Shown here: positions 1 to 64,000 of the stretch, in pieces
Layout of the letters: every line of letters begins with the position of its first letter
How positions within the stretch are numbered: the stretch's first letter is position 1
Virus record (IMG/VR): IMGVR_UViG_2909633642_000001
Span: 1,559-65,558 of that record
DNA length: 64,000 nt
Origin: a virus
Lineage: Duplodnaviria; Caudoviricetes
Reading direction: 5' to 3' (one strand)
Notes under the pieces: generated by a model
Seen by the model: the letters and a program-made list of their open reading frames with translations, nothing else
Told to the model about the DNA's origin: nothing
The model's database searches: none
Made by a program: the position numbers and the translations under genes

Positions 1-429
1 CGTCAGATTCCGAAGGGCGCGGCCGTGGCCGTTGACCGATCGGGTGTTGGGGCGGGTGCGCTCGGAAACCTACGGCGGGATGGGATTGCGGCCTGTCCGT
101 TCGATTGGGGCGGCGCGGCAACCGACCCGGTGCAATTCCTGAATGCCAAAGCCGAACAGTTCTGGCGATTGCGGATGGCATTTGAAAAGGGTGAGGCTGC
201 CATCGCACCGTTGGGTGATGTTGAGGATCAGTTGTTCACAGAAATGAGCGCGATCTGGTGGGAATTGACCGCCGCCGACAAAATCCGAATCGAGGATAAG
301 GGCAAGACCAGGGCGCGGTTGGGTCGATCACCGAACCTTGCGGATGCCGTTGTGGGCGGGCATTCCGCGCCGAAAGCGGTTGGTCGGATCGTGGCGGGTG
401 TGCGGCCGTGGGGATTGGCTGGGTTTTGA
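1..429 (+). CDS. Terminase large subunit, C-terminal part (5' truncated)
   Basis: Frame open from base 1; AVDRSGVGAG and LGRSPNLADA motifs typical of terminase nuclease domains; lies just upstream of the portal. Confidence 0.85.
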   Translation, partial: RQIPKGAAVAVDRSGVGAGALGNLRRDGIAACPFDWGGAATDPVQFLNAKAEQFWRLRMAFEKGEAAIAPLGDVEDQLFTEMSAIWWELTAADKIRIEDKGKTRARLGRSPNLADAVVGGHSAPKAVGRIVAGVRPWGLAGF

Positions 430-430
430 A

Positions 431-474
431 GTTAACCACCCCCATCCCGCCCCATCCGGCACGATGGAAGCATC
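431..474 (+). promoter_or_regulatory. Putative late promoter motif upstream of portal
   Basis: GTTAACC-N20-GGCACGATGGAAGCATC; same spacing recurs upstream of gpJ and gpX. Confidence 0.6.
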
Positions 475-483
475 CGAGACCTG

Positions 484-2184
484 TTGCCACCCATGCCCCA
501 AGGATTAACCACGCCCAATCGAATTGCTGGATACGAGAACGATCCAAGATATTGGCTCCCGTCCGGCGAAATTCCAATTGAGGATTTGTTATTACGAAAT
601 ATCCTCAGTTCGGATATTTCAAAATATGATGAAATCCTCAAAGACCCGAACGCTTTAGCGTGTCTTCAAAACCGAATCGGTGCAACACTATCGCGAGAAG
701 TTCGGGTGGTTCCCGCGTCCGAAAAACGAGCGGATAAAAAAGCAGCCGACTTGGTTTCTGAGCAGCTTTTAGGTGTTCGTTGGGCGGGGGCGAAACGAGA
801 ATCGGGCGCACCTTCCAGCGTCAACTTCGATCAGTTTTGCTCATCTTTAATGATGGCAATTCTCAGAGGATTCCAGGCGGTAGAGGTCTCATGGCAGAAG
901 GGGCGATCCGGTTGGCAGATTGCGGGGTTCACTCCCATTCCGTCACGCCGAATTAAGTTCGAGTTGGTGACAAAAGACACGCCACGAAATGCTGTCACCC
1001 ACATGGGATATGCCGTTAAGATTCTGACGCGCGATAAGCCATTCCGAGGGGAGTTTATCACCACGCCCTATCGAATCCTGGTTTACACATTTGATATCGG
1101 CGGCGGCTCCAATCCTTACGGGTTAGGGTTAGGCTCTGTCCTTTGGTGGTATTACCAATTCAAAAAGGATTGCCTTAAGGATTGGCTAGTTGCGGTTAGT
1201 CGAGCCACGGCTTTGATTAGGGCAATGTTTCCCGCTGGCGTGGGTGAGGGGCATCCCGTGTATGAAGAGGTTAAATCATTTCTTGAGTATTTCGCCCCTG
1301 AACATCACCTGATAGCTCCCGATGGCGTGGTGATTGACTTCTTGGAATCAACACGAAATGATCGGGATATTCAGCACACGATGGTTGAATTTCTCGATAA
1401 TCAGATCGCCCGCGTCATCGGTGGTCAGACCGCTTTAACCAATCAGCAATCAGGCGGTGGCTCCCGCGCTCGGGATGAAGTGGCCGAACGGGTGGCGATG
1501 AAGCTAGCCAAGTCCGATTCGGACGCTTTGAGCGGTGCGGCGTTGAATACCCTGGCTGAATGGATCACGCGACTGAATTTCCCATCCGCCCAAGCCCCAA
1601 CCATCTGGCGTGACTTCGATGATGTCGAGAATCTGACGGAACGGGCGGATCGTGACCAGAAGTTGGCGGCGGCAACCGGCCGGAAGCTTGACCCGGATTA
1701 CGTTACGGAAATTTACGGGACGGTATTTGCGGAACCTGAGCCGGTCGCTCCCATCCCGCCCGATCCGAATGCCGATCGGCTCAATCCCGAACCCCCTGCC
1801 TTCAGCTTGACCGGCAAGTTCGATTCGGTGTTTGACGCGGCCAATATCGAGCTTTTGCAGGCAGAGCAGAAACGGCGTGGTGAGGTCTGGAACTCGATTC
1901 AGGGTGCGCCGTATGTCCGGTATGTCCGGGTGCGAGAGGTGCAAAACCCGCGCGAAACCCACACGGCGATGGAGGGCAAAGTTTTCCCGAACGATGCCGC
2001 CTTCTGGTCAAAAGCTTGCCCGCCATCAGCCTTTTACTGCGGACACTCCCTAGAGCCGGTCGGGTCGGATTACGACGGGGAAATCACGCCCTTGCCCCAA
2101 GATGCTGAGACCCTCCGGCATTTGATCGAATGGGAAGGCTACGACGAAACGAATCGGAAATACTTCGAGTTGGGTGGTGATTGA
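484..2184 (+). CDS. Portal protein (DUF935/Mu gp29-like) fused to a C-terminal Mu gpF-like head morphogenesis domain
   Basis: DUF935-like features (YGLGL..L.W, IGGQTALT, RARDEV); C-terminal PRETHTAMEGKVF..DAAFW..CPP..FYCGH resembles MuF. Confidence 0.85.
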   Translation: MPPMPQGLTTPNRIAGYENDPRYWLPSGEIPIEDLLLRNILSSDISKYDEILKDPNALACLQNRIGATLSREVRVVPASEKRADKKAADLVSEQLLGVRWAGAKRESGAPSSVNFDQFCSSLMMAILRGFQAVEVSWQKGRSGWQIAGFTPIPSRRIKFELVTKDTPRNAVTHMGYAVKILTRDKPFRGEFITTPYRILVYTFDIGGGSNPYGLGLGSVLWWYYQFKKDCLKDWLVAVSRATALIRAMFPAGVGEGHPVYEEVKSFLEYFAPEHHLIAPDGVVIDFLESTRNDRDIQHTMVEFLDNQIARVIGGQTALTNQQSGGGSRARDEVAERVAMKLAKSDSDALSGAALNTLAEWITRLNFPSAQAPTIWRDFDDVENLTERADRDQKLAAATGRKLDPDYVTEIYGTVFAEPEPVAPIPPDPNADRLNPEPPAFSLTGKFDSVFDAANIELLQAEQKRRGEVWNSIQGAPYVRYVRVREVQNPRETHTAMEGKVFPNDAAFWSKACPPSAFYCGHSLEPVGSDYDGEITPLPQDAETLRHLIEWEGYDETNRKYFELGGD

Positions 2185-2918
2185 TGAATCCAATTCAGCC
2201 ATCGATTGCTCAAGATGACCGGACGCAAGCGCTTTGGAAGTTGATCGCGGCATACGCCGATCTGCCTTACTCCAACGCCCTGGTGTACGACTTTGACCGG
2301 GTGACGGCCACGGCCATTCCAAGCCTGATCACCCAACTCAGCGCTTCCGAGTTCGTCGTTCCCGAGATGACGGAATCGGAATACCGGGAACTGCTGTGGC
2401 GGTCAATCGAGTTGCATCGCACCAAAGGAACCCCGTTTGCAGTGAAGCGGGCCCTTGGGGTCTTAGGGATTTCCAGCGTGGTGATTTCTGAGTGGTGGCA
2501 ATCCATCCCACGCCGTCAAGTCCACACCTTCAGGGTCGCGATCGATGGCGAGGGATTGCCATCGGGTGATCCGCGATTTGATGTATCCGACCCAGCATTT
2601 TGGGCCAAGGCCTATCAGTTGATCGAAGCCGCCAAACCAGCCCGGTCGGGTTTTGAATTGGCCATTGCAACCCGTCCACAGTTGGGCCCGGCTCGGGTCG
2701 CGGCATCCAAAAGAGGGACGGTGATTGCCAGGGTTAACGCCGGGATTCCACGCCCAAAGGCAACAATCAGGGCAGCGGCCGGCAAACGACTAACCGCTAG
2801 GCTCACGGTCTCGACTCCTAAGATCCCAACCGTGGTCTCGACTCAATCGGGATTGCGGTTGGGTTTCCAGGGCGGCGGCCGGCTTGCTCTCGATTTGCCC
2901 GTGACGGGGGTTCCTTAA
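2181..2918 (+). CDS. Baseplate/tail protein, P2 gpI-like
   Basis: YRELL..SIELHRTKGTPFAVKRALGVLG..ISEWW is a typical gpI signature. Confidence 0.85.
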   Translation: MMNPIQPSIAQDDRTQALWKLIAAYADLPYSNALVYDFDRVTATAIPSLITQLSASEFVVPEMTESEYRELLWRSIELHRTKGTPFAVKRALGVLGISSVVISEWWQSIPRRQVHTFRVAIDGEGLPSGDPRFDVSDPAFWAKAYQLIEAAKPARSGFELAIATRPQLGPARVAASKRGTVIARVNAGIPRPKATIRAAAGKRLTARLTVSTPKIPTVVSTQSGLRLGFQGGGRLALDLPVTGVP

Positions 2919-5900
2919 TGCCAGACCAATTCGATATCACCGTCTCCGATCTTGAGACCCTACCCGGCGCTGACCTTCAAGATGGCGACCGGCTTTTGGT
3001 GTCGCGTCCGGGCGCGTTCGACAAGACCGTGACTTGGGGCGCGGTGAAGGAAGAGTTGGGGGTTGGGGTTGACCTGACTGCATTGCAGGCGCAAGTGGCG
3101 GGCAAGGCCAATGCGATCCACCAACACAGCCCCATCGACATCTTGCAGCGAGGGGAGCCAAACGGTTTCGCCACATTGGACGCGACGGGCAAGATTCCGA
3201 TCCTTCAGATTCCCGATGGGATTGGGGGCGGATCCGTGGGTGGCATTGAAGATGTGCCGGGGCTGCAAACCGCATTGGACGGGAAAGCGCCGATCACCCA
3301 CACTCAGGGAATTTCCACGATCACCGGACTCCAGACCGCATTGGATGGAAAAGCGCCGTCCGTCCACTCTCACGTCATTGCTGATGTGACCGGATTGCAG
3401 CCCGCCCTTGACGCTCGGGTATTGAGCAGTACGGTAGGGCAACCGTCCGGCGTGGCTTCTCTCGGTTCCGATGGCAAAATCCCGCCCGGTCAAATCCCGT
3501 CGCTGGCCATTGGCGAAACGTTCGTGGTGGCTTCCGAAGCGGCAATGCTGGCATTAACCGCCCAGCAGGGGGATGTTGCCCGCCGAACGGATACCGGGCA
3601 AACTTTTATCCTTCAGACGGAACCGGCTTCCACCCTTGCCAACTGGGTTCAAATTTCTGCTACCACGTCCGTCTCATCCGTTAATGGCGATATCGGTGAT
3701 GTGATTCTTACGATCACCGATATTCCAGGCTTGCAGACCGCGCTCGACTCGAAAGCCGCAACCGCTCACGTCCATTCGGGTGCGGATATCACATCCGGGC
3801 TAGTCTCGGTCGCACGGCTTGGCGCGGGTACTCCATCGGCAGCGAACTATCTGAGAGGGGATGGCTCATGGGTGGCTCCGAACGTGGCCGCGATTACCGG
3901 ACTCCAGACCGCGCTAGATGAAAAGCTCGCAACCGCATCCAACGCGGCCTCACAAGGTTTGGTCTTGACGGCAACGGGCGCAACCGCTTGGGAATGGAAA
4001 CAGCCATCGGGCGGCGGTGGCACTCCAGTCGATGCGAACGGGCATCCCGTGATCGGGGGCGTGGCTCCGGTTGCCGCTGTCGATTGGCGCGGTGGGGTCT
4101 CAGAGGTCGTGTCTGGGTTCCCTGCCTTCTCAGGTACAACCAGCGCCTACCGGGCTAACTCACGTCGGCTGTACGTAACCGCCGCAACCGCTCGGCTCCA
4201 TTACGCTCCCGACGCGGCCGGGCTGTTGGCAGAGGGGCAAATTCGGAATTATTGCGCCTATAACACTTCTGTTACGGGATGGACGGTGGTGAGCGCAACG
4301 GTGGCGGCCACATCGGGCGTGAACAATCCCGGTGGTACAGCCGGGGCGGTGCAAGTTGGCTCGACACTCTCAGGCGGATACACCCAACAAAGCGTGGTCT
4401 CGGTTCCCACCGAAGGGGCGGGCAACTACGCGGTCTCGGGATTTTTCCGGGCTGGCTCTGCCTCGGTCGTGACCCTGTGGCTGTCAGGCGACAACGGCAC
4501 GACCTTCTCCCGTTGCGCCTTTGACCTGACCACCGGGATTGCCACGCCCGACAACAGCGCCATCGTGCCCAGCAACATCCGAGTCGAGCGCTACCCGAAC
4601 GGTTGGTGGTATGTCGGATTTGTCGCAAACCTGGCATCGGTGGCAAATACCCGGATCCGAATTTATCCAGGCGGATTGGCGGGCGCGGTGGGCACGGTGG
4701 TGTTTTGGGGTACGCAGATCGCCCCGGCTGGATACGTGCCAAACCTTGGAACCTTGACTACGACGGCAGTTGCAACCAAGGTAATCGACACTCGCAGTTC
4801 GACACTTTCAACCCCGCTCACGCCTGCCGATTCAGCTTCAATCTACGCAGAGCTTTATCCCGGTGCGGCGGTTGATGGCTGTTTGTTTGCCTTGGGAGCC
4901 ACCACAGGCTCAAAGCCCCGGATCGAAATTCGTCGTACCGCGTCCGGCGATGGCGGGCTGATTCGGGCGTTCAACACAGCAGGCGTTCAGGTTTACTCCC
5001 AATCGATCACGCTGGGCACGGGGTTGACTCGGATCGCCCTGTCGGCGGGTTCCGATTCGACTTTGATCGCCGTAAACGGTACGACCTTTGCGGTTGCCGC
5101 GTCGCTCGATTGGTTGGCGATGACTCGGGTTGCGGTGGGCACGGACATCGACCTACTGAACTCGCCAGCCGGGGCTTTGTTCTTGCGGCTCCTGCTTTAC
5201 CCGTCTGTGTTTAGCATCGAGAACCTATCGGGTCTGTCGCTGGGCGGGTCTATCGGTGGTGGCTCCGGTGGCTCCGGTGGCGGTGGTAGCGTCACGCTTC
5301 CGATTGCCATCTCGGATGTGTCGGGTCTGACCGCTGTGTTGGATGGGAAGCTTGATGATTCGCAGTTAGCCCAACCGTCTGGGGTTGCGTCCCTCGATCC
5401 ATCCGGGCTAGTGCCAGTGGCTCAACTGCCCATCGTCACCACTTCGATTGCAGGGGCCATGACCGCTGCTGACAAAGCCAAGCTTGACGGGGTGGCCGCA
5501 GGCGCGACCGCCAATGCAACGGACGCTCAACTCAGAGATCGCGCAACTCATACCGGAACCCAGGCAATCGCCACGATCACGGGACTCCAAGCCGCGTTGG
5601 ACGCAAAAGCCGCGTCAGTCCACACCCACATTGCATCTGACATCACATCCGGCACGTTTACCACGGCACGGCTCGGGTCTGGCACGGCTAACGCCGGGGC
5701 ATATCTCAGGGGGGATTCATCCTGGCAAGCTTTGAACGTTGCCGCTGTCTCAGGATTGCAAGCCGCTCTGGACGCAAAAGCCGCGCTAACCCATACCCAC
5801 GTCATCTCAGATGTGACTGGGTTGCAGGCGGCTCTGGATGCAAGGGTGCTGACCTCATCCTTGGGTGTCTCGGGTGGCGTGGCGACTCTGGACGGGACGG

Positions 5901-7399
5901 GCAAAATCCCGAACGCTCAATTGCCCGCGCTGGCCATCACCGAAGTGTTCACGGTGGCATCGGAAGCCGCGATGCTGGCATTGGCCGCCCAGACTGGCGA
6001 CTTAGCCCGCCGTACCGATGTGAGCCGTACCTTCATCCTCACGGCGGAACCGGCAACGACCCTATCGAACTGGGTTGAATGGCTGATCCCTCCCGATATC
6101 GTGACTTCGGTTGCGGGCAAGACCGGGGCGGTGACGCTGGCAATTGCCGACACCGTGGGGCTTCAGGCGGCATTGGATGGGAAATCGGCTCTATCTCACA
6201 CCCACGCGGCCGCTGATGTCACGTCTGGCGTTTTCGCATCCGCACGGCTCGGAACCGGATCGCCATCGGCGGCGAACTATCTGAGAGGGGATGGGGCATG
6301 GGCGGCCATTGCCCAATCCGATGTCACGGGACTGGTGACCGCTCTCTCAGGCAAGCTCGACACGACCGCGCGGGGTGCTGCAAATGGCGTGGCCAGTCTG
6401 GACGCATCAACGCTAATCCCATCCGCCCAAATCCCGACCCTGGCCCTCTCGAAGCTTTCGACATCAGGCGCAACAACTGGGCAAGTTGTGACCTTTGATG
6501 GGTCGGCAATCGTCTGGAGTACGGCGGCCGGCGGTGGCAACCTGGCTTGGACAGTCCGAATCGCTAACGCCACACTCAGCGCCAATGAGAATTGCGTGGC
6601 TGATGGAAGCGTGACCGAACTAACCTTGCCAGCCAGTGCCTCTGGCTCTCACAACGTGATCAACGACACCACGGCGGCGATCACGATTGTGCGCGGTGGA
6701 ACGGCAACGATATCGGGGATTGCTCGGTCAACAGGCGCGGCAATTGCAGCAACAGATCGGGTTCGGATTTTGCCGGGTCAGCGCGGAGTCTTTATCGCAA
6801 GTGGAGGTAACTGGATTGCTCAAGGGTGCGAGCCACCCTCCTTGGTTTTTGCCTACGGCGGAACACCGTTGGCCAATAACCCTCAAAATCCCAACAGCGC
6901 TCACGGTCTCTTCCATTGGCTTGGTGGCGGCTCTGGATCCTATGTCAACCCCGTCACTAATGGAGTTGTTATTGCTGCTACTAGCGGTGAGCTGGCGAAC
7001 ACGGTAGCAAACCTTACAGATCGTGTTGCAAGCGGACAAAACGTCCACACTTCCTCCCTTGCGAACTCTTGGCGCGGCTGGCAGTTTCAAAAACAGTTTC
7101 GCTGTACTGGTTTCTGGATCCAGCTTGGCGGGATTGGTGGGTCAGACCCTCGCTCTTTTGCCTTGCGAGTAAATACCGGCACTGGACTAAGTAGTGCCAC
7201 AGAGGTTACCAACTGGACATTGGTACAAAGCTGGACAGGACAATCTCAATTGACGGGGGTAAATAATTATTTTTTCTTCCCCGTCACGACTCCAGTAAGT
7301 GGCAATCAATTGGCACTCATTCAAACGGCGGCAAATAGCAACGGCAGTCTTATTTTTGTCTTCCAAGAAATTGAGTTATTTGGGGAGTACGAGCCGTGA
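2918..7399 (+). CDS. Long tail fibre protein with internal repeats
   Basis: 1493 aa; many GLQ.ALD.KA..H.H repeats, duplicated VASEAAMLAL..GD.ARRTD blocks and beta-rich domains; follows gpI. Confidence 0.8.
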   Translation: MPDQFDITVSDLETLPGADLQDGDRLLVSRPGAFDKTVTWGAVKEELGVGVDLTALQAQVAGKANAIHQHSPIDILQRGEPNGFATLDATGKIPILQIPDGIGGGSVGGIEDVPGLQTALDGKAPITHTQGISTITGLQTALDGKAPSVHSHVIADVTGLQPALDARVLSSTVGQPSGVASLGSDGKIPPGQIPSLAIGETFVVASEAAMLALTAQQGDVARRTDTGQTFILQTEPASTLANWVQISATTSVSSVNGDIGDVILTITDIPGLQTALDSKAATAHVHSGADITSGLVSVARLGAGTPSAANYLRGDGSWVAPNVAAITGLQTALDEKLATASNAASQGLVLTATGATAWEWKQPSGGGGTPVDANGHPVIGGVAPVAAVDWRGGVSEVVSGFPAFSGTTSAYRANSRRLYVTAATARLHYAPDAAGLLAEGQIRNYCAYNTSVTGWTVVSATVAATSGVNNPGGTAGAVQVGSTLSGGYTQQSVVSVPTEGAGNYAVSGFFRAGSASVVTLWLSGDNGTTFSRCAFDLTTGIATPDNSAIVPSNIRVERYPNGWWYVGFVANLASVANTRIRIYPGGLAGAVGTVVFWGTQIAPAGYVPNLGTLTTTAVATKVIDTRSSTLSTPLTPADSASIYAELYPGAAVDGCLFALGATTGSKPRIEIRRTASGDGGLIRAFNTAGVQVYSQSITLGTGLTRIALSAGSDSTLIAVNGTTFAVAASLDWLAMTRVAVGTDIDLLNSPAGALFLRLLLYPSVFSIENLSGLSLGGSIGGGSGGSGGGGSVTLPIAISDVSGLTAVLDGKLDDSQLAQPSGVASLDPSGLVPVAQLPIVTTSIAGAMTAADKAKLDGVAAGATANATDAQLRDRATHTGTQAIATITGLQAALDAKAASVHTHIASDITSGTFTTARLGSGTANAGAYLRGDSSWQALNVAAVSGLQAALDAKAALTHTHVISDVTGLQAALDARVLTSSLGVSGGVATLDGTGKIPNAQLPALAITEVFTVASEAAMLALAAQTGDLARRTDVSRTFILTAEPATTLSNWVEWLIPPDIVTSVAGKTGAVTLAIADTVGLQAALDGKSALSHTHAAADVTSGVFASARLGTGSPSAANYLRGDGAWAAIAQSDVTGLVTALSGKLDTTARGAANGVASLDASTLIPSAQIPTLALSKLSTSGATTGQVVTFDGSAIVWSTAAGGGNLAWTVRIANATLSANENCVADGSVTELTLPASASGSHNVINDTTAAITIVRGGTATISGIARSTGAAIAATDRVRILPGQRGVFIASGGNWIAQGCEPPSLVFAYGGTPLANNPQNPNSAHGLFHWLGGGSGSYVNPVTNGVVIAATSGELANTVANLTDRVASGQNVHTSSLANSWRGWQFQKQFRCTGFWIQLGGIGGSDPRSFALRVNTGTGLSSATEVTNWTLVQSWTGQSQLTGVNNYFFFPVTTPVSGNQLALIQTAANSNGSLIFVFQEIELFGEYEP

Positions 7400-7770
7400 T
7401 CCACAAATTCGCGCACAACGGCTTGACGTTTGAGATTGGGGTTCCTGACGGGATGACTCCATCGGAAGCTCAACACGCTCATCTAATTAATGTCGATTCT
7501 GCTTACAGATGGCTCTCATTTCGTCGCGCGTTGCTGTCAACAACCGAGTACCAAAATGCCGTAGCGATTGGGTTAACCTCACCCAATGTTACTCTCGCCA
7601 TAACGTTATTGGCATCAGCAATTGATGCCTGCTGTTCTTATGGAGCGGAACCCGACGAAGTGATGGCGTTTCTGTCAGCAATTGACCTGCTGAAATTGCA
7701 GCTACCTTCACCCGATGGCGACCCAATTCGCTCTCGCCTCGACGCTTTGATTCTGGAGTTTCAGTTATGA
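7396..7770 (+). CDS. Small protein downstream of fibre (possible fibre assembly chaperone)
   Basis: Overlapping start/stop coupling on both sides; function inferred from position only. Confidence 0.5.
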   Translation: MIHKFAHNGLTFEIGVPDGMTPSEAQHAHLINVDSAYRWLSFRRALLSTTEYQNAVAIGLTSPNVTLAITLLASAIDACCSYGAEPDEVMAFLSAIDLLKLQLPSPDGDPIRSRLDALILEFQL

Positions 7771-8285
7771 TCCCAGCCCTCATCACCAACGCAGGCATCA
7801 CAGCCGCCACCGACGCTCGGATCGCGGGTCTGTCGGTACAGATCGTGGAAATCGCGATCGGTACAGGCACTTACGCCACACCACCCAACGGAACCGAGAC
7901 CGCGCTCAAGAGCGAGATCGCCCGATTCCCGGTCTCGGACTGGACAGACTCAGGCCCGAATGAGGTGTCGATTGCGGGCTACCTCACAGACCCAGGATTG
8001 GAGACCCCGATCACCGAAGTGGGGTGCTTCCTCGATACGGGTGAGCTTTTCGCAATCGCAGCCCGATCAACCCCGCCGCTGCTCTACAAGTCCACTGCCG
8101 TCTCCGATCTACTGGTGGAAATCACCCTAGCCCTGTCGGGACTCCCCATCGAAGCGATCACGATCACCGATGACGGCAACGATTTGACCATGCTGTGCGA
8201 CGTGCCCTGGTTGACCCAGAACACGCTCGATATGACCAAGATCACCATCCTCACGAACCAATCCCTCAAGCTCGCCACCCTTTAA
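7767..8285 (+). CDS. Tail fibre attachment protein (P2 gpH N-terminal/DUF3751-like, stand-alone)
   Basis: ITNAG.....IVEIAIGTG......ETAL..EIARFP...EVGCF...GELFA pattern. Confidence 0.7.
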   Translation: MIPALITNAGITAATDARIAGLSVQIVEIAIGTGTYATPPNGTETALKSEIARFPVSDWTDSGPNEVSIAGYLTDPGLETPITEVGCFLDTGELFAIAARSTPPLLYKSTAVSDLLVEITLALSGLPIEAITITDDGNDLTMLCDVPWLTQNTLDMTKITILTNQSLKLATL

Positions 8286-8288
8286 GCC

Positions 8289-10244
8289 ATGCCTAGCACT
8301 ATCGCCCAACGTTTTGCCGAAAACACTGAAGCCCTCAACACCCTGACGCTCGCGGTGCAATCTGCCATCGCCACATCGTCATCTGTGGGTGGCCGTCCCG
8401 TTGATTTGACCGGGTTGGTTGATGGCGTTTTGCTCCAGTACCAAGCCGCTGGGAATAAGTGGGTTGTGATTACCCCGGATACCCTAAAACTGGCTCTCGA
8501 CTTGCCCGCCAACTTTGCCGTGGACTTGACCGGCGTGGCTGATGGCTACACCTTGGCGTGGGATGCCGCCCAATCCCGTTTCGAGCCAATCCCGCCGTTG
8601 GGAAACACCGGGGGCGGTGCAGCCGTGGCCGCCAACATCGCTTCGATTCAGGTGGCAAGCGGCGTGACCAAGACCGTTTCGCTCGGGATTGTGGACACGA
8701 CCTCGCAGGTTCAGGACGCGGGGGCCTCGACAGTACCCAAGCCGCTGATTCCAGTGCTAACCAGTGACATCTCAGCTAGCCCGATCTTGGTTGGGAGTCG
8801 GGACAGGGCGTACAACGTTATTAAACCCGACCGCATTCCTTACTCTGATCAATCAACTTGGCAGATTTTTGATCAAAGCATTGATACGGCGGTTGTGTTA
8901 TCGCCCTTTTCCTCTACGCCAACATCCTATCCAACTTGGGTGATTGTGAGCTTCGGTAGCCCTACTCGGGTCACGTCTTATTCGGTACAGGTGGCAATCG
9001 GCACTTATCCCACTAACTGGACGCTGCAAGGTAAAGATGGGACACTCGCCAACTTTCAAGACGATTCGGGATGGACAACGGTTGACACTCAATCCATTGC
9101 AGTCTCAGGTGGAAACGCATGGAAATCTTACGAAACAAAGGTTTTCGCATTGTCAACCGCTCAAACCTATCGCCACTGGCGCTTTCGGATCACGGGCACT
9201 AGCGACACCTTGTACGTGCATCCTGTTATTGCTGGCTTCCAACTGTTTGGTGGTGCATCGGCCACCGGCAGCGTGACCGCATCGGTTGCAGCCGGGCCGC
9301 AACGGGCGGTCTACGAATCCCGTGTATTTGCCGTCGCTGCTGACGATGATCGGGTGATCGCCACAGTGGGCAGCGATGAAGGTTCGGATCGAATCTTCGC
9401 AATCGATTCGACATCGAAAGCAATTACCCAGGACTTTTCGCTGTCGGGCGGTTCGATCTACCAAGTTCAGTACAACCTGCTAGCACCCAACAATGCATTT
9501 CTCTACTCGACAGCTACCGAAGCTTCGGGACGGGTCGCGGTACAGGCATCCGAAAACCGCGCCTATGTAGCCGCTGGGTCTCAGATCCTTGAAGTCGCCA
9601 TCGATGCCCAGACCACAACGGTGATTGACGTTGGCGGGACAAGCTTCATCGAAGGTCTAGCTGTTGTGGGTGGCAAGCTCTACGCGGTTGACCGCGCCAA
9701 CAACCGAGTGGCGGTGATCGACCGGGCAACGCGCACTCAGACCACGACGGTCACGGTCGGCAGTAGTCCGATCGGCATCGATTTTGACTCAGTGCAGCAA
9801 ACCCTGTTTGTGGCTAACTCAGGCAGCAACAACGTGACCCTGATTTCATCCGTCACCGATACCCCGATTACCACCGTGGCGGTCGGGTCGTTCCCGATTG
9901 GGGTTGGGGTTGATTCGGTCTTGGGTCGGGCTGTTGTAGCCAACCGGGGTTCAGGGAACGTGACGATCCTCAACACCATCTCAGGTGCGGCGGTCGGGTC
10001 GGTGGCCATCGGGACTACGGCGCGTCCGGTGTCAGTGGCGATTGACTCTGCCAATGGTCGGGCGTTTGTGGCCTGTGAGGGCTATCACCAATTGGTGGCG
10101 ATCCGATTGAGTGACAACCAACGGGTGGCCCGCATCCCGGTTGCCCCCGAACCCATCTCAGCGACGTTCGTTGCGGCAACCTCTGAGGTTTACGTGGCCT
10201 CTCGGGATGGGGCAATTTCCGTGGTCAAATCGTTGGCAGGCTAA
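8289..10244 (+). CDS. Putative receptor-binding protein with discoidin-like domain and YVTN/YncE beta-propeller
   Basis: WVIVSFG.P.RVTSY..W.LQG..W..VD..YRHWRF discoidin-like segment; repeated V.VG..P.GI..D....YVAN..S.NVT.I propeller blades. Confidence 0.75.
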   Translation: MPSTIAQRFAENTEALNTLTLAVQSAIATSSSVGGRPVDLTGLVDGVLLQYQAAGNKWVVITPDTLKLALDLPANFAVDLTGVADGYTLAWDAAQSRFEPIPPLGNTGGGAAVAANIASIQVASGVTKTVSLGIVDTTSQVQDAGASTVPKPLIPVLTSDISASPILVGSRDRAYNVIKPDRIPYSDQSTWQIFDQSIDTAVVLSPFSSTPTSYPTWVIVSFGSPTRVTSYSVQVAIGTYPTNWTLQGKDGTLANFQDDSGWTTVDTQSIAVSGGNAWKSYETKVFALSTAQTYRHWRFRITGTSDTLYVHPVIAGFQLFGGASATGSVTASVAAGPQRAVYESRVFAVAADDDRVIATVGSDEGSDRIFAIDSTSKAITQDFSLSGGSIYQVQYNLLAPNNAFLYSTATEASGRVAVQASENRAYVAAGSQILEVAIDAQTTTVIDVGGTSFIEGLAVVGGKLYAVDRANNRVAVIDRATRTQTTTVTVGSSPIGIDFDSVQQTLFVANSGSNNVTLISSVTDTPITTVAVGSFPIGVGVDSVLGRAVVANRGSGNVTILNTISGAAVGSVAIGTTARPVSVAIDSANGRAFVACEGYHQLVAIRLSDNQRVARIPVAPEPISATFVAATSEVYVASRDGAISVVKSLAG

Positions 10245-10246
10245 CC

Positions 10247-10645
10247 ATGTCTCTCTCATTCACGATTGACGGCCCGGCCCTAACCGACCTTCAGCGCATC
10301 CGATCCAAGCTGCATGACCTATCGGAGCTGGTCACCCAATTGGGTGAGATGCAACACCAGATGACGATGGAGGATTATTCGAGCCAAGTCAGTCCCGATG
10401 GAGCCGGATGGGTTGGCGGGCCCAACTACCACGGGTTGGTGGAATCGGGGGCGATGCAAGGCGGGATTACCCTATCGACAGGGGGCAACACCGCCACGAT
10501 CACCGCGTCCGATTTCAAGTCGCCGTTCCACAATTTCGGAACATCTCGCGGCATCCCACCCCGCCCCTTCATCGGCATCGGGGCCCGGCATGAGGCAAAA
10601 CTGAAAGAGACGGCAGAGCAGTGGCTTCAGTCGTTGCTCGGTTAG
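10247..10645 (+). CDS. Virion morphogenesis protein (Mu gpG-like)
   Basis: SPDG..W, HNFGT..IPPRPFIGI motifs. Confidence 0.85.
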   Translation: MSLSFTIDGPALTDLQRIRSKLHDLSELVTQLGEMQHQMTMEDYSSQVSPDGAGWVGGPNYHGLVESGAMQGGITLSTGGNTATITASDFKSPFHNFGTSRGIPPRPFIGIGARHEAKLKETAEQWLQSLLG

Positions 10646-11097
10646 AACTCAGGGAACAGCTCACTCACCCCCATCCCGGCTACACGAGCTAAAGCCTGAC
10701 GTTCCCAGTGGGTTGGCGCGTCCTGTTTTCGCAAGATTGAGACCAATCGTGCGTAATCCAGTCCAGACAAACTTGCAAGCGGGGCATAATCAATCCGCCC
10801 CAACTGCCGTAAGTCTTGATACCAGCGGATCAGGGTTTCGGCCACGGTGTGGTACTCAGGGAACGCCTCACCCAATGGCAGATTCAGCGCTGTCGAGACC
10901 GCCCTTTGCAACCGGAGTGAAGGATACTCACGCCCCTTGATCGCCGCATTTAGATGCTGCGGGGTCAGCTTGACCCCACAGGACACAAAAACCGTGTAAC
11001 ACAAATCAATCTGGGTCAAACCCCGTTCCTTGAGGATTGCCTGCAATCGCTCACAAGGGACGGGGTTTTTGGTGGATTGAGGCATGGGATCGACCAA
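10642..11097 (-). CDS. Tandem XRE-type HTH protein
   Basis: Two HTH-like halves, each ending ..FPE; transcribed opposite to the head operon. Confidence 0.7.
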   Translation of the reverse strand: MVDPMPQSTKNPVPCERLQAILKERGLTQIDLCYTVFVSCGVKLTPQHLNAAIKGREYPSLRLQRAVSTALNLPLGEAFPEYHTVAETLIRWYQDLRQLGRIDYAPLASLSGLDYARLVSILRKQDAPTHWERQALARVAGMGVSELFPEF

Positions 11098-11255
11098 ATA
11101 AAGAAAACTCGACAGCCCCTATCTTACTGATTGCCTTTGTGACAAAAGCGCTTTAACCCCATCGCCCCAAGCCCTTGAGGTGATGGCTCTTGGGTGGTTT
11201 AACCCGCAATCTTTGGGGACTCTCCTAGGGTGGGATCAGTAGTTTTGATCGGGCC

Positions 11256-12254
11256 ATGCAAGAGATCGAGGTTTTCGCGGTCGGCAATCACACCGATTCA
11301 GCGGGGCGAGCAAGAGAGTACGTCCCTGCCGAAGTCAGCGAGATTGCTGATCAGGACTTGGCAGCGGCTCCGGTTCCGTTGGTGGCGGGTCACCCTGCTA
11401 CTGACGATCCGGCGTTGGGATGGGTGGAAGCAATCAAGTTGAAAGGCTCAAAACTGTTTGTGTCCTACGACCCAGACAAGCTAGCTCCCGGAATCCGTGA
11501 GTTTTTGTCGGCTCCATTCAAGCCGTTTCGCCGGGTCTCGGTTCGGCTCTGGCATCCCGATCACCCATCGAATCCCAGGCCGGGGAAATGGGGATTGGCC
11601 CATGTTGGGCTGTTGGGTGCAACCGCGCCCGCCATTCCCCTGACTCCAGCCTTTGAGTCTGAAGAAGACTCGCACCTTTACACCTATACCGCCATGCCTG
11701 AAACCCCTACCGTCCCGACTGAAGGCGCGGTGATCGAGCCGACTGAAACGCCGGTCGCACCCGAACCCAAAGCCCCTGACTTTTCCAGTTCTCCCGAGTT
11801 TGCCGCCATGCAGTCTCGCTTGACTGAATTGGAGCGGAAAAATCAGGCGCTGGCCCTGGAAAACGCAGCCACCCAACACCGACTGAAGCTCTCGGAACTC
11901 GAACGGCAATTTGACGCGGCCGCATCGACCCGTCCCGAATTGGTGGCTCACAAGGCAACTCAGCTAGAGTTCTTGGCGGCCCTGTCCAAAATTCAATCGC
12001 CTGAGTTTTCGGCAGGCGGCAAAGACTTGGCGGCATTCCACCTGGACTTTCTCGCATCGGCATTTTCTGAGCATGACCTAACCGCTCCGGTGGTTCCCGC
12101 TGAGGAGCCGGTGGCAATCGCCCCGGATTTCAATGCCCCGCCTGGGATGTCTGTTGACCCTGATGCTTACGCCTTGCACCAAAAAGTGCTGGCTTATGCG
12201 GCTGAAAACAATGTTGACTATGTGACCGCACTGGGCGCGGTAGGGGGCAAGTAA
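11256..12254 (+). CDS. Head maturation protease/scaffold (Mu gpI-like)
   Basis: IEVFAVG.H, PLVAGHP..D.PALGWV, L.HVGLLGA..PAI motifs, followed by a coiled-coil scaffold region. Confidence 0.85.
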   Translation: MQEIEVFAVGNHTDSAGRAREYVPAEVSEIADQDLAAAPVPLVAGHPATDDPALGWVEAIKLKGSKLFVSYDPDKLAPGIREFLSAPFKPFRRVSVRLWHPDHPSNPRPGKWGLAHVGLLGATAPAIPLTPAFESEEDSHLYTYTAMPETPTVPTEGAVIEPTETPVAPEPKAPDFSSSPEFAAMQSRLTELERKNQALALENAATQHRLKLSELERQFDAAASTRPELVAHKATQLEFLAALSKIQSPEFSAGGKDLAAFHLDFLASAFSEHDLTAPVVPAEEPVAIAPDFNAPPGMSVDPDAYALHQKVLAYAAENNVDYVTALGAVGGK

Positions 12255-12664
12255 TGGCTGGAATTTTCCCGGAACAGCATCCCGAAGATGTTTTGACTGT
12301 TGTGGCCACGGAGCCGATCAAGCAATTCACATTTGTGGACGTTCAGTCGGGTCGGGTAGGCACGTCCGCAACTCAGCAGTTAGGGATTGCCCAGCATGAC
12401 GCGCTACCTAGTGAAGCGGTGACGGTGGCGACCGGTGGGCTTTGTGCCGTCCGGGTGCAATCGGGCTTCAACTTTGCCGACGCGGGCGCGGCGGTCGCAC
12501 CCCGGTACAAATTCTCGGGCACGATGGCAGCGCAATTCGTCTCTCCTGGTACGTCCGGGCTGGCTGTAGCTGGTACAGCGGGCGCGTTCCGACTGTCTCA
12601 AAACGAGTGGGCAGCACCCCCATCCGCAACCAATCCTCAGCTCACCAACATCGTTATTTTCTAG
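12254..12664 (+). CDS. Capsid decoration/cement protein
   Basis: Small beta-rich protein between protease and capsid genes (LGIAQHDA..EAVTVATGG). Confidence 0.65.
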   Translation: MAGIFPEQHPEDVLTVVATEPIKQFTFVDVQSGRVGTSATQQLGIAQHDALPSEAVTVATGGLCAVRVQSGFNFADAGAAVAPRYKFSGTMAAQFVSPGTSGLAVAGTAGAFRLSQNEWAAPPSATNPQLTNIVIF

Positions 12665-12676
12665 GACGGGACTGCT

Positions 12677-13669
12677 ATGCCAATGAACCTACGCGACCGC
12701 CGAATCGGGATTGACCCGGTTCTGACCACGATCACCCAAGGATTCAAAAACGCTTCCTTGGTTGGGACGGCAATTTGTCCCATCGTGGAATCGCCAACCC
12801 GCTCGGGCAAGGTGATCAAGTTTGGTAAGGAAGGCTTCGCAACCTACAACACGCTACGTTCCCCACGGGGTACGACTCGACGGATTGAGTGGGGGTATGA
12901 AGCCGACCCTTACGAAATTCCGCAACACAGCCTGGAGCACTTGGCCGATCTCACGGAAATCTCCGAAACCGAATCGCGAGTGGGACTCAACTATGAGCGC
13001 ACGACGATGCTGTCGTTGATGGGCAGTCACGCCTTGGCACTGGAGAAGGAAATCGCAGAGACAGTGGCCGACCCTGCCAACTACGACTCGAACCACAAAA
13101 CCGTTCTCACGGGCAACGACAAATGGTCGGTGGGTGAGGGTGCGAGCCGTTCCCGCCCGTTTCGGCAGGTCAAGGATTGGGCCCAAGAAATCCGCCGATC
13201 TATCGGGACAAAACCCAACACCCTGCTACTTGGCTCCGAAGTTTGGGACGCGCTGGACGATCACGAGGATATCCGTGATCGACTGAAGCACACCTCTTCC
13301 GAAACGCTGACCACCGAAATGCTGGCCCGGATGTGGGGGTTGAGTCAGGTCATCATCGCTGAGGCGGTGCATTTGGATGACGGCGCTGAAAATGCTGAAT
13401 TGACCGATATGGCCTGGGCAAAATCGGCAATCCTGGCATACGTCAATCCCAACGCGATCACGCGCGGCACGGTCAGCTACACACCCTCTGTTGACGTGAG
13501 TCGGGCGGAACCCAGCGCGTTCTATACCTACGTTTTGCAAGGGATGCCGGCCGCCGAAACTCCTTACGAGGTTCGAGACCGAAAGTCTGTCGTCTACGGC
13601 GTGAACTACGACCGTCAGGTTGAAGTGACCGGGATGGGCGCGGCCTTCTTGGCTCAGGAGGTGATTTAA
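12677..13669 (+). CDS. Major capsid protein
   Basis: 330 aa; IDPVLT.I.QG, FGKE.F, D.W......P..QV..W..EI...IG.KPN.LLLG..VW.AL; canonical position. Confidence 0.9.
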   Translation: MPMNLRDRRIGIDPVLTTITQGFKNASLVGTAICPIVESPTRSGKVIKFGKEGFATYNTLRSPRGTTRRIEWGYEADPYEIPQHSLEHLADLTEISETESRVGLNYERTTMLSLMGSHALALEKEIAETVADPANYDSNHKTVLTGNDKWSVGEGASRSRPFRQVKDWAQEIRRSIGTKPNTLLLGSEVWDALDDHEDIRDRLKHTSSETLTTEMLARMWGLSQVIIAEAVHLDDGAENAELTDMAWAKSAILAYVNPNAITRGTVSYTPSVDVSRAEPSAFYTYVLQGMPAAETPYEVRDRKSVVYGVNYDRQVEVTGMGAAFLAQEVI

Positions 13670-13888
13670 GTGCTGTACGAATTGCTCGTATCCGTGACGA
13701 TTGACGGAAAACGGCGGCAACCGGGCGAAATTGTGACCTTGCCTCAAGGGGCTGTCGAAACCTTTATTAATCGGGGTTACGCCAAAGCCGTGCAACCAAC
13801 CCCACCGCCCGACACCCGACCGGAACCACCCAAGCCGGAAACCCCTAAACCCCGTCGCAAGACCGAACCCGAACCGGACGAACCATGA
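13670..13888 (+). CDS. Small virion-associated protein
   Basis: V.IDGKR..PGEIV.LP...VE..I.RGYA motif with a Pro/Lys-rich tail, directly after the capsid gene. Confidence 0.55.
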   Translation: MLYELLVSVTIDGKRRQPGEIVTLPQGAVETFINRGYAKAVQPTPPPDTRPEPPKPETPKPRRKTEPEPDEP

Positions 13889-14790
13889 TCCGCCGCAGCC
13901 TTGTAGTCACTTTTGCCAGCGTCCGCTTAGAGTTGCCTGATCAGTGGCTTTGGAGTCTCAGGGTTTCCGCCCTGACTTCGCAGCTCACGGCCGGCCGTGA
14001 CTACGAATACGACGCTGATGAGGGTGAGGTAAGGACGCTACCGCTTGGACGGGTCAAGCCGCTGTCGATTGTGCTGGCCACCTACTCACCCGCTACAGGG
14101 TTGCCAGTGGTACAGGCTCCAATCGCGATCAATCAAGACGGGGTGGGCTATCTCCCTCAAGGCTTGACCGATCTGATTCTTCAGGCGGCCAGCCCACCGG
14201 ACTTTGATCGAGGCATCGATTACGAAGTCGATTTGCAGCATGGCCTGTTGACTTGGGTGGCGACGGGGCGGATCGATCCTACTGAGTCCGTCCGGGTTTC
14301 CTACCACGCTTTTGGTAAGGCGCACCTGGAAACAGATGCCCCCGATTACTCGGATTACTATGCCACGCCCGATGATTTTGTCCGTACCTACGGATACGAA
14401 GAGACGATCCGGCTCACCCAAAACGGCAACGGCGAAGGGCGGGATTTAAAGACCGAACCTGATTGGGGCAAGTTGGCGGCGCACCTTGAGCAGGCAACGG
14501 CCGTGATCAACTCAGCAGCCGGCCCCTATCTGGAGTGGAACGCGCTCACCACGTCCGAATACGACTCACGCAAATGGATCGCCCTTTCGTTCGCCCGCTA
14601 CCATCTTGACCCTCATCAGGGAGAGGACGTTTGGAAGCAAGCGGATTTAGCCTTATCCCGATTGCGGCAAAAAGGTTCAGAGGGCGGTGGTGTGTTGCCC
14701 CCTGAAAGCGGTACGGGTCTTGACAGCCGGTACATTTCCTACGGTGTCGCGCCGCAAGCCTTTACTCAGGAGCGGTTGCGGCAATGGTGA
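13885..14790 (+). CDS. Head-tail connector (DUF1320/Mu gp36-like) with N-terminal repeat modules
   Basis: C-terminal YYATPDDF...YG.EE.I.LT...L..A...I....IARY.L; N-terminal DYEVD..G repeats. Confidence 0.7.
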   Translation: MIRRSLVVTFASVRLELPDQWLWSLRVSALTSQLTAGRDYEYDADEGEVRTLPLGRVKPLSIVLATYSPATGLPVVQAPIAINQDGVGYLPQGLTDLILQAASPPDFDRGIDYEVDLQHGLLTWVATGRIDPTESVRVSYHAFGKAHLETDAPDYSDYYATPDDFVRTYGYEETIRLTQNGNGEGRDLKTEPDWGKLAAHLEQATAVINSAAGPYLEWNALTTSEYDSRKWIALSFARYHLDPHQGEDVWKQADLALSRLRQKGSEGGGVLPPESGTGLDSRYISYGVAPQAFTQERLRQW

Positions 14791-15425
14791 GTTGGATCGC
14801 GCAACAACGGGCCGCCATCATCGAACGCTTGCGGGTTCCGTTCGAGCCTTACGGGGTTGAGCCCAAAGAGCCAAACCCGTTAGCAGAAGCGGACGTGGCT
14901 AAGGGGAGCTTCAGGGGTTACGCCTGGGTGGGGCTGGAACGGGTGACGTGGCAAGCATCCGAAGGTAGGCCAACCCCAACACAGCGAGGCGAGGCACTTT
15001 GGACAATCGCCATCGGACACACCACGCTCGAATCCTGTGAGTCCCTGGTGACGATCACCCAAGCACGATTGATTGGGCTGCAAATCCCAACGGCACGGGC
15101 CGCCATCGGGTTGGTGCGCTCGGAATACGAGGGAGTTGATCGGGCATCCCGCCGGATTTGGCAGTGGACGGTACAGGTGTCAGTCCCAATTCTGGCTGTT
15201 GCCGACAACACCCCGCTCGAACCCGAACCACTGGCCAAGGCGATCACCTTCACTCAGCTCCCAACCCCTCCGATTCAGTTGGATGCAGGCGGGCGGCCGA
15301 TTGCCCCCGATCCGGCTCCCAGCGACCCGAACGACCCTCAATCGCCACCCCTCAATTCTCACACGCCCAACGCAAATCCCAGCCCACCTCAGCAGCTCAT
15401 CATCCCGAACAAGACAGAGGACTAA
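14784..15425 (+). CDS. Tail completion/terminator protein (gp37-like)
   Basis: Position between connector and sheath; call mainly by synteny. Confidence 0.55.
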   Translation: MVSWIAQQRAAIIERLRVPFEPYGVEPKEPNPLAEADVAKGSFRGYAWVGLERVTWQASEGRPTPTQRGEALWTIAIGHTTLESCESLVTITQARLIGLQIPTARAAIGLVRSEYEGVDRASRRIWQWTVQVSVPILAVADNTPLEPEPLAKAITFTQLPTPPIQLDAGGRPIAPDPAPSDPNDPQSPPLNSHTPNANPSPPQQLIIPNKTED

Positions 15426-15428
15426 GAC

Positions 15429-17495
15429 ATGGCGGCCATTGGCGAATATATTCGTGGCGTTCAATTCGTAGAAATCCCGACCGGCTTGGTTCCGGTGCAA
15501 ATCACCCGCACCAGCACCATCGGGTTCATCGGCACGGCTCCGATCCACAAGCTGGCTGAAGCGGATCGGAAGATAAACGAGCCGGTGTTGATCGCCAACG
15601 ACCGTGACGCGGCCCGGTATTTGGGCCCAGCAATCCCCGGTTACTCACTGCCCTACGACGCAAAGGCTCGGGATGACATGGGCGGTGGGCTGATCATCGC
15701 CATCAACGTGTTCGATCCCGCGATCCACCTGAACGTGGCCACCCAAACCACGGCATTCACAGGCGACGCGCTCACCTTGGTTGGCACGAAACCGGGTGAG
15801 GCAAACATCGACCTGATCAGCCTTGAAGGAACGGCCAACTACTCGGGTTCGTTCCGATTCAAGGGAGCCGACCGAGACACCGTGAGCCGGACGTTTGCCG
15901 GTACACCGGGAACGATCACAATCCCGACCGGGGCAACTCTGGTCTCGATCAAGTCGGGCAATACGGTTTACGAGTTGACCACGGATTACACGGTTGCGGA
16001 CAACGTGATCACGCGCGTGGCCACGGGGGCGATTCCCGCCAATGCAACCGTATCTGTCACCTATGAGGAGGGCGTGGACTCGATCACCTTGCCCCGTCGC
16101 GTGACCAAAGTTTTGGCTCCGACCGCCAACACCTACGACACGGGTGAACCGACTGCCGATGTCCTGTCGGTTGAAGGGTTGAACGGCACGGTTTACACCC
16201 TGACTACCGATTACACCGTGGCCGCTGGTGTGGTCACCCGGGTGGGTGGCGGTGCAATTCCGTCCGGGGCCCGACTGCGGGTGACCTATACCAAAGTGGA
16301 AGTCCAGACTGTCACAAGCCTTGACGGGTTCACGACCTACGCGGAAACGGCTGATTTCACAGTAGAGTCCGGGGTGATTACGCGAGTTCCCACGGGCGGG
16401 ATTCCCGTCAATGGGGCAATTCGGGTGGCGTACTCTGAGCAAAACGTGGTTTTTGAAGAGTCTCGCGACTACGAAATTAATCCGATTGCTGGCACAATCA
16501 CGCGGGTTACGACCGGGTTGCAACAGCGGATTGCGTCCGGGGCAACCGTGACCGTCTCGTATGAATATCCGTCTGAGGTCACGTCAGCCGAAATTATTGG
16601 CGAAACTTTGGAAGACGGGAGCCGCACAGGCATCCAAGCTTGGCTGGGTTCAACGCAACGGCTTGGGTTCCAACCGATGTTGGTTGCCGCGCCGGGATGG
16701 TCAGACCGGATCGAGGTAGCGCAAGCACTTGAGACCTTTGCCGAACGGACGCGGGCGCTTGCGGCAATTGATGCACCCATGGGGCTAACCCCTCAAGAGG
16801 CCCTGGAATCACGGGGCGCGGCTGGCCCGGCTGAAAACTTTTTCACCAGTTCCAAGCGGGTTGTTCCCTGCTATCCCCACGTTGAAACCTTCGATGTGGC
16901 GACCAATGCCCCGCGCCTTGAACCCTACTCGCGTCGTTGGGTGGCGATGGCCAGCGCAACCGATCTGCGGTTCGGGTACTGGTACAGCCCATCGAACAAG
17001 GAACTGAACGGGGTTCAAGGGATGGAGCGGCTGTTGACCTCCATTCACAATGACCCCAACTCAGAGGTCAACCTGCTGACGGGCGCGGGCGTGGCCACGA
17101 TTTACCGGGATTACGCGACCGGGTTCGTGTCTTGGGGCGCATATTCAGCAGGCTATCCAGCGTCGGCTGAAATCGACAATTTGATCTCAGTGCGGCGCAC
17201 CCTTGACGTGATGCAGTTCGCACTGGAGCGGGCTTGTCTGATCTACATTGACCAGCCGATCAACACCGTGATCGTCAACGTGCCATCCACGGTGAACGCA
17301 TTTCTGGATTCCCAGGTTGCCTTGGGCGCAATCGTCTGGGGTCGCTGTTCCTACGACCGGCGGAAAAACCCACCCACTGAGTTAGCCAAGGGGATTCTGC
17401 GATTTGATTACGAGGTGACCCCGATGCCGGGGGCCCAACGGATCATCTTTGAGCAGCGGGTTGATATCACGCGCTTGTCTACTTTGGGAGCGTAG
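15429..17495 (+). CDS. Tail sheath protein with four inserted repeat modules
   Basis: GV..VEIPTG..P......STIGFIGTAP; APGWS; GYWYSPSNK; I.VRRT.D; conserved sheath C-terminus. Confidence 0.93.
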   Translation: MAAIGEYIRGVQFVEIPTGLVPVQITRTSTIGFIGTAPIHKLAEADRKINEPVLIANDRDAARYLGPAIPGYSLPYDAKARDDMGGGLIIAINVFDPAIHLNVATQTTAFTGDALTLVGTKPGEANIDLISLEGTANYSGSFRFKGADRDTVSRTFAGTPGTITIPTGATLVSIKSGNTVYELTTDYTVADNVITRVATGAIPANATVSVTYEEGVDSITLPRRVTKVLAPTANTYDTGEPTADVLSVEGLNGTVYTLTTDYTVAAGVVTRVGGGAIPSGARLRVTYTKVEVQTVTSLDGFTTYAETADFTVESGVITRVPTGGIPVNGAIRVAYSEQNVVFEESRDYEINPIAGTITRVTTGLQQRIASGATVTVSYEYPSEVTSAEIIGETLEDGSRTGIQAWLGSTQRLGFQPMLVAAPGWSDRIEVAQALETFAERTRALAAIDAPMGLTPQEALESRGAAGPAENFFTSSKRVVPCYPHVETFDVATNAPRLEPYSRRWVAMASATDLRFGYWYSPSNKELNGVQGMERLLTSIHNDPNSEVNLLTGAGVATIYRDYATGFVSWGAYSAGYPASAEIDNLISVRRTLDVMQFALERACLIYIDQPINTVIVNVPSTVNAFLDSQVALGAIVWGRCSYDRRKNPPTELAKGILRFDYEVTPMPGAQRIIFEQRVDITRLSTLGA

Positions 17496-17497
17496 TC

Positions 17498-17818
17498 ATG
17501 AGGGGATTTGGTGGGGTCTGGCTTTGTGTGCTGCTATCCGCTTCCGGCGTGATCGACAACAATCCCCGAACGGTCGCAACCTACGCGATTTTGGCAGTGA
17601 CGGGATGGGTGTTACTCCGGGCCCATCAAAAACTTCCAAATGGAATCGTGGTTTGGCAGCACTTTTTGACCGGGACGTTGACCGTGATCGCGCTCTACTC
17701 GCTGCTAACTTCTCAGGGGGTGCAATTTGCTGGCTTTAGCTGGATTGCTGGGTCAGTCCTCACACAAACCATTCACTACTATCACCGATGTCCACGCCCC
17801 CACCCCCACCGGATTTAG
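17498..17818 (+). CDS. Small multi-pass membrane protein (holin candidate)
   Basis: Three to four hydrophobic segments in 106 aa. Confidence 0.45.
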   Translation: MRGFGGVWLCVLLSASGVIDNNPRTVATYAILAVTGWVLLRAHQKLPNGIVVWQHFLTGTLTVIALYSLLTSQGVQFAGFSWIAGSVLTQTIHYYHRCPRPHPHRI

Positions 17819-18321
17819 TCCAGACCATACGAGATTACGCTGCTGAAATTGCGGCGGTGTTTGGGGGGTTGGCCCTGATTGTCGGGAAAGCGGCTGAATG
17901 GCGTGAGCGCGACCGGGCGCAAAAGCGTGAGTTTTGGGATCTGCAAAGCGAGCGCCTAACGACCCGAGAGCAAAACCTGATCCAGCTTGTCCAAACACCC
18001 CTGAACGCCACGATTGATGAACTGCGAAAAGATTTGGATCGAGAGCAATCACGGGTGGCTCGTTTGCAGTCCCAAATCTCAAAGCTGACAGATTTGGCCC
18101 GCGTCAATTTCGAGCGAAAGGAGTTTTACAAACACCGCTACAAAGTGACGGGCGCTCAACTGCTGTCTTCTCTGAGACTTTTGGAACGGGCTAGACCCGG
18201 ACATTTTGAGCGGCAAATTGCCCAGATCGAGTCCGAATTGCAAGGCGATGAAATCTCCCGTTTCAGCCCCCCGCGATTCGATCCAGACCGCCCAACTACT
18301 GAGGATCATGAGCGCCGTTAA
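17788..18321 (+). CDS. Single-TM coiled-coil protein (possible lysis accessory)
   Basis: N-terminal hydrophobic helix then heptad-rich region. Confidence 0.45.
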   Translation: MSTPPPPPDLVQTIRDYAAEIAAVFGGLALIVGKAAEWRERDRAQKREFWDLQSERLTTREQNLIQLVQTPLNATIDELRKDLDREQSRVARLQSQISKLTDLARVNFERKEFYKHRYKVTGAQLLSSLRLLERARPGHFERQIAQIESELQGDEISRFSPPRFDPDRPTTEDHERR

Positions 18322-18370
18322 CCCGGACTCAATCAGCTAAACCGATACCCTATTTTTGGAGGTACACCCC

Positions 18371-18916
18371 ATGTCTCGGATCGGCAAAATTGTACGCGCA
18401 TCGGTGTGGATCGATGGTGAGCTGTTGGATGGGATCGTTGATGAACTGGAGTTGCCAACGCTCGAAACTGAGACCGAAGAGGATGCTTCGCTTGGGTTGA
18501 TTGGCAAGCCGGAATATCGGCTGAAATTTGAACCTCTCGAATGCACGATCACTTGCACGTCCTACCATCCCGCTCTCGACAAGGCATCCCACGATCACAT
18601 CGGAACACACGAAATCATCGCCCGCGCCAATGTTGAAATTTATGAAAACGGGGTTCTGGTAGACGAAAAGCCACAGATTGCGACTTTGCGCGGTCGGTTC
18701 AAGGAAACACCGGGCGGCGATTTGTCGGGCGGTGAATTGGCTGAATGGGAGTACGTGATGAGCGCGGGTTACTATCAGCGGGTCTACGACGGACAGGAAA
18801 TTTTAGCGCTCGATATTGCTGCCAACATTTACCGTGTTGATGGGGTTGATTTGCTCGAACGGATGCGAGCCAACTTGGGAATTGGTGGCGGCAACGTATT
18901 GGGCAACGTGGCGTAA
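18371..18916 (+). CDS. Major tail tube protein (P2 FII-like)
   Basis: G.VDELELP.L, G..E....FE.LEC.I, YY....DG.E...D..ANIY.VDG.D.L...RA.LG; ATG at 18371. Confidence 0.9.
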   Translation: MSRIGKIVRASVWIDGELLDGIVDELELPTLETETEEDASLGLIGKPEYRLKFEPLECTITCTSYHPALDKASHDHIGTHEIIARANVEIYENGVLVDEKPQIATLRGRFKETPGGDLSGGELAEWEYVMSAGYYQRVYDGQEILALDIAANIYRVDGVDLLERMRANLGIGGGNVLGNVA

Positions 18917-18941
18917 TTTGGATTAACAGGAGTCGAGAGAG

Positions 18942-19355
18942 ATGGCTAAGACGGACGCGACGGATCTGGCACTGGCTGAATTGGGTGTGGGAACTTCGGA
19001 ACCGCCCAGTCCCGTGACAAAAGGTCATGTTGTTGACCAGATCGAAAAATGTCTTGACGCATTGGATGAGTTGGCAGATGCCGTAAATCCTGACGTTTTG
19101 GATAGCGGTGACCAAGTGGTGAAACTGCCATCGGGTCGGGTGGCCAAAATTCGAGAAGGCACGATGGCGGATTTGGAAAAGGCTCAACTTTTATCAGGTG
19201 GAAAGCAACAGAAACTCATCCCGTTTCTGATTGCTGAATTGGTGGAAATTGACGGCAAAAAGCTGACTTACGAACAATATCGAGCGCTGCCAATTCGAGA
19301 GGGTTCGGTGCTGATGACGGCTGTTGCGGCTCAGTTTCCCGAGGGGGAATCCTAA
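18942..19355 (+). CDS. Tail assembly chaperone (gpE-like)
   Basis: Lies between tube and tape measure; LP.G..A.IRE....D......Y..L...E motif. Confidence 0.8.
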   Translation: MAKTDATDLALAELGVGTSEPPSPVTKGHVVDQIEKCLDALDELADAVNPDVLDSGDQVVKLPSGRVAKIREGTMADLEKAQLLSGGKQQKLIPFLIAELVEIDGKKLTYEQYRALPIREGSVLMTAVAAQFPEGES

Positions 19356-19525
19356 CCCCGTTGCACGTTTTGGCGTTGCTCGAAGCGGGGTTTACCTACT
19401 CGGAAGTTCGACAGATGACCCACCGAATCGCCCGGTTTTGGTGGGGACATATTCAGCAACTTGATCAGCTAAAACACCGCGCTATCGAAAAGGCAAAAAA
19501 CAAGGCGAGACCCAAGCGTGGCTAG
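19343..19525 (+). CDS. gpE'-like extension in the -1 frame (programmed frameshift candidate)
   Basis: -1 frame from the G-run at 19343-19347 reads GGILTPLHVLALLEAGFTYSEVRQMTHRIARFWW...KRG*, resembling chaperone extensions. Confidence 0.65.
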   Translation, partial: GGILTPLHVLALLEAGFTYSEVRQMTHRIARFWWGHIQQLDQLKHRAIEKAKNKARPKRG

Positions 19526-22500
19526 CACTTCCCTCACGATCACGATTAATGCTGTCGATCAAGCTTCTGCCAAGATCGACAGCATTTTGTCTAGGTTGGA
19601 ACGTGCCCAGCGACAGACTGCCAAGGCGACGGATTTGGCGGGCAACGCGGCAAACAATGCAGGCAAGGGGGCAACCCGATTGCAGCGCGGGATGGGGCGA
19701 GCCGCTGACGCAATGGCGGGGTTTGATGCCGCTGCAAACCTGATCGGCAGGCCGGTGATCGGGGCGATTGGTGGGAGCCTTCAGGCGTTCCAAGAATTTG
19801 AAGACGCGATGGCCGCCGTTCGGAAGACGACGGGATTGAGCAGCAAAGAGACGGCGGTGTTGGGTGACGAGATCAAGGCGATGTCGCGCACCATCCCAAT
19901 CTCCCAAAAGGGGTTAGCCGACATCGCTGAATCAGCCGGGTCGCTGGGCATCGCTCGGGATGACATCGGTAAGTTCGTGGACACCACGGCCAAGATGTCA
20001 ACCGCGTTCGACATCGCACCCAAGGAAACCGCCACTCGACTGGGCAAGCTCTCGAACACGTTCGGGTTCATGAACCAACAGACCGGGCGACTTGATTTTG
20101 CCCGCGTCCAAAAATTTGGCGACATGATCAACTATCTGGGCAACACGTCGGCCGCGACCGAGGTGGAAATCCTGAACGCAACACAGCGGTTTTCAGGTAC
20201 GGCCAAGGCCATGCGGATCACCGAGAACGACGCGGCGGGCTTGACCACCACGATGATCAGCCTTGGGATGGCTCCTGAGTCGGCCGCCACTGGGCTTAAC
20301 TCAATGTTTGCCAGCCTGAACGGATTGAACCGGGCAACACCACGACAGGCGGCGGCCTTGGCGGATTTGGGATTGACCACCCAAGACGTGGCTAAAGCGA
20401 TGGAGGTTAGCCCGGTCAAGGCGTTCGAGTCGATCCTGAGCAAGGCGGGTGACGCGGGATTGAAAGGGCAAGCGGCATTGGTGGGATTGTTCGGGAAAAA
20501 CCACGCGCCGAAAGCTGCCCAGCTTGCCCAGAACATGGACGTGTTGGCGGCCACGATGGCGCGAGCCAACGATGTGACAGCGCAACAGGGCGGGATGCAA
20601 AAAGAATTTGCAGACCGAATCGACACGATGAAGGCGCGCGTGCAACTGGCCCAAAACGCCATGAACGAATTGGCGATCAACGTGGGTGGTGCGCTGGCCC
20701 CAGCGGTCACGTCAGTGTTGGCTCCGATCACGGCAGTGATTCAGGCGATGGCCAGTTTCGCTTCTGCCAATCCTGGCATCACGGCGATGATCGCAACCTT
20801 TGCGGCCTTAAGCGCGGGGATCTTGGTTGTGGTAGCAGCGGTGGGAGCCATTGGAGCCGCACTGGCTGGCATCTCAGTTGGCCCTGTCTTGGCAGTGGCG
20901 GCTGCAATCACGGCAATCGGAGCGGCGGCGATGGCGCTGAGACCCCAACTATCAGCGCTGTTCACAGGGTTCGGGCAAGGCTTCATGGCAGCGTTCGGGC
21001 CGGCACTCGACAACCTCAAGTCCGCATTCTCCCGATTGGGTGAGGCGTTGGCTCCTGCGTTCAACACGATCAAGGCAGCAATCCAATCGGCATTTGGGCC
21101 CGGTGCGCTCTCAGGGATCCAAAACTTTGGGCAGATGATCGGAGCGGCATTAGGCGCGGCGGCTGGGTTTGTGGCCAACTTCGTTGCCAACATCGTGAAC
21201 GCCATCGCAGCGGTCGTTGAGTTCGGGAACGCCATCGCGCAAGCATTCTCGGGGAACTTCGGTGGGCTGGCCAGTATCGGGTCGGGACTGATGAGTGCGA
21301 TCACCGGAGCACTGGCAGGGTTGCCGGGGCTGGTGATGAGCATGATCTCACCCATCCCAGGGTTATTCATGTCCGTGTTCTCGGGACTGGGTGGAATGAT
21401 CTCGGGAGCCTTGGCAGGGTTGCCGGGATTGGTGTCGAGCGCGTTCGCTGCCATCCCGTCCGTGATTGCCGGTGTGTTTGGCCCTATTCCGGGATTGCTC
21501 GCTGGATTGGTGGCATCGTTCGGGTCGGCATTCTCGGGGCTGGGCGGGATGATCACGGCCGGATTGCAGGGGGCGCTCTCGGGTATCGGCTCGTTTGTGC
21601 AGGGCATCCAATCGACGGTGATGAACGTCGTGAACGGCATCAAGTCAGCCTTTGCCAGCCTGTCGGGTGCGATGAATGTCGGTGGCGGCGGTGGCGGTGG
21701 GTTCCTAAGCGGGATGCTCTCGGGTGCTCAATCCATGATTCAGGGGCTAATTTCCAGTCTGTCGAGCATTGGCCCGATGCTGCAATCAGCCTTGACCGCT
21801 CCCCTAATGGCGATTGGCCCGGCGATCACGGGTATCGTGTCACAGGTGATGATGCTCGGGCCGCAACTGGCTGCATCATTCACGACGGCAATGGCGAGCA
21901 TTACGACCGGGATGGCGAGCATCGCCACCAACATCGGCACAATTTTCAGCGGCATCGCCACTTCGATCACGCCTGCCATCGCCCAAATTGGCATGGCTTT
22001 GACGATGGCGTTCACAACTGCATTCGCACAGGTGGGGGCGCAAGTGGCGGCATTCACCGCGCAACTCGGGGCCGCATTCACAGGCATCACGGCACAAGTG
22101 GCCATGTTGGGTTCATCCCTGACGATGGCATTTAGCACCGCGTTCATGGGTGTTCAGATGCAAGTGATGATGCTGTCGGCCACCATGACGATGGCGTTCG
22201 CATCGATCACGGCGCAAGCGACCGCGTTCGGTGCGTCCTTGTCGGCTTCGCTCACGTCCTCAATGGCAGCGGCTCAAGCGGCCATGGCGGCGGCAATCAC
22301 AGGAATCCAGGCGCAATTAGCCCAACTGCCGGCCATCGCGTCGGCAGCCGGTGCTCAGATCGCGGCGGCGTTTCAAGCCATGGCCGGTTCAATGCAGGCG
22401 GCCGGGATGGCGATGATGTCGAATCTAGCGGCGGGCATCACGGCGGGCATCGGTCAAGCGGTGGCGGCCGCATCAGCAGCAGCGGCGGCCGTCCGGGGTG

Positions 22501-22886
22501 CGTTCCCAGGCTCCTACGCAAAATATGGCCCGTTCTCCAAATCCCAGTTTGGGGGAGCCGGGCCGGGGCTGCTGGATGTGTTCACGACGGGACTGCAAAG
22601 GGCGGCGGTCGGATACCAGGGCACGATTGGCGGCGCACTCAATCCGATGGTGGGTGGGATGGGATTACAACCGGCTCCGATGCCGATCGGCCCAATGGCG
22701 ACGGGAGCCACCCAACCGGCAACCTCGCCATCGGCATCCAGCGTGTTTAACTTCTCACCGACCATCAATGTCGGATCGGATGGGGCCGCGGCCGCCGTGG
22801 GTGGCGTGTTGGCCGCGGAACGGGAGAAGTTCTTCGCGATGATTCAGGAATACGAGGCACGAAAGCAGCGATTGAGTTATGGCTAA
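19518..22886 (+). CDS. Tape measure protein (TP901-type N-terminal domain)
   Basis: 1122 aa Ala/Gly-rich; EFEDAMAAVRKTTG, IAE.AG.LGIA motifs. Confidence 0.95.
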   Translation: MASTSLTITINAVDQASAKIDSILSRLERAQRQTAKATDLAGNAANNAGKGATRLQRGMGRAADAMAGFDAAANLIGRPVIGAIGGSLQAFQEFEDAMAAVRKTTGLSSKETAVLGDEIKAMSRTIPISQKGLADIAESAGSLGIARDDIGKFVDTTAKMSTAFDIAPKETATRLGKLSNTFGFMNQQTGRLDFARVQKFGDMINYLGNTSAATEVEILNATQRFSGTAKAMRITENDAAGLTTTMISLGMAPESAATGLNSMFASLNGLNRATPRQAAALADLGLTTQDVAKAMEVSPVKAFESILSKAGDAGLKGQAALVGLFGKNHAPKAAQLAQNMDVLAATMARANDVTAQQGGMQKEFADRIDTMKARVQLAQNAMNELAINVGGALAPAVTSVLAPITAVIQAMASFASANPGITAMIATFAALSAGILVVVAAVGAIGAALAGISVGPVLAVAAAITAIGAAAMALRPQLSALFTGFGQGFMAAFGPALDNLKSAFSRLGEALAPAFNTIKAAIQSAFGPGALSGIQNFGQMIGAALGAAAGFVANFVANIVNAIAAVVEFGNAIAQAFSGNFGGLASIGSGLMSAITGALAGLPGLVMSMISPIPGLFMSVFSGLGGMISGALAGLPGLVSSAFAAIPSVIAGVFGPIPGLLAGLVASFGSAFSGLGGMITAGLQGALSGIGSFVQGIQSTVMNVVNGIKSAFASLSGAMNVGGGGGGGFLSGMLSGAQSMIQGLISSLSSIGPMLQSALTAPLMAIGPAITGIVSQVMMLGPQLAASFTTAMASITTGMASIATNIGTIFSGIATSITPAIAQIGMALTMAFTTAFAQVGAQVAAFTAQLGAAFTGITAQVAMLGSSLTMAFSTAFMGVQMQVMMLSATMTMAFASITAQATAFGASLSASLTSSMAAAQAAMAAAITGIQAQLAQLPAIASAAGAQIAAAFQAMAGSMQAAGMAMMSNLAAGITAGIGQAVAAASAAAAAVRGAFPGSYAKYGPFSKSQFGGAGPGLLDVFTTGLQRAAVGYQGTIGGALNPMVGGMGLQPAPMPIGPMATGATQPATSPSASSVFNFSPTINVGSDGAAAAVGGVLAAEREKFFAMIQEYEARKQRLSYG

Positions 22887-23239
22887 TCAACTTTCAGGGC
22901 CAGCATTTTATTGTCCACTCGATAATCGCCAGAGCCAGGGGCTAGCTCATACCGCACGGCCAACACCGTGCCACCGCCAATCGGATAGGCCCGGTTCAAG
23001 ACCTTGATCTCACCCGTTGGGCCCGGCTCGGTTGATCGTTGATCGCCACCGCCCTTCACTCCAATCCGAAACTCAGCATCATCCAAGCTGAGTCCGGGGG
23101 TGACGGACTGCCAAATCTGGATTTCAGGGGGCGGGCTGGCAACAGGAGCCGGATTGACCGGGCGGGAGCCGGATTGCCCGATTCCAGCCAATCCGGCTCC
23201 CGCAACAAAGGCAATGGTGCATCCGATCCAGGGGTTCAT
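22883..23239 (-). CDS. Exported/membrane-anchored small protein (moron-like)
   Basis: Signal-peptide-like N-terminus; fills the gap between tape measure and gpU on the opposite strand. Confidence 0.6.
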   Translation of the reverse strand: MNPWIGCTIAFVAGAGLAGIGQSGSRPVNPAPVASPPPEIQIWQSVTPGLSLDDAEFRIGVKGGGDQRSTEPGPTGEIKVLNRAYPIGGGTVLAVRYELAPGSGDYRVDNKMLALKVD

Positions 23240-23301
23240 GGCAGTAGCTCCGAAGTGCGGTACTCAATCCTTCGCAACATCTCCCCCAAACCCGCAAGCT
23301 C

Positions 23302-23793
23302 ATGAAAGATTCCGCATATTTGCTGATTGGCGATCTATCGTTCCCCGTCCGGTCGGGCATCTCAGGGATTCGGACGGCAGCGAAATGGACGTTCCCAACT
23401 CACGACCGGGTGGCTCGACAGCAGGCTATGCAGGCTTGCGGGTCTGAATTGGAGAGCCTTGACCTGACCATTGACCTCCACATTGACCAGGGGCAAATCG
23501 AACCCCGATTGACGGCGATCCGTGAAGCGGCCTCCCAACAGCAATCCCTTGACCTGGTGTACGGCCAAGGGATTTGGAACGGGAAATATGTGATCGAGTC
23601 GCTGAGTGTGGACGTGAAACAGACGATGGGCGATGGAACCCTTTGGGCGGTGTCGGTGGATTTATCCCTGAAGGGGTCAACCAATCCTGACCCGGCCCCA
23701 TCAGCATCTCTCTCGGAAGCGTTCAACTTTTCCCCGTTCCAGCAGTCCGCAACCGGGGCGATTGCGGCGGCATTGGCCAAGGCGTTGGGCTAA
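23302..23793 (+). CDS. Tail protein, P2 gpU-like
   Basis: W.FPTHDRV...AMQ..G.ELE...L.I...G...GKYVIES motifs. Confidence 0.85.
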   Translation: MKDSAYLLIGDLSFPVRSGISGIRTAAKWTFPTHDRVARQQAMQACGSELESLDLTIDLHIDQGQIEPRLTAIREAASQQQSLDLVYGQGIWNGKYVIESLSVDVKQTMGDGTLWAVSVDLSLKGSTNPDPAPSASLSEAFNFSPFQQSATGAIAAALAKALG

Positions 23794-23916
23794 AGCTCAA
23801 TCGGATGGATCTTCTGGAGTGATATCTCCATCGATCCGAGAAAGTTTCGCGCAAAGCCCCGCAACCTCACGAATCTCTTGCTGTAAACGACTAATAGCAT
23901 CAGGATTCGGCTTGGT

Positions 23917-24129
23917 CTAATTCTTGCCCACGAACGATGCGGTTGGCTCTGGCTCGTAAGTAGGGCGGCGCTCTTGCTTCTGACGGCGATTGGTGTCGGA
24001 TTCGATGTCATCAGCCAGGGATTGTGCATCTCGAAACATTTGCGACACGGAAGCACTTTGATACTTCGGACTGGCGATCATCGCTTCCAAGAGTCGGGTC
24101 AGGATTTCGGCGCGTTGCGATTCGTTCAT
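23917..24129 (-). CDS. Hypothetical protein
   Basis: ATG at 24129 overlaps the stop of the upstream gene (ATGA coupling). Confidence 0.55.
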   Translation of the reverse strand: MNESQRAEILTRLLEAMIASPKYQSASVSQMFRDAQSLADDIESDTNRRQKQERRPTYEPEPTASFVGKN

Positions 24130-24596
24130 GACTCGCTTCGCTCCATTCCCATTTTGCAAGCGGCGACTAGGGCCAGCGCTTTGCAAAGCTCCCAACGCCA
24201 TTCAATCGGCTGATGGTAGTCAACTGGACGGATTGAGCTGATTACTTCAACGGCCGACTCTCGGGAGCCGTTACATAAATCAATCAAGTCCGTCAGCTCT
24301 GGGATTTCGTCAATCCCGCGATCAACTTGGTCTACTAAATCTGCAATCAGGGCAGAGTGCTTGGCTTCAAGAGATTCCGCCAGCCCTTGATCGATCCACT
24401 GACGGATGAGTCCATTTCGCCGTTCCAGTCCGACTCGATTGGTCAGCGCGTCAATTTGCGCTCGGGTCTGTTCAGTTACTCGCAACTGGAACTGATGTTG
24501 ATAAACACCACGGGGCGGGCGACTCCCTTGATTTTTGAGGCGGGCGATTTCTTCGGGACGGGGCCGCGATTTGCGACCCGGCTTAGATTCGGACAT
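24126..24596 (-). CDS. Putative ribbon-helix-helix DNA-binding protein
   Basis: FQLRVTEQTRAQIDAL.....RNGLIRQWIDQGL pattern. Confidence 0.55.
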   Translation of the reverse strand: MSESKPGRKSRPRPEEIARLKNQGSRPPRGVYQHQFQLRVTEQTRAQIDALTNRVGLERRNGLIRQWIDQGLAESLEAKHSALIADLVDQVDRGIDEIPELTDLIDLCNGSRESAVEVISSIRPVDYHQPIEWRWELCKALALVAACKMGMERSES

Positions 24597-24641
24597 GGTT
24601 CGGTAGGTAGATAAACCGGCCCGTGGCGGGCCGGGATAGGG

Positions 24642-25472
24642 CTAGTAAAAACGATGGGGGATGTCCTTGAGTAGCTCCTTAATTTCGGAGTGCGTCAGCT
24701 CATAAGCGCAATGGACACTCGGGATGTCGGCCGGGTTTAGCGGGTCAAACAGCCAAGCGGTGTCGTCGCCAGGGCGATGGAACGATTCAGCAGACTCATC
24801 CCAAACACCGGTCACAACTGACCATTCGGTTTTTCCCTTGGCCGCAATTCGATAGCGCTCGCCATTTTCCAGTGTCTCGGGATTGAATGGCGCAAACGGA
24901 GCGGGTAGGGACTCGGGATTGGGTGAGGCTTCAGAGCTTCCACACCGCCCCGTGTTGGTGATCGAAACCGGAGCGATCACGGCTACGTTGCCAGCGTACC
25001 CACCGGCACGGGTAATTACGAGCGCTTCCCAAGGCTTGCGATTGGGACTCAGGATTCGCGCATCGGAGGGGGTGAGGCAGATCTCGACGGTTTGATCAAC
25101 CTCGAACATTCTCGCGGCTTCAAACAGCAGCCCCGCGTTGACATAAATCGAATGGGTGGCGGGGCGACTGGCCAACAGCACGATATCGTTGACCAGTCCG
25201 GGGGAGAAGCCGTCACCCTCTCGGTAGACAGCGCCAATCTCTTGCCCAGAATCACCTTCAATCGAGCTAACCCGCGAAAGGCTATGCGCATCGTCGCTCG
25301 CATTCATCCCAACGATGGGGGTGATCAGCGCAAGGCTGGGTTCATCAGGGTCGATTGCGACGGCCACAGCAGCACCGCCATACAGGGACTCTGCCGAAAG
25401 GTGAACGGGCAAATCGTTATCGGCAGCAACAGTGTCAAACGATCCATCGACAAATCCATAGTCATCAAACAT
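24642..25472 (-). CDS. Hypothetical acidic protein (weak resemblance to sliding-clamp fold)
   Basis: Long ORF with ATCGAG leader; fold resemblance is only impressionistic. Confidence 0.5.
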   Translation of the reverse strand: MFDDYGFVDGSFDTVAADNDLPVHLSAESLYGGAAVAVAIDPDEPSLALITPIVGMNASDDAHSLSRVSSIEGDSGQEIGAVYREGDGFSPGLVNDIVLLASRPATHSIYVNAGLLFEAARMFEVDQTVEICLTPSDARILSPNRKPWEALVITRAGGYAGNVAVIAPVSITNTGRCGSSEASPNPESLPAPFAPFNPETLENGERYRIAAKGKTEWSVVTGVWDESAESFHRPGDDTAWLFDPLNPADIPSVHCAYELTHSEIKELLKDIPHRFY

Positions 25473-25525
25473 GGGTGGCTCTCACTCGATAGGGTTAGGG
25501 TCTGGGATGTCCCGGGTGCAACCCC

Positions 25526-25838
25526 CGCCAAGGGGTGTAGATAAAACCTAACTCGTAACCATCGGAATGTCAAGGCTAGGCTTCAGAATCGACTTCGGAC
25601 TCACTGATTCTGATCGGGAAAATACAACGCGGCCTCCAAACTCGATACTCGCGATCCAAGACGGCATGGGTGATCGATGTGGGATCGGGCCCGGGAGCGA
25701 CCTTTTGGAGTACAGCGGCAACGCGCTTAAACTCTTCGGTCGTTGACGGCAAAAAACGGTAGGGATAGGGCATAAAATGTGCAGCTCTCGCCAAGGGGTA
25801 CAGGTAAAATCTAACTCGTAACCATCGGAATGTCAAGG
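25526..25838 (-). repeat. 50-bp direct repeat (25526-25575 / 25789-25838) containing the early promoter, flanking a small ORF (25576-25773)
   Basis: 46/50 identical on direct comparison. Confidence 0.9.
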
Positions 25839-26234
25839 TTAGGCAGCAATTAACTGACGGAAGGCGTGTAACTCAAAACCGGCACGGATCAAATGCTTGC
25901 AAATGGGTTGCATTGCCCCGCGCTCGGATTGAGTCACCCAATCAGCGCAATCACAGACCGCGCGACCGCGTTCGATTCGAGCGGCGTGGTGACGGTATTG
26001 ATTGCCGTCGCGGGTTTCGAGGTAGGCCACGCCCTTGTGCAGCCGGGTGAGCCGGACGTTCCGGGCCCCAGATTCACGAACAGCGCGGAAATCACGGGCG
26101 AAATCCCGCTTGCTCACGAACCGACCGCCACGCCCCTTGACCACAACCAACACGACATTGGCCCATTCCTCAACTCGGATGACTTGAACGGCGTTGATTT
26201 GCAGAATGCGAGCGGCGGCGGCTTTGGTGAACAT
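25839..26234 (-). CDS. SWIM zinc-finger protein
   Basis: CDC.DW........CKH motif; has its own promoter at 26277-26290. Confidence 0.8.
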   Translation of the reverse strand: MFTKAAAARILQINAVQVIRVEEWANVVLVVVKGRGGRFVSKRDFARDFRAVRESGARNVRLTRLHKGVAYLETRDGNQYRHHAARIERGRAVCDCADWVTQSERGAMQPICKHLIRAGFELHAFRQLIAA

Positions 26235-26318
26235 GGCGGGCTGTCTGAACTCGATGCATCTAATCTAGCTTGTAATCATCGGAATGTCAAGGGGGTGATT
26301 GAAATATTTTTGGGCATG

Positions 26319-26345
26319 AAAAAACCGACCGGGGGCGGTCGGTTT
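26319..26345 (-). terminator. Intrinsic terminator
   Basis: AAACCGACC/GGTCGGTTT stem followed by a T-run on the minus strand. Confidence 0.7.
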
Positions 26346-26353
26346 GGGAGCGG

Positions 26354-26476
26354 TCATCTCAGGGATTGACGCAACCGCTTCAGCATCTTCCGTTTCTGTT
26401 TGGCGCGGGCTGGATTGCCACGTCCTTTTCGGTTTCGCCCCCGGTTGCGGGGTGATTCGTGGGATTTGAGGTGCAT
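26354..26476 (-). CDS. 40-aa highly basic peptide (absent from the ORF track)
   Basis: MHLKSHESPRNRGRNRKGRGNPARAKQKRKMLKRLRQSLR; lies between two hairpins and has the cccATG start context seen at other genes here. Confidence 0.55.
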   Translation of the reverse strand: MHLKSHESPRNRGRNRKGRGNPARAKQKRKMLKRLRQSLR

Positions 26477-26555
26477 GGGTGGGGGCGGGCCGTTGCCGGG
26501 CCGATGAGGTTAGCTGGCTTCGATGAAGTTAATAAAGCTGAGGCGGATTGCGGTG

Positions 26556-27011
26556 TCAGCGTTGGGTAGTTTGTGGGACATCAGTCATTCCTAGGAAATC
26601 AACACGGGCCTCATCAACATTTTTAAATGCGCTCATGGGCTGCCAATAGATCTCGATGTCACGTCCGCCAATAAACAACTCAGTGCCCATGACGTTTTCC
26701 CATCTACCCTCCGTCCAAGCAGCCAGCCAAGCGTTCTTGATGCAACCCCCAACACAATCCCACTCAATAACCCAGCAGAAGCAGTATTCACCGGGCTTGA
26801 TGATCGAGAACGGCCGCCAGTCCATTTTGCTGGGAGCGGATTTTGCAGGCTTGGACTCACCCAGTTTCGCCAGCAGCATGTCAGTTAGTTCGATGGCGCG
26901 AGTGACGCACTCTTCGTTAGTCCAAAGCTTTCCGCCGTTTGCACACAAAACACCATCTTGGATCAGGACGGACGCGAGCAATTTAGTGGCGATGGCCATA
27001 CGGTCGTTCAT
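26556..27011 (-). CDS. Hypothetical phage protein
   Basis: ATCGAG leader; ATG at 27011. Confidence 0.6.
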   Translation of the reverse strand: MNDRMAIATKLLASVLIQDGVLCANGGKLWTNEECVTRAIELTDMLLAKLGESKPAKSAPSKMDWRPFSIIKPGEYCFCWVIEWDCVGGCIKNAWLAAWTEGRWENVMGTELFIGGRDIEIYWQPMSAFKNVDEARVDFLGMTDVPQTTQR

Positions 27012-27072
27012 CTTGGGTGACTCCAAACTCGATAGGGGTGGACGGGATGGCCCGTTGCCGGGCCGATGGGGG

Positions 27073-28044
27073 CTAGCTCAAGGCAGTGCAGACGGTGTTG
27101 GGGCAAAGACGGTTGCCGATTTTTTTCAGTCCGTAGTGTTCGAGTCGGACGCTAGGGGGCAAGTGCTTCAAGTCGAGCGGGACATCCCACGCCTTTTCGA
27201 GAACGTCGGTCGCAAAGAACCACCCTTTCTCGGGAACGCCAGAGAACACATCAACCAAGGCGTTGTTGTGGACTGCCATCAACCGAATGCAGCTTGCAAG
27301 CCAATGGTTCCCGTCACAAAAATCCTCAACGACCTCAGCTTTGACAGCGAGGTATCGGGGCATCTTCTCGGAAGGGAACGCAGCCGACCGCCCATCAAAC
27401 CCAAGCATTCGGCCATTCTCGAATCGCAGACCCAAGAATTGGAGAAGCAATCGCAGGACATGGTACTCATGACCCTTGGGCAGTGCCTCGCGACGGAAGA
27501 TTTCATCCGAGTACGGAATAGGCAGGCTCAAATGGTGCGCGTCGATGATGTCGTTGAGGATGGCCTTGCCATAGCCGTAGTCAAAGCAGCCCGCCATGCC
27601 GACCCGCTTCACGACCCACTCAAAGCGCTTGATCATCTCCTCGGGGGTGTCGAGTTGTTCCCACGGGCTGTTGCGATTGGATAGGAAGTTCCTGGGAGCG
27701 GCGAACGTATTGCCGCTTTGGTACTGGCCAGTTTTGCGGATGGATGGCAGGACTTCGGAGAACACCCAATGCTGGAATGCTTTAGCTTCTGGCTTGCGAC
27801 TGGTGAAGACCAGGGCGTACAGTCCGGGTTCGTTGACGATGTTGGTTTTCTGAGTGCGCCCGATGGGGTCGGTAATACCGAGGTCATCTTTCATCCAATC
27901 CTCAAGTCGAGCAATCGCGTCGTGCGGATTGGTGATGCCCAACACCGCACACACATCATTAGCCACGAACCATGGCTCATCAGGAGTGCCAACAACCCGA
28001 ACCTCTTGACCCTCAAACGCTTTAGCCAGCAGAATATTGGACAT
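27073..28044 (-). CDS. BRO-N family antirepressor-like protein
   Basis: FEGQEVRVV...EPWFVANDVC..LG...E.GLY.LVF.SRKPEAK.FQ.WV..EVLPSIRKTG.Y. Confidence 0.92.
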   Translation of the reverse strand: MSNILLAKAFEGQEVRVVGTPDEPWFVANDVCAVLGITNPHDAIARLEDWMKDDLGITDPIGRTQKTNIVNEPGLYALVFTSRKPEAKAFQHWVFSEVLPSIRKTGQYQSGNTFAAPRNFLSNRNSPWEQLDTPEEMIKRFEWVVKRVGMAGCFDYGYGKAILNDIIDAHHLSLPIPYSDEIFRREALPKGHEYHVLRLLLQFLGLRFENGRMLGFDGRSAAFPSEKMPRYLAVKAEVVEDFCDGNHWLASCIRLMAVHNNALVDVFSGVPEKGWFFATDVLEKAWDVPLDLKHLPPSVRLEHYGLKKIGNRLCPNTVCTALS

Positions 28045-28127
28045 GGTTTCAGCCCCTCCTATGGGCGATAACCGCGCCGCTTGGGAGTAGTCGCTCCTGA
28101 GCGGCTTTGTTCTTTCATGGTAACTGA

Positions 28128-28334
28128 TTAGCGCTTAGGTGTCAACGGAACCTCGCGATAAATTTTCAACTCACCCGATGCTAGTGCCGTAAAAAACTTA
28201 CCCCAAGCGGGCTTGCCGCCATAGACAAAACCCAGACCCATAACGATGCGGCCGGCTTGGGTGGCAGCATCTTGGCCGACTCGAAACGTAACATTGGTAT
28301 GACCTAGGGCGGGGCGCGGCATAACTCGACTCAC
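28128..28334 (-). CDS. Small putative DNA-binding protein
   Basis: 68-aa basic ORF; weak RHH-like pattern. Confidence 0.45.
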   Translation of the reverse strand: MSRVMPRPALGHTNVTFRVGQDAATQAGRIVMGLGFVYGGKPAWGKFFTALASGELKIYREVPLTPKR

Positions 28335-28504
28335 TCAGGATAAACACTATGCATTTACTCTATCACCCACCACGGCAGATGCCAACCACCCCATCGCCAC
28401 GGCCGCCAGCCGTTGCATGAGGTGGTTACAGGCATCGAATCGCCCAAAGGTAGATGGGGCAATACTTTCGGGGATCGCCAAAATCCTGTTACATGCAACA
28501 CGAC

Positions 28505-28964
28505 GAAATTGGCTCCCATCTCGGAAATTTCCAAAATTTTAGGCAGGTGTCGCTGAAAGCATTGCCCTGTACACATTCCAGCCCCTACCCTTCCATGGGG
28601 GCGTGGGCAGGTCTAAAAATTTTAGGCAGATGGGTAGGCATAAACGAACACCCGAGTCAGTACCCGTATAAATACGGGTATGGGATTAGACCGGCCGACC
28701 TGCTCAAAATTTTGGCATCTGCCCACGACTTGCGAAAACCGTAGAGTCTGAAAGCCTCACCCAGCAAGGGATAGAGACTCCATCTGCCTAAAATTCCAAA
28801 AAAATCCCTTTATACACATTTCCCTGTTTTAGTGGTTACAGATATATATAGGGGCACTGAAAGGTATGTGGGGTAAGGGTTTCAGAGCGTATCCAATGGC
28901 TGTTAATGGGTGGCGATGGGTGGCTATGAGAGCCTAGAATCCTTACGGGATGGTGGATACACCC
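28505..28964 (-). repeat. Repeat element copy A (inverted relative to B and C)
   Basis: 28781-28964 is the near-exact reverse complement of 29125-29305; 28505-28630 matches 29420-29545. Confidence 0.9.
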
Positions 28965-29027
28965 TTGTTTGCCCCTGAGAATTTGTCCTTGGGTGGCATG
29001 GTTGGGGGTGATGATGTCGGTAGTGCC

Positions 29028-29069
29028 GCATCACCCCACCCCATCCCCATGACCCGATACCGCACCTAC
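29028..29069 (+). pseudogene. 5' remnant of the gpX gene
   Basis: CCCCATGACCCGATACCGCACCTAC (25 nt) is identical to the gpX start region (minus strand, 50763-50787), and the upstream leader is near-identical. Confidence 0.8.
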
Positions 29070-29124
29070 CCCTATCGAGTGGGCTGGCCAAGGCTTGAGT
29101 AGAGCTGCTAGACCCACCCAATAG

Positions 29125-29685
29125 GGGTGTATCCACCATCCCGTAAGGATTCTAGGCTCTCATAGCCACCCATCGCCACCCATTAACAGCCATTGGATAC
29201 GCTCTGAAACCCTTACCCCACATACCTTTCAGTGCCCTTATATATATCTGTAACCACTAAAAGAAGGAAATGTGTATAAAGGGATTTTTTTGGAATTTTA
29301 GGCAGGTGTCTCTGTATTCCTTATTGGGTGGGCATTTCAGTCCCTACCCTTTCTAAGAATCTGGAATAGGGCTTGAAATTTTAGGCAGATAAGCAAAACC
29401 TTTCAGGATTATCAGGTTGTCTTATCTGCCTAAAATTTTGGCATCTGCCTATGACCCCATGGAAGGGTAGGGGCTGAAACGTATACAGAGCAATGCTTTC
29501 AGCGACACCTGCCTAAAATTTTGGAAATTTCGCTGATGAGCAAAATCGCCCTTTAAGTGGTTACAGGGTTTTGAACAGAACTCAAAAGGCTTGTGGGGTA
29601 AGGATTCCAGGGCGTATCCAATGGTTGTTAGCGGGTGTCAGTGGGTGGTTGCCAATCCCTGAAACCCTTACGGGATGGTGGATAC
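29125..29685 (+). repeat. Repeat element copy B, ~560 bp, perfect 20-bp TIR, AAATTTTAGGCAG iterons (candidate origin)
   Basis: GTATCCACCATCCCGTAAGG at 29129-29148 and its reverse complement at 29666-29685; AT-rich core; no ORF. Confidence 0.85.
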
Positions 29686-29715
29686 GCACCTGTTGAGGGG
29701 GTCTGGTGAACCCCG

Positions 29716-29760
29716 GTTAACCCACCTCATCCCGACCCAGTGGGCAAGATTGGGAGCATC
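29716..29760 (+). promoter_or_regulatory. Putative late promoter motif upstream of gpJ
   Basis: GTTAACC-N20-GGCAAGATTGGGAGCATC. Confidence 0.6.
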
Positions 29761-29776
29761 CCCACCCATCCCGACC

Positions 29777-30901
29777 ATGGCCCAACCCACCTTCGTCACC
29801 GTTGACCCATCCGCCACCGTTCAGGAGTTGATCGACCGCTTTCAATCCGAGACAGGGCGTACTCTGTTCCCCGGGCAATACGAGCGGCTGCTGATCAACC
29901 TGATTGGCTACCAAGCCCTGTTACTCAAGACCGCGATCCAGGACACAGGGGAGCAAAACCTTGTCGAGTTCGCGAGAGGGGTCAATCTGGAGAACCTAGG
30001 GCGGTTGTTGGGGGTTGAACGTCTACCGGCTCAATCGGCACGCACAACCCTGCTGTTGACCCTGGAATCGACCGCTCCCGTACCGGTCTCGATTCCCGCT
30101 GGTCTGAGGGTAGCGGCCACAGATGGGCCGGTCTTCATCACGACAGCGGCTAGGGTCATCCCCATGGGTGGCTCTACCGCCATCATCCCGTCCGTTGCTG
30201 TCGAGCCGGGCCCCGCTGCTAACGGGTACGCACCCGGCACGGTGATCGAGGTGATCGATCCGTTGCCATCGGGGTTGGGGTACTCGATCACCAATCAGAC
30301 CGCCACGGACGGGGGCGCTGAGATTGAGGATGACGAAAACCTGAGAGAGCGGATCATCCTAGCCCCTGAGAGCTTCAGCAATGCCGGGTCGGTGGGGGCG
30401 TATGAATTTTGGGCGCGGTCGGCTTCGCAGGATGTGATCGACGCAGCCGTGCGGGGGGTGAGTCTGTCTGAGACACCCCTACCAGGGGAGCCAACCCCGG
30501 GTGAGGTCTGGATTTACCCCTTGAGCCGATCGGGACTCCCATCGGAAGAGGTCAAGGCACTGGTGGCCGCGTCGGTGTCTGCGGAACGGGTGAGGCCCTT
30601 GACCGATTGGGTGCAAATCAAAAATCCCGAACGGATACCGTTCGGGATTGAGGTGGCTATTGTGCTGGCGACCGGGGCGGATGCACCCACGGTGCAAGGC
30701 GGTGTCGAGTCGGCGCTGACGGCCTTGGCTGCTGAATGGCGGTCACGGTTGGGCCAGCGAGTGACGGCGAGTCAAATTATCTGTGCTGCTCAGGACGTGC
30801 CGGGTGTGGTCAGCGTCGGACTGGTTTCGCCTGAGTCTGACTTGGTGTTGGATCGGTGGGAATGGGCCGATTGCACGGGGGTGGTGGTGGGAGTGGGTTA
30901 G
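29777..30901 (+). CDS. Baseplate J-like protein
   Basis: GRTL.PGQ.ERLLI, FARG.NLE.LG, GGAEIE.DE.LRERI.LAPE.FS.AGS.GAY.FWA motifs; ATG at 29777. Confidence 0.93.
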   Translation: MAQPTFVTVDPSATVQELIDRFQSETGRTLFPGQYERLLINLIGYQALLLKTAIQDTGEQNLVEFARGVNLENLGRLLGVERLPAQSARTTLLLTLESTAPVPVSIPAGLRVAATDGPVFITTAARVIPMGGSTAIIPSVAVEPGPAANGYAPGTVIEVIDPLPSGLGYSITNQTATDGGAEIEDDENLRERIILAPESFSNAGSVGAYEFWARSASQDVIDAAVRGVSLSETPLPGEPTPGEVWIYPLSRSGLPSEEVKALVAASVSAERVRPLTDWVQIKNPERIPFGIEVAIVLATGADAPTVQGGVESALTALAAEWRSRLGQRVTASQIICAAQDVPGVVSVGLVSPESDLVLDRWEWADCTGVVVGVG

Positions 30902-30936
30902 TCCGGGTTGAAGCGGTTGGCGCGTGATCGGTTGGG

Positions 30937-31518
30937 TTAGTGCAGGTACACCGCCCCGCCACCTGATGCCAGCTCGAACGCTTTTTGCCAGTCAGCGTAA
31001 CGCTTTCGGAACCACAGATTGTCGTGGGTGTTGGCTTTGGCTTCAAAGTCAGCAAAGTCTTTGGCGAGCTTTTGACAGTAGCCCGTCCCGATCACGCCAG
31101 CGCTGGAAAAGTCAATCAACTCGGAAAATGGCCCATCTCCAGACTTGACCCATTCAGACGGACTACCCAACCCTTCAGCCCAGTCCTGTAGGCGACGGGC
31201 CATTTGTTGAGGGGTGGTCACCACCCGCCCATCACGAATTGCGGACAGCTCACCAATGAGTTGATCGAGGAATTCCTTGGGCGGGGCATACCCAGCAAGG
31301 CGGGCCAGTTCGTCTAACCAGTCGCCATAGCCATGCCCACTCCCGGCGCAAAAGCAATGGCAGTCTTCAAAGCGGTAGTAGCCGTCATTAATCCCTCCTG
31401 CCAGATCGGGCGGCCCGTCGCTGACAAAAAGCTGTGTTACGCCGTCCGGCAGTTCGTCGTTGTCGTTGTAGCCTTCAACTCGAACAATCCGGCTGTATGC
31501 GGTCACGTATAGTCCCAT
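30937..31518 (-). CDS. Conserved phage protein of unknown function
   Basis: MGL.VTAY...F.AGS..GY..W...LA...GPF.ELI.FS..G.IG pattern; ATCGAG leader. Confidence 0.7.
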   Translation of the reverse strand: MGLYVTAYSRIVRVEGYNDNDELPDGVTQLFVSDGPPDLAGGINDGYYRFEDCHCFCAGSGHGYGDWLDELARLAGYAPPKEFLDQLIGELSAIRDGRVVTTPQQMARRLQDWAEGLGSPSEWVKSGDGPFSELIDFSSAGVIGTGYCQKLAKDFADFEAKANTHDNLWFRKRYADWQKAFELASGGGAVYLH

Positions 31519-31572
31519 GGTTGCTGCTCCTGCTTGAGCGGGTCTCGATAGGTGTGGACAGAATCGGACGGG

Positions 31573-32356
31573 TCAAGCTCTCGCCATCACCCCTTGCAAC
31601 CATTCCAGCCACTCAAGGGCGGATCGAATGTTGCGGAATTGGGGGCGGGGGCTTTCGAGTAGTTCGATGTCAACACGGTTGGCGTGGTAGCCAGCGCTTT
31701 CGTTCCAGTGCGTCACTTTCAGGATTTCGCTCTCCCCGTCTTCCAGCATTCCAACATACGTGGTTTCGTGTTGACTGGAATCCAAATCCCAACTTAGACG
31801 GGGGAACATCTCTTGCAATCGGGCAAAAACTTGATCGGGTGTCATGAGTGGTTCTCGGTCGGTAGGTTGGCAATCCCGTCTCGCAGCCAGTCGATTAATG
31901 GTTCAAAGGAGCCAAAGCATTTCGCGTCCTCGTAGCCATCCTTTGAGTACCAAGCAGACCAGTGATCGTCATCTAGTTTGCTGATGTAGATTTCATCGCT
32001 GCCAGCCGCCAAGGTGAATCCCTTAGAACCAGCCCCGACAATCTCCCAACCGGGAAAGTAGTCTTGGGCAACTAAGGCGGCCGCCTCCATCGCTGTTTTG
32101 TGTTTTGTGATCGTGATCGGGCGGCTGGGGTCATGCATGGGTGGGTCTCGACTTGGGTGGCTTAATCGGGGCCTTGCGGCCCCGGCGACGTTTACTCGAA
32201 CTCTAGCTCACTCAGGCGAGCCTCAAGCTCCGGGGTTGGCTCCGGCTCTCGCCAGTCGTGCTCAGGTTCGGGCGTGACCCGTTCCCGTGCTTCAGTCCAG
32301 AGCTGTTCCCAGTTCGGTTCGGTATAGCCAAAATCCAGCGCTTGCAGGTCAGTCAT
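31573..32356 (-). CDS. Three short leftward early genes (31573-31845, 31842-32138, 32192-32356)
   Basis: Coupled or promoter-proximal ORFs downstream of the promoter at 32412-32425. Confidence 0.6.
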
Positions 32357-32361
32357 CTTGG

Positions 32362-32566
32362 GTTTGAGCGGTGCGCTCTCTGAACTCGATGAATCTAATA
32401 TATCCTGTATGCCTCGGAATGTCAACAGATAAAATGATTAAATCTGATTATATAAATCTGGAATTGATGAATCAAAATATTATCGATTGAGCCATTGACA
32501 TTCCGATGTATGCGGGATATATTGAATATATCGAGTTCAGAGCGCACCGCTCAAAACAAATGACTG
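32362..32566. promoter_or_regulatory. Divergent early promoter pair in a ~75-bp inverted repeat
   Basis: TTGACA-17nt-TATATT on both strands (32425 minus, 32495 plus), with near-identical leaders through ATGACTGA. Confidence 0.85.
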
Positions 32567-34084
32567 AATCACAAATCGAAGCAGCCAACGACACCCGCAA
32601 CATTGCCAACCTCCGCGAAATCGCCCCAGTTGGCTCTCAGTGGAAGAACAGGGCGACGGGTGAGACAGTGACAGTAACGCGGGTGTATACGTGCTACGAC
32701 AACCAGGAAATCCAGATCGAAGGTCGAAAGACCGGGTACGAACCCCGCACGTTCTTTAACGAACACCGCCGCGCATAATCCGATCGGGGCCGAAAGGCCC
32801 CAGTCCATCCAATCCTGTCCATGCCCCTTGTCCCGTCCAATCTGGGCGGGACTTGCTTTGTTCAACCCCTTGTCCCGCAAGCGTTTCAGCTAATTTCAAA
32901 AAATATCTGGTTGAAGGGGTTGACATTCCGATGCATACAGGATATATTAGATTCATCGAGTTCGAGAGACACCCATGAACGACCGCCAAACCGCGATTTC
33001 TGCTCACCTGCGTTCTGCCATCGAAAGCAGCGCCGCGCCCAAACTGGCAGATGACGAAATTTCCACGCTTCAGGAGTTTCTGCATAAGCTCGAAGCCGCT
33101 GGCGACATTCAAGGGCTGACCCAGATCATCATGCAAGCGACGGGAGCGATTCAGCGGATCAACAGCCGCTAAGGTTCACGCGGGGCGGGCGATCCGCCCC
33201 CTTTCCAGATTTTTCGCCCCGGCTGTAGCCGGTTAAATCCAACCATGACCGCACAATTTTGGAATCCGTTTGACCCCAATGACCCGGACACTTGGCCCGC
33301 TGACGAGCAGGAAGTGCTGTGCCTTGAGGACGGCGAGATTAGCGCTTCCACCGTCTGGGCTGCCTTTTGGCAGGACGGAGATTTCTACAGCTACGACGGC
33401 GGTGAGCTGGCCTCGCTGCTCGAAGATTTGGATTTAGAAGTCACCCATTGGGCGGCAATCCCGCCCCTGCTCTAACTCACCCGTCCGGGCCGCCCCGGAC
33501 TCACCCATCCCGGCCGCGGCCGGTTGAATCTATGACCCGTCCGACCATCGACCGAACGACCAAGACCGCCCCGTTGAACGCACTGAGAAAACAGATTCCG
33601 CCCGGATCTGTCTGGGCGCACCCAGATGGTGACAGCTTGCTTAAAGTGAAATCTGTGACGCGACTAGGCGTAGAGGTTGAAGGGCTTGCCCGCCCGGTTC
33701 CCACGGATTTCTTTTTGTCAAACTTTAAGCCGAGGCAAGACCCAGAAGAGATGCTGCCCGGAGAGTTGGCGCTTTCCTGCTGTGCCTTTAATCCTCGGCA
33801 GAAGGAAAGCGTTGATCTCTGTCGAAAATCCTGGCAGTTGTGCCAATCCGCCCATGGATAAGACTGCCCTGACTGACGCGACCGGCTGGTGCTGGGAATC
33901 AATCAATGGCTTTTGGGTGGCTCACATCGGCTCCATCCCCATCGCCACGGTCATGGCCACCGACACTCATGCCGGTGGCATCATCCGCGCCAAGGGCATC
34001 GAAACCAAGTCCGGCACGATCACCGACGTACTCGATTGGCTCGAACGCCGATCACCCGATGCCACTCGGATGATGTCGCGATAG
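32560..34084 (+). CDS. Five short rightward early genes (32560-32778, 32975-33172, 33245-33475, 33532-33861, 33854-34084)
   Basis: Consecutive ORFs after early promoters at 32495 and 32920, separated by hairpins. Confidence 0.6.
32920..32948 (+). promoter_or_regulatory. Early promoter cassette
   Basis: TTGACA-TTCCGATGCATACAGGA(17)-TATATT. Confidence 0.85.
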
Positions 34085-34357
34085 TCCCAACCCCACCCTC
34101 CCAACCGCTCTAAACAGGGCGGTTTTATTTTGCCCGAAAACCCGTGAAACCCTTAAGCGCCAAGGGGTACAGCCCACCCACGCCCAGTCATTCCACCTGT
34201 GTAGTCCCGATCAAAAACCGATCAAGTTTTGACTATTTTCCCCTTGACAGTTTGACTATGGGTGTGTTTATACTCTAAATAAGAAAGCGCCCCGATCCGT
34301 ACCCGAAAGAATCGAATGGGGCGATTGAGTACCAATCTATCGAGTTAGGACACTATA

Positions 34358-35482
34358 ATGCCCGCAAAATCCACCGCCCCCAATCGCACCGCGACCGCCC
34401 CGAGTGGTTCCGTGTTGTCCCAAGACTGGCAAAATCTGACCACTCCCCTCGCTGTCGCCGTTGACATCGGCAATTCCAGCACCATCGGAGCCGCTAACGG
34501 CACTCACCTGCTGATTCCGAGTGCGTTGGTTGGGGCCAACTCCCGCACGGCTATCCCGACCGATCAAGGTTCTGCCCTGCTGCATTACGAAGCTGGCGAC
34601 TCCGTTGAATCCGTCGGTTGCCACTGGCTAGTCGGCAATGTGGCCGTCGCCACCGCTCCTACGTCCCACGCCAAAGTGGTAGACCGCCCAGACGGAAAGC
34701 TGACCTACGCGCTGCCTTTGGTTCTTGCCCAACTGGGTTTGCTGTTCCCTGACGCATCCGAAATCAGCCCCGCCGTCTTGGTCGTGGCCTTGCCCGATGC
34801 GAAAGTGCTAGCGCCCCGGATGCAATCGGTCTTGACCGGCACTCACTTGGTTCGAGTCAATGGCCGTCGGGTCACGATCACCCTGAATCGGGTTGATGTC
34901 ATCGAAGAAGGTCGCGGCGCGTTGCTTCATGCCGTAAACGCTGGAGCGATTGACGCGGCCACCGTGCGCGGCGCAACCGTGACGGTTTTGGACTTGGGTG
35001 GCGGAACCACTCTGGGCAATGCCGTGGTGCGCGGCCAATTCGTTGCCGAATCCCGAATCGTGATCAATCAAGGGGTCTATGCCCTGTGGGGGGCTATCGC
35101 TGCCGATGAAGCGCCTGGAATGATGCGAGACCGGCTAATGAACTTTGGAGACCCGACCGCCGTAGCCCGTTCGTTCGAGCGCGGGATGGTTGGCGGCGGG
35201 ATTCAGTACCTCTCGACCGGGATTGACCTCATGGCTTCGTACCATCGCCACCTTGGACAGTGGGCTAACAACACGATCACCCCGACCCTGAACGCCCTGA
35301 AGCAATGGCGTGATGAATCTGATGTGATTTTGGTGACCGGTGGTGGCGCAATGCTGCCGGGGTTGATTGAGTTGCTGCAATCCCAACCCATATTGGGGGG
35401 CAAGATTCGGCTCTGTCCTCAGCCTCGGATCGCCAATGCCTTGGGCATGGCCGCGTTCGGTCAATCCCAGATCGGAGGTTAG
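34358..35482 (+). CDS. ParM/StbA-family actin-like ATPase
   Basis: Actin motifs VDIGNS, IEEG.GA, LDLGGGTT, VTGGGA, ANALG. Confidence 0.88.
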   Translation: MPAKSTAPNRTATAPSGSVLSQDWQNLTTPLAVAVDIGNSSTIGAANGTHLLIPSALVGANSRTAIPTDQGSALLHYEAGDSVESVGCHWLVGNVAVATAPTSHAKVVDRPDGKLTYALPLVLAQLGLLFPDASEISPAVLVVALPDAKVLAPRMQSVLTGTHLVRVNGRRVTITLNRVDVIEEGRGALLHAVNAGAIDAATVRGATVTVLDLGGGTTLGNAVVRGQFVAESRIVINQGVYALWGAIAADEAPGMMRDRLMNFGDPTAVARSFERGMVGGGIQYLSTGIDLMASYHRHLGQWANNTITPTLNALKQWRDESDVILVTGGGAMLPGLIELLQSQPILGGKIRLCPQPRIANALGMAAFGQSQIGG

Positions 35483-35485
35483 GCC

Positions 35486-35761
35486 ATGTACCCCGATGTT
35501 GCAGGCACTGCCTACCTGGAAACGGCCCGCCATCGGGCCGAAATCCCCAAAAACCTTGTGCCGGTTCTGGCTGCAATCGCGGTCTACCACCGAATCGATC
35601 CAACGGAGAAGGGATGGGAGACGCGGACTGTGGAAGTATTGCTACAAGCTCTTTACTACCAAGGCATTACCCCTGCTCAACTGGCCGGGCTGGTCAAGGG
35701 GCAGAGCCTGCCGTCCCAACCTCGCCAACCCGCGTCTGCTCCCGTCTTGTCTTTGATGTGA
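35486..35761 (+). CDS. Small protein after ParM (ParR-like adaptor candidate)
   Basis: Position only; no clear RHH motif. Confidence 0.45.
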   Translation: MYPDVAGTAYLETARHRAEIPKNLVPVLAAIAVYHRIDPTEKGWETRTVEVLLQALYYQGITPAQLAGLVKGQSLPSQPRQPASAPVLSLM

Positions 35762-35766
35762 TCGTC

Positions 35767-36354
35767 ATGAACCTCAAGCAACTTCTCGAATCTGCTGAAA
35801 TTCCTCACGTTTTCGATGGCAATGTAGCCGTCTGCGGTAAAGCCAAAATTGTCGGAGTCGGTTGCGTCAAGGCATCTAGCCTCAAATGGTGTCGCGAAAT
35901 CTTGGTCAAGGCTGTTGACAATGAGAATCCTGAAAGAGTCGTGGTGTCTGTCGATGGCGGAGTGGATTACCCGAAGGGTGAAGGATTCACCATTAGTCCT
36001 GCCTTGACCCGCCCAGATGACATCAGCTTTGTTGAAAAACTTTGCCTTGCGGTTGGTCGCGTTTCACAGATTGCCGATTGGCCCGTGATCGACCCGCTGC
36101 CCTCCTTTGCCGAGTTGATGGAGCGGCTTGGGTACGAGATCCGGTACGGTAGCGCCCATGTCTCAAGCTCTATCAGCATCTTGGGTGACGAGCGCCCTCG
36201 ATACGTCGTCGTTTCCCTGTCCATTCCTAAAGGGACAGTTGAGCGCACTATCTCGACTCGCGACCCAGACTTTACCAACGTCGTCAAGTCCCAAGTTAAA
36301 TTCTTGAAATCCATTGAAGCCAGGGTGAAAGCCTCATGCTCCGATCCCTCCTAA
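35767..36354 (+). CDS. Hypothetical protein
   Basis: ORF within the operon; likely start ATG 35767. Confidence 0.55.
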   Translation: MNLKQLLESAEIPHVFDGNVAVCGKAKIVGVGCVKASSLKWCREILVKAVDNENPERVVVSVDGGVDYPKGEGFTISPALTRPDDISFVEKLCLAVGRVSQIADWPVIDPLPSFAELMERLGYEIRYGSAHVSSSISILGDERPRYVVVSLSIPKGTVERTISTRDPDFTNVVKSQVKFLKSIEARVKASCSDPS

Positions 36355-36536
36355 ACCGGGGCCGCCCTTTCGATCCCGGTCGCGACTCCGAATCAGTCCT
36401 GACGGTTGACGTTGCGGCCGTCACCGTCACCCCCCAACCGTCCCGACTGACTCGGATCGTCCGCAGAGCATGGGAAGTGTTGATCGACACCCTGGACTGC
36501 ATTGCCCGCTATCCCTATCCCCCTATCGAGATTTGA
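36336..36536 (+). CDS. Small hypothetical protein
   Basis: In-operon ORF. Confidence 0.5.
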   Translation: MLRSLLNRGRPFDPGRDSESVLTVDVAAVTVTPQPSRLTRIVRRAWEVLIDTLDCIARYPYPPIEI

Positions 36537-36539
36537 GCC

Positions 36540-36863
36540 ATGTACACCCAAGACCGAACCGCCCCTGTTCTGCCTGACATCCAACGCCCGACCCATGCTC
36601 CGATCACCGTGACGGTTGAAGTTCCGAACCAATCGCCCGCGCCCCGTCCCGTTCATGCCCCGGTATCCAATTGGCAACGGGCCATGATCATGGTGGCAAT
36701 CGTTTCCACGGTTGGGATGATCGCCGTTCCCGTAGGGGTCACGATTGGGCGAAATATGGCCAGCGCTGAAATTAATCAAGCCAATGGGGCTAAGGTTGCG
36801 GCCGAAAAAGCGCTTGATGCCAACCGCGCTCAGATCGAAAATTTTTGCAAGAGCGTGAAGTAG
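36540..36863 (+). CDS. Single-TM protein with C-terminal coiled coil
   Basis: Hydrophobic AMIMVAIVSTVGMIAVPVGV segment. Confidence 0.7.
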   Translation: MYTQDRTAPVLPDIQRPTHAPITVTVEVPNQSPAPRPVHAPVSNWQRAMIMVAIVSTVGMIAVPVGVTIGRNMASAEINQANGAKVAAEKALDANRAQIENFCKSVK

Positions 36864-36901
36864 TTCCGATCCACCCGTTCATCCCCTATCGAGTTCAGAC
36901 C

Positions 36902-37267
36902 ATGTACACCCAACACCCCACGCCTCAAAACGTCACCTACAAAACGGTGATGGCCCCAAGCACCGAAGCGTTGCCCCGTCGCCTGACGATCCAAGACGCG
37001 CCTAGCTTGCTCGATTCCCTTCTGCCAAAATCCAAGACTGACCTCGCCAGTCGCGTCTTGATCACCTTGGCATCAGGCCATATCTCAGGCTTGCTGCTAC
37101 GACTCTTGCCCGTCAGTCCTGTGGCTATTGCCTTGACCCTGACGGTGATCGTTGTTGCCACCTTGTCCCTGTGGTGCGTGGCCAAGTACGCCCCGCAATC
37201 AAACGCGGTCGTTGCGGCAATCGTGGCCATCTACGGAGTCGGGTTTGTCCTGACTTGGGTGGCTTAG
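36902..37267 (+). CDS. Multi-TM membrane protein
   Basis: About three hydrophobic helices; starts MYTQ like the preceding gene. Confidence 0.7.
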   Translation: MYTQHPTPQNVTYKTVMAPSTEALPRRLTIQDAPSLLDSLLPKSKTDLASRVLITLASGHISGLLLRLLPVSPVAIALTLTVIVVATLSLWCVAKYAPQSNAVVAAIVAIYGVGFVLTWVA

Positions 37268-38974
37268 ATGAGCCTCACTCCCCACGGACGCATCCCGGCC
37301 CTGGCCTCCCTCGCGGTCGGGTCGGCCCTTCTCGCCTCTGGCGTGGCCGCGTCCCATCCCGCCATTCGTTTGTCTTGCGCGGCCGGCTCCCTTGGGGCTG
37401 GTCTCGCTGCCCATGTTTCAGACCGCAAGCGCCGTGAATGGTCTCGCGTGGCCAGCACGATCACCGCCGCTCGATCTGAAACCTTGGCCGCTCAACTGGC
37501 TTACGGCTCACCCAAGACCGAATCCCCTCAATTCACTCCGATTGCCCTCCCTTCGTCGCAACCCGGACTGGCTGGCGAGATCGAGCGGTTCTATGCCGCG
37601 CGGGGCATCCCAGTTGGGACTTCCGAAATGCCACCGGCTCCGGCCTTTCGTCGGGTCGGGCTGGTGTTGGGGCACGACAAATCGGGCAAACCCATCGACC
37701 CCAACCAAATCATGACGGACGCGCTCTTGACCGGGCTGCAATTGGCGCTCGGGTTAGACCGGCAACCGTCCGTCACGATTTCATCGCTCGGGCTGGTGAT
37801 GGAAATTCCCAGACCCGACCGGGAAGTTTTCCGCTATGCCGAAATGGCGTTCACCCGTCCCGATGGAGTTAGCCCTCATTGGCTCTTTGGGGTCGGGATG
37901 GATGGGACTCCGATCACCGCACCCTTAACCGAAGTGGTCGGCTCGATCACGGCCGGTGCATCCGGGTCGGGCAAGACCAGTATCGACACATCGGCCATGG
38001 CCTACCTCTGTGAGACCTACTCGCCTGATGAGGTTGAAATCTGGCTGGCTGATTTCCAGGGCGGCGCATCGTTTGAGTTGGATATTGACCAGATCCCGCA
38101 CGTCACCCGCCCGATGGTGCAAGACCCGGTGGATTTGGTGGCGGCCATCGCTGAATTTGCCGCTGAATCGGATCGCCGGTTGGCGCTGTTCAATGCCAAT
38201 GGGGTCAAGTCTTGGGTGGAGTACCGTGCGAAGTTCCCCGCTGAACGGATGCCCTACTTGATCCTCTGGATTGAAGAGGCGTTCTCCTACCTGCAATCTG
38301 AGGTTGGAAAGGCACTGGCCAATGAGCTGTCGGCTCTCGCGTCTCGCGTCCGCAAGACCGGGCTGATGTTGCACTTAGTGATTCAGTCGCCATCCAAAGT
38401 TGTCTTGCCCGATGGGTTCTCTGCCCTACGCGACAATCTCCCCACCCGTCACGTTGGTCGGATGGAATCGGCCCTTGGCCGTGCCGTGATCGGTGAATCG
38501 ACAATGCCCACGATGTCATTGTTGGGCAAGGGCGATTCCCTTCTGCAATGCCCTGCAATCTCCGGCGTGGTTCGTGTGCAAGGGTTGCTGGTCAGTCCTG
38601 ACGACCGTGACCCGATCACCGCTCGGATCGTGACGAAGTGGGGTGAGCGCTCCAATCCCGTGACGGAATCGTTCAACCGCGCCCTGACGGTTAAGCCTGA
38701 GCCGTTGGCGACTGACCTGCTGCCAACGGAACTAGCCACCCAACCCACGATCACCTCAGCAGAGCGGGCCCGCGTTCTATCGGCATGGCGACTGATTCAG
38801 CCCGACCGCAAGCCGTCCTTGGAAAAGTTGGTGAAATCGGTTTGGGATGTATCGAAGGGTGGTGGCACATCGGGCAAAAATGCGGCCTACCCCGCCGCCT
38901 GCGATAAGGCCGTGCGAATCCTGAAGGATGCCAACCCCAAAGGATGGAACCCACCCAAGCATTGGAACCGCTGA
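37268..38974 (+). CDS. FtsK/SpoIIIE-family DNA translocase-like ATPase (TraB/TcpA-like)
   Basis: N-terminal hydrophobic hairpin; GASGSGKT Walker A, D..GG..F, ILWIEEA Walker B, RK.G..L....Q.P, LLGKGD.L. Confidence 0.9.
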   Translation: MSLTPHGRIPALASLAVGSALLASGVAASHPAIRLSCAAGSLGAGLAAHVSDRKRREWSRVASTITAARSETLAAQLAYGSPKTESPQFTPIALPSSQPGLAGEIERFYAARGIPVGTSEMPPAPAFRRVGLVLGHDKSGKPIDPNQIMTDALLTGLQLALGLDRQPSVTISSLGLVMEIPRPDREVFRYAEMAFTRPDGVSPHWLFGVGMDGTPITAPLTEVVGSITAGASGSGKTSIDTSAMAYLCETYSPDEVEIWLADFQGGASFELDIDQIPHVTRPMVQDPVDLVAAIAEFAAESDRRLALFNANGVKSWVEYRAKFPAERMPYLILWIEEAFSYLQSEVGKALANELSALASRVRKTGLMLHLVIQSPSKVVLPDGFSALRDNLPTRHVGRMESALGRAVIGESTMPTMSLLGKGDSLLQCPAISGVVRVQGLLVSPDDRDPITARIVTKWGERSNPVTESFNRALTVKPEPLATDLLPTELATQPTITSAERARVLSAWRLIQPDRKPSLEKLVKSVWDVSKGGGTSGKNAAYPAACDKAVRILKDANPKGWNPPKHWNR

Positions 38975-39312
38975 TGAATCCCCTACATTCCCATTCCCGC
39001 GCGTACAAGTCCTACATCCTGTCGTCTGATTGGTACGCCCGCCGTCGCGCCGTCCTGAAGATTTGGCGCAATCGGTGCGCCCTGTTCCCCTGGCTGAAGG
39101 CAGAAGAATGCCATCATTTAACGTACCGAAATCTCACCCGCGAAATGCCGTGGCGTGACTGCCTACCGCTCTCAAAGGCGGCCCACCGGCTGGTGCATCA
39201 TCCGATCTTTTGGCAATCTCGCAAGCCTCACTCGATCCGCCGCCGTGGCTTCAACCTACTGTGGAGGGGCTGGAGTCTGGTCACTTGGGTGATAGTCCGA
39301 GTGTTGCGATGA
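38974..39312 (+). CDS. HNH-like endonuclease
   Basis: YI.S..W...R..VL.....C......CHH.TY.......D..PL...AH..VH. Confidence 0.75.
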   Translation: MNPLHSHSRAYKSYILSSDWYARRRAVLKIWRNRCALFPWLKAEECHHLTYRNLTREMPWRDCLPLSKAAHRLVHHPIFWQSRKPHSIRRRGFNLLWRGWSLVTWVIVRVLR

Positions 39313-39475
39313 ACATACTTTGAGTCTGTTCGACTAACCGCTCTCGAAAGGGTGCGGTTTTATTTTGAATAAGCCTGTGATGATAGTTGAGATATGATAT
39401 GAAAACAACGAACCCGCTGGGTACTGGAAATACCACAGCGGGTTCTGTCCACGGAATCCTGATAGAGAGGAACCC

Positions 39476-40249
39476 ATGACTAGCTCTAATTCTAAGACCC
39501 CGCGCGCAAAAGTTGCTCCCGTCAAGATCGGAGAGCATGAGATCCAGGGGTTGATGGATCACGAAGGGAATTTTTTCGTTGCCGCATCCCAAGTTGCTGA
39601 GTTTTTTCAGTTCGCCAAGACCAATGCCACTAGAGAGGTCAAATCCTTGCTAGGCGAGGATTTCCAGTTATTCAAGCTTGTCTCGGAACTCAACCCCAAG
39701 GCTGTCAACGTCATTAACCTTGAAGCGCTCAATCTCGTTACCAAGCGCTTGGCCCGCAAAGGGAACCAAAAGGCGGTTGCGGTTGATGATGCTCTGGGAC
39801 TGAACAGTTGGGCGGAACTCTTCTGTGATGCGTTCGATATTGAGACGGGCAAGGCGGAACGCTCCCGACGGATTGCCGATCGCATCAAGTCGGTTGCCTG
39901 CCGTGATGAACTGACGGATTCCATCAAGGCGTACTGCCGTCGCCACCCGGAACTGTCTGAAAACGAGCGCAAATGGATGTACAAAAACGCGACAGACCGG
40001 CTGTATGCCGTGCTGACTGGGATTCGCGCTTGCGATTTGCGACGGGTTCACGGGATGGAGCCTGGAGCCAATGTTCGCGAGTGGCTGCGTTCCACAAATC
40101 AGCGCAAAGCGGTGATGCTGGTGTCGGCAATGGAGACCAGCGCGGCCATGTTGATCGATGACGATGCCCACCCCGACAACGTGATCGAAGCCGTTGCGTC
40201 AGTCCATGCCGGACGGCTTTCGTATCTCTGCCAACCGCTAGCCGCCTAA
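39476..40249 (+). CDS. Antirepressor-like DNA-binding protein
   Basis: V.IG..EI.G.MD.EG.F.VA..QVA N-terminus; preceded by the antirepressor-type leader hairpin. Confidence 0.6.
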   Translation: MTSSNSKTPRAKVAPVKIGEHEIQGLMDHEGNFFVAASQVAEFFQFAKTNATREVKSLLGEDFQLFKLVSELNPKAVNVINLEALNLVTKRLARKGNQKAVAVDDALGLNSWAELFCDAFDIETGKAERSRRIADRIKSVACRDELTDSIKAYCRRHPELSENERKWMYKNATDRLYAVLTGIRACDLRRVHGMEPGANVREWLRSTNQRKAVMLVSAMETSAAMLIDDDAHPDNVIEAVASVHAGRLSYLCQPLAA

Positions 40250-40320
40250 CCCCAACGAACCCGCCCAGCGCTCGAAACACTGGACGGGTTCTGACCACAA
40301 ACCTATATGGAGCAGGAGTC

Positions 40321-41016
40321 ATGGCTTCACCCAAGTTTATCACGCATCTGTTCGAAGGTGTCGGCGTTGAACAGCGGTCTACCGATGGGTACGTCAACGC
40401 GACCAAGTTGAGCAAGGCGTATTTGGCCAAGTCGGGCAAACAGCGCGAAATCAAGCAATGGCTTTTGAATAAAGACACTCAGGAGATCATCGAGCACGTT
40501 TCGGGGTTGGTTGGAATTCCAACCGACCGTCTGGTGGTCACGATCAAGACTGGCCCCAACGAACATCGAGGGACTTACTTGCACCCGCGCATCTCGGTTC
40601 GATTTGCTATGTGGCTTGACAAAGATTTCGGATTTTTCGTCGAGGAGCTTGTTCACGATTTCCTGATGGGACGCAGTGCTTACGCAGAAGCACGGGCCCA
40701 TGGCAAGATTTCGCGCGCGATTGAGACCCGCGCAATGCAGCAAGCCGGGTTTGGCGAGAAGCGTCACTTCATCAACATCACCCAAGCTGTCTACCTTGGA
40801 CTCTTTGGGTGCACCAAGTCCAAGCTGATGGAGATTCGCGGGCTGAACGATGAAGACAGCTTGCGAGACAGCATGACCGCTGAGGAGCTGACGATGATCG
40901 ACTTGCTTGAGCACCGAGTAGCGTCACTACTCAAGGCCGAGACATTCGACTCCTACAGCGTCCTGCATCAACGCATCAAAACCATGGCCGCACAGATGCG
41001 ATCCGCCCTGGCATAG
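40321..41016 (+). CDS. KilA-N domain protein
   Basis: QRS.DGYVNATKL.KA..K....W...K.T....GTY.HP.I...FAMWL. Confidence 0.9.
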   Translation: MASPKFITHLFEGVGVEQRSTDGYVNATKLSKAYLAKSGKQREIKQWLLNKDTQEIIEHVSGLVGIPTDRLVVTIKTGPNEHRGTYLHPRISVRFAMWLDKDFGFFVEELVHDFLMGRSAYAEARAHGKISRAIETRAMQQAGFGEKRHFINITQAVYLGLFGCTKSKLMEIRGLNDEDSLRDSMTAEELTMIDLLEHRVASLLKAETFDSYSVLHQRIKTMAAQMRSALA

Positions 41017-41098
41017 AAACAACGAGCCCGCCTGGAAATACCACGGCGGGTTCTGACTTGACCGCACTGAATCCCATAAATCAATTCCGTCCCGCCCC

Positions 41099-41127
41099 TT
41101 GACATTCCGATGCATACCGGATAGGCT
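41099..41127 (+). promoter_or_regulatory. Early promoter cassette
   Basis: TTGACA-TTCCGATGCATACCGGA(17)-TAGGCT. Confidence 0.75.
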
Positions 41128-41156
41128 GTATACATTCGAGCCTGGAGCCACCCATC

Positions 41157-41627
41157 ATGGACATCGCTAAAACCGCTCGCAAGATTCACCGTGCGTTGAT
41201 TCAGTGCCCAACCCTTGAGGGACAACCAACCCCGGATGCACTGGCTAATTTCGCCCTTACCCACGCCATCGCGATCGAATCCGCTATTGATCGTCTCTTG
41301 GCTGAACCCAGTGCGGCCGAGGGTAAGCCCGCCATCCCCTGTACCGTTCACCGTGCAATGCGACACCTTGATCCGGTGGATCCTGACACATGGCCAGAGC
41401 ACGGTGAGGATTGCCTGTACGCGATTTACGACCCGCTTTCGGAACCTGAAGACTTACCGACTTGGAAGATAGACCGCGGCCGCTGGCATAGCGACGATAA
41501 GCGCTGGTTTGGGATGCTGGGCGGCGGGGCTGCTACTGCTTTCATGCTTCGATCCGTTTACTGGTGCGCGGCTGAGTGGATGACGGCTGAAGAGTTTCAA
41601 TCCGCGCTGGAATTGACCAACCCGTAA
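41157..41627 (+). CDS. Hypothetical phage protein
   Basis: Promoter-proximal ORF; shares a DP.DPDTWP motif with the ORF at 33245. Confidence 0.65.
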   Translation: MDIAKTARKIHRALIQCPTLEGQPTPDALANFALTHAIAIESAIDRLLAEPSAAEGKPAIPCTVHRAMRHLDPVDPDTWPEHGEDCLYAIYDPLSEPEDLPTWKIDRGRWHSDDKRWFGMLGGGAATAFMLRSVYWCAAEWMTAEEFQSALELTNP

Positions 41628-41846
41628 TCCCCACCGGGCCGCCATGCCCGGTTTCAATTCACCCATGTCCAACACATCCCGCCCGCGAGCATAAAAAAAG
41701 GGAGGGGTTTTGCCCCTCCCGCGCCAGAGCGCAGTCTATTGTCTTGTCTATGATTTCCGCTAACAGCGTAACACTATTCAAACTACAACCGCAAGGATAT
41801 TTGAGATAAAATTTTAGGCAGTTAAAAACGGGCCCGCACAGCCCGC

Positions 41847-42620
41847 TTGAATATGGCCACTTTACTAGCCGAACGAATTGAAACCGAACTCCTGGATGCC
41901 CCGATCACAGTTTACCGGCTGATGGGCAAACAGCCGGGAGTTTCTGCTTTTTGGTTCCGCGTCCCTGGAGCCAAGACCAAACCCCTTTTCCGAATCAGGA
42001 CGGTCAATCGCCCCCGTGGCACGTTTGACCCGATCTCGATCACCGAAGTTCTACTCCTTTGGGCGCAAGACCCCACGAAAGCGGCTTTGATCGCGCACCT
42101 CAATGCAGTGGCCGCTGCTGATGACGTTCCCGCCGACATCGTGCTAGACCGGCTGCTGTCTCGGAAATTGGGGGTTCGATTCAGGGTTGACCTATCCCAA
42201 CTGCTACCAGATCAGCGGGCGTTTTTCCGTGAGCTACAGGCAACCTATGGAGACGCGGTGGCCGTCAACTACTACCTCACCAAACTCCAATATCGGCGGC
42301 TCCCGTCAAAATTCAGCGACTCCAAACGCCCCCAAGCTCTAATCAAGCGGATCGCCCCACCCCCGATGCGTTTCCCGGCATCCGAGTATCAAAAACTGAT
42401 TGCCGCTGCCGGCAAAATCAAGGCTCAAACTTTTGAGTCTGGCAACACGAAAGTTCCCCTTGAGGAATTTCTGTCCTGCTGTGTGAAGGCGATCACAGAA
42501 CAGCGCCCGTTTTGCGCGTTAGATCACCCACATAAGACTCGAATCAGCGAACGCTACCGCCGTTGGGTGAGTTCAGGTCGTTGGGATTGGGCCTGCGAAA
42601 TCGCGGGGATGCGAGCTTAA
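41847..42620 (+). CDS. Basic hypothetical protein, candidate iteron-binding protein
   Basis: 257 aa Arg/Lys-rich ORF with AAATTTTAGGCAG at 41809-41821 just upstream. Confidence 0.6.
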   Translation: MNMATLLAERIETELLDAPITVYRLMGKQPGVSAFWFRVPGAKTKPLFRIRTVNRPRGTFDPISITEVLLLWAQDPTKAALIAHLNAVAAADDVPADIVLDRLLSRKLGVRFRVDLSQLLPDQRAFFRELQATYGDAVAVNYYLTKLQYRRLPSKFSDSKRPQALIKRIAPPPMRFPASEYQKLIAAAGKIKAQTFESGNTKVPLEEFLSCCVKAITEQRPFCALDHPHKTRISERYRRWVSSGRWDWACEIAGMRA

Positions 42621-42651
42621 AAAAGCCGGGCCATGATGGCCCGGCTTTTTT
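42619..42651. terminator. Bidirectional intrinsic terminator
   Basis: A-run GCCGGGCCA..TGGCCCGGC T-run between convergent genes. Confidence 0.85.
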
Positions 42652-42976
42652 AAAACCCCAATTCCTTCAGCAGTCCGGGTAGGTCTTTTCGTAACCCGGC
42701 CGCAATTGCAGCCAACGTGGTCAAAGGGACTGATTCGGCGTTTAGGGTTTCGATTCTGGTTAGGTTGACCTCTGTGAGGTGCAGCCCAGACTCAGCGGCC
42801 CGCTCGCAAACCACACGGCGCGGGGTAAATTCACGGATTCGGGCCAGACGGCGGCCGCGCTCTGGCGACCAGGCAAGGGCATGTACTTGATCGAGTTTGA
42901 TTCGGGTCATGGTGGGTGACGGGGATAGAGCCAACATATTTTTGATCGGATTAGATTTAGCGGGGCTGATAGCCAA
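42650..42976 (-). CDS. XRE-like HTH protein
   Basis: GRRLARIR.....R..V.E.....L....L.RIE....VPL.TL.AIA.GL pattern. Confidence 0.65.
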   Translation of the reverse strand: MAISPAKSNPIKNMLALSPSPTMTRIKLDQVHALAWSPERGRRLARIREFTPRRVVCERAAESGLHLTEVNLTRIETLNAESVPLTTLAAIAAGLRKDLPGLLKELGF

Positions 42977-43093
42977 CAGCGATTCGTTAGCCAGTTCACC
43001 TTACCGGGACTGGGGGCTGCTTGTCTAGTTTAACTATTGCTCCTTTTATAGTTTGGCTATAAAATTAAATTCATCGGGAATCAAGAAAAGCTC

Positions 43094-43122
43094 TTGACAT
43101 TCCGATGGATACAAACTATATT
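43094..43122 (+). promoter_or_regulatory. Early promoter cassette
   Basis: TTGACA-TTCCGATGGATACAAAC(17)-TATATT. Confidence 0.85.
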
Positions 43123-43148
43123 GGATTCATCGAGTTCGAGATTCACCC

Positions 43149-44739
43149 ATGACCACCGCAGTCTTCAACCCCGTTGCTCAACAGTTCTACCCCGCTGATC
43201 CGATTGAGTTGACCGACCTTCAGGCTGAGTTGATTGAGGCGATTGAGTCCCTGGAAAAGATTGACCTTCATCCTGGATGGGAGGGGGGCAATGTCGCTTC
43301 GGTTGCGGCCGAACTGAATCGGATTCAGTCAGTGCTGGATCAAGGTTCGTATGAGTTGCTTGATCTCGGATACAGCTACCCGGCTTTGTACAAGGAGATT
43401 CGCTCGCATCTCGAACCGATTGAGATCACGGACGTTGACCCTGATGGGCGGGTGATCGTGGTGGGCTATCAAGACCCGTATTTCGAGTCTGATTCCGAAT
43501 CTGATTCCGAATCTGAATTTGACGAGTTCTAAACCTTATCGCCCCGGTTCAACCGGGGTTTGGAGATTGATCATGGGATTCTTTTGGGGCAAACACTTCG
43601 ACCATTCATCTGATGTTCGCGACATTGATGGCAAAGACACCGTTCTTTACACGCTGGAAGATGGCGCACACGCCATGGGGACTAAGGAGCGGCTGTCGTT
43701 CAACTGGACGCGCCCCGATGGCAAGCCGTCTAAGTACGCCAAAGACGACAAGCAACGCGCCGAATGCGTCGATGAAATGACCAAGCGCTGGGAAGAAGAC
43801 CGGCAACACCTGTAAACCCCTATCGCCCCGGTTCAACCGGGGTTCAAGCCATGTTCGACAAGCACCGCACGAAAGATGGGCATGAAATCCTGATTGCCCA
43901 GATGTCTGACTCTCACCTAACGAACACGATTCGGATGCTGTGCGCTCGACTAAAGCAAGCGCGACTCTACACCGAACAGCCTCAGTCGATCCTCTATGAG
44001 GCGCTGGGCGTTTCTCCTGAAGGCTGGAATCGGGATGATGCACTCGATGTGATCCGCTGGGTTCACGAAAAGCTGCCTGCCTACGTCACAGAAGCCACGT
44101 TGCGAGGTTTGGTTGTGACCGACCACTTGCAAGACGCTTATGGGCGGATCACTCAAATCCAGCCACCTCAATTCCCGCGCCCGGCTGGTCAGCTTAAAGG
44201 GTTGCTTAATCCTTACAGCACCGATGGGCTTGAGGATGCCGACTTTGATGAACCCTAGGAGAACACCATGGCCACCGCCATTTTTTGGAATCTCATCACC
44301 TGGATCGATGCGACCGATACGATCCGCAAAACCACCGCCGACACCACCGGCCGCCCTTTGAGTCGAGATGAAGCGGAATCGTTTATCGAACACGGGGGGC
44401 GTGTTGATCGCGTTGAGTTTGGATTCCTGTAACAAAAAAGGGCTGGCAAAAAACCAGCCCCCATCTATCGAGTTCGGAGACGACCACCCAAGGCCATACA
44501 CCGATTGTGGATATTTTAACGCCATGAAGCATTACGAAGCCCGAATCGAGTACACCATCACCGACACCGAAGGCGTGATCGAATGGACTCAAAAATCAAC
44601 TGCCTACTTTCATGACCGCCAAAACCCGCCCGATGATCGGGATATTCGCCGCGTGATAGCCCAACAAGAGCCGGACGGAATTGAGGGGCATTTTGCTTAC
44701 GTGGTCACAGAAGTCCGCAAGCCGTGGTGGAAGCGCTAA
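43149..44739 (+). CDS. Short early genes (43149-43532, 43573-43815, 43851-44258, 44524-44739)
   Basis: Consecutive ORFs separated by a repeated 24-nt hairpin and ending at a terminator. Confidence 0.65.
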
Positions 44740-44747
44740 CCACACAA

Positions 44748-44769
44748 GCCGGGTAAAGCCCGGTTTTTT
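44748..44769 (+). terminator. Intrinsic terminator
   Basis: CCGGG/CCCGG stem followed by T6. Confidence 0.75.
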
Positions 44770-44849
44770 CATGTCCAAATTCCATATTTTGACTATTGAC
44801 GTTTTTATAGTTGAAGTATTAAAATAATTACATCGAACATCACCCCGCG

Positions 44850-45509
44850 ATGGGGGTTGAACTGATGGCTTTGAATGGATTAATTGCTCCTGTTGACGGT
44901 ATTTTTCTCCCTGGATCAGGCCCGTTCGCGACTCGATTTAATTGCGCTTCCGGCTACTTGGCCTTGGATGAACGCAGTTTTATTGCCTCTGAAGGCAAGG
45001 TCGTGATCCTGCATTACGATGACCACTTTGGGAATCTCGGCAAAACGGAACGCGAGTTTTGGACTCGGATTGTGTTTATCCCGACCGCTGCATTGGTGGC
45101 AGATTCCAAGGGCAAAATCCCTGCCAACACGGTCTGCGAAGCGTTTTTGAAAGGCAAGAGCCGGACGGTGTTTCAGCAGGCGGCCGTCATCGCCACCCAA
45201 AAGTTCAAGAAAGGATTGGCTCAACTGATTTGCGAGTTCAAGTCCGTGGCTGAAAAGAACGAAAAGGGTAACTACGCATCGTTTGCCTTTGAGTTTTCGG
45301 AGCCTGAAAAGTCCGATGCGTCCTTCATGAGTGAGGTTCTGGCGTTTGCTCAAAGCGTCGATCCTGACGCGGTGCAATCGTTCAAGGCTCCGGGCTTGAT
45401 TCCGTTGGACAGTATCCCCTCGGATGAACTGGCCCTGTTGAAATCCCATCACGCCAGTGCCGTCACGTCCGAACCGATGGCGCAACTGCCCGCCCTGAAC
45501 GCCGCCTAA
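44850..45509 (+). CDS. Putative ssDNA-binding/recombination protein
   Basis: Aromatic beta-rich ORF near the exonuclease; function inferred. Confidence 0.4.
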   Translation: MGVELMALNGLIAPVDGIFLPGSGPFATRFNCASGYLALDERSFIASEGKVVILHYDDHFGNLGKTEREFWTRIVFIPTAALVADSKGKIPANTVCEAFLKGKSRTVFQQAAVIATQKFKKGLAQLICEFKSVAEKNEKGNYASFAFEFSEPEKSDASFMSEVLAFAQSVDPDAVQSFKAPGLIPLDSIPSDELALLKSHHASAVTSEPMAQLPALNAA

Positions 45510-45520
45510 TCCACCTTGCC

Positions 45521-45547
45521 CGGGCCGGTCATCACCGGCCCGTTTTT
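45521..45547 (+). terminator. Intrinsic terminator
   Basis: CGGGCCGGT/ACCGGCCCG stem followed by a T-run. Confidence 0.75.
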
Positions 45548-45550
45548 GTC

Positions 45551-46390
45551 ATGAAAACGGTGACAAGCATCTCGGGTGGACGATCTAGTGCATACATGGC
45601 GCTGCATTATCCAACCGATTATTACGTGTTTGCAGTGGTCTTAACTGATCATCAACCGTCAACGCCAAAAGACCCAGGGCTGTTGCGCGAATGTCGGTCT
45701 AGAATCCCTCACTTCACCGCCTCCCATGAAGCGGATTTGACCTTGCTCAATGTGCTGCGGTTAGAGCAAGAAATCGGACAAGAAATTAAATGGGTTGCGG
45801 CTGAATATTCACTGGATCAGTTCATTTTGGGTGCGACCCAAAACCCTGGATATCGAGCGGGCGCGGTGATGCTGCCCAATTCACGCACTCGATTTTGTAC
45901 TGTTGAGCAAAAGCTAAAGCCAATGTTTTGGCATTGCTTTAACAACGTCTATGACGGGGAACCGATGTTGATGAATATCGGATTTCGCTGGGATGAGCCA
46001 GATCGAGTAGATGGGTGGACGTGCGACAAAGATAAATTCGATTACCCGTCTTCATGCATCATCAAAACCCGCCGCCAACAGTATCGAAACATTGAATGGA
46101 GGATTGGCAACTTCCCTTTATACCAAGACCGAATCACCCGTGATCAAGTCAATCGATTCTGGGTGCAAAAAGGTTGGCAGTTTCCCGAGATTTCTAACTG
46201 TCGATTCTGTTTCCATCATCGCCCAATCGAGCAGCAGCGCCAGGCGGAATTGGAGCCTGCAAATCTTCAGTGGTGGCTTGATATGGAGCGAGTGACTGGC
46301 AACCGATTTGGCAAACACTCATTGCAAGACATCATCTCTCAGGCACTTCTAGACGTTTTCGACCACAAGCCCTGTCATTGCACGGATTAA
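45551..46390 (+). CDS. PAPS-reductase-like (adenine nucleotide alpha-hydrolase) protein
   Basis: SISGGRSSAYM PP-loop; RFCT..K; NC.FCF; terminal CHC. Confidence 0.8.
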   Translation: MKTVTSISGGRSSAYMALHYPTDYYVFAVVLTDHQPSTPKDPGLLRECRSRIPHFTASHEADLTLLNVLRLEQEIGQEIKWVAAEYSLDQFILGATQNPGYRAGAVMLPNSRTRFCTVEQKLKPMFWHCFNNVYDGEPMLMNIGFRWDEPDRVDGWTCDKDKFDYPSSCIIKTRRQQYRNIEWRIGNFPLYQDRITRDQVNRFWVQKGWQFPEISNCRFCFHHRPIEQQRQAELEPANLQWWLDMERVTGNRFGKHSLQDIISQALLDVFDHKPCHCTD

Positions 46391-46392
46391 TC

Positions 46393-47211
46393 ATGACTAC
46401 CCTCGCAATCCCCAAGATCACACCCCTTGAGTTTTCAGGTGGCAAGGGGCAACCTTACCTCACCCCCATGGGTGCATTGCCATCGGTCACGACCATCCTG
46501 CGCGAGACCGCTTCGGAAGAGACTCGGATGAAGTTGGCAAAGTGGGCCAAGTCCAAGCGGTCGGGCATCGATCCCGCCGAACGGGGCACAATGGTTCACA
46601 GCGCCATCGAGGCCCTGTTGAAAGGTGAACCCGCACAATTGCCCCAATCCCTTTGGGGGTTCTATGAATCAGTGTTGCCCATCCTGAAAGGCATCACCCA
46701 TGTGGCATCCGAGATTTGCTGCTACCACCCTGACGGATACGCGGGCCGCGCTGACTGCCTGGCCCTGGTGGATGGTGAGCTAACCCTGCTTGACTGGAAA
46801 ACCACAACCAAGCCGTTTTTGCACGGGTCGGTTGATGAGTATCTGGATGAAATCCAGAATTGGGACAATCGGATTGCAGAAGCTCGACAGCAAGAGCGCG
46901 ATCACGTCCTGTCAGCGGCGGCCGCGGCCAGGCTGATTCGCAAAATCCAGGGGCATCGCTCGCGGGTCACGTCTGACCTGGAGCGACGCACCGACTACCT
47001 GATGCAGTTGGCCGCATACGCCCGCGCTCTCGAACACACCTACGGGTTGGCTATTGACCGGGCGCAAATTGTGCTAATTCTGCCCGACCAGCCCGCGATG
47101 GTTGTGATGATGAAACACGGCTCGATTCGGTTGATGTTCGAGCAATTCCGTGAGCGGTTAGACAGCTACGCAATCCAGGCGCTCCGAAAAGGGGGTGACT
47201 CCCATGAATGA
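46393..47211 (+). CDS. PD-(D/E)XK exonuclease
   Basis: LPSVTTIL, RGT.VH..IE, YAG..D......LLDWKT, QLAAYA motifs. Confidence 0.88.
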   Translation: MTTLAIPKITPLEFSGGKGQPYLTPMGALPSVTTILRETASEETRMKLAKWAKSKRSGIDPAERGTMVHSAIEALLKGEPAQLPQSLWGFYESVLPILKGITHVASEICCYHPDGYAGRADCLALVDGELTLLDWKTTTKPFLHGSVDEYLDEIQNWDNRIAEARQQERDHVLSAAAAARLIRKIQGHRSRVTSDLERRTDYLMQLAAYARALEHTYGLAIDRAQIVLILPDQPAMVVMMKHGSIRLMFEQFRERLDSYAIQALRKGGDSHE

Positions 47212-48219
47212 AATCGACATTGATTTGGATCAAATCGAGTTCGCCGTGAGGTTTATCCGTCGCGTTTGTCAAGACCCCAAAATAGCTGCTGAATCGCGGG
47301 CGGCCGCGCTGAAATCGGCAGATGAAATCCAAAAGCTTGCGAACGGATTGCGAGCGTCAATGACCTTTGGGGGTCTGTGATGAAATACAAGGAATGGATT
47401 CGCCCAGCAGTTGTCAATCCCTTATCCCGGGCCAAAGTATACGGCGCTGACGCGAGGGGAATTGATGTGATTCCGAAGTCCGATCCTCGCCGGGTAGACC
47501 CGAAAAACCCAAAGATTGGATCCCGTGTTTTTCGAGCTTTTTCGGAAGCCGAAAGAATCTGGCTAACCAATCAACACGGCGCTCAATATTTTGACCAGTG
47601 GAAAGGTGTTTTGCTGTCCATCATTGACGGAGCTGGAACGTCTAAATATTGCGTTGTCAAATGCGACAACGGCACAATTCGCGAGATGAGATCAACTGGA
47701 ATGAAATACGAGGTGAGTTGTGATGTTGATTGAATTGATTGCCGGTTGGGTGATCGCAAATATGCGCGGCCCTCAAAATCAAGACTTGGTTCCTTGGGGT
47801 GAAATCGAAGGGGTTTACGATCAGTCACGCGAAGTATTTTTTGACAATTACCAAATCGGATTCTTCCAATCCGTCCGCTGGGCATATTGGCGGCTGATTG
47901 ATCATGCGATGCTTGGCTGGTCATGGATGGCAAACCTTGAAGACGATGGAGTGGAATCATGACCCTGATCAATCTTTTTTGGGGCTGGGTTTATGCCAAT
48001 GTCCATGGACTTCAAAACCAAGATTTTGTCCCATGGGGGGATCGTCAATTCGCCTACGACTATGCCGGTTGTCGATCAATCAATCGGGATGGGGCCAGCT
48101 TCCCCGAATTGGTTCGTTGGGTGGTTTGCTGCATGAAAGAACACGCGATCACGGGCTGGCATTATGCGGCCGTGATCGAGATTGCTGAGAATTGGGAGGA
48201 TGGAACGCATCTCATCTAA
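47195..48219 (+). CDS. Four short genes (47195-47380, 47377-47733, 47720-47962, 47959-48219)
   Basis: Translationally coupled ORFs; the last two are paralogous. Confidence 0.65.
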
Positions 48220-48497
48220 TCCGCCCAAACCGATGGTGAGCCATCCCGATTCCGAGACCCGCAACTGATCGAATCGCCAATCCTTGCCCAAGCCCGGCCG
48301 TTCACGAACACGGTCGGGCTTCCGTTTGCCTGGGTTCCTGAGTGGCAATCGGTGCAACAGTGAACAGCCCACCCATCTTCCACACGCACCGCGCCCAACC
48401 CCTCAGCGAACACATCCTCAGACCATGACGCGGGCGGCCGTGGCGGCCAGCATCCGTGCCCGGTGCAAAGGTCAGTCTCTCTCACGACACGGGGCAT
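48216..48497 (-). CDS. PAAR domain spike-tip protein
   Basis: VR..D.CTGHGC.PP...S.DVF.EG..AVR..D....H....GSPTVFVNG...ARIGD..SCGS. Confidence 0.92.
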   Translation of the reverse strand: MPRVVRETDLCTGHGCWPPRPPASWSEDVFAEGLGAVRVEDGWAVHCCTDCHSGTQANGSPTVFVNGRAWARIGDSISCGSRNRDGSPSVWAD

Positions 48498-48574
48498 TTG
48501 CGGTTCATCCTCATATAATTAAAAGGTCATGGAATTGATTTCTTGGATCCCGCCCTGTGCGGGATTTTTGTTGC

Positions 48575-49144
48575 CTATCCCCAATCGATTTGCTCATCAC
48601 GGGCTTCGGCGGCGGATGGCTCCGATGGGTTGAAGTCGATGCGTGGGGCCCTGATGGTCACGTTCTCCCCAGCGATCATCACCGTCCCCTCAGACCGGAT
48701 CGACACGTGAGCGCCATCGCCCTTGACCGTCAGGGACAGGTGGTGTGACTCGGAATCGTAGACCACGGCTGATCCATCGGGGAACACCACGTAATGTTTG
48801 TGCCCATCGGTCTTATCCCCTGTCGGCTTGATCGCGTCCGGCTCCTGTGGCGGCGGCTCTGCCTCAGTCCAGAGCGCACCCAACCAGACACCACGCTCAC
48901 CCGCTTCATCGATAGCGGCCGCTCCGAATGTGCCGATCGATGGCAGCGCGTATGATTGGCGACGGTCGGCCCCCTGTCCAGTCACGAGGCATGGCAGCCA
49001 GGGCGAAACGACACCATCTCTATCGGCTTGGGTGATCCGCACACGGCAAAGTTTGGGGTCGATCTCACTCACCACGCCATAGGCCAGTGTGGTGCGACCG
49101 GCTTCAGGACTGGCTGCTCTCTGCTGGGTTTTGGTCTTAGGCAC
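48575..49144 (-). CDS. Baseplate spike, P2 gpV-like
   Basis: G.V..ID....RVR....D..S.WL......Y.LP.IG....G..LG..W...F.DG..V.YD. Confidence 0.92.
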   Translation of the reverse strand: MPKTKTQQRAASPEAGRTTLAYGVVSEIDPKLCRVRITQADRDGVVSPWLPCLVTGQGADRRQSYALPSIGTFGAAAIDEAGERGVWLGALWTEAEPPPQEPDAIKPTGDKTDGHKHYVVFPDGSAVVYDSESHHLSLTVKGDGAHVSIRSEGTVMIAGENVTIRAPRIDFNPSEPSAAEARDEQIDWG

Positions 49145-49263
49145 TTGACAGATCGGGTAGGGGATGCCACCATCTTAGCTGTACCCCTTGGCGGGGGTTG
49201 CACAGCACCCGTAAGGCGTTATCGCATCCATCCCTCAGATTGCCGTTAGGCGTTAAATATTCC

Positions 49264-49299
49264 GAACCGCGTCCCGCTCTCTCCAGTGGGACGCGGTTC
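49264..49299. other. Perfect 12-bp GC-rich hairpin
   Basis: GAACCGCGTCCC-N12-GGGACGCGGTTC. Confidence 0.85.
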
Positions 49300-49321
49300 T
49301 GCTTTGGGCTATCATGTCAAC

Positions 49322-49424
49322 AGCACGGTAGAGCAGCCAGGTAGCTCGTGAGACCCATAGCCCCGTATAGTGAACAACTTTAGGGTAGGGCCGCAAGGCG
49401 ATGGTTCGATTCCATCCCGTGCCA
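49322..49424 (+). ncRNA. Initiator-tRNA-like RNA with elongated anticodon arm
   Basis: Acceptor (A)GCACGG/CCGTGC(C)+A; D arm GAGC-AGCCAGGTA-GCTC; T arm GATGG-TTCGATT-CCATC; CAT at canonical 34-36; about 29 nt longer than a normal tRNA. Confidence 0.75.
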
Positions 49425-49428
49425 TTCA

Positions 49429-50571
49429 TTACCCATCCGTATCGAACCGTCCAGCATCCAACGGCTTGGCCCCTGACCCCAACCGTCGCTCGCATCGAAA
49501 GTTAGTCTTCCATCCCGAACGCCCCTCAACTGAATGGCGGCATTCCTGGATCAGGTAGTTGCCCGACAACCTGCCAACACCCAACAACTCAAACATCACA
49601 CCCGCCTGAATCCGAGGATCGCCAATCACGTCAATTTGCCACTCGACTTCATTGGCATTGGCCCGCCGTAGTTTTTCCTTCGCGACCCGCTTGGCCTCAT
49701 CATCAGACCCGACCGGCTCCGAAATTTTGAGTACGTTGGCGGTCTTCTTCTCCCCTTCAGGCGGTTTGGACTTGTCGGGCTTGGCCGTATCCCCCTCAGA
49801 CGGCTCCGATTTCTCCCCGCTCACCTCAGACGCTTTCACCGTCGCCCTGAATGTCTTGCCCGATTGCGGGTCGGTGTAGGTCAACTCTGCTGAATCGTAT
49901 TTCTCAGTGCTGGTGCGTTTCCAAGTGGCGTTGGTCAACTCGGATCGGTTAAGGGTGAATGCGGCCGGCTGGGAATCCAGATCCTCCAAATCCCAGAAGA
50001 CAATGAATTTCGCGTCCTGAACCTTCATGATCAGCCCATGCTTCTCTGAAATCCGTTTCAGAAATTCCAGGGGCGTTTCATCCTTCTGCGATACCCGATC
50101 AATCACCACGGGCTTGACCTTGCCTTTCAGCTCCAATCCCGTGCGCTTGGCCACGTCAGCGGCAATTTTGTCGAGCGTGGTCTTTTCGTATTCCTTCGAT
50201 CCTTTGGTATTGGCCGGTTGGGTGATCGGCGTGGATTTGCAGGACAGCCTTAAGGACTCCCCTGATGTGGCCGATATCGTGCCAGTCGGCTCATCCAACT
50301 CGTACCGCGTGACCGGCAGGGAGCCTCCGCCCTCGTAGCCAATGGAGCACTCCAGGGAAGCACCCAAGGGCGGGAACCAATCATTCAGGAATCGCCCCGC
50401 CACCAACCATGCGTCCGGGTCGTAGAGGTCAACGTCTAGCGTGTCTGACTCACCTTCTACCGATGCGCTGACTTCCAGGCGGGTGCATAGCGCTGCAATG
50501 TCTTCGGTGATGTCGCGGCCTTGCATCACCAGCTTGAACCAGACTTTGGGGGCTAGGGAGTCTACAGCCAT
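49429..50571 (-). CDS. Baseplate hub / late control D-like protein
   Basis: G.DIT..I......GESD.L...L.D, K....EK.TL..IA..VA...GL, Q..ET.LEFL.RI, G.YLI...RH. Confidence 0.92.
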   Translation of the reverse strand: MAVDSLAPKVWFKLVMQGRDITEDIAALCTRLEVSASVEGESDTLDVDLYDPDAWLVAGRFLNDWFPPLGASLECSIGYEGGGSLPVTRYELDEPTGTISATSGESLRLSCKSTPITQPANTKGSKEYEKTTLDKIAADVAKRTGLELKGKVKPVVIDRVSQKDETPLEFLKRISEKHGLIMKVQDAKFIVFWDLEDLDSQPAAFTLNRSELTNATWKRTSTEKYDSAELTYTDPQSGKTFRATVKASEVSGEKSEPSEGDTAKPDKSKPPEGEKKTANVLKISEPVGSDDEAKRVAKEKLRRANANEVEWQIDVIGDPRIQAGVMFELLGVGRLSGNYLIQECRHSVEGRSGWKTNFRCERRLGSGAKPLDAGRFDTDG

Positions 50572-50783
50572 GGCGGTTTGATCGAAGTCGTTACGGGTTC
50601 GGGTTCGGGTAACTCAGGGATGATCAGGGTCAGTCCCCTTGGAAGGATCGCCGGGGGCAATGGCAGCAGCGACGGGTTGGCCCGCGCCAACACATGAAGC
50701 CGATCGGATGACCCATAGGCCGCATGGGCGATTAGGTCAAGCCGATCACCGTCTCGGGTGGTGTAGGTGCGGTATCGGGTCAT
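50562..50783 (-). CDS. Tail protein X (LysM-like)
   Basis: Y.T..GDRLD.IA..AYG......L..ANP.......P.G..L.IP; ATG at 50783. Confidence 0.9.
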   Translation of the reverse strand: MTRYRTYTTRDGDRLDLIAHAAYGSSDRLHVLARANPSLLPLPPAILPRGLTLIIPELPEPEPVTTSIKPPWL

Positions 50784-50800
50784 GGGGGTGGGGGTGGGGT

Positions 50801-50844
50801 GATGCTCCCATCGTGCCATCGGGGGATGGATCGCGCGGGTTAAC
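50801..50844 (-). promoter_or_regulatory. Putative late promoter motif upstream of gpX
   Basis: GTTAACC-N20-GGCACGATGGGAGCATC on the minus strand. Confidence 0.6.
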
Positions 50845-50953
50845 CGTGCGTCCGGTTTCGCTTGTGAGCTGACGTATTATTTAAAAGCGAAGCCGCCTAG
50901 GAATCGGAAGTTCCCAAGCGGCAATGATTCAGCCCGTAGGAGGGGCGTGAACC

Positions 50954-51541
50954 ATGTTTACTATACCTTTCGGTTGTCGAGAAATCCGGGCAATTGACGC
51001 GCCCGATGGGACTTGGTTCGTTGCTAAAGATGTGTGTGCGGCTCTAGGGCTGGACAACACGTCTCAGTCCTTGTCTCGACTAGAGAAATGGATGAAGGGC
51101 AAAGAGCGCGTTGCTGGCATTGCGGGGGGCCCTCAAAAAACCAATGTCATCAACACCGCCGGACTCAAGAAGCTGATCACCACCAGCCGCAGCCCCAAAG
51201 CCCAAGACCTTGCCTATGCGCTTGGGATCGACGTGGCTTATGCCCCACCCAAGGAAGCTGAGTGCATTCGCATCATCGCGGCCGCGCTAGCCGATCAAAC
51301 GCCCATTCACCAATTCCCCATCCTCTCCTACCGGATTGATCTGTATTTCCCGCGCGGTCGGGTGGCTGTGGAGTGCGACGAAAACGGACACCGGGGCAAG
51401 CACCGCGCGGATGCGGTTCGTCAGCGGGAAATCACCGAAGCGCTGCACTGCTCATTCATCCGATTCAACCCCGATGCTCATGACTTCAACGTTGGGCGGG
51501 TAATTCACGACATTCGAGAGGCGCTGTTCTTCCCGTACTAA
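50954..51541 (+). CDS. BRO-N plus DUF559-like endonuclease domain protein
   Basis: WFVAKDVC.ALG N-terminus; YRIDLYF....VAVECDE.GH....D..RQ..I...L.C.FIRFNPD. Confidence 0.85.
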   Translation: MFTIPFGCREIRAIDAPDGTWFVAKDVCAALGLDNTSQSLSRLEKWMKGKERVAGIAGGPQKTNVINTAGLKKLITTSRSPKAQDLAYALGIDVAYAPPKEAECIRIIAAALADQTPIHQFPILSYRIDLYFPRGRVAVECDENGHRGKHRADAVRQREITEALHCSFIRFNPDAHDFNVGRVIHDIREALFFPY

Positions 51542-51563
51542 ACCCCACAATCGACAGGCACAG

Positions 51564-51590
51564 GCCAGCTCATCACGGGCTGGCTTTTTT
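51564..51590 (+). terminator. Intrinsic terminator
   Basis: GCCAGC/GCTGGC stem followed by T6. Confidence 0.7.
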
Positions 51591-51745
51591 GTGGCCAGAC
51601 CCTGCGAGATTTGCAGGTAATACCGAGGGGCGATGTCGGTAATACCGAGGTCATCACCCCCCTACTCTGCCACCCAAGACCGAATCATCAGGGTTAACCC
51701 GACCCCAAACCCTCATAAATCCGTTCGAGGCAGAGGGGTAAACAA

Positions 51746-52305
51746 GGGTGTATCCACCATCCCATAAGGATTCTAGGCTCTCATAGCCACCCATCGCCAC
51801 CCATTAACAACCATTGGATACGCTCTGAAACCCTTACCCCACATACCTTTCAGTGCCCCTATATATATCTGTAACCACTAAAAGAAGGAAATGCGTATAA
51901 AGGGATTTTTTTGGAATTTTGGGCAGGTGTCTCTGTATTCCTTATTGGGTGGGCATTTCAGCCTCTACCCTTCCTAAGAATCTGGAATAGGGCTTGAAAT
52001 TTTAGGCAGATAAGCAAAACCTTTCAGGATTATCAGTTTGTCTTATCTGCCTAAAATTTTGGCATCTGCCTATGACCCCATGGAAAGGTAGGGGCTGGAA
52101 TGTATGTAGGGCAAGAGTTTCAGCGACACCTGCCTAAAATTTTGGAAATTTTGCTGATGAGCCAAATCGACCCTCAAGTGGTTACAGACTCTTGAACGAA
52201 ACCCAAAAGTCTTGTGGGGTAAGGGCTTGAGACTGTACCTGTCGCCTGTTGCCCTGCATTGTCGATGGCTATAAAAAGCTGAAAGTACCGCCACTCCGTT
52301 GATAC
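51746..52305 (+). repeat. Repeat element copy C (direct repeat of B)
   Basis: 51746-52224 aligns with 29125-29610 with scattered substitutions; right TIR degenerate. Confidence 0.9.
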
Positions 52306-52402
52306 ACCCCTGTTGGGCGGCAAAAATTAGCGGCCATCGTCGTTAACCGTCACCCCATTGGGACTGGTGCGATGGTGAGGGGGTTGGCTCATCCGTCACC
52401 CC

Positions 52403-52837
52403 ATGCCGATCATCGCCACGCCATCCACGCCCTACCCTGCGATTACCGCCCAATACCAATCGGCTCGGTTGCAGCGGTTGGGCAATGCCACCAACCAAGG
52501 CGACACCCTTGGCCAAGTCCTGACGGATTTGGATGAGTTAGCCCAAAGCATCCGAATCATCCTGACCACGCCCAAAGGGAGTGACCCGTTGCGTCCCGAG
52601 TTCGCGACGGATATTTACCGACTGATTGACCGCCCGTTGGCAGAAGTGCGGTTGTTGCTGGTGAGGGAATGCGTGAACGCGCTCCGAAACTTTGAACCCA
52701 GGATTTCCCTTGATCGGGTGGAAATCCTGGGTTCGATTGACCGGGCCGATATCCCGGTTGATTCGGTCTATGCGGTTGTCCACTGGTCGCCAGTAAATTC
52801 ATCTATCAGTGCGGCCACGGCAGTGTCCCTGGCATAA
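52403..52837 (+). CDS. Baseplate wedge protein, GPW/gp25 family
   Basis: L.QSI.IIL.TP.GSDPLRPEF..........V.AL..FEPRI.L..V. Confidence 0.92.
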   Translation: MPIIATPSTPYPAITAQYQSARLQRLGNATNQGDTLGQVLTDLDELAQSIRIILTTPKGSDPLRPEFATDIYRLIDRPLAEVRLLLVRECVNALRNFEPRISLDRVEILGSIDRADIPVDSVYAVVHWSPVNSSISAATAVSLA

Positions 52838-53046
52838 AAAAACCGGCGCAAGGCCGGCGGGAAAAATCAGGGGAGATGCACTTTCGACAGCTCGTAAATC
52901 GCTCGGAACAGATCAGAGGGTGGGCGGGTAGCGAGCCACGCGATCAAGTCTCTCAATTTCGCCACTTGATCGGGGGGCCAGTCAATCGGTTCGTTCTCTC
53001 TCTCTTTCGTGAGCATGATGCCTTCGACTCTAGCCACAAATATCTA

Positions 53047-53394
53047 TTATGACTCGTTTTGAGTTCTGGTGACTTCATGAATAATTCTGAGCTGTTGATC
53101 AAAGGGGAGAGACCGGATCTGACTCACCAGCGTCTCGACGATGCGCCCATGGGCGTTTTTGATGTCATCGAGCGATAACCGTCCGGCCAAATAAGTGTCG
53201 ATCAAATCCACCGGCAGGTCTAATGCCACGGCCAGCAAGGCCGCATGGCGAGAGGTCGGAGCCGTTTCGCCTTTGCGAATTTGATAAAACGACGCGCGAT
53301 TGATTCTCATGGCCTCAGCAGCACCTACTTGATTGCCATAGACCTCAAGTAGGTAGTCCATCGCGTCCCAAAACCTTGAATCGTAATCCGTCAT
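53047..53394 (-). CDS. XRE-family repressor (cI-like)
   Basis: HTH ..AAE.M.INRA.FY.I.KGE..P......LA.AL; divergent from a cro-like gene and the replication genes. Confidence 0.75.
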   Translation of the reverse strand: MTDYDSRFWDAMDYLLEVYGNQVGAAEAMRINRASFYQIRKGETAPTSRHAALLAVALDLPVDLIDTYLAGRLSLDDIKNAHGRIVETLVSQIRSLPFDQQLRIIHEVTRTQNES

Positions 53395-53422
53395 TACGTT
53401 TCCCCTGATTTTTAAAGAAAAG

Positions 53423-53462
53423 CTTGCCGTTCCCTAACAAGTTTTGATAAGATAACGGCAAG
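53423..53462. promoter_or_regulatory. Operator-like inverted repeat in the switch region
   Basis: CTTGCCGTT-N22-AACGGCAAG. Confidence 0.55.
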
Positions 53463-53487
53463 ACCAGTATAGCGGTTTTATTGTCCT

Positions 53488-53694
53488 ATGCTTCCTGTTA
53501 CCTGTCTAGCAGCGCTGCAAAAGCGGTTGATTTCGGACTCTCGTACTTGGGGACGGCTCAAAAAAAGAGCCGCCGCCGAGGGTAAGACTCCCTCTCTTTG
53601 GATCGCGGATCGTGTGTGGCACTCTTCCGATTCCGGCACTCTCTCGGATCGGGTCGCCTCCGTTGATTTCGCTCACTTCATCGCATCCATCTAG
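53488..53694 (+). CDS. Small Cro-like/RHH regulator
   Basis: TW.RLK.RAAAEG.TPS.WI pattern; divergent from the repressor. Confidence 0.55.
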   Translation: MLPVTCLAALQKRLISDSRTWGRLKKRAAAEGKTPSLWIADRVWHSSDSGTLSDRVASVDFAHFIASI

Positions 53695-53708
53695 AGAGGG
53701 ACACAACC

Positions 53709-56700
53709 ATGGCGACTGCTACTTTCAAAGTTTTCACCCGTACAACCCCTTGCCCGATCTGCGGTGCAACATCCGAGTGCCGTGAGGCTACCGACCGCAA
53801 TGATGGCCGCCGTCAAGTTCACTGCCGTGGGAACGCTCAAGCCCCGTCCGGTTGGGGGCATGTTGGCGAGGATTCCCACGGGTTTCAAATTTTCCTTAAC
53901 CAGTGGGATTCAAAGCCATCCCAGCGCGACCCGGAAGAAATCGCTCGGATGCAGGCGGAACGGGAAGCCGCAACGCGGGCCCATCTCGATTCATTGGTTC
54001 CGTTAGCCGATCGGCACAAGGTCTACTTCAGCCCCAAGCTTCTATCCGCTCAAGCGCTGACCACTGCCCATCGTTCCGAACTGATTCGGCGCGGCTGGTC
54101 TGAGGCGATGGTGGATTATTTTGAGTCCCTTGGGTGGCTCCGGTCTTGGAAGGTGGGAACGCCTTATCAGAATCACCCCAAGAACCTGGCTGGTTTTGGC
54201 CGCAACCGTGCCACCGGCAACGATGGATTGGCGATCAGTGCTGTGGTCAAGGGCAAGATTGCAGGGTTTCAGGTCAAGCCCGACGAATCCGTTGAGGGCC
54301 GTAAGTATGTGTGGATTTCCCGCAACGAAAACGCCGGACTGAAAGAGTTTGGCGGCGAATTACCCCTATTTTTATGGCGGCATCCTGAGACCGAGGGGAA
54401 CGCGATCACCCATGTGGAAGTCTCCGAAGGGGCGCTCAAATCAGCGACCATTGCCCAGCGGGTTTGGGCTGAAGGCAAAATCGATTGGCTGGTAATCGGC
54501 GCGGGTGGCTCCAATTGGGCCTCTGCCGAAACTCAATGGGTCAATCTGTTGCAGCACTTGCCTGCTAATGCGACCATCACCCTCTCCCCTGATTCAGGCG
54601 CGATCAAAAATCCCCACGTTTCACGGCAGATGAGCAAGTTGGCTGACCTGCTGGCTTCCCACGGCCGGGCGTTGACGGTTCGGTGGTGGGGCCAATTTGC
54701 CAAGGTCAGTGGCGACGACCCTGACGAGGTCGGGATTGATGAATTTTTAAAGGCTCCCATCCTGACTTGGGAGCAATACACCGCCGTTTCGGATGAGGCT
54801 GATCCCGTCAAGGGCAAGTCGCTTTTATGGGATGCGCCTATCTCCCATCAGGGCCAATTGGGCCGGTGGGTTGTGGACAAAACCGAACTCGCTCGGATGA
54901 AGGCGGCCGGCGAGTGGGCAGAAGGGATGGAACCACCCAAGCGGTTTCGCCCCAATGCCAACTTTGACTTTCAGGTTGAGGCTGAAATCGAAGCCGACCC
55001 TGGCCAGTACGGTGCGGGGTTGCGGCTTCGATTTCAGCGTGAAGGCGAGGATGTGAGCCGGGTCGTGACCTTGCCCGCCGAATCCTCGAACGATGCCCGG
55101 TCGATTTACGCCACACTGACTCGCGGCGCGGGCCGCTGGTTCGCGTCTACCTTGACCACCCAAGAGTGGCAAGGTCTACTCGCTAACCGTCAGATTGAGT
55201 ATCGGGAGCGCGGCGGCCAGCTCTATCGAATGGTGAGCGGTATCGGTCGCCAGTCCGATGGGTCTTGGGTCTTTCCGGGTGGCATCGAATACACCGTTGA
55301 TGGCCAATTCCGTGAGCGCTCGAAATGGGTTTATACGAATGAGTTTCGGTTAAACGAGGCGGGTGAGACCACTTCCCTCAAAGAGCCGTCCATTGCCAAG
55401 CCGTCTGACACCGCCATCCCTGACTGGATCAATGGACTGGCTGGCTACTTTGGCCCTACAGGATTCGCCCAAGCCCTGTTCTTGGGTGGGTTCGTAGCCG
55501 CCGGGGTGCATTTCGACACGATTCAAGAGCAGGAAGGATTTTTTCCGATCCTGAACGCGATTGGGTCGGCTGGTGTTTCCAAGTCCGTGACTGCTGAGGC
55601 TGCGTTGGCCCTGGTAGGACAGCAGGATTGCGGCATGATTGCCAGGGCCTCGGTTCCCCAGATTTACACCGAAGGCGACCGCCGCCACGGGTTGGCCTTC
55701 TGCCTAGATGACCCGGATCGGAATGATCCGAATGTTGACGAACTGCTGAAAGGCTGGTTTAACGCACTGACCCGATCCGTCACGGGCAAGACCCAGAAGC
55801 CACACTCACCAATCATGGCCACGTCCAATCACGCCATCGGTGAATCGCACCCCGCCGCGTTGAGCCGGATCCTTCAGGTTCCCTTTCCGAAAGAGCCGGT
55901 CAATGGTGATGGATGGGATGCGATGCGCGAAGCCCTAATCGGTGCATCCGGCGGATTGGGGCAAATTATCGCTCTTGGCTACCCGAAAGCCGCAATCTCC
56001 GAATACGCGAACACTTTGCGGGGTAAGTTGCCCGACGCTCACTCTCGGGTTGCCCATAACCTGGCCCTGGTGGGCTGGTACGCCAAAGCTTTATGCCGCT
56101 TGGGTGGGGCTGATGAGTTAGTTATCGATGCCTACATCGACAACACCCTCATCCCCCTCTATAACGATGCTGACAAAGCAGGCGACCCGTTGCGACTGTT
56201 CATCTCCCAACTATCAGCCCTGAAGTCCAATGACCGGGTTGGCCGTTGGAATGCCACACCCCACACCACTAAGGATGGCCAAAAATGGTTGGCCGTGAAT
56301 ATGGCATCGGTCTGGCCCGAGATCGAGGATCGCTTCAACCCGGTTTACAGCCGGGAAACCATCACCCAGGCGATTGAGCAAGCCGGTGGCTCACGGCGCG
56401 GGACGGCTCGCTTCCATGAATCCCGCGACGCATCTCTCCACTACCGTCGCAAAACTCAGGACGGTGATGCCACGGTCAAGGTGGGCACGGTTCCGGGGCG
56501 TTGTGTCCTACTTCCCCTCGAACTGGCCAAGTCTCTCGCCTCAGACGTTGAGTTGAGCGCACCCAACCAAAGCACCGAAACCGAAGAGTCTGAACCCGTC
56601 ACGACTGAACCCGTTGCGGCTGAATCCGTTCAATCTGAACCCGTCACGCCTGAACCTCAATCCATTTTCCCCATCCCCCTCAACAGCCCCGTGGTGGCCG

Positions 56701-56834
56701 TGATCCAGGGAGCAAGGCTTTATCAGACCTTGATCGCGTGGTCTCCCGATCTATCGTTTGCCTGCGTTCAATCCTCTTCAGGTGTTCAGACCTGGGTAGC
56801 AAGGGGATGCGTAGTGCCTTTCGCTGATGAGTGA
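53709..56834 (+). CDS. Primase-helicase (Zn finger, TOPRIM/DUF3854-like, DUF927-like helicase)
   Basis: CPICG..C..HC; EG.LK; D.G.....V; GDDPDE; Walker-like GSAGVSKS and LDDP. Confidence 0.8.
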   Translation: MATATFKVFTRTTPCPICGATSECREATDRNDGRRQVHCRGNAQAPSGWGHVGEDSHGFQIFLNQWDSKPSQRDPEEIARMQAEREAATRAHLDSLVPLADRHKVYFSPKLLSAQALTTAHRSELIRRGWSEAMVDYFESLGWLRSWKVGTPYQNHPKNLAGFGRNRATGNDGLAISAVVKGKIAGFQVKPDESVEGRKYVWISRNENAGLKEFGGELPLFLWRHPETEGNAITHVEVSEGALKSATIAQRVWAEGKIDWLVIGAGGSNWASAETQWVNLLQHLPANATITLSPDSGAIKNPHVSRQMSKLADLLASHGRALTVRWWGQFAKVSGDDPDEVGIDEFLKAPILTWEQYTAVSDEADPVKGKSLLWDAPISHQGQLGRWVVDKTELARMKAAGEWAEGMEPPKRFRPNANFDFQVEAEIEADPGQYGAGLRLRFQREGEDVSRVVTLPAESSNDARSIYATLTRGAGRWFASTLTTQEWQGLLANRQIEYRERGGQLYRMVSGIGRQSDGSWVFPGGIEYTVDGQFRERSKWVYTNEFRLNEAGETTSLKEPSIAKPSDTAIPDWINGLAGYFGPTGFAQALFLGGFVAAGVHFDTIQEQEGFFPILNAIGSAGVSKSVTAEAALALVGQQDCGMIARASVPQIYTEGDRRHGLAFCLDDPDRNDPNVDELLKGWFNALTRSVTGKTQKPHSPIMATSNHAIGESHPAALSRILQVPFPKEPVNGDGWDAMREALIGASGGLGQIIALGYPKAAISEYANTLRGKLPDAHSRVAHNLALVGWYAKALCRLGGADELVIDAYIDNTLIPLYNDADKAGDPLRLFISQLSALKSNDRVGRWNATPHTTKDGQKWLAVNMASVWPEIEDRFNPVYSRETITQAIEQAGGSRRGTARFHESRDASLHYRRKTQDGDATVKVGTVPGRCVLLPLELAKSLASDVELSAPNQSTETEESEPVTTEPVAAESVQSEPVTPEPQSIFPIPLNSPVVAVIQGARLYQTLIAWSPDLSFACVQSSSGVQTWVARGCVVPFADE

Positions 56835-56910
56835 TTTTGTAGTCAGAGTATTGACGCTTCATACTCTGACTGTTAATCTGACAATACTTGAACTATAAAA
56901 CCTCATCACC

Positions 56911-57738
56911 ATGGCGACATTCTCAATCCTCAAGCCCATCTTTCGATATCCAGGCGGAAAATCCCGCGAGGCGGGGAATCTGGTCAAAATCCTGGGCATC
57001 CCCTCCGGCTATTTCGTTGACCTGTTTGGCGGTGGTGGCTCTCTATCCCTGGCTGCTTTTTCGGGTGGTGGAAGGGTTTGGATCAACGATCTCCACACGG
57101 GCCCGTTTTGGGTCTCTGCCGTATCCAATCACGTTCAACTGCTGTCCCTCTGTGAGTATTGGTTGCGCCAGCTCGATTCAGGGGTTCCGGTGGCGGCGAT
57201 CTTATCCGCGCTGGAACGCCCAGAGTCAGACCCGGTTATTGAAGGGGCCCGCCTTTGGGTTCGGAACCGTCTAACCGTTGGTGGTGTGATCGATGGGGCC
57301 GGCCCGTCTGACGGATCCCGGTTCAACCAAAACGCAATCAATCGGCTGCGTTCTGCTTTGGGTGCGATCCACGTTGACCGGGCCCGGTTTAACGCTAGCC
57401 AGCAGGACTATGCGGATGTGTTGCCTCACCTGACGGCACGGGACGCGCTATTCCTCGACCCGCCCTATGAAAATGCGGCCAAGTCCAGACTCTATGGATT
57501 CCGTGGTGAGCTGCATACGGCCTATCGCCATGAGCAGCTACGCACCCATCTTGATCGTGTGCCGTGCCGATGGCTGATGACGGTTGAAAACACCGATCAA
57601 ACCCGGACGCTGTTTGCCGATTTTTATCAACGCCCTTGGGTCAAAACCTACGGGATGGCAGGTGGCATCAGCGGCTCACGATCCAAGGGATCCGAATTGT
57701 TGGTAGCCAATTTCGACTTGACGGGGGTGGCACTGTGA
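56911..57738 (+). CDS. D12-class N6-adenine DNA methyltransferase (Dam-like)
   Basis: FRYPGGKS, DLFGGGGS, INDL, FLDPPY, ELLVANF. Confidence 0.92.
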   Translation: MATFSILKPIFRYPGGKSREAGNLVKILGIPSGYFVDLFGGGGSLSLAAFSGGGRVWINDLHTGPFWVSAVSNHVQLLSLCEYWLRQLDSGVPVAAILSALERPESDPVIEGARLWVRNRLTVGGVIDGAGPSDGSRFNQNAINRLRSALGAIHVDRARFNASQQDYADVLPHLTARDALFLDPPYENAAKSRLYGFRGELHTAYRHEQLRTHLDRVPCRWLMTVENTDQTRTLFADFYQRPWVKTYGMAGGISGSRSKGSELLVANFDLTGVAL

Positions 57739-59291
57739 TGACCGGATTGCTTTTTACCCCCCAAGTCGAGACGGTCGCCAACCGCTGGCAACCCCTGAAC
57801 GCTGCCTCGTCAATCCCGGTCGCCATCCGCCCCCAAGCGTTTGAGCTGCGGGATTACCAGAAAGCTCTGATCACGGGCATCTATCGCTCATGGGAGCAAC
57901 ACCGCCGCGTAATGGCCCAACTCCCCACAGCCGGGGGTAAGACGATCCTCTTCGCAGGCATCGTGAACGAATTCGTTAGTCGGGGTGAGGGCGTGTTGGT
58001 TCTGGCCCACCGGACTGAACTAATCCGTCAGGCTCACGGCAAAATCTTTGACGCTCTTGGCCGCCGTGTTGGGGTCGGGATGATCAAGTCAGGCATCCAC
58101 CCAAGCCCGTTAGCCCCGGTGCAAGTGGCCTCGGTTCAGACCTTGGCCAAGCGGGCTAAGCCCGCGGCCGGGTTGGTCATTATTGATGAAGCGCATCACG
58201 CCAGCGCCAAAACGTACCGGGATATTTTGAGCCATTACCCCAGCGCCTTTGTCTTGGGAGTCACGGCCACCCCATGCCGCACTGATGGCAGTGGGTTCGA
58301 TGACCTTTTCGATGTGCTGGTTTGCGGCCCGTCCGTTGCGGAAATGCTGGCACGGGGCTATCTGTGTCCCGTTCGGGTACTGGCTCCTGATCCGTCCGCT
58401 CGGATTGACATGAAGGGAGCCAGGTCTCGCAAAGGTGGCGACTACTTAGAAGGCGAGTTGACTGAGCGCGTCGATAAGGTTTTGGGGGAAGTAGTCCCGA
58501 CCTGGCAAGAGTACGCCAATGGGAAGTCAACCCTCGTATTTGTGCCCTCAATCGAATCAGGCGAAAGCGTCCTGAAGGAATACCGTGATGCGGGAATTGG
58601 GGCGGAATTGCTAACAGGAAAGACGGGCGAAAAAGATCGGGAAAATATGATTTCTCGATTCACGAAACGCGCCTATCCCGTGTTAATTAATGTTGGGGTT
58701 CTCACGGAAGGAACCGATATTCCCATTGTGGAAGCAATCCAATGTCTACGCCCAACCGTGAGCCTTGCCCTGTGGTTGCAGATTATTGGACGGGCAATGC
58801 GATTGCACCCGGACAAGGTTGATTCAATCTTGATTGACCATACCGAAAACTGGCTAAATCACGGACTCCCTGAACAGGAGCGAATCTGGACACTCAAGGG
58901 TATCGAAACCTTTGAGGCAAAGGAAAAGCGAGAACGCAAAGAGCGCGAAGAAAAAGTGCGCGATGAATTTGTCCAGGCTGAATTAGATTTGGGGATTCTC
59001 AAGTTTGTCGATGTGTCCACGGATCGGGGTGCAAGGATTGCGCTATCCCTCGCATCATGGGTGGGAACCTGCAACAAGCGTGGGTACAAGAGGATGTGGG
59101 TTGCCTACCGCTTTGAAGAATTTTTCCCTGATGCATCCCTTGAAGAGTGTGGGTTATTGCGCCGGGTTCTCGGGTATAAGCACGGCTGGGAGAAGCATTT
59201 TAAAGCCAAGCTTGAAGAGAAAGAGCTGCAATCAAAATTCGCGGTCGGCTCCCCTCAGTATCAGACTATTGATGTTTCGGCGGTGGCGTAA
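57738..59291 (+). CDS. DEAD/DEAH-box helicase
   Basis: LRDYQ, LPTAGGKT, DEAHH, TATP, LTEG.D.P, Q.IGR.MR. Confidence 0.92.
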   Translation: MTGLLFTPQVETVANRWQPLNAASSIPVAIRPQAFELRDYQKALITGIYRSWEQHRRVMAQLPTAGGKTILFAGIVNEFVSRGEGVLVLAHRTELIRQAHGKIFDALGRRVGVGMIKSGIHPSPLAPVQVASVQTLAKRAKPAAGLVIIDEAHHASAKTYRDILSHYPSAFVLGVTATPCRTDGSGFDDLFDVLVCGPSVAEMLARGYLCPVRVLAPDPSARIDMKGARSRKGGDYLEGELTERVDKVLGEVVPTWQEYANGKSTLVFVPSIESGESVLKEYRDAGIGAELLTGKTGEKDRENMISRFTKRAYPVLINVGVLTEGTDIPIVEAIQCLRPTVSLALWLQIIGRAMRLHPDKVDSILIDHTENWLNHGLPEQERIWTLKGIETFEAKEKRERKEREEKVRDEFVQAELDLGILKFVDVSTDRGARIALSLASWVGTCNKRGYKRMWVAYRFEEFFPDASLEECGLLRRVLGYKHGWEKHFKAKLEEKELQSKFAVGSPQYQTIDVSAVA

Positions 59292-60054
59292 ATGTGGAGC
59301 TTCCCTGATAAGCACATCAAGTCCTGTCGAAAGGACTGGCGTTGCGACGGTTGCGGAATCCGCCTACCTGTCGGTAGCGAGCTTTTCAAGATGAGTGGAA
59401 TCGGAGACGGCGGCTTCTCTGAGGACGTTCTTTGTCCTGAATGCTATCGGTATTTCCGCGAAAACATCGAAGAGTTTTGGGATGAAGACGAGAGAGTTTA
59501 TTCGTATTACCGTGGCGAAATTGGAGAACGCCGAAAGGAGTCTGATGCAATCTCGTAGCCCTCCCGTCTATTCCCTTCCTGTCTTCATCCATTTCACCCA
59601 ATAGTGCCATGCATTCCATTGTTCGAGACCGCGAAATTGCCGACCTTCAAAAACGCATTGATGAGCTGACGTTTGCGCTCAACAAATCCGACTCGATTCG
59701 AGTTAGCTATGCGCGATTGCTAGAGTGCGCCCGTGACGGATTGGCGGTGGCATCTCGCCTAACCGACGATGATCGGGTACTCGAATCAGCCAAGATTCTC
59801 GAAGACTTTTTTAGGGGTGAATCATGAGGGTAAAAATCTACGGGCAATGCATTAATCTCTCGGAAGCGAGCGGGTCAATTCTGGTTACAAAAATTGGCTA
59901 CGGAGTGTCTGGCAATCCGTCAGAAAATGCCGTGAAGTTAGCGGGTGCAATCTGCCAAGATTTCGACAATTTTTTCGATTACTACGAACGCGAAACCGCC
60001 CACGCAATCTATGCTGAAGTCCTTTCCGTCGTCTACGGCCGCAAAATGGGTTGA
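59292..60054 (+). CDS. Three short genes (59292-59558 Zn-finger CxxC..CxxC; 59609-59827; 59824-60054)
   Basis: Consecutive coupled ORFs. Confidence 0.6.
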
Positions 60055-60313
60055 TAAATACGTCGCCGCCGACCTTCTGAACGCCCGACCCGAAACCTTG
60101 GCACGATGGCGCAACCCAAATTCTCCAATTTACAAGGGCTGGATTGAAGGGGTTCATTGGCGGGCTGGGGTGAGTAGGACAGCGGCGGCTGAATACAACT
60201 TAACCGCTCTCAATCACTGGAGAAATCACGACCCAAATGCCCATCAGGCTTGGGTGCTGGCCTATCAATCAAGCAAGTCGATTAGCTCAGGATTGCCAAC
60301 TAAATCGGCGTAA
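60011..60313 (+). CDS. Excisionase-like HTH protein
   Basis: VAA.LL...PETL.RWR.....W.EGVHW......YNL..L.HW; convergent with the integrase. Start is 60011 or 59945. Confidence 0.75.
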   Translation: MLKSFPSSTAAKWVDKYVAADLLNARPETLARWRNPNSPIYKGWIEGVHWRAGVSRTAAAEYNLTALNHWRNHDPNAHQAWVLAYQSSKSISSGLPTKSA

Positions 60314-61353
60314 TAGGTAAAGAGCGTTTTCACTGAATGCCCCATGGAATTGGCAATTTCCACGGGGCTTTTTCCGTGCTGAAGTAGGTGGGAAATTAAT
60401 GTTTTCCGAGTCACGTAAGGACGGCGGTAGGGAATGTCCAATGCTGTGAACGGTTTGCGCCAATACCAATTTAGTTGGCTGGCCGTCCAGGCTCTCCCTT
60501 GCGGATCGGGGAAAACCGGGTCAATTTTGCCGCGAGCCTTCCGATATTCTGCTAACCACTTCTGAAGGGATGGCGGCAACGTAATTAATCGGGGCTTGCG
60601 ATTTTTCACAGATTTTCGCACCCGTCCCACGACCGCTTCTCCGATCCAAACCTGTCGGCAATCATCGGAAACATGCCGCCACAGCAGCCCAATCACTTCC
60701 CCTGTGCGGCAACCCGTCCCAATCTGAAACCGGAAAAATCCAGCGGCGGGGCTTTGATGCTCATCAAGCCAATTAGCGATTAAGCGAATCTCTTCTAGGC
60801 TGAACGGCTTGGGCGGTTGCGGTGCAATCCCCCTCACATCTTTGACCACCCAAGGGACGGATCCCACCAAACCCTGTTCAACTCCCCAGCGCCAAACAGT
60901 GGCCAGCGATTCAATCCGGTGGCGTACCGTAATCAAAGCCAGTCGACCGCCCATTGACCGAATCAGCTTCGCACCGTCATCCCGAGTGAGTTGTCTGCTG
61001 TCTGTTTCAGCCAACCCCGCCCGATCCAAATCAGCCAAGATTGCCTGGTACTTTTTGAGGCTACCTGGGTCAAGTCGATCCTTCTGTGATTTGCAATATC
61101 GCTCGATTAGGGCCCGGGCCGTCAACACCCCACCCGAGTGCTGCAATCCAATCCCGTATTTTGCCAATGTGGGGTCAAAATTTCCCGTCTTCAAATCCCC
61201 TTCGATCCTGGCTGCAATCGATCTGGCCACCGCCCAATCAACCGGGGTATTCCCTAACCCCAACGCCGGACGGTGTTGCTTGCCCTGGTGGCGAAACCTT
61301 AGATGCAACCGGCCGCGCTGTTCCCAAACTGTCACACTGCCTTTCGTCGCCAT
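60265..61353 (-). CDS. Tyrosine recombinase/integrase with arm-binding N-terminus
   Basis: GRL.LRF...GK....LGL N-terminus; catalytic GCRTGE, YVTR, MGH...Y; likely start MATKGS at 61353. Confidence 0.95.
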   Translation of the reverse strand: MATKGSVTVWEQRGRLHLRFRHQGKQHRPALGLGNTPVDWAVARSIAARIEGDLKTGNFDPTLAKYGIGLQHSGGVLTARALIERYCKSQKDRLDPGSLKKYQAILADLDRAGLAETDSRQLTRDDGAKLIRSMGGRLALITVRHRIESLATVWRWGVEQGLVGSVPWVVKDVRGIAPQPPKPFSLEEIRLIANWLDEHQSPAAGFFRFQIGTGCRTGEVIGLLWRHVSDDCRQVWIGEAVVGRVRKSVKNRKPRLITLPPSLQKWLAEYRKARGKIDPVFPDPQGRAWTASQLNWYWRKPFTALDIPYRRPYVTRKTLISHLLQHGKSPVEIANSMGHSVKTLFTYYADLVGNPELIDLLD

Positions 61354-61477
61354 GATGCTCAAAAAATGCTCAATCAGCATCAGGATATCCCCAAATATCC
61401 ACAAGTTACGACAGGAAAGTGGAGGGGTTAAATTCCTGAAAGCCCTTGAAATCATTGGCTTTGGGTGGATGAGAGCG

Positions 61478-64000
61478 TCAAACTCCCGGCGTATTAAACA
61501 CCCCATCCCAATATTCCGGGGGCGGGCAATCCAGATACTGGGTTGCCCGTTCTATATGGAGTTTCACGGAATGATCATGGGGCCGCAGTTGTTGGGCGGC
61601 GGCAAAATGCACCATGGCTTTGTGGAAATGGAAGCGGTTAAAGGCTTCTTTGCCCAGTTCGTATTGCTCCAGGAAGGTTTCATCTTCAAAGGAGAGGGGA
61701 CGGGCGCGATCGCCAATCAGTTCAAAGATGCGAATTGGTTTGGTGCGGCCTTTCACCCGTACCCGATCGAGTTCGCGCACCCAGAGCCGATCGGCACAGC
61801 GCTCGTAGGTGGCTTCGCTGAGGATGATGTCACAGCCATATTCTTTGGTTAGCCCTTCCAGGCGGGAGCTGACGTTCACGGCATCCCCGATCGCGGTGTA
61901 GTCCATGCGCCGTCGGGAACCGATGTTGCCCACAATCACTTCGCCGGAGCTGATGCCGATGCCAACCCGAAGGGGCGGTCGATCAGTGGCCACCAAGGCT
62001 CGGTTAAACACTTTCAGGCGATCGCGCATATCCAAAGCCGTCAGCACCGCTAGCCAGGCGTGATCCTCTTCGAGGGGCAACGGCGCACCAAAGACCGCCA
62101 TCAGCGCATCGCCAATGAACTTATCGAGCGTTCCCTTGCGATCGAAAATGGCCTCCACCATGGTTTCAAAATATTGATTCAGCAGGGCCACCACCTCCGT
62201 GGCATCCAGGGCCTCGGCCAAGCTGGTGTAGCCCCGGATATCGCAAAACAGGATCGTCACATCCTTGCGCTCACCGGTCAGCATGTCTGCCCCCAGTTCC
62301 ACGGCCCGTTCGGCCACTTCGGGGGTCATGTAGCGAGACATGGTGGCTTTGAGTCGTTGTTCGCGGCTGATGTCTTCTAACACCACCAAACCGCCCCGCA
62401 CTTTGCCATCCAAATCCGTCAGGGGATTCACGGCTAGGTTGACGTTGCGATCGAACAGTTGCATATCATCGGGATTCAGATACTCCAGCGGGCGGGCCGG
62501 ATCGTTCCATAGCCGCACTTGATTGTTGCCCTGGGGCACAACCCAGACGGTTCCCTCTTGGGGGCTGAAGTAGCGCCCGACCCGCAGGGCCTGCTCAGGA
62601 ACCCGATGGCGTGCGCCAGTGCTGAGGCTGTCTTTCAAGCGCGTTTCCAAGGACTCGATCGGGATAATTTCCCACACGGGCCGTTTCAGGAGTTGCTGTT
62701 CCCAAATGGTTTGGATGCTGCGGCGGCCCGCCATCCCATCCCGCCGTACCGGACAACCCAGCAGTTCCAAGGCGGCTTCGTTGATTGTCACCACTCGCCC
62801 TTGCAGGTCGGTGGAAATTACGCCATTGGACAGGCTGCGCAGGATGTCTTTTTGGTACTGCTGTTCCGTGAGTACGCTGTCAAAGAGACGGGCGTTTTCC
62901 AGGGCAATGCCGGCCTGGGTGTTAAAGGCCCGCATGAAGGCTTCATCGGAAGCGGTGAAGTTGCCCTGTTTGCGGTTGAGCAGTTGACTCACGCCAATCA
63001 GTTGCCCCGAGGGGTCAAAGATCGGCAAGCAGAGGGCATTGCGAGTGTTCAGGCCATGGGGGCGATCGAGCAGGGCATCAAAATCTTCGTGGGAAGGGGC
63101 ATAGCTCAGGTTCAGGGGCTGTCCCTTGCGCACCACATGGCCCACCAAACCCCGATCGCTCGACACCTCCAACGATCGCCCGTCTGCAAAGGTGGTGCGC
63201 AGCCGGCCCGTGTCCCGATCGAGCCGGTACAGCGTGCCATATTCCGCCTGCATAAAGTCGCGGGCTTCCGCCATCACCGCCTGCAAAACCCGATCCAACT
63301 CCAGGCCCGTTTGGGCAAACAGGGTGGTGACCTTCAGCAGCGCCGCCACCCCGCGTTGGTTGCGAGCCGCCTGATAAAAAGATTGGCAACTTTCCAGAAT
63401 GATCCCGATCGATTCTGCAAATTCCCGAAAGCGGGCCTCATCTTCGCGGTCAAAGGCCGGCGCAGTGGTTTTGTTCAGCAGTTGCACCACGGCCACCACG
63501 GCCCCATCGGTGCTGCGGATGGGCATACAGAGCAAGGCCTCCGTGGGGCGATCGCCCAGACCATCAAAGGCCAGCTCAAACCCCGCCGCCTGCTGCACAT
63601 TGGCCATGTTCACCACTTCACCCGTGGCAGCCGATCGGCCCGTAATGCCCACGTTCAGCGGAATCCGAATTTCATCGGACTCAGGCACTTGATCGCCATT
63701 GGGCCGGGCCCAGAGTTCCGCGCGATCGGGATCCAGCAGAAAAATGGTGGTGCGTTCCGCCTGCAAAATCAGCCCAATTTTGAGGGTCAAGGCATCGAGA
63801 ATTTGCTCCAAGATGCTTTCGAGCGCCGCATTATTGACCAAATCAAAGGCGCGCAAAAACTGCTGAAACTCCGCTGTGATGAAGTCCAGGAGGCAAACAA
63901 ATTCCGCAACCGGAAGATCCTGAACCCGTTGGGTGAGCAAGCCCACCCGATCGGGTCGCGTTAACGATGCCAAAAAACTGCCAGTGCCAGCAAAAGTCAT
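61478..64000 (-). CDS. cyaB1: Adenylate cyclase with two GAF domains, PAS and class III cyclase domain (host gene)
   Basis: LLDFITAEFQQFLRA, NK..F...DE GAF motifs, LF.DIRGYT, DKFIGDA.M, YT.IGD.VN..SRLE; closely resembles cyanobacterial CyaB1. Confidence 0.9.
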   Translation of the reverse strand: MTFAGTGSFLASLTRPDRVGLLTQRVQDLPVAEFVCLLDFITAEFQQFLRAFDLVNNAALESILEQILDALTLKIGLILQAERTTIFLLDPDRAELWARPNGDQVPESDEIRIPLNVGITGRSAATGEVVNMANVQQAAGFELAFDGLGDRPTEALLCMPIRSTDGAVVAVVQLLNKTTAPAFDREDEARFREFAESIGIILESCQSFYQAARNQRGVAALLKVTTLFAQTGLELDRVLQAVMAEARDFMQAEYGTLYRLDRDTGRLRTTFADGRSLEVSSDRGLVGHVVRKGQPLNLSYAPSHEDFDALLDRPHGLNTRNALCLPIFDPSGQLIGVSQLLNRKQGNFTASDEAFMRAFNTQAGIALENARLFDSVLTEQQYQKDILRSLSNGVISTDLQGRVVTINEAALELLGCPVRRDGMAGRRSIQTIWEQQLLKRPVWEIIPIESLETRLKDSLSTGARHRVPEQALRVGRYFSPQEGTVWVVPQGNNQVRLWNDPARPLEYLNPDDMQLFDRNVNLAVNPLTDLDGKVRGGLVVLEDISREQRLKATMSRYMTPEVAERAVELGADMLTGERKDVTILFCDIRGYTSLAEALDATEVVALLNQYFETMVEAIFDRKGTLDKFIGDALMAVFGAPLPLEEDHAWLAVLTALDMRDRLKVFNRALVATDRPPLRVGIGISSGEVIVGNIGSRRRMDYTAIGDAVNVSSRLEGLTKEYGCDIILSEATYERCADRLWVRELDRVRVKGRTKPIRIFELIGDRARPLSFEDETFLEQYELGKEAFNRFHFHKAMVHFAAAQQLRPHDHSVKLHIERATQYLDCPPPEYWDGVFNTPGV

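Follow-up and report, generated by a model that had tools for sequence, protein, structure and literature searches.

Scattered baseplate genes and a candidate distributed late regulon in a temperate Limnothrix phage

The window, that is the whole stretch of 64,000 nucleotides analysed here, contains nearly all of a ~63-kb temperate myovirus integrated in a cyanobacterium of the genus Limnothrix (Table 1). Judging from profile matches, the phage combines a Mu-type head with a contractile tail of the P2/BcepMu type. The head genes match PHROG_113/220, PF05069, PHROG_976 and PHROG_1005, and the tail genes include those for the sheath (PHROG_23, 1e-74), the tube (Phage_tube of Pfam, 7e-33) and the tape measure (PHROG_28, 3e-54). 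The wedge proteins Baseplate_J, GPW_gp25 and Tail_P2_I all pass the Pfam cut-offs. The hub and spike proteins gpD, gpV, gpX and gpU are present together with a PAAR tip; GpU, Phage_tail_X and PAAR exceed their own Pfam cut-offs, and gpV is 30% identical to the product of the gene between D and W in the outgroup locus L137. No RNA genes were found in the window by Rfam at gathering thresholds or by ARAGORN.

Table 1. Features of the Limnothrix phage; positions refer to the window
Feature	Position	Strand	Remarks
GTTAACC box, portal	431-437	+	62 nt before ATG 493; inside 3' end of terminase gene
Portal with Mu-F-like C-terminal part	484-2184	+	PHROG_113 (3e-59) and PHROG_220; ATG at 493
gpI (Tail_P2_I)	2181-2918	+	Pfam 3e-21; within head module, directly 3' of portal gene
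Tail fibre block	2918-10244	+	PHROG tail/fibre families; same order in G6 and G8
Mu-G/Phage_tail_S-like virion morphogenesis protein	10247-10645	+	PHROG_26, Pfam PF05069; head module restarts
Protease, scaffold, major capsid, connectors, sheath, tube, tape measure	11256-22886	+	Profile matches; sheath 15429-17495, tube 18356-18916, tape measure 19518-22886
GTTAACC box, tube	18317	+	Upstream of tube gene
Antisense ORF	22883-23239	-	118 aa, no assigned function; between tape measure and U
gpU (Phage_P2_GpU)	23302-23793	+	Pfam 5e-21; synteny; baseplate series stops after U
Non-structural block	23790-28334	-	Includes 323-aa Ant anti-repressor; early-type TTGACATTCCGATG putative promoters
Non-coding repeat region upstream of J	28446-29700		Inverted and direct copy of ~0.5-kb element
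Baseplate_J ORF	29675-30901	+	Pfam 9e-50
J island	29716-30901	+	GTTAACC box 29716, GATTGGGAGCATC, Baseplate_J from ATG 29777 to 30901
Non-structural blocks between J and hub genes	30937-47211		ParM-like, FtsK-like, regulator, KilA-N, PAPS-reductase-like, PD-(D/E)XK exonuclease
Hub operon	47253-50844	-	Box 50844-50838, X (probable start 50783), D, V, PAAR, two function-unassigned ORFs (47972-47253)
PAAR	48216-48497	-	Above Pfam cut-off
gpV	48575-49144	-	PHROG_9992 (9e-10); Pfam Phage_base_V under cut-off
gpD	49429-50571	-	PHROG_52 (9e-67); Pfam GPD 28.8 bits, cut-off 30.1
gpX (Phage_tail_X)	50562-50819	-	Above Pfam cut-off; start probably at 50783
Variable Ant-like gene	50954-51541	+	Inserted between X and W
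Third copy of ~0.5-kb repeat	51734-52250		96% identical to 29120-29419
W island	52342-52837	+	GTTAACC box 52342, 61 nt, GPW_gp25; convergent with orf115(-)
gpW (GPW_gp25)	52403-52837	+	Pfam 3e-10
Tyrosine integrase	60265-61506	-	attR (prophage-host junction) at ~61488

The first-pass annotation described the baseplate genes as scattered over both strands, and indeed every gene it named is intact, single-copy and correctly located. Pfam, PHROG and six-frame searches yielded one intact copy each of gpI, gpU, gpJ, PAAR, gpV, gpD, gpX and gpW, and six-frame Pfam searches of the whole record gave one match each for W, J and I. Two tandem prophages were rejected as an explanation, since the structural genes occur once each and a single integrase is present. 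The placement of I and the fibre genes between portal-F and gpG is borne out by the Mu-F-like portal end and the Mu-G-like gene on either side; the fibre block encodes a 1493-aa fibre, orf124, a 172-aa fibre/collar protein and a 651-aa tail protein. The position given for U holds, but U is not a displaced locus: it keeps the canonical place after the tape measure gene, from which only a conserved antisense ORF (46-97% identity in G2, G6 and G8; dN/dS 0.10) separates it.

J forms a one-gene island, as had been noticed, with ATG 29777 as its probable start. It is monocistronic and convergent with orf193 on the minus strand, and its context is kept in the relatives G1 and G2. The hub operon, kept in G1 and G7, is inverted and lies ~25 kb from U; the convergence of X-D-V-PAAR with early genes is confirmed by the exonuclease gene that ends at 47211. 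W was said to stand next to the repressor. The assignment of W stands, but the repressor label is unsupported, as the gene at 53047-53394, like a 1041-aa protein of the phage, has no match in Pfam, PHROG or PDB sequence searches. W adjoins X and is transcribed divergently from it, at a distance of 1.6 kb here and 0.45-0.9 kb in relatives lacking the Ant-like gene. Thus the real breaks in the series are U/X, V/W, W/J and J/I, with I and the fibres between portal-F and G in addition. The contiguous co-oriented series (U-X-)D-V-W-J-I-fibre is absent, X-D-V are inverted, and non-structural genes lie between the islands. As the earlier description had it, this map physically ties early modules to essential virion genes.

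The ~0.5-kb element found in two copies upstream of J also occurs upstream of W. Between the two J-side copies, 46 nt (29034-29079) duplicate the leader and the first codons of gpX. As the window contains no Rfam match, the repeats are not a known RNA family.

The annotation had assumed that P2/Mu-like phages keep their tail genes in one late operon. This is imprecise: P2 has four late operons, and the norm is a contiguous late region in which D-V-W-J-I stay together. In the nearest outgroup (L137, sheath 43% identical), sheath-tube-U-D-V-W-J-I are contiguous on one strand. In 401 Cyanobacteriota genomes, W is directly upstream of J in all 29 assessable loci. Since both the outgroup and the 29 control loci keep D-V-W-J-I, the scattered order is derived. 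Between 79% and 43% sheath identity, the searches turned up no lineage whose arrangement is intermediate.

Comparison of synteny with relatives, which had been suggested as a check, revealed every junction in three independently assembled relatives. All junctions are kept in G1 and G6 at 52-100% protein identity and in G2 and G7 at 32-88%, and junctions are kept in G8 at 37-89%; at the DNA level, identity to the window is ~92% for G1 and ~70% for G2. The portal-I junction is present in G6, G7 and G8, the orf68-J junction in G2, the X-W junction in G1 and G7, and the junction of U with the minus-strand block in G6 and G2. How deep this conservation goes is thus judged from few genomes, as the collections that were searched contain only three related lineages, of which two come from related metagenomes. 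Searches with J yielded no further relatives in genome contigs, nor in the 401 Cyanobacteriota genomes, where the best matches are only 31-42% identical; J and sheath alignments gave none in metagenome contigs. A portal alignment against IMG/VR returned the same three records only, and the eight genomes from the order to which the host belongs contained none.

In an unbiased test of 7-mers, GTTAACC shows the strongest enrichment at -75..-40 relative to gene starts. Five of its 12 oriented copies fall into this interval, all before virion genes (Poisson 4e-6). Among these five genes (portal, tube, J, X and W), the box lies 61 nt from the ATG in three, 62 nt in one and 54 nt in one. The putative late element consists of GTTAACC, ~26 nt and GATGG(G/A)AGCAT, its form in this phage being GTTAACC-N26-GATGGGAGCAT; in the W copy the downstream half is weak. 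The box is conserved in G2, G6, G7 and G8. The portal box is found in G6 and G7, and despite diverged surroundings G7 retains boxes before TerS, the portal gene, X and W, and G2 before the tube gene and J. No sigma-70 consensus promoter was found before J, X or W, and the non-structural, early-type units carry another repeated putative promoter, TTGACATTCCGATG-N-TATATT. GTTAACC may mark a late promoter or serve as an activator site. No gene for a late activator was recognised in the phage; possible regulators that it encodes are a conserved HTH-like ORF in antisense orientation (10642-11097) and a regulator-like ORF (39476-40249). U, I and D lack such a box and presumably are co-transcribed with upstream genes, although U follows an antisense ORF. 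On the other hand, GTTAAC is commonly a target of restriction and methylation, and an N6-adenine methyltransferase is among the phage genes, so restriction avoidance or methylation, in place of transcription, could explain part of the distribution of sites.

One possibility is that foreign cargo (the ParM/FtsK block and Ant morons) was inserted in an ordinary late operon, and that the islands are read through without dedicated regulation. Insertions do occur, as the Ant-like gene between X and W is absent there from G1 and no homologue was found at this place in G7, and the block at 31-47 kb is plasmid-like, with its ParM- and FtsK-like genes. However, insertions alone explain neither the inversion of X-D-V-PAAR nor the presence of I and the fibres among the head genes, the blocks lying between the baseplate islands yielded no extra recombinase, and each island has a conserved GTTAACC box at a fixed spacing. 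Moreover, J and W are convergent with the downstream gene and have non-coding repeat DNA upstream, so that read-through from neighbours is unlikely. This composite origin is therefore improbable. Insertion of an independent mobile element as the sole cause was rejected, as these blocks contain no recombinase and neither the inverted genes nor the displaced fibre block would be explained.

The attR site falls within the 3' end of a host gene encoding a GAF-PAS adenylate cyclase, an integration site shared by two lineages. In Limnothrix redekei and Limnothrix sp. BL-A-16 the site is empty, with flanks 95-98% identical. The metagenomic contig G7 links the integrase gene, 43 nt that repeat the 3' end of the host cyclase gene (attP) and TerS-TerL-portal-I. 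It shows the phage in its unintegrated form, whose attP is intact and flanked by the integrase gene and TerS. No transposase was found in the phage, which has these site-specific attP/attB sites instead of Mu-like replicative transposition. The dS values of phage genes are mostly 0.1-0.6, compared to 0.05 for the adjacent host gene. Phage dS several-fold above that of the host flank, together with the empty site in near-identical hosts, indicates independent, recent integrations.

Every baseplate gene is under purifying selection, as judged by dN/dS relative to G1/G6: 0.02 for I, 0.18 for U, 0.10 for J, 0.06 for PAAR, 0.12 for V, 0.10 for D, 0.25 for X and 0.07 for W. This agrees with the first-pass view that the reading frames are intact and not decaying. 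A decaying or domesticated prophage, with an inactivated tail module and genes that are transient or remnants of a tailocin or GTA-like element, would account for the non-canonical gene order, the CheckV completeness of the record (80%) and the gpX fragment, seen as a scar. However, the structural genes are all intact and single-copy, with dN/dS of 0.02-0.25, and the order is unchanged at 32-88% protein identity. The dS contrast with the host flank, the empty site in near-identical strains, the intact attP of G7 and the presence of head, packaging, integrase and replication-type genes also speak against decay, which we consider quite unlikely. A tailocin or GTA-like element proper was rejected because of the integrase and attP, the empty site in sister genomes, dS far above that of the host and the intact head and packaging genes. 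A recent inactivating rearrangement, which would have overturned the earlier reading, is excluded by the conservation of the order across divergent lineages. The stable scrambled architecture proposed there is supported by the recurrence of junctions in three relatives, purifying selection, the unintegrated attP form and the derived order.

An assembly artefact, in which the ~0.5-kb repeats (28.4-29.7 and 51.7-52.3 kb) were misjoined or inverted and the true baseplate module is contiguous, is very improbable, and misassembly is largely refuted by the independent assemblies of relatives: three 96-97% identical repeat copies do lie exactly upstream of J and W, and the provirus of genome 2831813989 is split into two records exactly at the repeat region, but the orf68-J, X-W, portal-I and U-minus-block junctions recur in these assemblies, the inverted isomer (the Ant gene and X after orf68, J beside W) is seen in no relative, and the repeats cannot account for I and the fibres inside the head module.

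We propose that this layout is old and has been retained by the phage lineage in working order. It would work because each of five units (portal, tube, J, X and W) has its own copy of a late-promoter-like element 54-62 nt before the start codon. The baseplate proteins would then be co-expressed via a distributed regulon and not from a single operon. Conservation of the box supports such a regulon, and we infer late coordinated expression of the islands and virion production. On this evidence, a scattered layout that is old, retained, functional and run by a GTTAACC-tagged distributed regulon appears likely. The promoter region of J resembles a second copy of the control region of X/W. This suggests that genes which moved away remained part of the regulon because they took the control region along or copied it. 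The evidence leans slightly towards the fuller history, in which an active temperate cyanophage lineage split D-V-W-J-I into promoter-tagged islands of one to four genes among early, partition and replication genes and kept them through extensive divergence, the genes having carried or copied the control region. As a part of this history, and with the same modest preference, the J leader may be a paralogue of the X leader; the gpX-start scar lies beside the J leader.

Among the best matches from cultured phages are the Burkholderia phages BcepMu and phiE255 (J 35-40%, sheath 35%, capsid 30-37%); the capsid is 31-37% identical to those of RcapMu- and BcepMu-like phages. They share the families of portal/F, G, protease, major capsid protein, sheath, tube, tape measure, U, X, D, V, W, J and I. 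Phages of the BcepMu group are transposable, and their tail genes form one contiguous series on the same strand. According to the annotations of BcepMu-group records, the W-type wedge gene adjoins J, whereas this junction is broken in the Limnothrix phage, which differs from BcepMu also in its tyrosine integrase and attP, its size of ~63 kb and the breaks at U/X, V/W and J/I.

In P2, the late operons P, O, V and F each have their own activator-dependent promoter, with an upstream dyad replacing the -35 box. P2 shares both the baseplate protein families and the logic of multi-unit late regulation proposed for the Limnothrix phage. However, the P2 operons are adjacent, V-W-J-I-H-G form an unbroken group and early or replication genes do not intervene; the GTTAACC motif is unrelated in sequence to that of P2, and no Ogr- or C-like activator was identified. 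T4-like phages have several separate baseplate clusters co-ordinated by a short shared late promoter and not by an operon structure, but T4 belongs to the large virulent phages and encodes a late sigma factor of its own, whereas the Limnothrix phage is temperate, has 63 kb and a P2-type tail, and comes from a group in which D-V-W-J-I is otherwise near-universal (the 29 control loci). A further parallel is the temperate P2-like prophage WO of Wolbachia, a myovirus whose head, baseplate and tail modules vary in position and orientation between genomes (PMC3173496). In WOMelB, the baseplate module is 34.7 kb from the remainder, and WO genes remain syntenic within modules (PMC3173496). In the Limnothrix phage, on the contrary, the baseplate module itself is broken into pieces of one to four genes, and the arrangement is identical in all relatives.

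The Limnothrix phage looks like a working exception to a highly conserved gene order. A scattered set under purifying selection challenges clustering as a need of ordered assembly or translational coupling, and also clustering as a mere product of operon regulation and co-inheritance. If our reading is true, this is a natural experiment showing that baseplate assembly does not mechanistically require clustered tail genes, and it would be a tractable system in which to ask why these genes are kept clustered elsewhere. GTTAACC would be a candidate new late-promoter element for cyanophages, and Limnothrix strains that either carry the prophage at a known att site or lack it make promoter tagging, gene order and modular exchange testable. 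Few features of tailed phages are as conserved as the order in which tail and baseplate genes follow each other. The module view of phage evolution is founded on this order, and tools for prophage finding and annotation incorporate it. CheckV gave only the above 80% to this apparently complete genome.

All baseplate genes of the window were confirmed by PHROG and Pfam scans at the positions assigned to them in the first-pass annotation (Table). W, J and I each occur exactly once in a six-frame Pfam search of the whole record, and none contains internal stops. The baseplate set is complete and non-redundant, which counts against a mixture of two prophages. Homology in the J ORF begins near residue 35, which makes the ATG at 29777 its likely start codon.

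Table. Features of the window, with gene calls checked by PHROG and Pfam scans
Feature	Position	Strand	Basis or remark
Portal with Mu-F-like tail	484-2184		PHROG/Pfam
gpI	2181-2918		PHROG/Pfam
Fibre and tail proteins	2918-10244		PHROG/Pfam
Mu-G-like protein	10247-10645		PHROG/Pfam
Protease, scaffold, capsid	between Mu-G-like protein and sheath		PHROG/Pfam
Sheath	15429-17495		PHROG/Pfam
Tube	18356-18916		PHROG/Pfam
Tape measure	19518-22886		PHROG/Pfam
gpU	23302-23793		PHROG/Pfam
Baseplate_J ORF	29675-30901		PHROG/Pfam
X, D, V, PAAR	50783 down to 48216	-	PHROG/Pfam
gp25/W	52403-52837		PHROG/Pfam
Tyrosine integrase	60265-61506	-	adjoins prophage-host junction
TTGACATTCCGATG cassettes	25516-26290, 32370-32425	-	
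TTGACATTCCGATG cassettes	32495, 32920, 41099, 43094	+	

Compared to the canonical series, the adjacencies U|X, V|W, W|J and J|I are broken, the X-D-V-PAAR block is inverted, and I with the fibre genes now stands between F and G, inside the head module. U had also been listed as displaced, but it retains its normal place after the tape measure gene, separated from it solely by a conserved antisense ORF of 118 aa; the scattering of the remaining baseplate genes stands. The intervening genes are all non-structural, including two Ant-type anti-repressors, a ParM-like partition ATPase, an FtsK-like ATPase, a KilA-N protein, a regulator-like protein, a PAPS-reductase-like protein and a PD-(D/E)XK exonuclease. 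Genes for a 1041-aa unknown protein, an adenine methyltransferase and a helicase lie downstream of W. The ParM-like and FtsK-like ATPases (34358-38974) form an unusual accessory module for an integrating phage, and so does the PAPS-reductase-like gene adjoining the exonuclease gene (45551-47211).

All window proteins were mapped by tblastn onto five related IMG/VR records. These represent only three lineages: G1 and G6 from one genome (52-100% protein identity to the window), G2 and G7 from one metagenome, together called the divergent phage (32-88%), and G8 (37-89%). Genome and metagenome scans yielded no further relatives. The junction portal-I-fibres-G is observed in G6 and G8, and its portal-I part in G7. 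The series from the tape measure gene through the antisense ORF, U, the minus-strand block and Ant to J is covered by G6 and G2 together, and J followed by the minus-strand orf193 is found in G1. Both G1 and G7 contain the order exonuclease, V-D-X (minus), W (plus), orf115 (minus), 1041-aa gene, methylase, helicase, integrase (minus). Each junction thus recurs in independent assemblies, which rules out false inversions and mis-joins at the repeats.

W, described earlier as isolated, is indeed a separate unit, but it is not remote, X being its divergently transcribed neighbour. The X-W distance is 0.45-0.9 kb in G1 and G7, and reaches 1.6 kb in the window because an Ant-like gene (50954-51541) sits between them. 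G1 lacks this gene, and G7 has no homologue of it in the X-W interval, which marks it as a recent insertion. At its 5' end and in an upstream hairpin (50892-50922) it is paralogous to the larger Ant gene (27073-28044; hairpin 28076-28105). The label "repressor" for the gene beside W has no database support.

The dN/dS values against G1/G6 are 0.02 for I, 0.18 for U, 0.10 for J, 0.06 for PAAR, 0.12 for V, 0.10 for D, 0.25 for X and 0.07 for W. The virion genes most divergent among the relatives encode the fibre (48% identity in G8) and a 651-aa tail protein (37% in G8), as expected for parts involved in host recognition. Within the 1493-aa fibre gene (2918-7399), a 60-nt repeat occurs seven times and a stretch of 180 nt is duplicated.

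The window covers bases 1559-65558 of a 65.6-kb IMG/VR provirus record. Neither ARAGORN nor Rfam at gathering thresholds gave a hit in it, including the stretch between V and D (49322-49424). From about 61488 to the right end the sequence is that of the host and belongs to the 3' part of a GAF-PAS adenylate-cyclase gene. This flank is 95-98% identical at the DNA level to Limnothrix redekei LRLZ20PSL1 and Limnothrix sp. BL-A-16. In both genomes the match to the record ends at 61488 and a search found no relative of the phage J; thus both have an empty attachment site. Synonymous divergence is mostly 0.1-0.6 in phage genes versus 0.05 in the adjacent host gene. Together with the empty sister sites, this points to separate integrations of diverged phages rather than to a vertically inherited dead element. 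At 61478-61488, the final cyclase codons were replaced by phage-encoded ones upon integration.

The first 1558 bases of the record, to the left of the window, encode most of the large terminase and, where the small terminase is expected, an ORF of 161 aa. In G7 the integrase gene runs straight into TerS-TerL-portal-I. The spacer between integrase and TerS (about 8600-8650 of this record, L099) contains a 43-nt near-exact copy of the 3' end of the host cyclase gene. This is an intact attP, and G7 is the unintegrated form of a relative with the same attB. The join also shows that the prophage in the window, of about 63 kb, is essentially complete.

After these relatives, the nearest tail module in IMG/VR (L137, sheath 43% identical) has sheath-tube-U-D-V-W-J-I contiguous on one strand within 8 kb. 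Among 30 J loci from 401 Cyanobacteriota genomes, D-V-W-J-I is the rule, and W lies directly upstream of J in 29/29 loci with the flank present. Thus the scattered order is derived and specific to this small group. The dispersal itself is confirmed, and its earlier interpretation as a stable scrambled architecture, not decay, is supported by the shared junctions, purifying dN/dS, the attP form and the derived order.

In P2, late genes are under four promoters yet kept adjacent. The baseplate genes of T4 are scattered, but T4 is a large virulent phage. In Wolbachia phage WO, whole head, baseplate and tail modules are shuffled with gene synteny kept within modules (PMC3173496). The closest cultured relatives include BcepMu-type phages (30-40% identity), in whose records the wedge gene adjoins J, unlike in the window phage. 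Their tail series is contiguous. A limited literature search turned up no account of a temperate P2-type phage in which J and W each stand as a single-gene island among early genes.

Portal, J, X and W have a common leader pattern: GTTAACC, then about 26 nt, GATGG(G/A)AGCAT, and 15-25 nt to the ATG; the downstream half-motif is weaker in W. In an unbiased count of every 7-mer in the interval -75 to -40 relative to the starts of 64 genes, GTTAACC came first (Poisson 4e-6; about 0.008 corrected for about 2000 words). Five of its 12 oriented copies fall in this region, preceding portal (62 nt from box to ATG), tube (54), J, X and W (61 each). The box precedes TerS, portal, X and W in G7, tube and J in G2, and tube in G8; in the divergent phage it is retained within otherwise unalignable sequence. 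The second-ranked 7-mers are parts of another element, TTGACATTCCGATG-N-TATATT. It belongs to a cassette of ~59 nt combining a near-consensus sigma-70 promoter with a shared operator-like sequence; all eight copies precede non-structural transcription units. This is probably an early or repressor-controlled promoter class. No sigma-70 consensus was found before J, X and W. We infer two promoter classes, and the dispersed baseplate genes probably form a distributed late regulon via GTTAACC as a putative promoter element. Such a regulon would follow the logic known from P2 and Mu, whose late promoters depend on an activator, or from the late promoters of T4.

A 151-aa antisense ORF with a weak HTH_3 match lies inside the head module (10642-11097, minus strand). 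It is 99% identical to G6 (dN/dS 0.015) and 58-60% identical in G2 and G8, where it is preceded by a GTTAACC box. This ORF is a candidate regulator.

A non-coding element of ~0.5 kb, rich in AATTTTAGGCAG repeats, is found upstream of W (51734-52250) and twice more upstream of J (28446-29700), in one inverted and one direct copy; the copies are 96-97% identical. Candidate roles are those of origin, activator array and recombination site. Between the J-side repeat arms, the leader and first codons of gpX (50753-50798) recur as a 46-nt copy (29034-29079, 85% identical), a scar of an earlier duplication or rearrangement involving the X/W control region. The closest match of the J leader is the X leader. 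Taken together, these repeats and similarities suggest that J obtained its control region as a copy of the one at X/W. The regions upstream of J and W in the divergent phage likewise share a sequence, but a different one, of 167 nt (77% identical). Such repeats may have acted as recombination substrates. The window has 12 matches to AATTTTAGGCAG (chance expectation 0.14), of which 11 fall within the three element copies; the twelfth (41810-41821) lies 25 nt ahead of the ORF 41847-42620.

Follow-up and report, generated by a model that had tools for sequence, protein, structure and literature searches.

Organization of the operon

The window analyzed here, a stretch of 64,000 nucleotides, comes from a virus record classified as a provirus. 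Genes coding for a portal, a major head protein, a sheath, a tape measure protein, baseplate J, gpD and gp25 surround the operon and point to a tailed phage, and the integrase gene adjoins a host gene. The element is an integrated myovirus-type prophage of Limnothrix, a filamentous cyanobacterium, in agreement with the kind of host envisaged in an earlier note on this DNA.

In the early region of this prophage, positions 34358-39312 form a single transcription unit on the + strand, preceded by a promoter-like site of its own and bounded on both flanks by terminator-like hairpins (Table 1). The operon codes for a ParM-type actin pair, small membrane proteins, an anchored FtsK-type pump and a small HNH-like protein. 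The co-oriented cluster described in the earlier note (a ParM-like ATPase, a small partner, transmembrane proteins, an anchored FtsK/SpoIIIE ATPase and an HNH protein) was recovered with all its parts at their coordinates on the + strand, the HNH call being weak.

Table 1. Features of the operon and its borders (positions in the window).
Feature	Position	Strand	Basis
Terminator-like hairpin, with a T run behind it, that ends the upstream early genes; left border of the unit	34103..34124	+	consensus scan and sequence
Promoter-like region with short direct repeats	34207..34274	+	sequence
-35 TTGACA	34244-34249	+	within promoter-like region
-10 TATACT	34269-34274	+	within promoter-like region
ParM/Alp-type actin-like ATPase (ALP), 374 aa	34358..35482	+	Pfam, PHROG, PDB, NCBIfam matches
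Candidate ParR/AlpA-like adaptor, 91 aa	35486..35761	+	position, size, conservation
195-aa ORF, variable insert outside the core module	35767..36354	+	presence/absence in relatives
Conserved soluble protein, 66 aa	36336..36536	+	conservation
107-aa protein, one membrane span (residues ~47-71), helical C-terminal tail	36540..36863	+	hydropathy
121-aa membrane protein, 2-3 spans in the C-terminal half	36902..37267	+	hydropathy
Membrane-anchored FtsK-type ATPase, 568 aa	37268..38974	+	Pfam, PDB, AlphaFold2, Foldseek, VIA
Basic HNH-like protein, ~112 aa, Trp-rich hydrophobic C-terminus	38974..39312	+	PHROG, Atlas, coupling
Terminator-like hairpin; right edge of the unit	39339..39354	+	consensus scan

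The left hairpin is kept in L007, a relative at 94% identity, and the consensus scan found no internal terminator-like hairpin on the + strand of the operon. Since stop and start codons abut or overlap, the genes are probably co-expressed. The end of the 121-aa gene, whose start is the same as that called on the NCBI contig, directly abuts the start codon of the ATPase gene.

The 195-aa ORF is missing from L007, and L008 and L009 carry a different gene, at a different place, instead; family searches with this ORF gave no match. The variability of this ORF and the presence of the 66-aa gene are not mentioned in the earlier note.

The actin-like ATPase and its small partner

The actin-like ATPase was recognized by Pfam ALP_N (E 1.1e-9, 39.1 bits for a cut-off of 26.3) and, over residues 33-371, by PHROG 691 'partition protein' (E 4e-18). 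In the PDB, it matched ParM (3js6, E 4.7e-6) and CorM (9rmi, E 0.002). The NCBIfam ParM model was also matched (E 3.9e-11), with a score of 42.8 bits that lies under the equivalog cut-off of 417. The nucleotide-binding motifs are intact (DIGNSS at 36, DLGGGTT at 212 and TGGGA at 327), and a pN/pS ratio of 0.13 was obtained by comparison with L007.

The 91-aa protein encoded downstream is composed of an N-terminal R-x-R-A-E-I-P strand, helices, a Pro-rich linker and a conserved C-terminal VLSL peptide. It is 49-99% identical across L007, L008 and L009, with a pN/pS of 0.04, and no match was found in Pfam, PHROG or Atlas. Cyanobacterial ParM-like genes, 25-34% identical to the phage ATPase, are also followed by a small gene similar to the 91-aa gene in size and N-terminal pattern; hhalign comparison of these products with the 91-aa protein gave a value of 0.058, which is not significant. 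The 91-aa protein thus appears to resemble ParR, a likeness that carries no statistical support for an assignment.

With the ParMRC loci (R1, cyanobacterial plasmid ParM-like loci and CorMR of Anabaena, bioRxiv 10.1101/2025.06.27.661541), the phage pair shares the ALP_N domain and actin motifs, a small gene directly downstream encoding an R-x-(S/E)-I-P N-terminus and a conserved C-terminal peptide, and repeats upstream of the ATPase gene. It differs from them in being carried by an integrating phage instead of a plasmid, and in the number of its repeats. The promoter-like region contains CCGATCAA twice, at 34207 and 34218, and TTTGACTAT twice, at 34228 and 34251; for the latter, 3 exact copies were counted in the window when 0.19 were expected. 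These two short pairs are few, the parC site of R1 having ten iterons, which counts against the positioning module proposed below. The whole promoter and repeat block hardly differs in L007, in contrast to its variable flanks, and other short repeats, of the CGGGTT type, occupy the equivalent place in L008. Region 34207..34274 is a candidate operator or centromere to which the 91-aa protein may bind.

The FtsK-type ATPase

The large ATPase comprises two N-terminal hydrophobic helices, a long helix, an alpha domain (~100-180), a RecA-like beta motor (~200-465) and a helical C-terminal domain (~485-560). It matched the FtsK/SpoIIIE family PF01580 of Pfam (E 1.6e-13) and, by sequence comparison with the PDB, FtsK (E 9e-17) ahead of EccC (1.7e-9) and TcpA (9.5e-8). 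The AlphaFold2 model (mean pLDDT 86.7) gave the same first choice in Foldseek (FtsK 4e-21, TcpA 2e-15, EssC 5e-12), and VIA aligned 350 of its residues with FtsK at a Z of 32.4 and an rmsd of 2.5 Å.

Both alpha and beta domains superpose on those of E. coli and P. aeruginosa FtsK (PDB 2ius, 2iuu, 6t8b). Walker A (GSGKTS at 233) and the sensor Gln (Q373) are kept, R362 aligns with the arginine finger R620 of PaFtsK, and an N-terminal membrane anchor is present in both proteins. In contrast to FtsK, the phage protein has 2 membrane helices instead of 4, its Walker B is E-E instead of the canonical D-E, and Ser is found at the positions of both the DNA-gripping R632 of PaFtsK loop II and its partner D599. 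No canonical gamma domain was detected in the ATPase, a different helical C-terminal domain taking its place, and the score against the FtsK equivalog model was 50 for a cut-off of 1566. The pN/pS was 0.10. Judged by sequence and predicted fold, the protein is an FtsK alpha-beta motor of the double-stranded DNA translocase type, with FtsK as its nearest relative. The comparison with TraB, TcpA and EccC advocated in the earlier note, carried out with HMMs and structures, placed FtsK ahead of EccC and TcpA and revealed no grouping with unrelated secretion or defence ATPases.

Two other assignments were considered. A multi-domain type VII secretion ATPase was rejected, as was a defence-family member: the PADLOC matches to SspH and mad8 are confined to the generic FtsK domain of these proteins.

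The earlier note had called the motor FtsK/TraB-like. It had also proposed that the phage may pump its DNA to neighbouring cells, for example along a cyanobacterial filament, without making virions. In this reading, the actin-like system would bring excised double-stranded DNA to the septum, where the motor would pump it into the neighbouring trichome cell, as TraB and Spd do in Streptomyces. The FtsK half of the name was borne out; the TraB half was not, the NCBIfam TraB model giving 32.9 bits for a cut-off of 800, less than the FtsK or EssC/EccC matches. The link with TraB/Spd was further weakened by the failure to find a clt-like repeat array or a polar 8-mer signal. The operon does share with TraB/Spd an anchored single-domain motor of the DNA-translocating type with an extra C-terminal domain, adjoining small membrane proteins, and carriage by a mobile element of a filamentous host. 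However, the element is here a complete tailed phage, with an integrase and a full set of virion genes.

The unusual C-terminal domain also speaks for such a spread. It recurs in FtsK-like genes carried by phages of filamentous Cylindrospermopsis and by plasmids and islands of Nostocales, where an M23 peptidase (a peptidoglycan hydrolase) lies alongside, a neighbour not present in the prophage operon. For CrV-01T and the Nostocales family, the domain was matched to that of the phage ATPase with an hhalign E of 4e-5. The filamentous-host link may nevertheless only mirror the phylogeny of the few lineages sampled. A second favourable point is the rank of TcpA of Clostridium perfringens pCW3 (PDB 6o1w-6o1z), an FtsK-like motor and the coupling protein of the pCW3 conjugation system, as second structural class (VIA Z 26.2). 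Its fit is nevertheless poorer than that of FtsK (rmsd 6.6 Å), and no other Tcp genes are present alongside the phage ATPase. Moreover, 227 phage records contain FtsK-like genes, and some of these phages infect unicellular hosts (Bacillus, Mycobacterium, Listeria and Staphylococcus), so that carrying such a gene is no sign of spread along a filament. Relaxase-free transfer is not known from cyanobacteria. Taken together, no observation points specifically to TraB/Spd, and virion-free spread is considered very improbable.

The comparable motors on phages and mobile elements include those of CrV-01T (gp053), Cr-LKS4, Nostocales, the Mycobacterium cluster of phage Omega, Bacillus phages and 0305phi8-36. 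These motors are only 24-29% identical to the ATPase, and none of the loci examined has a ParM-like pair or an HNH-like gene. The literature assigns no role to phage FtsK-like genes (PMC3335513, PMC4113786). Some of these genes belong to strictly lytic large Bacillus phages, where functions in lysogeny or partition are unlikely. This observation, together with the position of a membrane-anchored DNA motor in the early region, would suit a motor made early to pull the rest of the infecting genome through the envelope. Such an aid to genome entry seems extremely doubtful: the operon has its own promoter and occupies the middle of the genome instead of a known first-entering end, and the ParMR-like pair would be left unexplained.

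The HNH-like protein

The likeliest start of the last gene, at 38974, is part of a TGATG in which it overlaps the stop codon of the ATPase gene, which indicates translational coupling. The product was matched by PHROG 22514 HNH (E 1.5e-3) and, with an Atlas score of 0.95, by viral clusters, in the first of which 44% of the members carry HNH; Pfam gave no match. It contains 22 K+R for 7 D+E, and is 52-96% identical across L007, L008 and L009 (pN/pS 0.10). The HNH assignment is weak, and L008 does not keep the zinc-binding Cys residues.

This coupling, the strong basicity and the hydrophobic tail led us to consider a membrane translocase-nuclease following the HerA-NurA logic, in which the motor would feed DNA to the HNH-like protein. 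Expressed from the prophage, it would destroy incoming DNA, and so exclude superinfection, or the host's own DNA in a takeover. The layout is indeed moron-like, with terminator-like hairpins and a promoter-like site that does not contain the TTGACATTCCGATG early cassette, and the motor has a fold of the FtsK-HerA class, to which defence ATPases also belong. However, HerA-type proteins fit the model far less well than FtsK (Z 18 versus 32), the PADLOC and HNH results quoted above argue against it, and such a device leaves the ParM-like pair unexplained. We regard it as unlikely.

Conservation of the seven core genes

Seven genes (ALP, 91-aa, 66-aa, 107-aa, 121-aa, ATPase and HNH-like) make up a core that was found in unchanged order in five contexts: L007, L008, L009, the P0004 locus and the partial P0003 contig. 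These contexts span FtsK-like identities from 94% to 59%. Co-conservation of the genes, on which the earlier note depended, was thereby observed down to ~60% identity. Identities in relatives are 53-89% for the 66-aa protein (across L007, L008 and L009), 40-94% for the 107-aa protein and 42-94% for the 121-aa protein. The pN/pS ratios were 0.04-0.18 in six core genes (0.15 and 0.18 for the 107- and 121-aa genes); the value of 0.53 for the 66-aa gene comes from just 12 substitutions. These ratios indicate that the core genes are under purifying selection.

The operon might also consist of two unrelated accessory modules lying side by side: a ParMR-like pair serving a plasmid-like or replicative phase, and an FtsK-like gene with membrane partners, a possibly dispensable accessory of the kind seen in many other phages. 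Each half does exist separately. The Cylindrospermopsis phage CrV-01T has three small membrane proteins just before its related FtsK-like gene but no ALP, and the cyanobacterial ParM-like genes have their small partner with no FtsK nearby. FtsK-like genes are widespread in phages, whereas the ALP found no match in the phage collection. In addition, deletion of the 'DNA translocation operon' of Bacillus phage 0305phi8-36 caused no detectable growth defect (PMC4113786). Against this stand the single promoter-like site, the uninterrupted, abutting or overlapping genes, and the joint retention of the seven genes at 59-61% identity, while others were gained or lost between the contexts, even inside the operon. 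Because co-conservation is seen only within one narrow phage lineage, the linkage could be historical. Absence of functional coupling is judged somewhat unlikely.

A possible DNA positioning and translocation module

The best explanation, which we put forward tentatively and at somewhat less than an even chance, is a phage DNA positioning and translocation module similar to AlpAC of CGP3, to which a membrane DNA pump has been added. Such a self-contained operon would place and move the phage's own double-stranded DNA within the host cell. The 91-aa protein, acting as ParR or AlpA, would bind the short promoter repeats and link phage DNA to elongating actin-like filaments; these may carry genome copies to the cytoplasmic membrane or division septum, or keep them there. 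At this site, an FtsK-like hexamer would translocate the DNA, anchored by its two helices and perhaps also by the 107- and 121-aa proteins, and the coupled HNH-like protein might cut or nick it at the translocation site. In this way, replicating or transiently episomal genomes would escape being trapped or lost when trichome cells divide. Phage phi29, whose replication is organized at the membrane with host MreB, offers a precedent.

In Corynebacterium glutamicum, the integrated prophage CGP3 needs the actin-like partition pair AlpC and AlpA, together with promoter sites, to replicate efficiently once induced (PMC4446434). The earlier note had suggested active partition during an episomal phase; CGP3 is a published case of an actin-like pair in an integrating prophage that serves another role. 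Both prophages have, in the early region, an actin-like ATPase co-transcribed with a small adaptor, and candidate adaptor-binding sites in the operon's own promoter region. Unlike CGP3, the Limnothrix prophage has an ALP that matches ParM-type models, and adaptor binding and filament formation are here predictions; in CGP3, for its part, the pair is not linked to an FtsK-like motor, to membrane proteins or to an HNH-like gene.

Several further points weigh against positioning and translocation. A prophage needs no partition system while integrated; the likeness of the 91-aa protein to ParR lacks statistical support; the motor departs from canonical FtsK in Walker B and loop II, and no canonical gamma domain was detected in it; the linkage of the genes, kept within one narrow lineage, could be historical; and the translocation operon of 0305phi8-36, a comparable case, is dispensable for growth.

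As a whole, the interpretation given in the earlier note is partly supported. The operon unites components of known kinds, namely a ParM-type pair, membrane proteins, an FtsK-type pump and an HNH-like protein, in a single prophage transcription unit.

An actin-like system and an FtsK-like motor in one operon

The operon at 34358-39312 unites a putative ParMR/AlpAC-type system with an FtsK-like module of the kind found in phages, a combination for which we found no description. The earlier note had proposed a co-oriented cluster made of a ParM-like gene, a small partner, membrane proteins, an FtsK/SpoIIIE ATPase and an HNH nuclease, and all of these parts, the nuclease as a candidate, were found within this interval on the plus strand, where the genes overlap or adjoin one another. 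The operon is bounded by terminator-like hairpins, the first of which lies upstream of a promoter-like site (TTGACA at 34244, TATACT at 34269). The positions of the operon genes and of the other prophage features are collected in the table.

Positions in the window of the operon and of the principal prophage features
Feature	Position	Strand
Portal	484-2184	
Head protease, scaffold, major head protein	11256-13669	
Sheath	15429-17495	
Tape measure	19518-22886	
Baseplate J	29675-30901	
Terminator-like hairpin, upstream of operon promoter-like site	34103-34124	
Actin-like ATPase (ALP), 374 aa	34358-35482	+
91-aa protein	35486-35761	+
195-aa ORF	35767-36354	+
107-aa membrane protein	36540-36863	+
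121-aa membrane protein	36902-37267	+
FtsK-type ATPase, 568 aa	37268-38974	+
HNH-like ORF (most likely start)	38974	+
Terminator-like hairpin, downstream end of operon	39339-39354	
gpD	49429-50571	-
gp25	52403-52837	
Methyltransferase and helicase	56911-59291	
Tyrosine integrase	60265-61506	-
Host GAF/PAS/cyclase gene, adjoining the integrase	61478-64000	-

Wherever enough DNA was available, the gene order did not vary: the ALP comes first, then proteins of about 91 and about 66 aa, a single-span and a multi-span membrane protein, the ATPase and the HNH-like ORF. A lack of co-conservation would have spoken against the earlier proposal, but these seven genes keep their order in relatives whose ATPases are 94% (L007) and 59-61% (L008, L009 and the P0004 locus) identical to that of the window, as well as on a partial contig at 78%. 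When compared with L007, six core genes gave pN/pS values of 0.04-0.18; the value of 0.53 for the 66-aa gene comes from 12 changes only. As the order is kept and pN/pS is low, the operon was considered to be a unit conserved within this group of phages. Part of the synteny is nevertheless explained by common descent alone, the lineage being narrow; that two accessory modules are merely juxtaposed is an explanation that we regard as rather doubtful, and it has to be weighed against this conserved order.

Relatives are indeed few. Among 5.8 billion proteins, the ATPase is represented by four clusters and the ALP by seven. An exhaustive search of 1.84 billion representatives with the ATPase profile retrieved the entries P0002 and P0007 and one fragment, followed by generic FtsK domains only; P0007, on a 2-kb contig and 33% identical to the ATPase, was the sole further full-length relative. 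The operon DNA had no DNA similarity match in the phage collection, nor did the ALP by tblastn, and the ATPase family profile gave no useful match in genome contigs and metagenomes.

The promoter region of the operon contains two pairs of short direct repeats, which make it a candidate centromere, whereas R1 parC contains far more repeats. The TTTGACTAT repeat is present in three exact copies in the window (0.19 expected). This promoter/repeat block is invariant in L007, while its flanks differ. It is also unlike the early cassette TTGACATTCCGATG, which drives the neighbouring genes.

Between 25560 and 43107, eight exact or near-exact copies of TTGACATTCCGATG were counted where 0.75 would be expected, and they are shared equally between the strands (four and four); every copy is a strong promoter-like site for divergent early genes, but the cassette is not used by the ALP-FtsK operon. 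A 13-mer, AAATTTTAGGCAG, occurs in 14 copies at up to two mismatches (1.15 expected), within 28534-29521, 41809-41821 and 51914-52142; they form three clusters, in which direct pairs 83 bp apart face inverted pairs, and one solitary copy upstream of the ORF at 41847. These copies are candidate origin or partition sites.

The 195-aa ORF, located inside the operon, has no family match. It is missing in L007, and L008 and L009 have instead an unrelated gene at another position; it looks like a moron-like insertion.

The actin-like ATPase and its putative adaptor

The gene identities advanced in the earlier note hold for both ATPases. For the ALP, a Pfam ALP_N match of 39.1 bits (cut-off 26.3) was obtained together with a full-length match to PHROG 691, 'partition protein' (E 4e-18). 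Among PDB entries, it matched a ParM (E 4.7e-6) and Anabaena CorM (E 0.002). The phosphate-1, phosphate-2 and adenosine motifs are intact (DIGNSS at 36, DLGGGTT at 212 and TGGGA at 327) and all three are conserved in L008. When scored against the ParM equivalog NF010498, the protein reached 42.8 bits, below the cut-off of 417. By these sequence criteria, it is a ParM/Alp-type actin-like ATPase, and a distant relative of R1 ParM rather than its orthologue.

ParM-like genes at 25-34% identity were found in 20 of the 400 cyanobacterial genomes sampled, often in several copies and on small contigs. In the loci examined, the ParM-like gene is directly followed by a gene of 70-107 aa whose product begins with a strand of the pattern R-x-(S/R)-(I/L) and has a C-terminal peptide that is acidic or hydrophobic. 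Such pairs of a ParM-like gene and a small downstream partner were recorded at loci L106-L111 (genomes G297, G062, G287, G161, G005 and G083), which are presumably plasmid partition loci.

The 91-aa protein has the place and size of these cyanobacterial partners. It starts with R-H-R-A-E-I-P, continues through a proline-rich linker and terminates with a conserved VLSL. No family match was obtained in Pfam or PHROG and no usable match in the Atlas, and the hhalign value against the cyanobacterial partner genes (0.058) is not significant. From its position, size and sequence pattern, we infer that it is a ParR/AlpA-like adaptor.

The ATPase is an FtsK-type motor

The ATPase contains an FtsK_SpoIIIE domain (PF01580, E 1.6e-13, 51 bits for a cut-off of 24), and its PDB matches were FtsK (9e-17), EccC (1.7e-9) and TcpA (9.5e-8). 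Searches of NCBIfam returned FtsK (9e-14), EssC and EccC (about 1e-10) and TraB (2.6e-8), all far under the family cut-offs. The score was 50.1 bits against the chromosomal FtsK equivalog NF007615 (cut-off 1566), and neither FtsK_4TM nor FtsK_gamma was matched in the Pfam scan. The earlier note had considered the ATPase to be TraB-like, but no specific TraB affinity was detected: against the Streptomyces TraB equivalog NF041214 it scored 32.9 bits for a cut-off of 800, FtsK being nearest.

In order to compare folds, an AlphaFold2 model was built from an 82-row alignment (mean pLDDT 86.7). With this predicted structure, Foldseek ranked FtsK motors (4e-21) before TcpA (2e-15) and EssC/EccC (5e-12). 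VIA-align superimposed model residues 99-466, hence the alpha and beta domains, on E. coli FtsK (Z 32.4, rmsd 2.5 A over 350 residues), the predicted fold giving Z values of 27.0 with EccC and 26.2 with TcpA. The ATPase thus possesses both an FtsK_SpoIIIE domain above threshold and the alpha+beta motor fold. A grouping with secretion or defence ATPases, which would have spoken against the earlier proposal, was not seen, FtsK coming first by sequence and by fold. Type VII secretion EccC/EssC proteins carry three tandem FtsK-like domains, whereas the phage ATPase has one motor domain in 568 aa, and the EccC/EssC matches (E 1e-10) span one domain only.

The motifs were aligned to PaFtsK, for which the residue roles were taken from bioRxiv 10.1101/2022.01.03.474797. 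Walker A is present (GSGKTS at 233), the arginine finger R362 aligns with PaFtsK R620 and the sensor glutamine Q373 is kept. Walker B reads E336-E337 instead of D-E. In all family members, the DNA-gripping R632 of PaFtsK loop II is replaced by S374 and its partner D599 by S340. This pattern, departures from PaFtsK included, is also true of the 33% relative. The 78% relative P0003, on a 4-kb contig (NCBI GCA_037931745.1), has a cysteine at the arginine-finger position and an arginine within the 'GSG' stretch of Walker A; decay of this copy or errors in its sequencing may be the cause.

Two other functions were considered and discarded. The ATPase cannot be regarded as a packaging ATPase: it possesses the alpha domain of FtsK, is anchored in the membrane (one to two hydrophobic spans at the N-terminus, by hydropathy) and is encoded in the early region, apart from the portal and head genes. 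The operon is not a known anti-phage defence system either, as the PADLOC matches were limited to the FtsK domain, a generic part of SspH and mad8, and included none of the other operon genes. A membrane translocase-nuclease serving exclusion or takeover would have its translocase in the ATPase and its nuclease in the HNH-like ORF, and is judged unlikely.

A k-mer scan for polar or clustered KOPS- or clt-like motifs, based on 8-mer over-representation and strand skew and run without a predefined motif, gave no convincing clt-type candidate (8-bp repeat array) and revealed composition and coding-strand effects only.

A C-terminal domain shared with cyanobacterial mobile elements

Residues ~485-560 of the ATPase form a helical C-terminal domain, which the VIA alignments barely cover. 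Its assignment as a canonical FtsK gamma domain was unsupported (hhalign E 0.24). It matched instead the C-termini of two other groups (hhalign E 4e-5), namely the FtsK-like gp053 of Cylindrospermopsis phage CrV-01T and an FtsK-like family encoded on Nostocales plasmids and islands next to an M23 peptidase. In a FastTree analysis of motor domains, the phage ATPase family formed one long branch beside cyanobacterial FtsK-like groups, a grouping taken as suggestive only because of its 80% local support and of a long-branch warning. These sequence comparisons suggest that the phage motor falls within a branch of FtsK-like proteins that is carried by cyanobacterial mobile elements (phages, plasmids, islands) and has its own C-terminal domain.

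In CrV-01T (Cylindrospermopsis raciborskii virus, MH636380.1 41065-45504), gp053 is annotated 'cell division protein FtsK'. Upstream of it are encoded three membrane proteins of small size (gp049, gp050 and gp052), the whole group being directly downstream of a Cro/CI-type gene. No ALP is present at this locus, and no literature on FtsK in Cylindrospermopsis phages was found.

The Nostocales proteins (650-750 aa) combine the alpha and motor domains with the same odd C-terminal domain, and their conserved operon includes the M23 peptidase and several proteins without known function. Such operons were located at L101 (G147:C1:2897000-2916900), L102, L103 and L104 (Nostoc linckia NIES-25 plasmid2 127479-146816), genome G147 having two copies. 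The family is nearly confined to heterocystous filamentous genera, on plasmids and chromosomal islands, and its operon may be an undescribed DNA-transfer apparatus.

Membrane proteins and HNH-like ORF

By hydropathy, the 107-aa protein has one span and the 121-aa protein two to three. In the sequence TGATG, the most likely start codon of the last ORF is fused with the stop codon of the ATPase gene. This ORF matched PHROG 22514 (E 1.5e-3), had no Pfam match and reached an Atlas score of 0.95 to viral clusters, some members of which carry PF01844. An HH...N...H pattern is conserved, and two cysteines, candidate zinc ligands, are not kept in L008. Its HNH-like nature is only a lead.

The prophage and its Limnothrix host

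The IMG/VR record (65,558 bp, of which the window covers bases 1559-65558) is classed as a provirus with an estimated completeness of 80%, and the same DNA is contained in NCBI assembly GCA_014696485.1, on a contig of 244 kb. PHROG and Pfam scans identified a myovirus-type prophage. Limnothrix redekei and Limnothrix sp. BL-A-16 have genes that share 99% identity with the host GAF/PAS/cyclase gene adjoining the integrase, and the host was therefore assigned to Limnothrix, a filamentous, non-heterocystous cyanobacterium, in line with the filamentous cyanobacterial host envisaged earlier. The phage ATPase family was absent from the three related Limnothrix reference genomes checked, which is a weak negative.

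The start of the integrase gene and the 3' end of the host GAF/PAS/adenylate-cyclase gene have ~29 nt in common (61478-61506). This suggests that the prophage is integrated into the end of that gene and provides its last codons.

The baseplate genes are divided: baseplate J precedes an early region of ~17 kb, and the gpV-like, gpD and gp25 genes (48575-52837) follow it, partly on the opposite strand. As this arrangement recurs in the 61% relative, the split is a feature of the lineage and not an assembly error.

Proposed role of the operon

The closest working model is the AlpAC system of CGP3, a published functional example of a phage-encoded actin-like system. In this integrated prophage, efficient replication after induction is served by the actin-like protein together with an adaptor, which binds at the promoter of the operon (PMC4446434). 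The phage operon differs in having, in addition, a putative DNA pump of the membrane with its partners. By analogy, we tentatively favour a role in which the operon places, holds and translocates copies of the phage genome at the membrane or septum while the trichome divides. The ParM-like/adaptor pair would do the AlpAC-type job of placing and holding the copies there, and the membrane DNA pump with its partners would translocate them as the trichome divides.

FtsK-like genes are common in phages, and their role there has been stated as unknown (PMC3335513). In Bacillus phage 0305phi8-36, a 'DNA translocation operon' comprising a relaxase, a translocase and membrane anchors is dispensable for growth (PMC4113786). 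A membrane-anchored translocase might also aid genome entry, a function that we hold to be scarcely probable for the present operon.

The spread of phage DNA along the filament proposed in the earlier note would require that the excised dsDNA prophage genome be brought to the septum on ParM-like filaments and pumped into the next Limnothrix trichome cell by the FtsK-like motor and its small membrane partners, a virion-free, conjugation-like propagation of a tailed phage. Although the gene identities, the co-conservation and the filamentous host hold, TraB-like spread does not follow from them, and we regard it as very improbable. FtsK-like genes were found in 227 phage records, mostly of phages of unicellular hosts; a filamentous host is thus not required for having one.

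Returning to the placement and translocation of genome copies at the membrane or septum, the operon links an actin-like system and an FtsK-like motor, physically and evolutionarily, with membrane proteins. This seven-gene unit is a defined case for asking what use a DNA pump in the membrane is to a phage, in a host group that is culturable, as the contig is part of a genome assembly at NCBI. If the operon organises phage DNA at the membrane, cyanobacteria would be added to the picture drawn from AlpAC and phi29; transfer of DNA from cell to cell, if this is its function, would represent a new route of phage transmission.

What the first reader, a model, noticed from the sequence alone, without database searches (positions are those of the whole stretch)
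49322..49424. Initiator-tRNA-like RNA with a rebuilt, elongated anticodon arm, antisense inside the baseplate cluster
Seen: intact acceptor stem with a 1:72 mismatch, an fMet-type D arm (AGCCAGGTA loop), a perfect T arm, and CAT at the canonical anticodon position. The anticodon arm does not close into a 7-nt loop. It continues as an irregular helix (CCC/GGG twice, then AGT-GAACA-ACT), making the RNA ~29 nt too long. A TATCAT hexamer at 49310-49315 would place +1 at about 49322. Inference: the intact elbow and acceptor with a non-decoding arm suggest a selected tRNA mimic. It could be a decoy for anticodon nucleases or tRNA-sensing defences, a synthetase/IF2 ligand, or an RNase P/Z-processed carrier for a small RNA, and it would also be antisense to D-V readthrough. 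I do not recognise it as a described family.
Basis: partly seen in the sequence, partly recalled or inferred. Interest (0 to 1): 0.82.

Follow-up and report, generated by a model that had tools for sequence, protein, structure and literature searches.

The report
Disabled initiator-tRNA look-alike in prophage
A cyanobacterial (Limnothrix-type) prophage carries a 103-base copy of a start-codon (initiator) tRNA with an intact upper body but a wrecked, lengthened codon-reading arm; it is real but rare, seen in only two phage lineages, and nothing yet shows it is more than a crippled cargo tRNA.

Summary
Window 49322-49424 (+) scores 36.8 bits on Rfam tRNA (cut-off 29), but default Rfam filters and default ARAGORN both miss it. 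Its 5' half is 83-86% identical to cyanobacterial initiator tRNA genes. It keeps A11:U24, a 1x72 mismatch, G2:C71, C3:G70 and A73. The anticodon arm is broken: two of the three hallmark G:C pairs are now AxC, and 29 extra bases lie between position 43 and the variable loop. The resulting long helix folds no better than shuffled sequence.

The element lies on the opposite strand in the gap between the tail genes gpD and gpV. That gap is a variable cargo slot, and the element follows a small cassette of CRISPR-repeat look-alikes that ends in a terminator-like hairpin. Nine related D-V junctions lack the element. One freshwater-metagenome contig has it at the same site. Its five differences spare every acceptor, D and T stem pair, and one turns CAT into CGT.

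Best reading (0.5): a disabled, non-decoding derivative of a phage-borne initiator tRNA. A selected mimic, acting as decoy or processing handle, is not excluded (about 0.35-0.4).

The scan has noted other non-decoding phage tRNA look-alikes on other DNA, but none resembles this one in sequence.

The parts
49322..49424 (+). tRNA-like element (103 nt), derived from an initiator tRNA
   Evidence: Rfam RF00005 36.8 bits, E 3e-6, model 1-71. BLAST of positions 6-42 hits only initiator tRNA-Met genes in cyanobacteria, at 83-86% identity.
49322..49328 (+). Acceptor 5' strand AGCACGG. It pairs with 49417-49423 (CCGTGCC), leaving A1 opposite C72 unpaired. Discriminator A is at 49424.
   Evidence: Sequence; fold. 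G2:C71, C3:G70 and A73 are kept. Pairs 4:69 and 5:68 differ from cyanobacterial fMet on both sides.
49331..49347 (+). D arm GAGC-AGCCAGGTA-GCTC with A11:U24, of initiator type
   Evidence: The D arm is identical to that of the initiator tRNA genes in L081 and L082.
49349..49365 (+). Remnant of the original anticodon stem-loop, TGAGA-CCCATAG-CCCCG. Standard positions 29 and 31 are A opposite C, and U33 is replaced by C.
   Evidence: Comparison with TCGGG-CTCATAA-CCCGA of cyanobacterial initiators. Forcing the old stem costs 10.5 kcal/mol.
49366..49394 (+). 29-nt insertion between position 43 and the variable loop. It carries the apical hairpin (AGU-GAACA-ACU) and GGGUAGGGCCGC, which pairs back onto the old stem-loop.
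   Evidence: Folds. No other copy or complement of 11 nt or more in the window.
49395..49416 (+). Variable loop AAGGC and T arm GATGG-TTCGATT-CCATC
   Evidence: Rfam alignment.
49310..49315 (+). TATCAT, a -10-like hexamer 6 nt before position 1, with no convincing -35
   Evidence: Sequence. The consensus scan does not call it. The hexamer is kept in the metagenome copy although there are indels on both sides of it.
49264..49299 (+). Perfect 12-bp hairpin followed by TGCTTT. It is the terminator-like end of the upstream small-RNA cassette.
   Evidence: One search shows the pairing. Present in every relative that carries the cassette. L003 and L096 have a T-rich tail after it.
49145..49263 (+). 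Cassette of CRISPR-repeat-like units behind a conserved TTGACA (49145-49150). The last unit is CTCAGATTGCCGTTAGGCGTTAAAT.
   Evidence: Relatives carry units scoring 37-38.6 bits on Rfam CRISPR-DR33/DR9. The motif forms true arrays in the cyanobacterial genomes sampled, next to type I cas genes in the one locus checked.
49429..50571 (-). gpD-like tail/baseplate hub gene. Its stop codon lies 4 nt from the end of the tRNA-like element.
   Evidence: Pfam Phage_GPD, E 9e-7.
48575..49144 (-). gpV-like spike gene
   Evidence: Weak Pfam Phage_base_V hit, E 0.0016. Followed by a PAAR gene in L033.

Best explanation
The element is a disabled derivative of a phage-borne initiator tRNA (tRNA-fMet type) gene. 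It was inserted as a module of about 120 bp into the hypervariable gpD-gpV cargo slot of a Limnothrix-type prophage. The acceptor, D and T arms and all elbow nucleotides are intact. The original anticodon stem (inferred UGGGG/CCCCG) lost two of its three hallmark G:C pairs to G-to-A changes, U33 became C, and 29 nt were inserted between position 43 and the variable loop. The insert pairs back onto the old stem-loop and buries CAU in a long irregular helix. As drawn, the RNA cannot present an anticodon to MetRS or to the ribosome. Shown here: the descent, the anatomy, the patchy distribution, and the absence of any decoding loop. Inferred: because the frame is intact, any transcript would probably still be cut by RNase P/Z and receive CCA, giving a stable uncharged tRNA-shaped RNA. 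That transcript could start at the -10-like TATCAT or arise by read-through of the upstream cassette. I rate it a young, non-decoding relic with no demonstrated job.
For: Positions 6-42 match only initiator tRNA genes, at 83-86% identity, including C-CAU-A-CCC. The old stem is broken, and the long-arm fold is preferred at -33.5 against -23.0 kcal/mol. The arm is no more stable than shuffles (z -1.05), and the whole element gives z -1.43. The element is absent from nine related D-V junctions, including gpD relatives at 97% and 90% identity. L002 and L094 share GGGCACGTC at the empty site, so the element is an insertion. CAT is CGT in the only other copy. No homologue was found in five collections. 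Normal-length provirus tRNAs share the same 5' half (L089, L090).
Against: Damage is confined to the anticodon arm. All 15 acceptor, D and T pairs, the tertiary positions (U8, A14, G15-C48, G18G19, T54-A58, G53-C61) and the initiator acceptor determinants are intact. In the second copy the five substitutions fall in D-loop positions 16-17a, in an internal loop, and as a U-A to U-G change. The body differs by 5 of 103 bases with no indels, while the adjacent non-coding flanks differ by about 13-17% plus indels (Fisher p 0.04 for substitutions, 0.001 with indels). Those contigs have only about 2x depth. TATCAT survives indels on both sides. Compact phage genomes rarely keep dead DNA, and D and V abut directly in L067 and L070.
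Confidence: 0.5

Rival explanations
1. The element is a selected, non-decoding initiator-tRNA mimic. It is made as a stable uncharged RNA that works through its intact acceptor and elbow, with the 1x72 mismatch, G2:C71, C3:G70, A73 and A11:U24. It would act as a decoy or sponge for a host factor that recognises initiator tRNA, such as a tRNA-directed defence nuclease or toxin, or formyltransferase. Together with the neighbouring CRISPR-repeat mimic it would form an RNA-only counter-defence island.
For: The frame is intact while the arm is wrecked. The second copy keeps both the frame and the same insert, and the body is less diverged than its flanks. It is co-oriented with, and directly behind, a cassette of CRISPR-repeat look-alikes of the Racr/SRU kind (PMC10651486). 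The slot is a variable cargo site.
Against: There are only two copies and no covariation. The arm is no better than chance. No expression data exist. Known initiator-tRNA nucleases such as VapC read the anticodon stem-loop (from memory), and that part is destroyed here. The closest relative, L002, lacks the element. No wider family was found.
Confidence: 0.22
2. The element is a processing or stabilising handle. It is co-transcribed by read-through of the upstream CRISPR-repeat-like small RNA, and RNase P/Z cutting at its ends defines the 3' end of that RNA. It may also protect that end. Only the acceptor, T and D frame is needed for this, so the anticodon arm is free to drift.
For: The element is on the same strand, 22 nt behind the cassette's hairpin. 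The T-tract after that hairpin is weak in the window (TGCTTTGGG) and shortened further in the metagenome copy (TGTTATCAT). There is no -35 for an own promoter. The frame-only conservation pattern fits.
Against: Seven cassette-bearing junctions do without it: L002, L003 (the same contig as L095), L069, L093, L094 and L096. The 12-bp hairpin should stop most transcription. No RNA data exist.
Confidence: 0.13
3. The element is a working tRNA whose extra segment is an intron or is otherwise removed, restoring a 7-nt anticodon loop.
For: ARAGORN with introns allowed reports a tRNA-Pro(AGG) with a 32-nt intron. Cyanobacterial tRNA-fMet genes are known to carry group I introns (from memory).
Against: The proposed mature stem has G.A and A.G mismatches. 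29-32 nt is far too short for a group I intron, and no intron or ribozyme family is hit at E up to 10. No excision restores a complementary stem, because neither TGAGA nor GCCGC has a partner. The putative anticodon differs between the two copies.
Confidence: 0.03

Closest known systems
Bacterial initiator tRNA (tRNA-fMet; Rfam RF00005)
   Same: D arm with A11:U24, an unpaired 1:72, G2:C71, C3:G70, A73, C-CAU-A-CCC at the canonical place, a canonical T loop and the Levitt pair. Positions 6-42 are 83-86% identical to cyanobacterial initiators.
   Different: The mismatch is AxC, not CxA. G29 and G31 are A, so the three-G:C signature is lost. U33 is C. 29 nt are inserted after position 43. There is no closed 7-nt loop. 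CAU is CGU in the second copy.
Phage/provirus-borne initiator-type tRNAs (L090 with anticodon CAT and C1xA72; L089 with anticodon CGT)
   Same: The same 5' half, YGCACGG-TA-GAGC-AG...GGTA-GCTC-G, carried on proviruses.
   Different: These are normal-length tRNAs with closed anticodon arms and encoded CCA. Their T arms and contexts are unrelated. The similarity was selected by my search pattern, so it is a lead and not proof of ancestry.
Non-decoding tRNA look-alikes: tmRNA tRNA-like domain, bacterial Y RNA YrlA, phage T4 stable RNAs (named from memory), and the other phage tRNA mimics noted by this scan
   Same: The acceptor, T arm and elbow are kept while the anticodon arm is replaced or sealed.
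   Different: No G3:U70, no mRNA-like part, no Ro-binding stem, and no sequence relation (one search found no look-alike in the scan). Here a full D arm and a recognisable dead anticodon loop remain.
Cyanobacterial tRNA-fMet genes split by a group I intron (from memory)
   Same: An initiator tRNA gene in a cyanobacterial setting with extra sequence in the anticodon arm.
   Different: The insert is 29 nt, sits after position 43, and matches no group I model.
RNA anti-CRISPRs / solitary repeat units and viral crRNA-like RNAs (PMC10651486; bioRxiv 10.1101/2024.10.29.618823). This comparison concerns the neighbouring cassette, not the tRNA-like element.
   Same: Phage-borne units copying the hairpin and 3' handle of host-type CRISPR repeats, with no cas genes in the stretch examined here (about 44.8-51.5 kb of the window), behind a promoter-like site.
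   Different: Untested here. Neither paper mentions a tRNA partner ('tRNA' occurs 0 times in each).

Membership tests
Canonical tRNA (Rfam RF00005) | Score at or above the family gathering cut-off over the full model | tested here: met
   36.8 bits against a cut-off of 29, model 1-71, E 3e-6. Found only with the sensitive filters; the default scan misses it.
Canonical tRNA (Rfam RF00005) | 5-bp anticodon stem closing a 7-nt loop with U33 | tested here: not met
   The old stem has 3 of 5 pairs, with two AxC. Position 33 is C. The MFE fold buries the loop in a 47-nt helix. Default ARAGORN finds no gene.
Canonical tRNA (Rfam RF00005) | Acceptor, D and T stems plus the conserved tertiary nucleotides | tested here: met
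   6+4+5 Watson-Crick pairs. U8, A14, G15/C48, G18G19, A21, G53-C61 and T54T55C56, A58 are all present.
Bacterial initiator tRNA | No Watson-Crick pair at 1:72, with G2:C71, C3:G70 and A73 | tested here: met
   A1 is opposite C72, the reverse of the usual C1xA72. The other three features are present.
Bacterial initiator tRNA | A11:U24 in the D stem | tested here: met
   GAGC/GCTC, identical to the cyanobacterial initiators L081 and L082.
Bacterial initiator tRNA | Three consecutive G:C pairs at 29-31:39-41 | tested here: not met
   The 5' strand is U-G-A-G-A opposite C-C-C-C-G, so only G30:C40 survives.
Bacterial initiator tRNA | CAU anticodon, conserved and presented in a loop | tested here: not met
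   CAU is at the canonical position but lies inside the long helix or its internal loop. The second copy has CGU.
Bacterial initiator tRNA | Aminoacylation by MetRS and formylation | not testable with these tools
   Needs biochemistry.
Group I intron-containing tRNA gene | Intron of about 200 nt or more with a group I core | tested here: not met
   The insert is 29 nt. No Intron_gpI or ribozyme hit at E up to 10.
tmRNA tRNA-like domain | G3:U70, degenerate D arm, tag reading frame | tested here: not met
   C3:G70 and a full D arm. ARAGORN's low-stringency 'tmRNA' has an unidentified tag and is spurious. No Rfam tmRNA hit.
Selected structured ncRNA (any) | Compensatory changes in the novel helix across homologues | tested here: inconclusive
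   Only two copies exist. The single change in the arm helix is U-A to U-G, and there are no double changes.

The most novel reading that the evidence does not exclude
The element is a selected, non-decoding mimic of initiator tRNA. It is expressed next to a CRISPR-repeat mimic, so that the gpD-gpV gap of these cyanobacterial prophages is an RNA-only counter-defence island. The tRNA-shaped RNA would act through its preserved initiator acceptor and elbow, either as a decoy for a tRNA-sensing or tRNA-cutting host factor or as an RNase P/Z handle for the neighbouring small RNA.
Probability: 0.35. Interest if true: 0.7.

Novelty: new member of a known kind. Interest (0 to 1): 0.36.

Why it matters
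If it is only a crippled cargo tRNA, it is a tidy example of how a phage initiator tRNA dies. It also warns annotators, because default Rfam and ARAGORN runs both miss it. If the intact frame is under selection, it would join the still poorly understood phage tRNA look-alikes that do not decode. In that case it would be the first one tied to initiator identity and placed beside a CRISPR-repeat mimic, which would point to RNA-only anti-defence cargo in tail-gene junctions of cyanobacterial prophages. The neighbouring cassette may be the more directly testable lead, as a candidate RNA anti-CRISPR against cyanobacterial type I systems.

Tried and rejected
- Pattern scans for homologues. IMG/VR gave nothing related; the single hit, L004, is a different tRNA-like with a 44-nt variable-arm hairpin. 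In GTDB genomes, 24 of the 28 loci hit are assembly duplications or N-masked tRNA-fMet genes; L014, L031 and L032 carry variant tRNAs inside tRNA arrays and L025 is another unrelated match. JGI metagenomes gave nothing related; L071 is a normal tRNA-fMet next to a chance T-loop.
- BLAST against INPHARED phages and PLSDB plasmids gave only partial matches to tRNA-Met 5' halves or to T arms.
- BLAST against 401 cyanobacterial genomes hit only host initiator tRNAs. One 3'-half hit (L088) is not a tRNA.
- gpD search in 401 cyanobacterial genomes found only relatives at about 30% identity, which are of no use for synteny.
- The host assembly is not held as a searchable genome, so the host's own tRNA-fMet could not be read.
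- Sequencing-run search: no RNA holder is listed. One freshwater DNA run held a small share of the words.
- Intron or class-II readings were rejected because the stems are poor.
- The arm was tested as a copy or antisense of anything in the window: nothing of 11 nt or more.
- The arm was tested as a CRISPR-repeat mimic or ribozyme: no Rfam hit at E up to 10.
- Chimera of two tRNAs or an att-site scar: rejected because the 5' and 3' acceptor strands are mutually complementary and differ together from host fMet.
- No complex or structure prediction was run.

Full report
**Observation.**
- The acceptor stem is AGCACGG/CCGTGCC, with A1 facing C72 and discriminator A.
- The D arm is GAGC-AGCCAGGTA-GCTC and the T arm is GATGG-TTCGATT-CCATC.
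- CAT lies at the canonical anticodon position.
- The middle arm makes the element about 29 nt longer than a normal initiator tRNA.
- Rfam's tRNA model scores it at 36.8 bits (cut-off 29, E 3e-6, full model) when a short stretch is searched with sensitive filters.
- The default whole-window scan and default ARAGORN both report nothing. Routine annotation would therefore miss it.
- ARAGORN with introns allowed forces a tRNA-Pro(AGG) with a 32-nt intron, but the stem contains G.A and A.G oppositions. I reject that reading.

**Anatomy and descent.** BLAST of the 103 nt against 401 cyanobacterial genomes hits only one kind of gene. Positions 6-42 match initiator tRNA-Met(CAT) genes at 83-86% identity, and ARAGORN confirms what those genes are.

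The match runs through the D arm, which is identical to L081 and L082.

| Part | Cyanobacterial initiators | This element |
|---|---|---|
| Anticodon stem-loop | TCGGG-CTCATAA-CCCGA | TGAGA-CCCATAG-CCCCG |

- Standard positions 29 and 31 are A opposite C, so two of the three hallmark G:C pairs are gone.
- U33 has become C.
- Twenty-nine nucleotides (49366-49394) lie between position 43 and the variable loop AAGGC.
- The insert has an apical hairpin (AGU-GAACA-ACU), followed by GGGUAGGGCCGC, which pairs back onto the old stem-loop.
- The MFE structure is a cloverleaf with one long irregular arm, at -33.5 kcal/mol. Forcing the old anticodon stem costs 10.5 kcal/mol.
- The arm on its own is unremarkable: -12.3 kcal/mol, z -1.05, with 27 of 200 shuffles as stable.

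The rest of the molecule is fully canonical. All 15 acceptor, D and T pairs are Watson-Crick, and U8, A14, G15/C48, G18G19, G53-C61 and the T-loop are present. The initiator acceptor features survive: an unpaired 1:72 (AxC instead of CxA), G2:C71, C3:G70, A73 and A11:U24. Pairs 4:69 and 5:68 differ from host-type fMet on both strands. The ancestor was therefore a diverged tRNA, probably phage-borne, and not a fresh copy of the host gene. Two normal-length provirus tRNAs with the same 5' half exist: L090 (CAT, C1xA72) and L089 (CGT). My pattern selected for that 5' half, so this is only a lead.

**Context.** The window is an IMG/VR provirus record. The same locus lies on a 244-kb contig of NCBI assembly GCA_014696485.1. 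The closest gpD relative is annotated from Limnothrix sp. PR1529.

On the minus strand lie tail protein X, a gpD-like gene (49429-50571), a gpV-like gene (48575-49144) and PAAR. The tRNA-like element sits on the plus strand in the 284-nt D-V gap, 4 nt from the gpD stop codon.

That gap is a cargo slot.
- D and V abut or overlap in L067 (gpD 90% identical) and L070 (39%).
- Other relatives carry 140 nt to 1.2 kb there, some with extra ORFs.

Seven cassette-bearing junctions (window, L002, L003 which is the same contig as L095, L069, L093, L094, L096) share a plus-strand cassette. It consists of a conserved TTGACR, a variable set of CRISPR-repeat-like units, a constant last unit (CTCAGATTGCCGTTAGGCGTTAAAT), and a perfect 12-bp hairpin followed by T-rich sequence.

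The tRNA-like element follows that hairpin by 22 nt on the same strand. Its only promoter-like feature is TATCAT at 49310-49315. There is no -35, and the consensus scan does not call it.

**Distribution.** None of the nine other assembled D-V junctions has the element (L002, L003/L095, L067, L069, L070, L093, L094, L096, L097). This was checked by BLAST and by ARAGORN with introns allowed, by alignment, and for L002 and L003 also by Rfam. L002 and L094 share GGGCACGTC at the empty site. The element is therefore an insertion of about 120 bp replacing about 6 bp, with no target duplication.

Laying the contigs of a freshwater metagenome on the region showed one 151-nt contig, at about 2x depth, spanning 49286-49426. 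It carries the element at the same site, between the hairpin and the gpD stop.

Within the 103 nt it differs at five positions.
- 49337-49339: CCA to TTT, at D-loop positions 16-17a.
- 49357: A to G, turning CAT into CGT.
- 49377: A to G, turning a U-A pair of the apical stem into U-G.

No acceptor, D or T pair changes, and there are no indels. The 20-nt leader has two substitutions and eight indel letters, yet it keeps TATCAT. The cassette region differs by 13 substitutions and 4 gap letters in 98 nt.

The body is thus less diverged than its non-coding flanks (Fisher p 0.04 for substitutions, 0.001 with indels). I treat this as weak evidence. Depth is low, the cassette may be fast-evolving, and a recent transfer of the module would look the same.

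No other homologue was found. The collections searched were IMG/VR, GTDB species genomes, JGI metagenomes, INPHARED phages, PLSDB plasmids and this scan's own index.

**Interpretation.** What is shown:
- It is an initiator-tRNA-derived, tRNA-shaped sequence that cannot decode as drawn.
- It was inserted into a variable cargo slot.
- It is present in two lineages and absent from nine.

What is not shown: expression, processing, or selection on the new arm.

I put 0.5 on a disabled relic, possibly still transcribed and trimmed because the frame is intact. Against this, the damage is confined to the anticodon arm, the second copy spares every frame pair, and compact phage genomes seldom keep dead DNA.

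So I leave about 0.35 in total for a selected non-decoding RNA.
- A decoy acting through the initiator acceptor and elbow: 0.22.
- An RNase P/Z handle for read-through transcripts of the upstream cassette: 0.13. The T-tract after the hairpin is weak in the window and shorter still in the metagenome copy, which fits this idea.

A removable intron that restores a working tRNA is very unlikely (0.03). The remaining probability, about 0.1, is left unassigned.

**Comparison with known kinds.** The element fails membership of functional initiator tRNA on the three-G:C signature and on the presented, conserved CAU. It passes on the acceptor and D-arm features. It is not a tmRNA-like domain (C3:G70, full D arm), and it is not a group I intron host. 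It resembles the loose class of non-decoding tRNA look-alikes. This scan has noted several of those in other phages, but none is similar in sequence.

**Side finding.** The cassette units copy the hairpin and 3' handle of a genuine cyanobacterial CRISPR repeat.
- The motif TGCCGTNAGGCGTTGAGCAC (up to 2 mismatches) occurs in 51 of 401 genomes sampled, mostly as arrays with a period of about 72 nt.
- In the one such locus whose flanks I checked, the array lies next to Cas6, Cas3, Cas7/DevR, Cas5 and Cas4-Cas1.
- L002 and L093 also carry a unit like a type I-C repeat, ending ATTGAAAC (Rfam CRISPR-DR9, 38.6 bits in L002).
- Unit spacing in the phages is irregular, 52-61 nt or abutting, against 70-75 nt in true arrays.

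This fits solitary repeat units / RNA anti-CRISPRs (PMC10651486) or viral crRNA-like regulators (bioRxiv 10.1101/2024.10.29.618823). It fits a working mini-array less well. Neither paper mentions tRNA.

One caveat applies. The conserved TTGACR region also lies just upstream of gpV on the other strand. I did not resolve which strand the conservation serves.

Noticed in passing
window 49145-49305 (+); L002:4141-4408 (-); L093:1371-1510 (-); L094:2838-3094 (-); L003:4144-4660 (-): The gpD-gpV gap holds a plus-strand small-RNA cassette: conserved TTGACR, variable CRISPR-repeat-like units, one constant last unit, and a 12-bp terminator-like hairpin. The units are DR33-like with a ...GCCGTNAGGCGTTGAGCAC hairpin and handle; in L002 and L093 there is also a type I-C-like unit ending ATTGAAAC. 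The motif forms true arrays in the cyanobacterial genomes sampled (51 of 401 carry it); the one locus whose flanks were checked has type I cas genes beside the array. Spacing in the phages is irregular. This is a candidate RNA anti-CRISPR or crRNA-like regulator and may be a better lead than the tRNA-like element.
   Followed up: partly
L067:1490-1520; L070:4016-4035; L069:1183-2378; L097:1436-2326: The gpD-gpV junction is a cargo hotspot. D and V abut or overlap in L067 and L070. L069 has a 1.2-kb insert with extra ORFs and repeated GGTGCAACGGAAA(C/T)CTGACTT(G/A)GG(C/T)GATCGTTGCAAG units. L097 has a 281-aa reverse-strand gene.
   Followed up: partly
L004:1037-1152 (-): An unrelated IMG/VR contig carries a 116-nt tRNA-like (Rfam tRNA 35.6 bits). 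It has an initiator-type D arm, a G3:U70 acceptor, an odd anticodon loop CCAGAAA, and a 17-bp hairpin in the variable region (fold z -2.8).
   Followed up: partly
L014:5252-5319 (+); L031:1666-1737 (-); L032:4793-4860 and 4938-5005 (+): Inside tRNA-Met arrays of Shewanella, a Cellvibrionaceae MAG and Saccharospirillum, some initiator-type tRNA genes have the 3' half of the anticodon arm replaced by 19-23 other bases, with a shared junction GGGCTCA(A/G)CTCT. ARAGORN calls two of them 91-95-nt 'tRNA-Leu' (CAA, CAG). They may be initiator bodies with altered anticodons, or array pseudogenes.
   Followed up: partly
L089:4120-4199 (-): A provirus tRNA with an initiator-type D arm and acceptor TGCACGG but anticodon CGT (Thr), the same triplet that replaces CAT in the metagenome copy of the element. 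This may be coincidence.
   Followed up: no
window 50954-51541 (+): A Bro-N plus DUF559/Vsr-like endonuclease-fold gene on the opposite strand, just upstream of the tail X-D-V genes. It is conserved at this place in L033 and L094.
   Followed up: no
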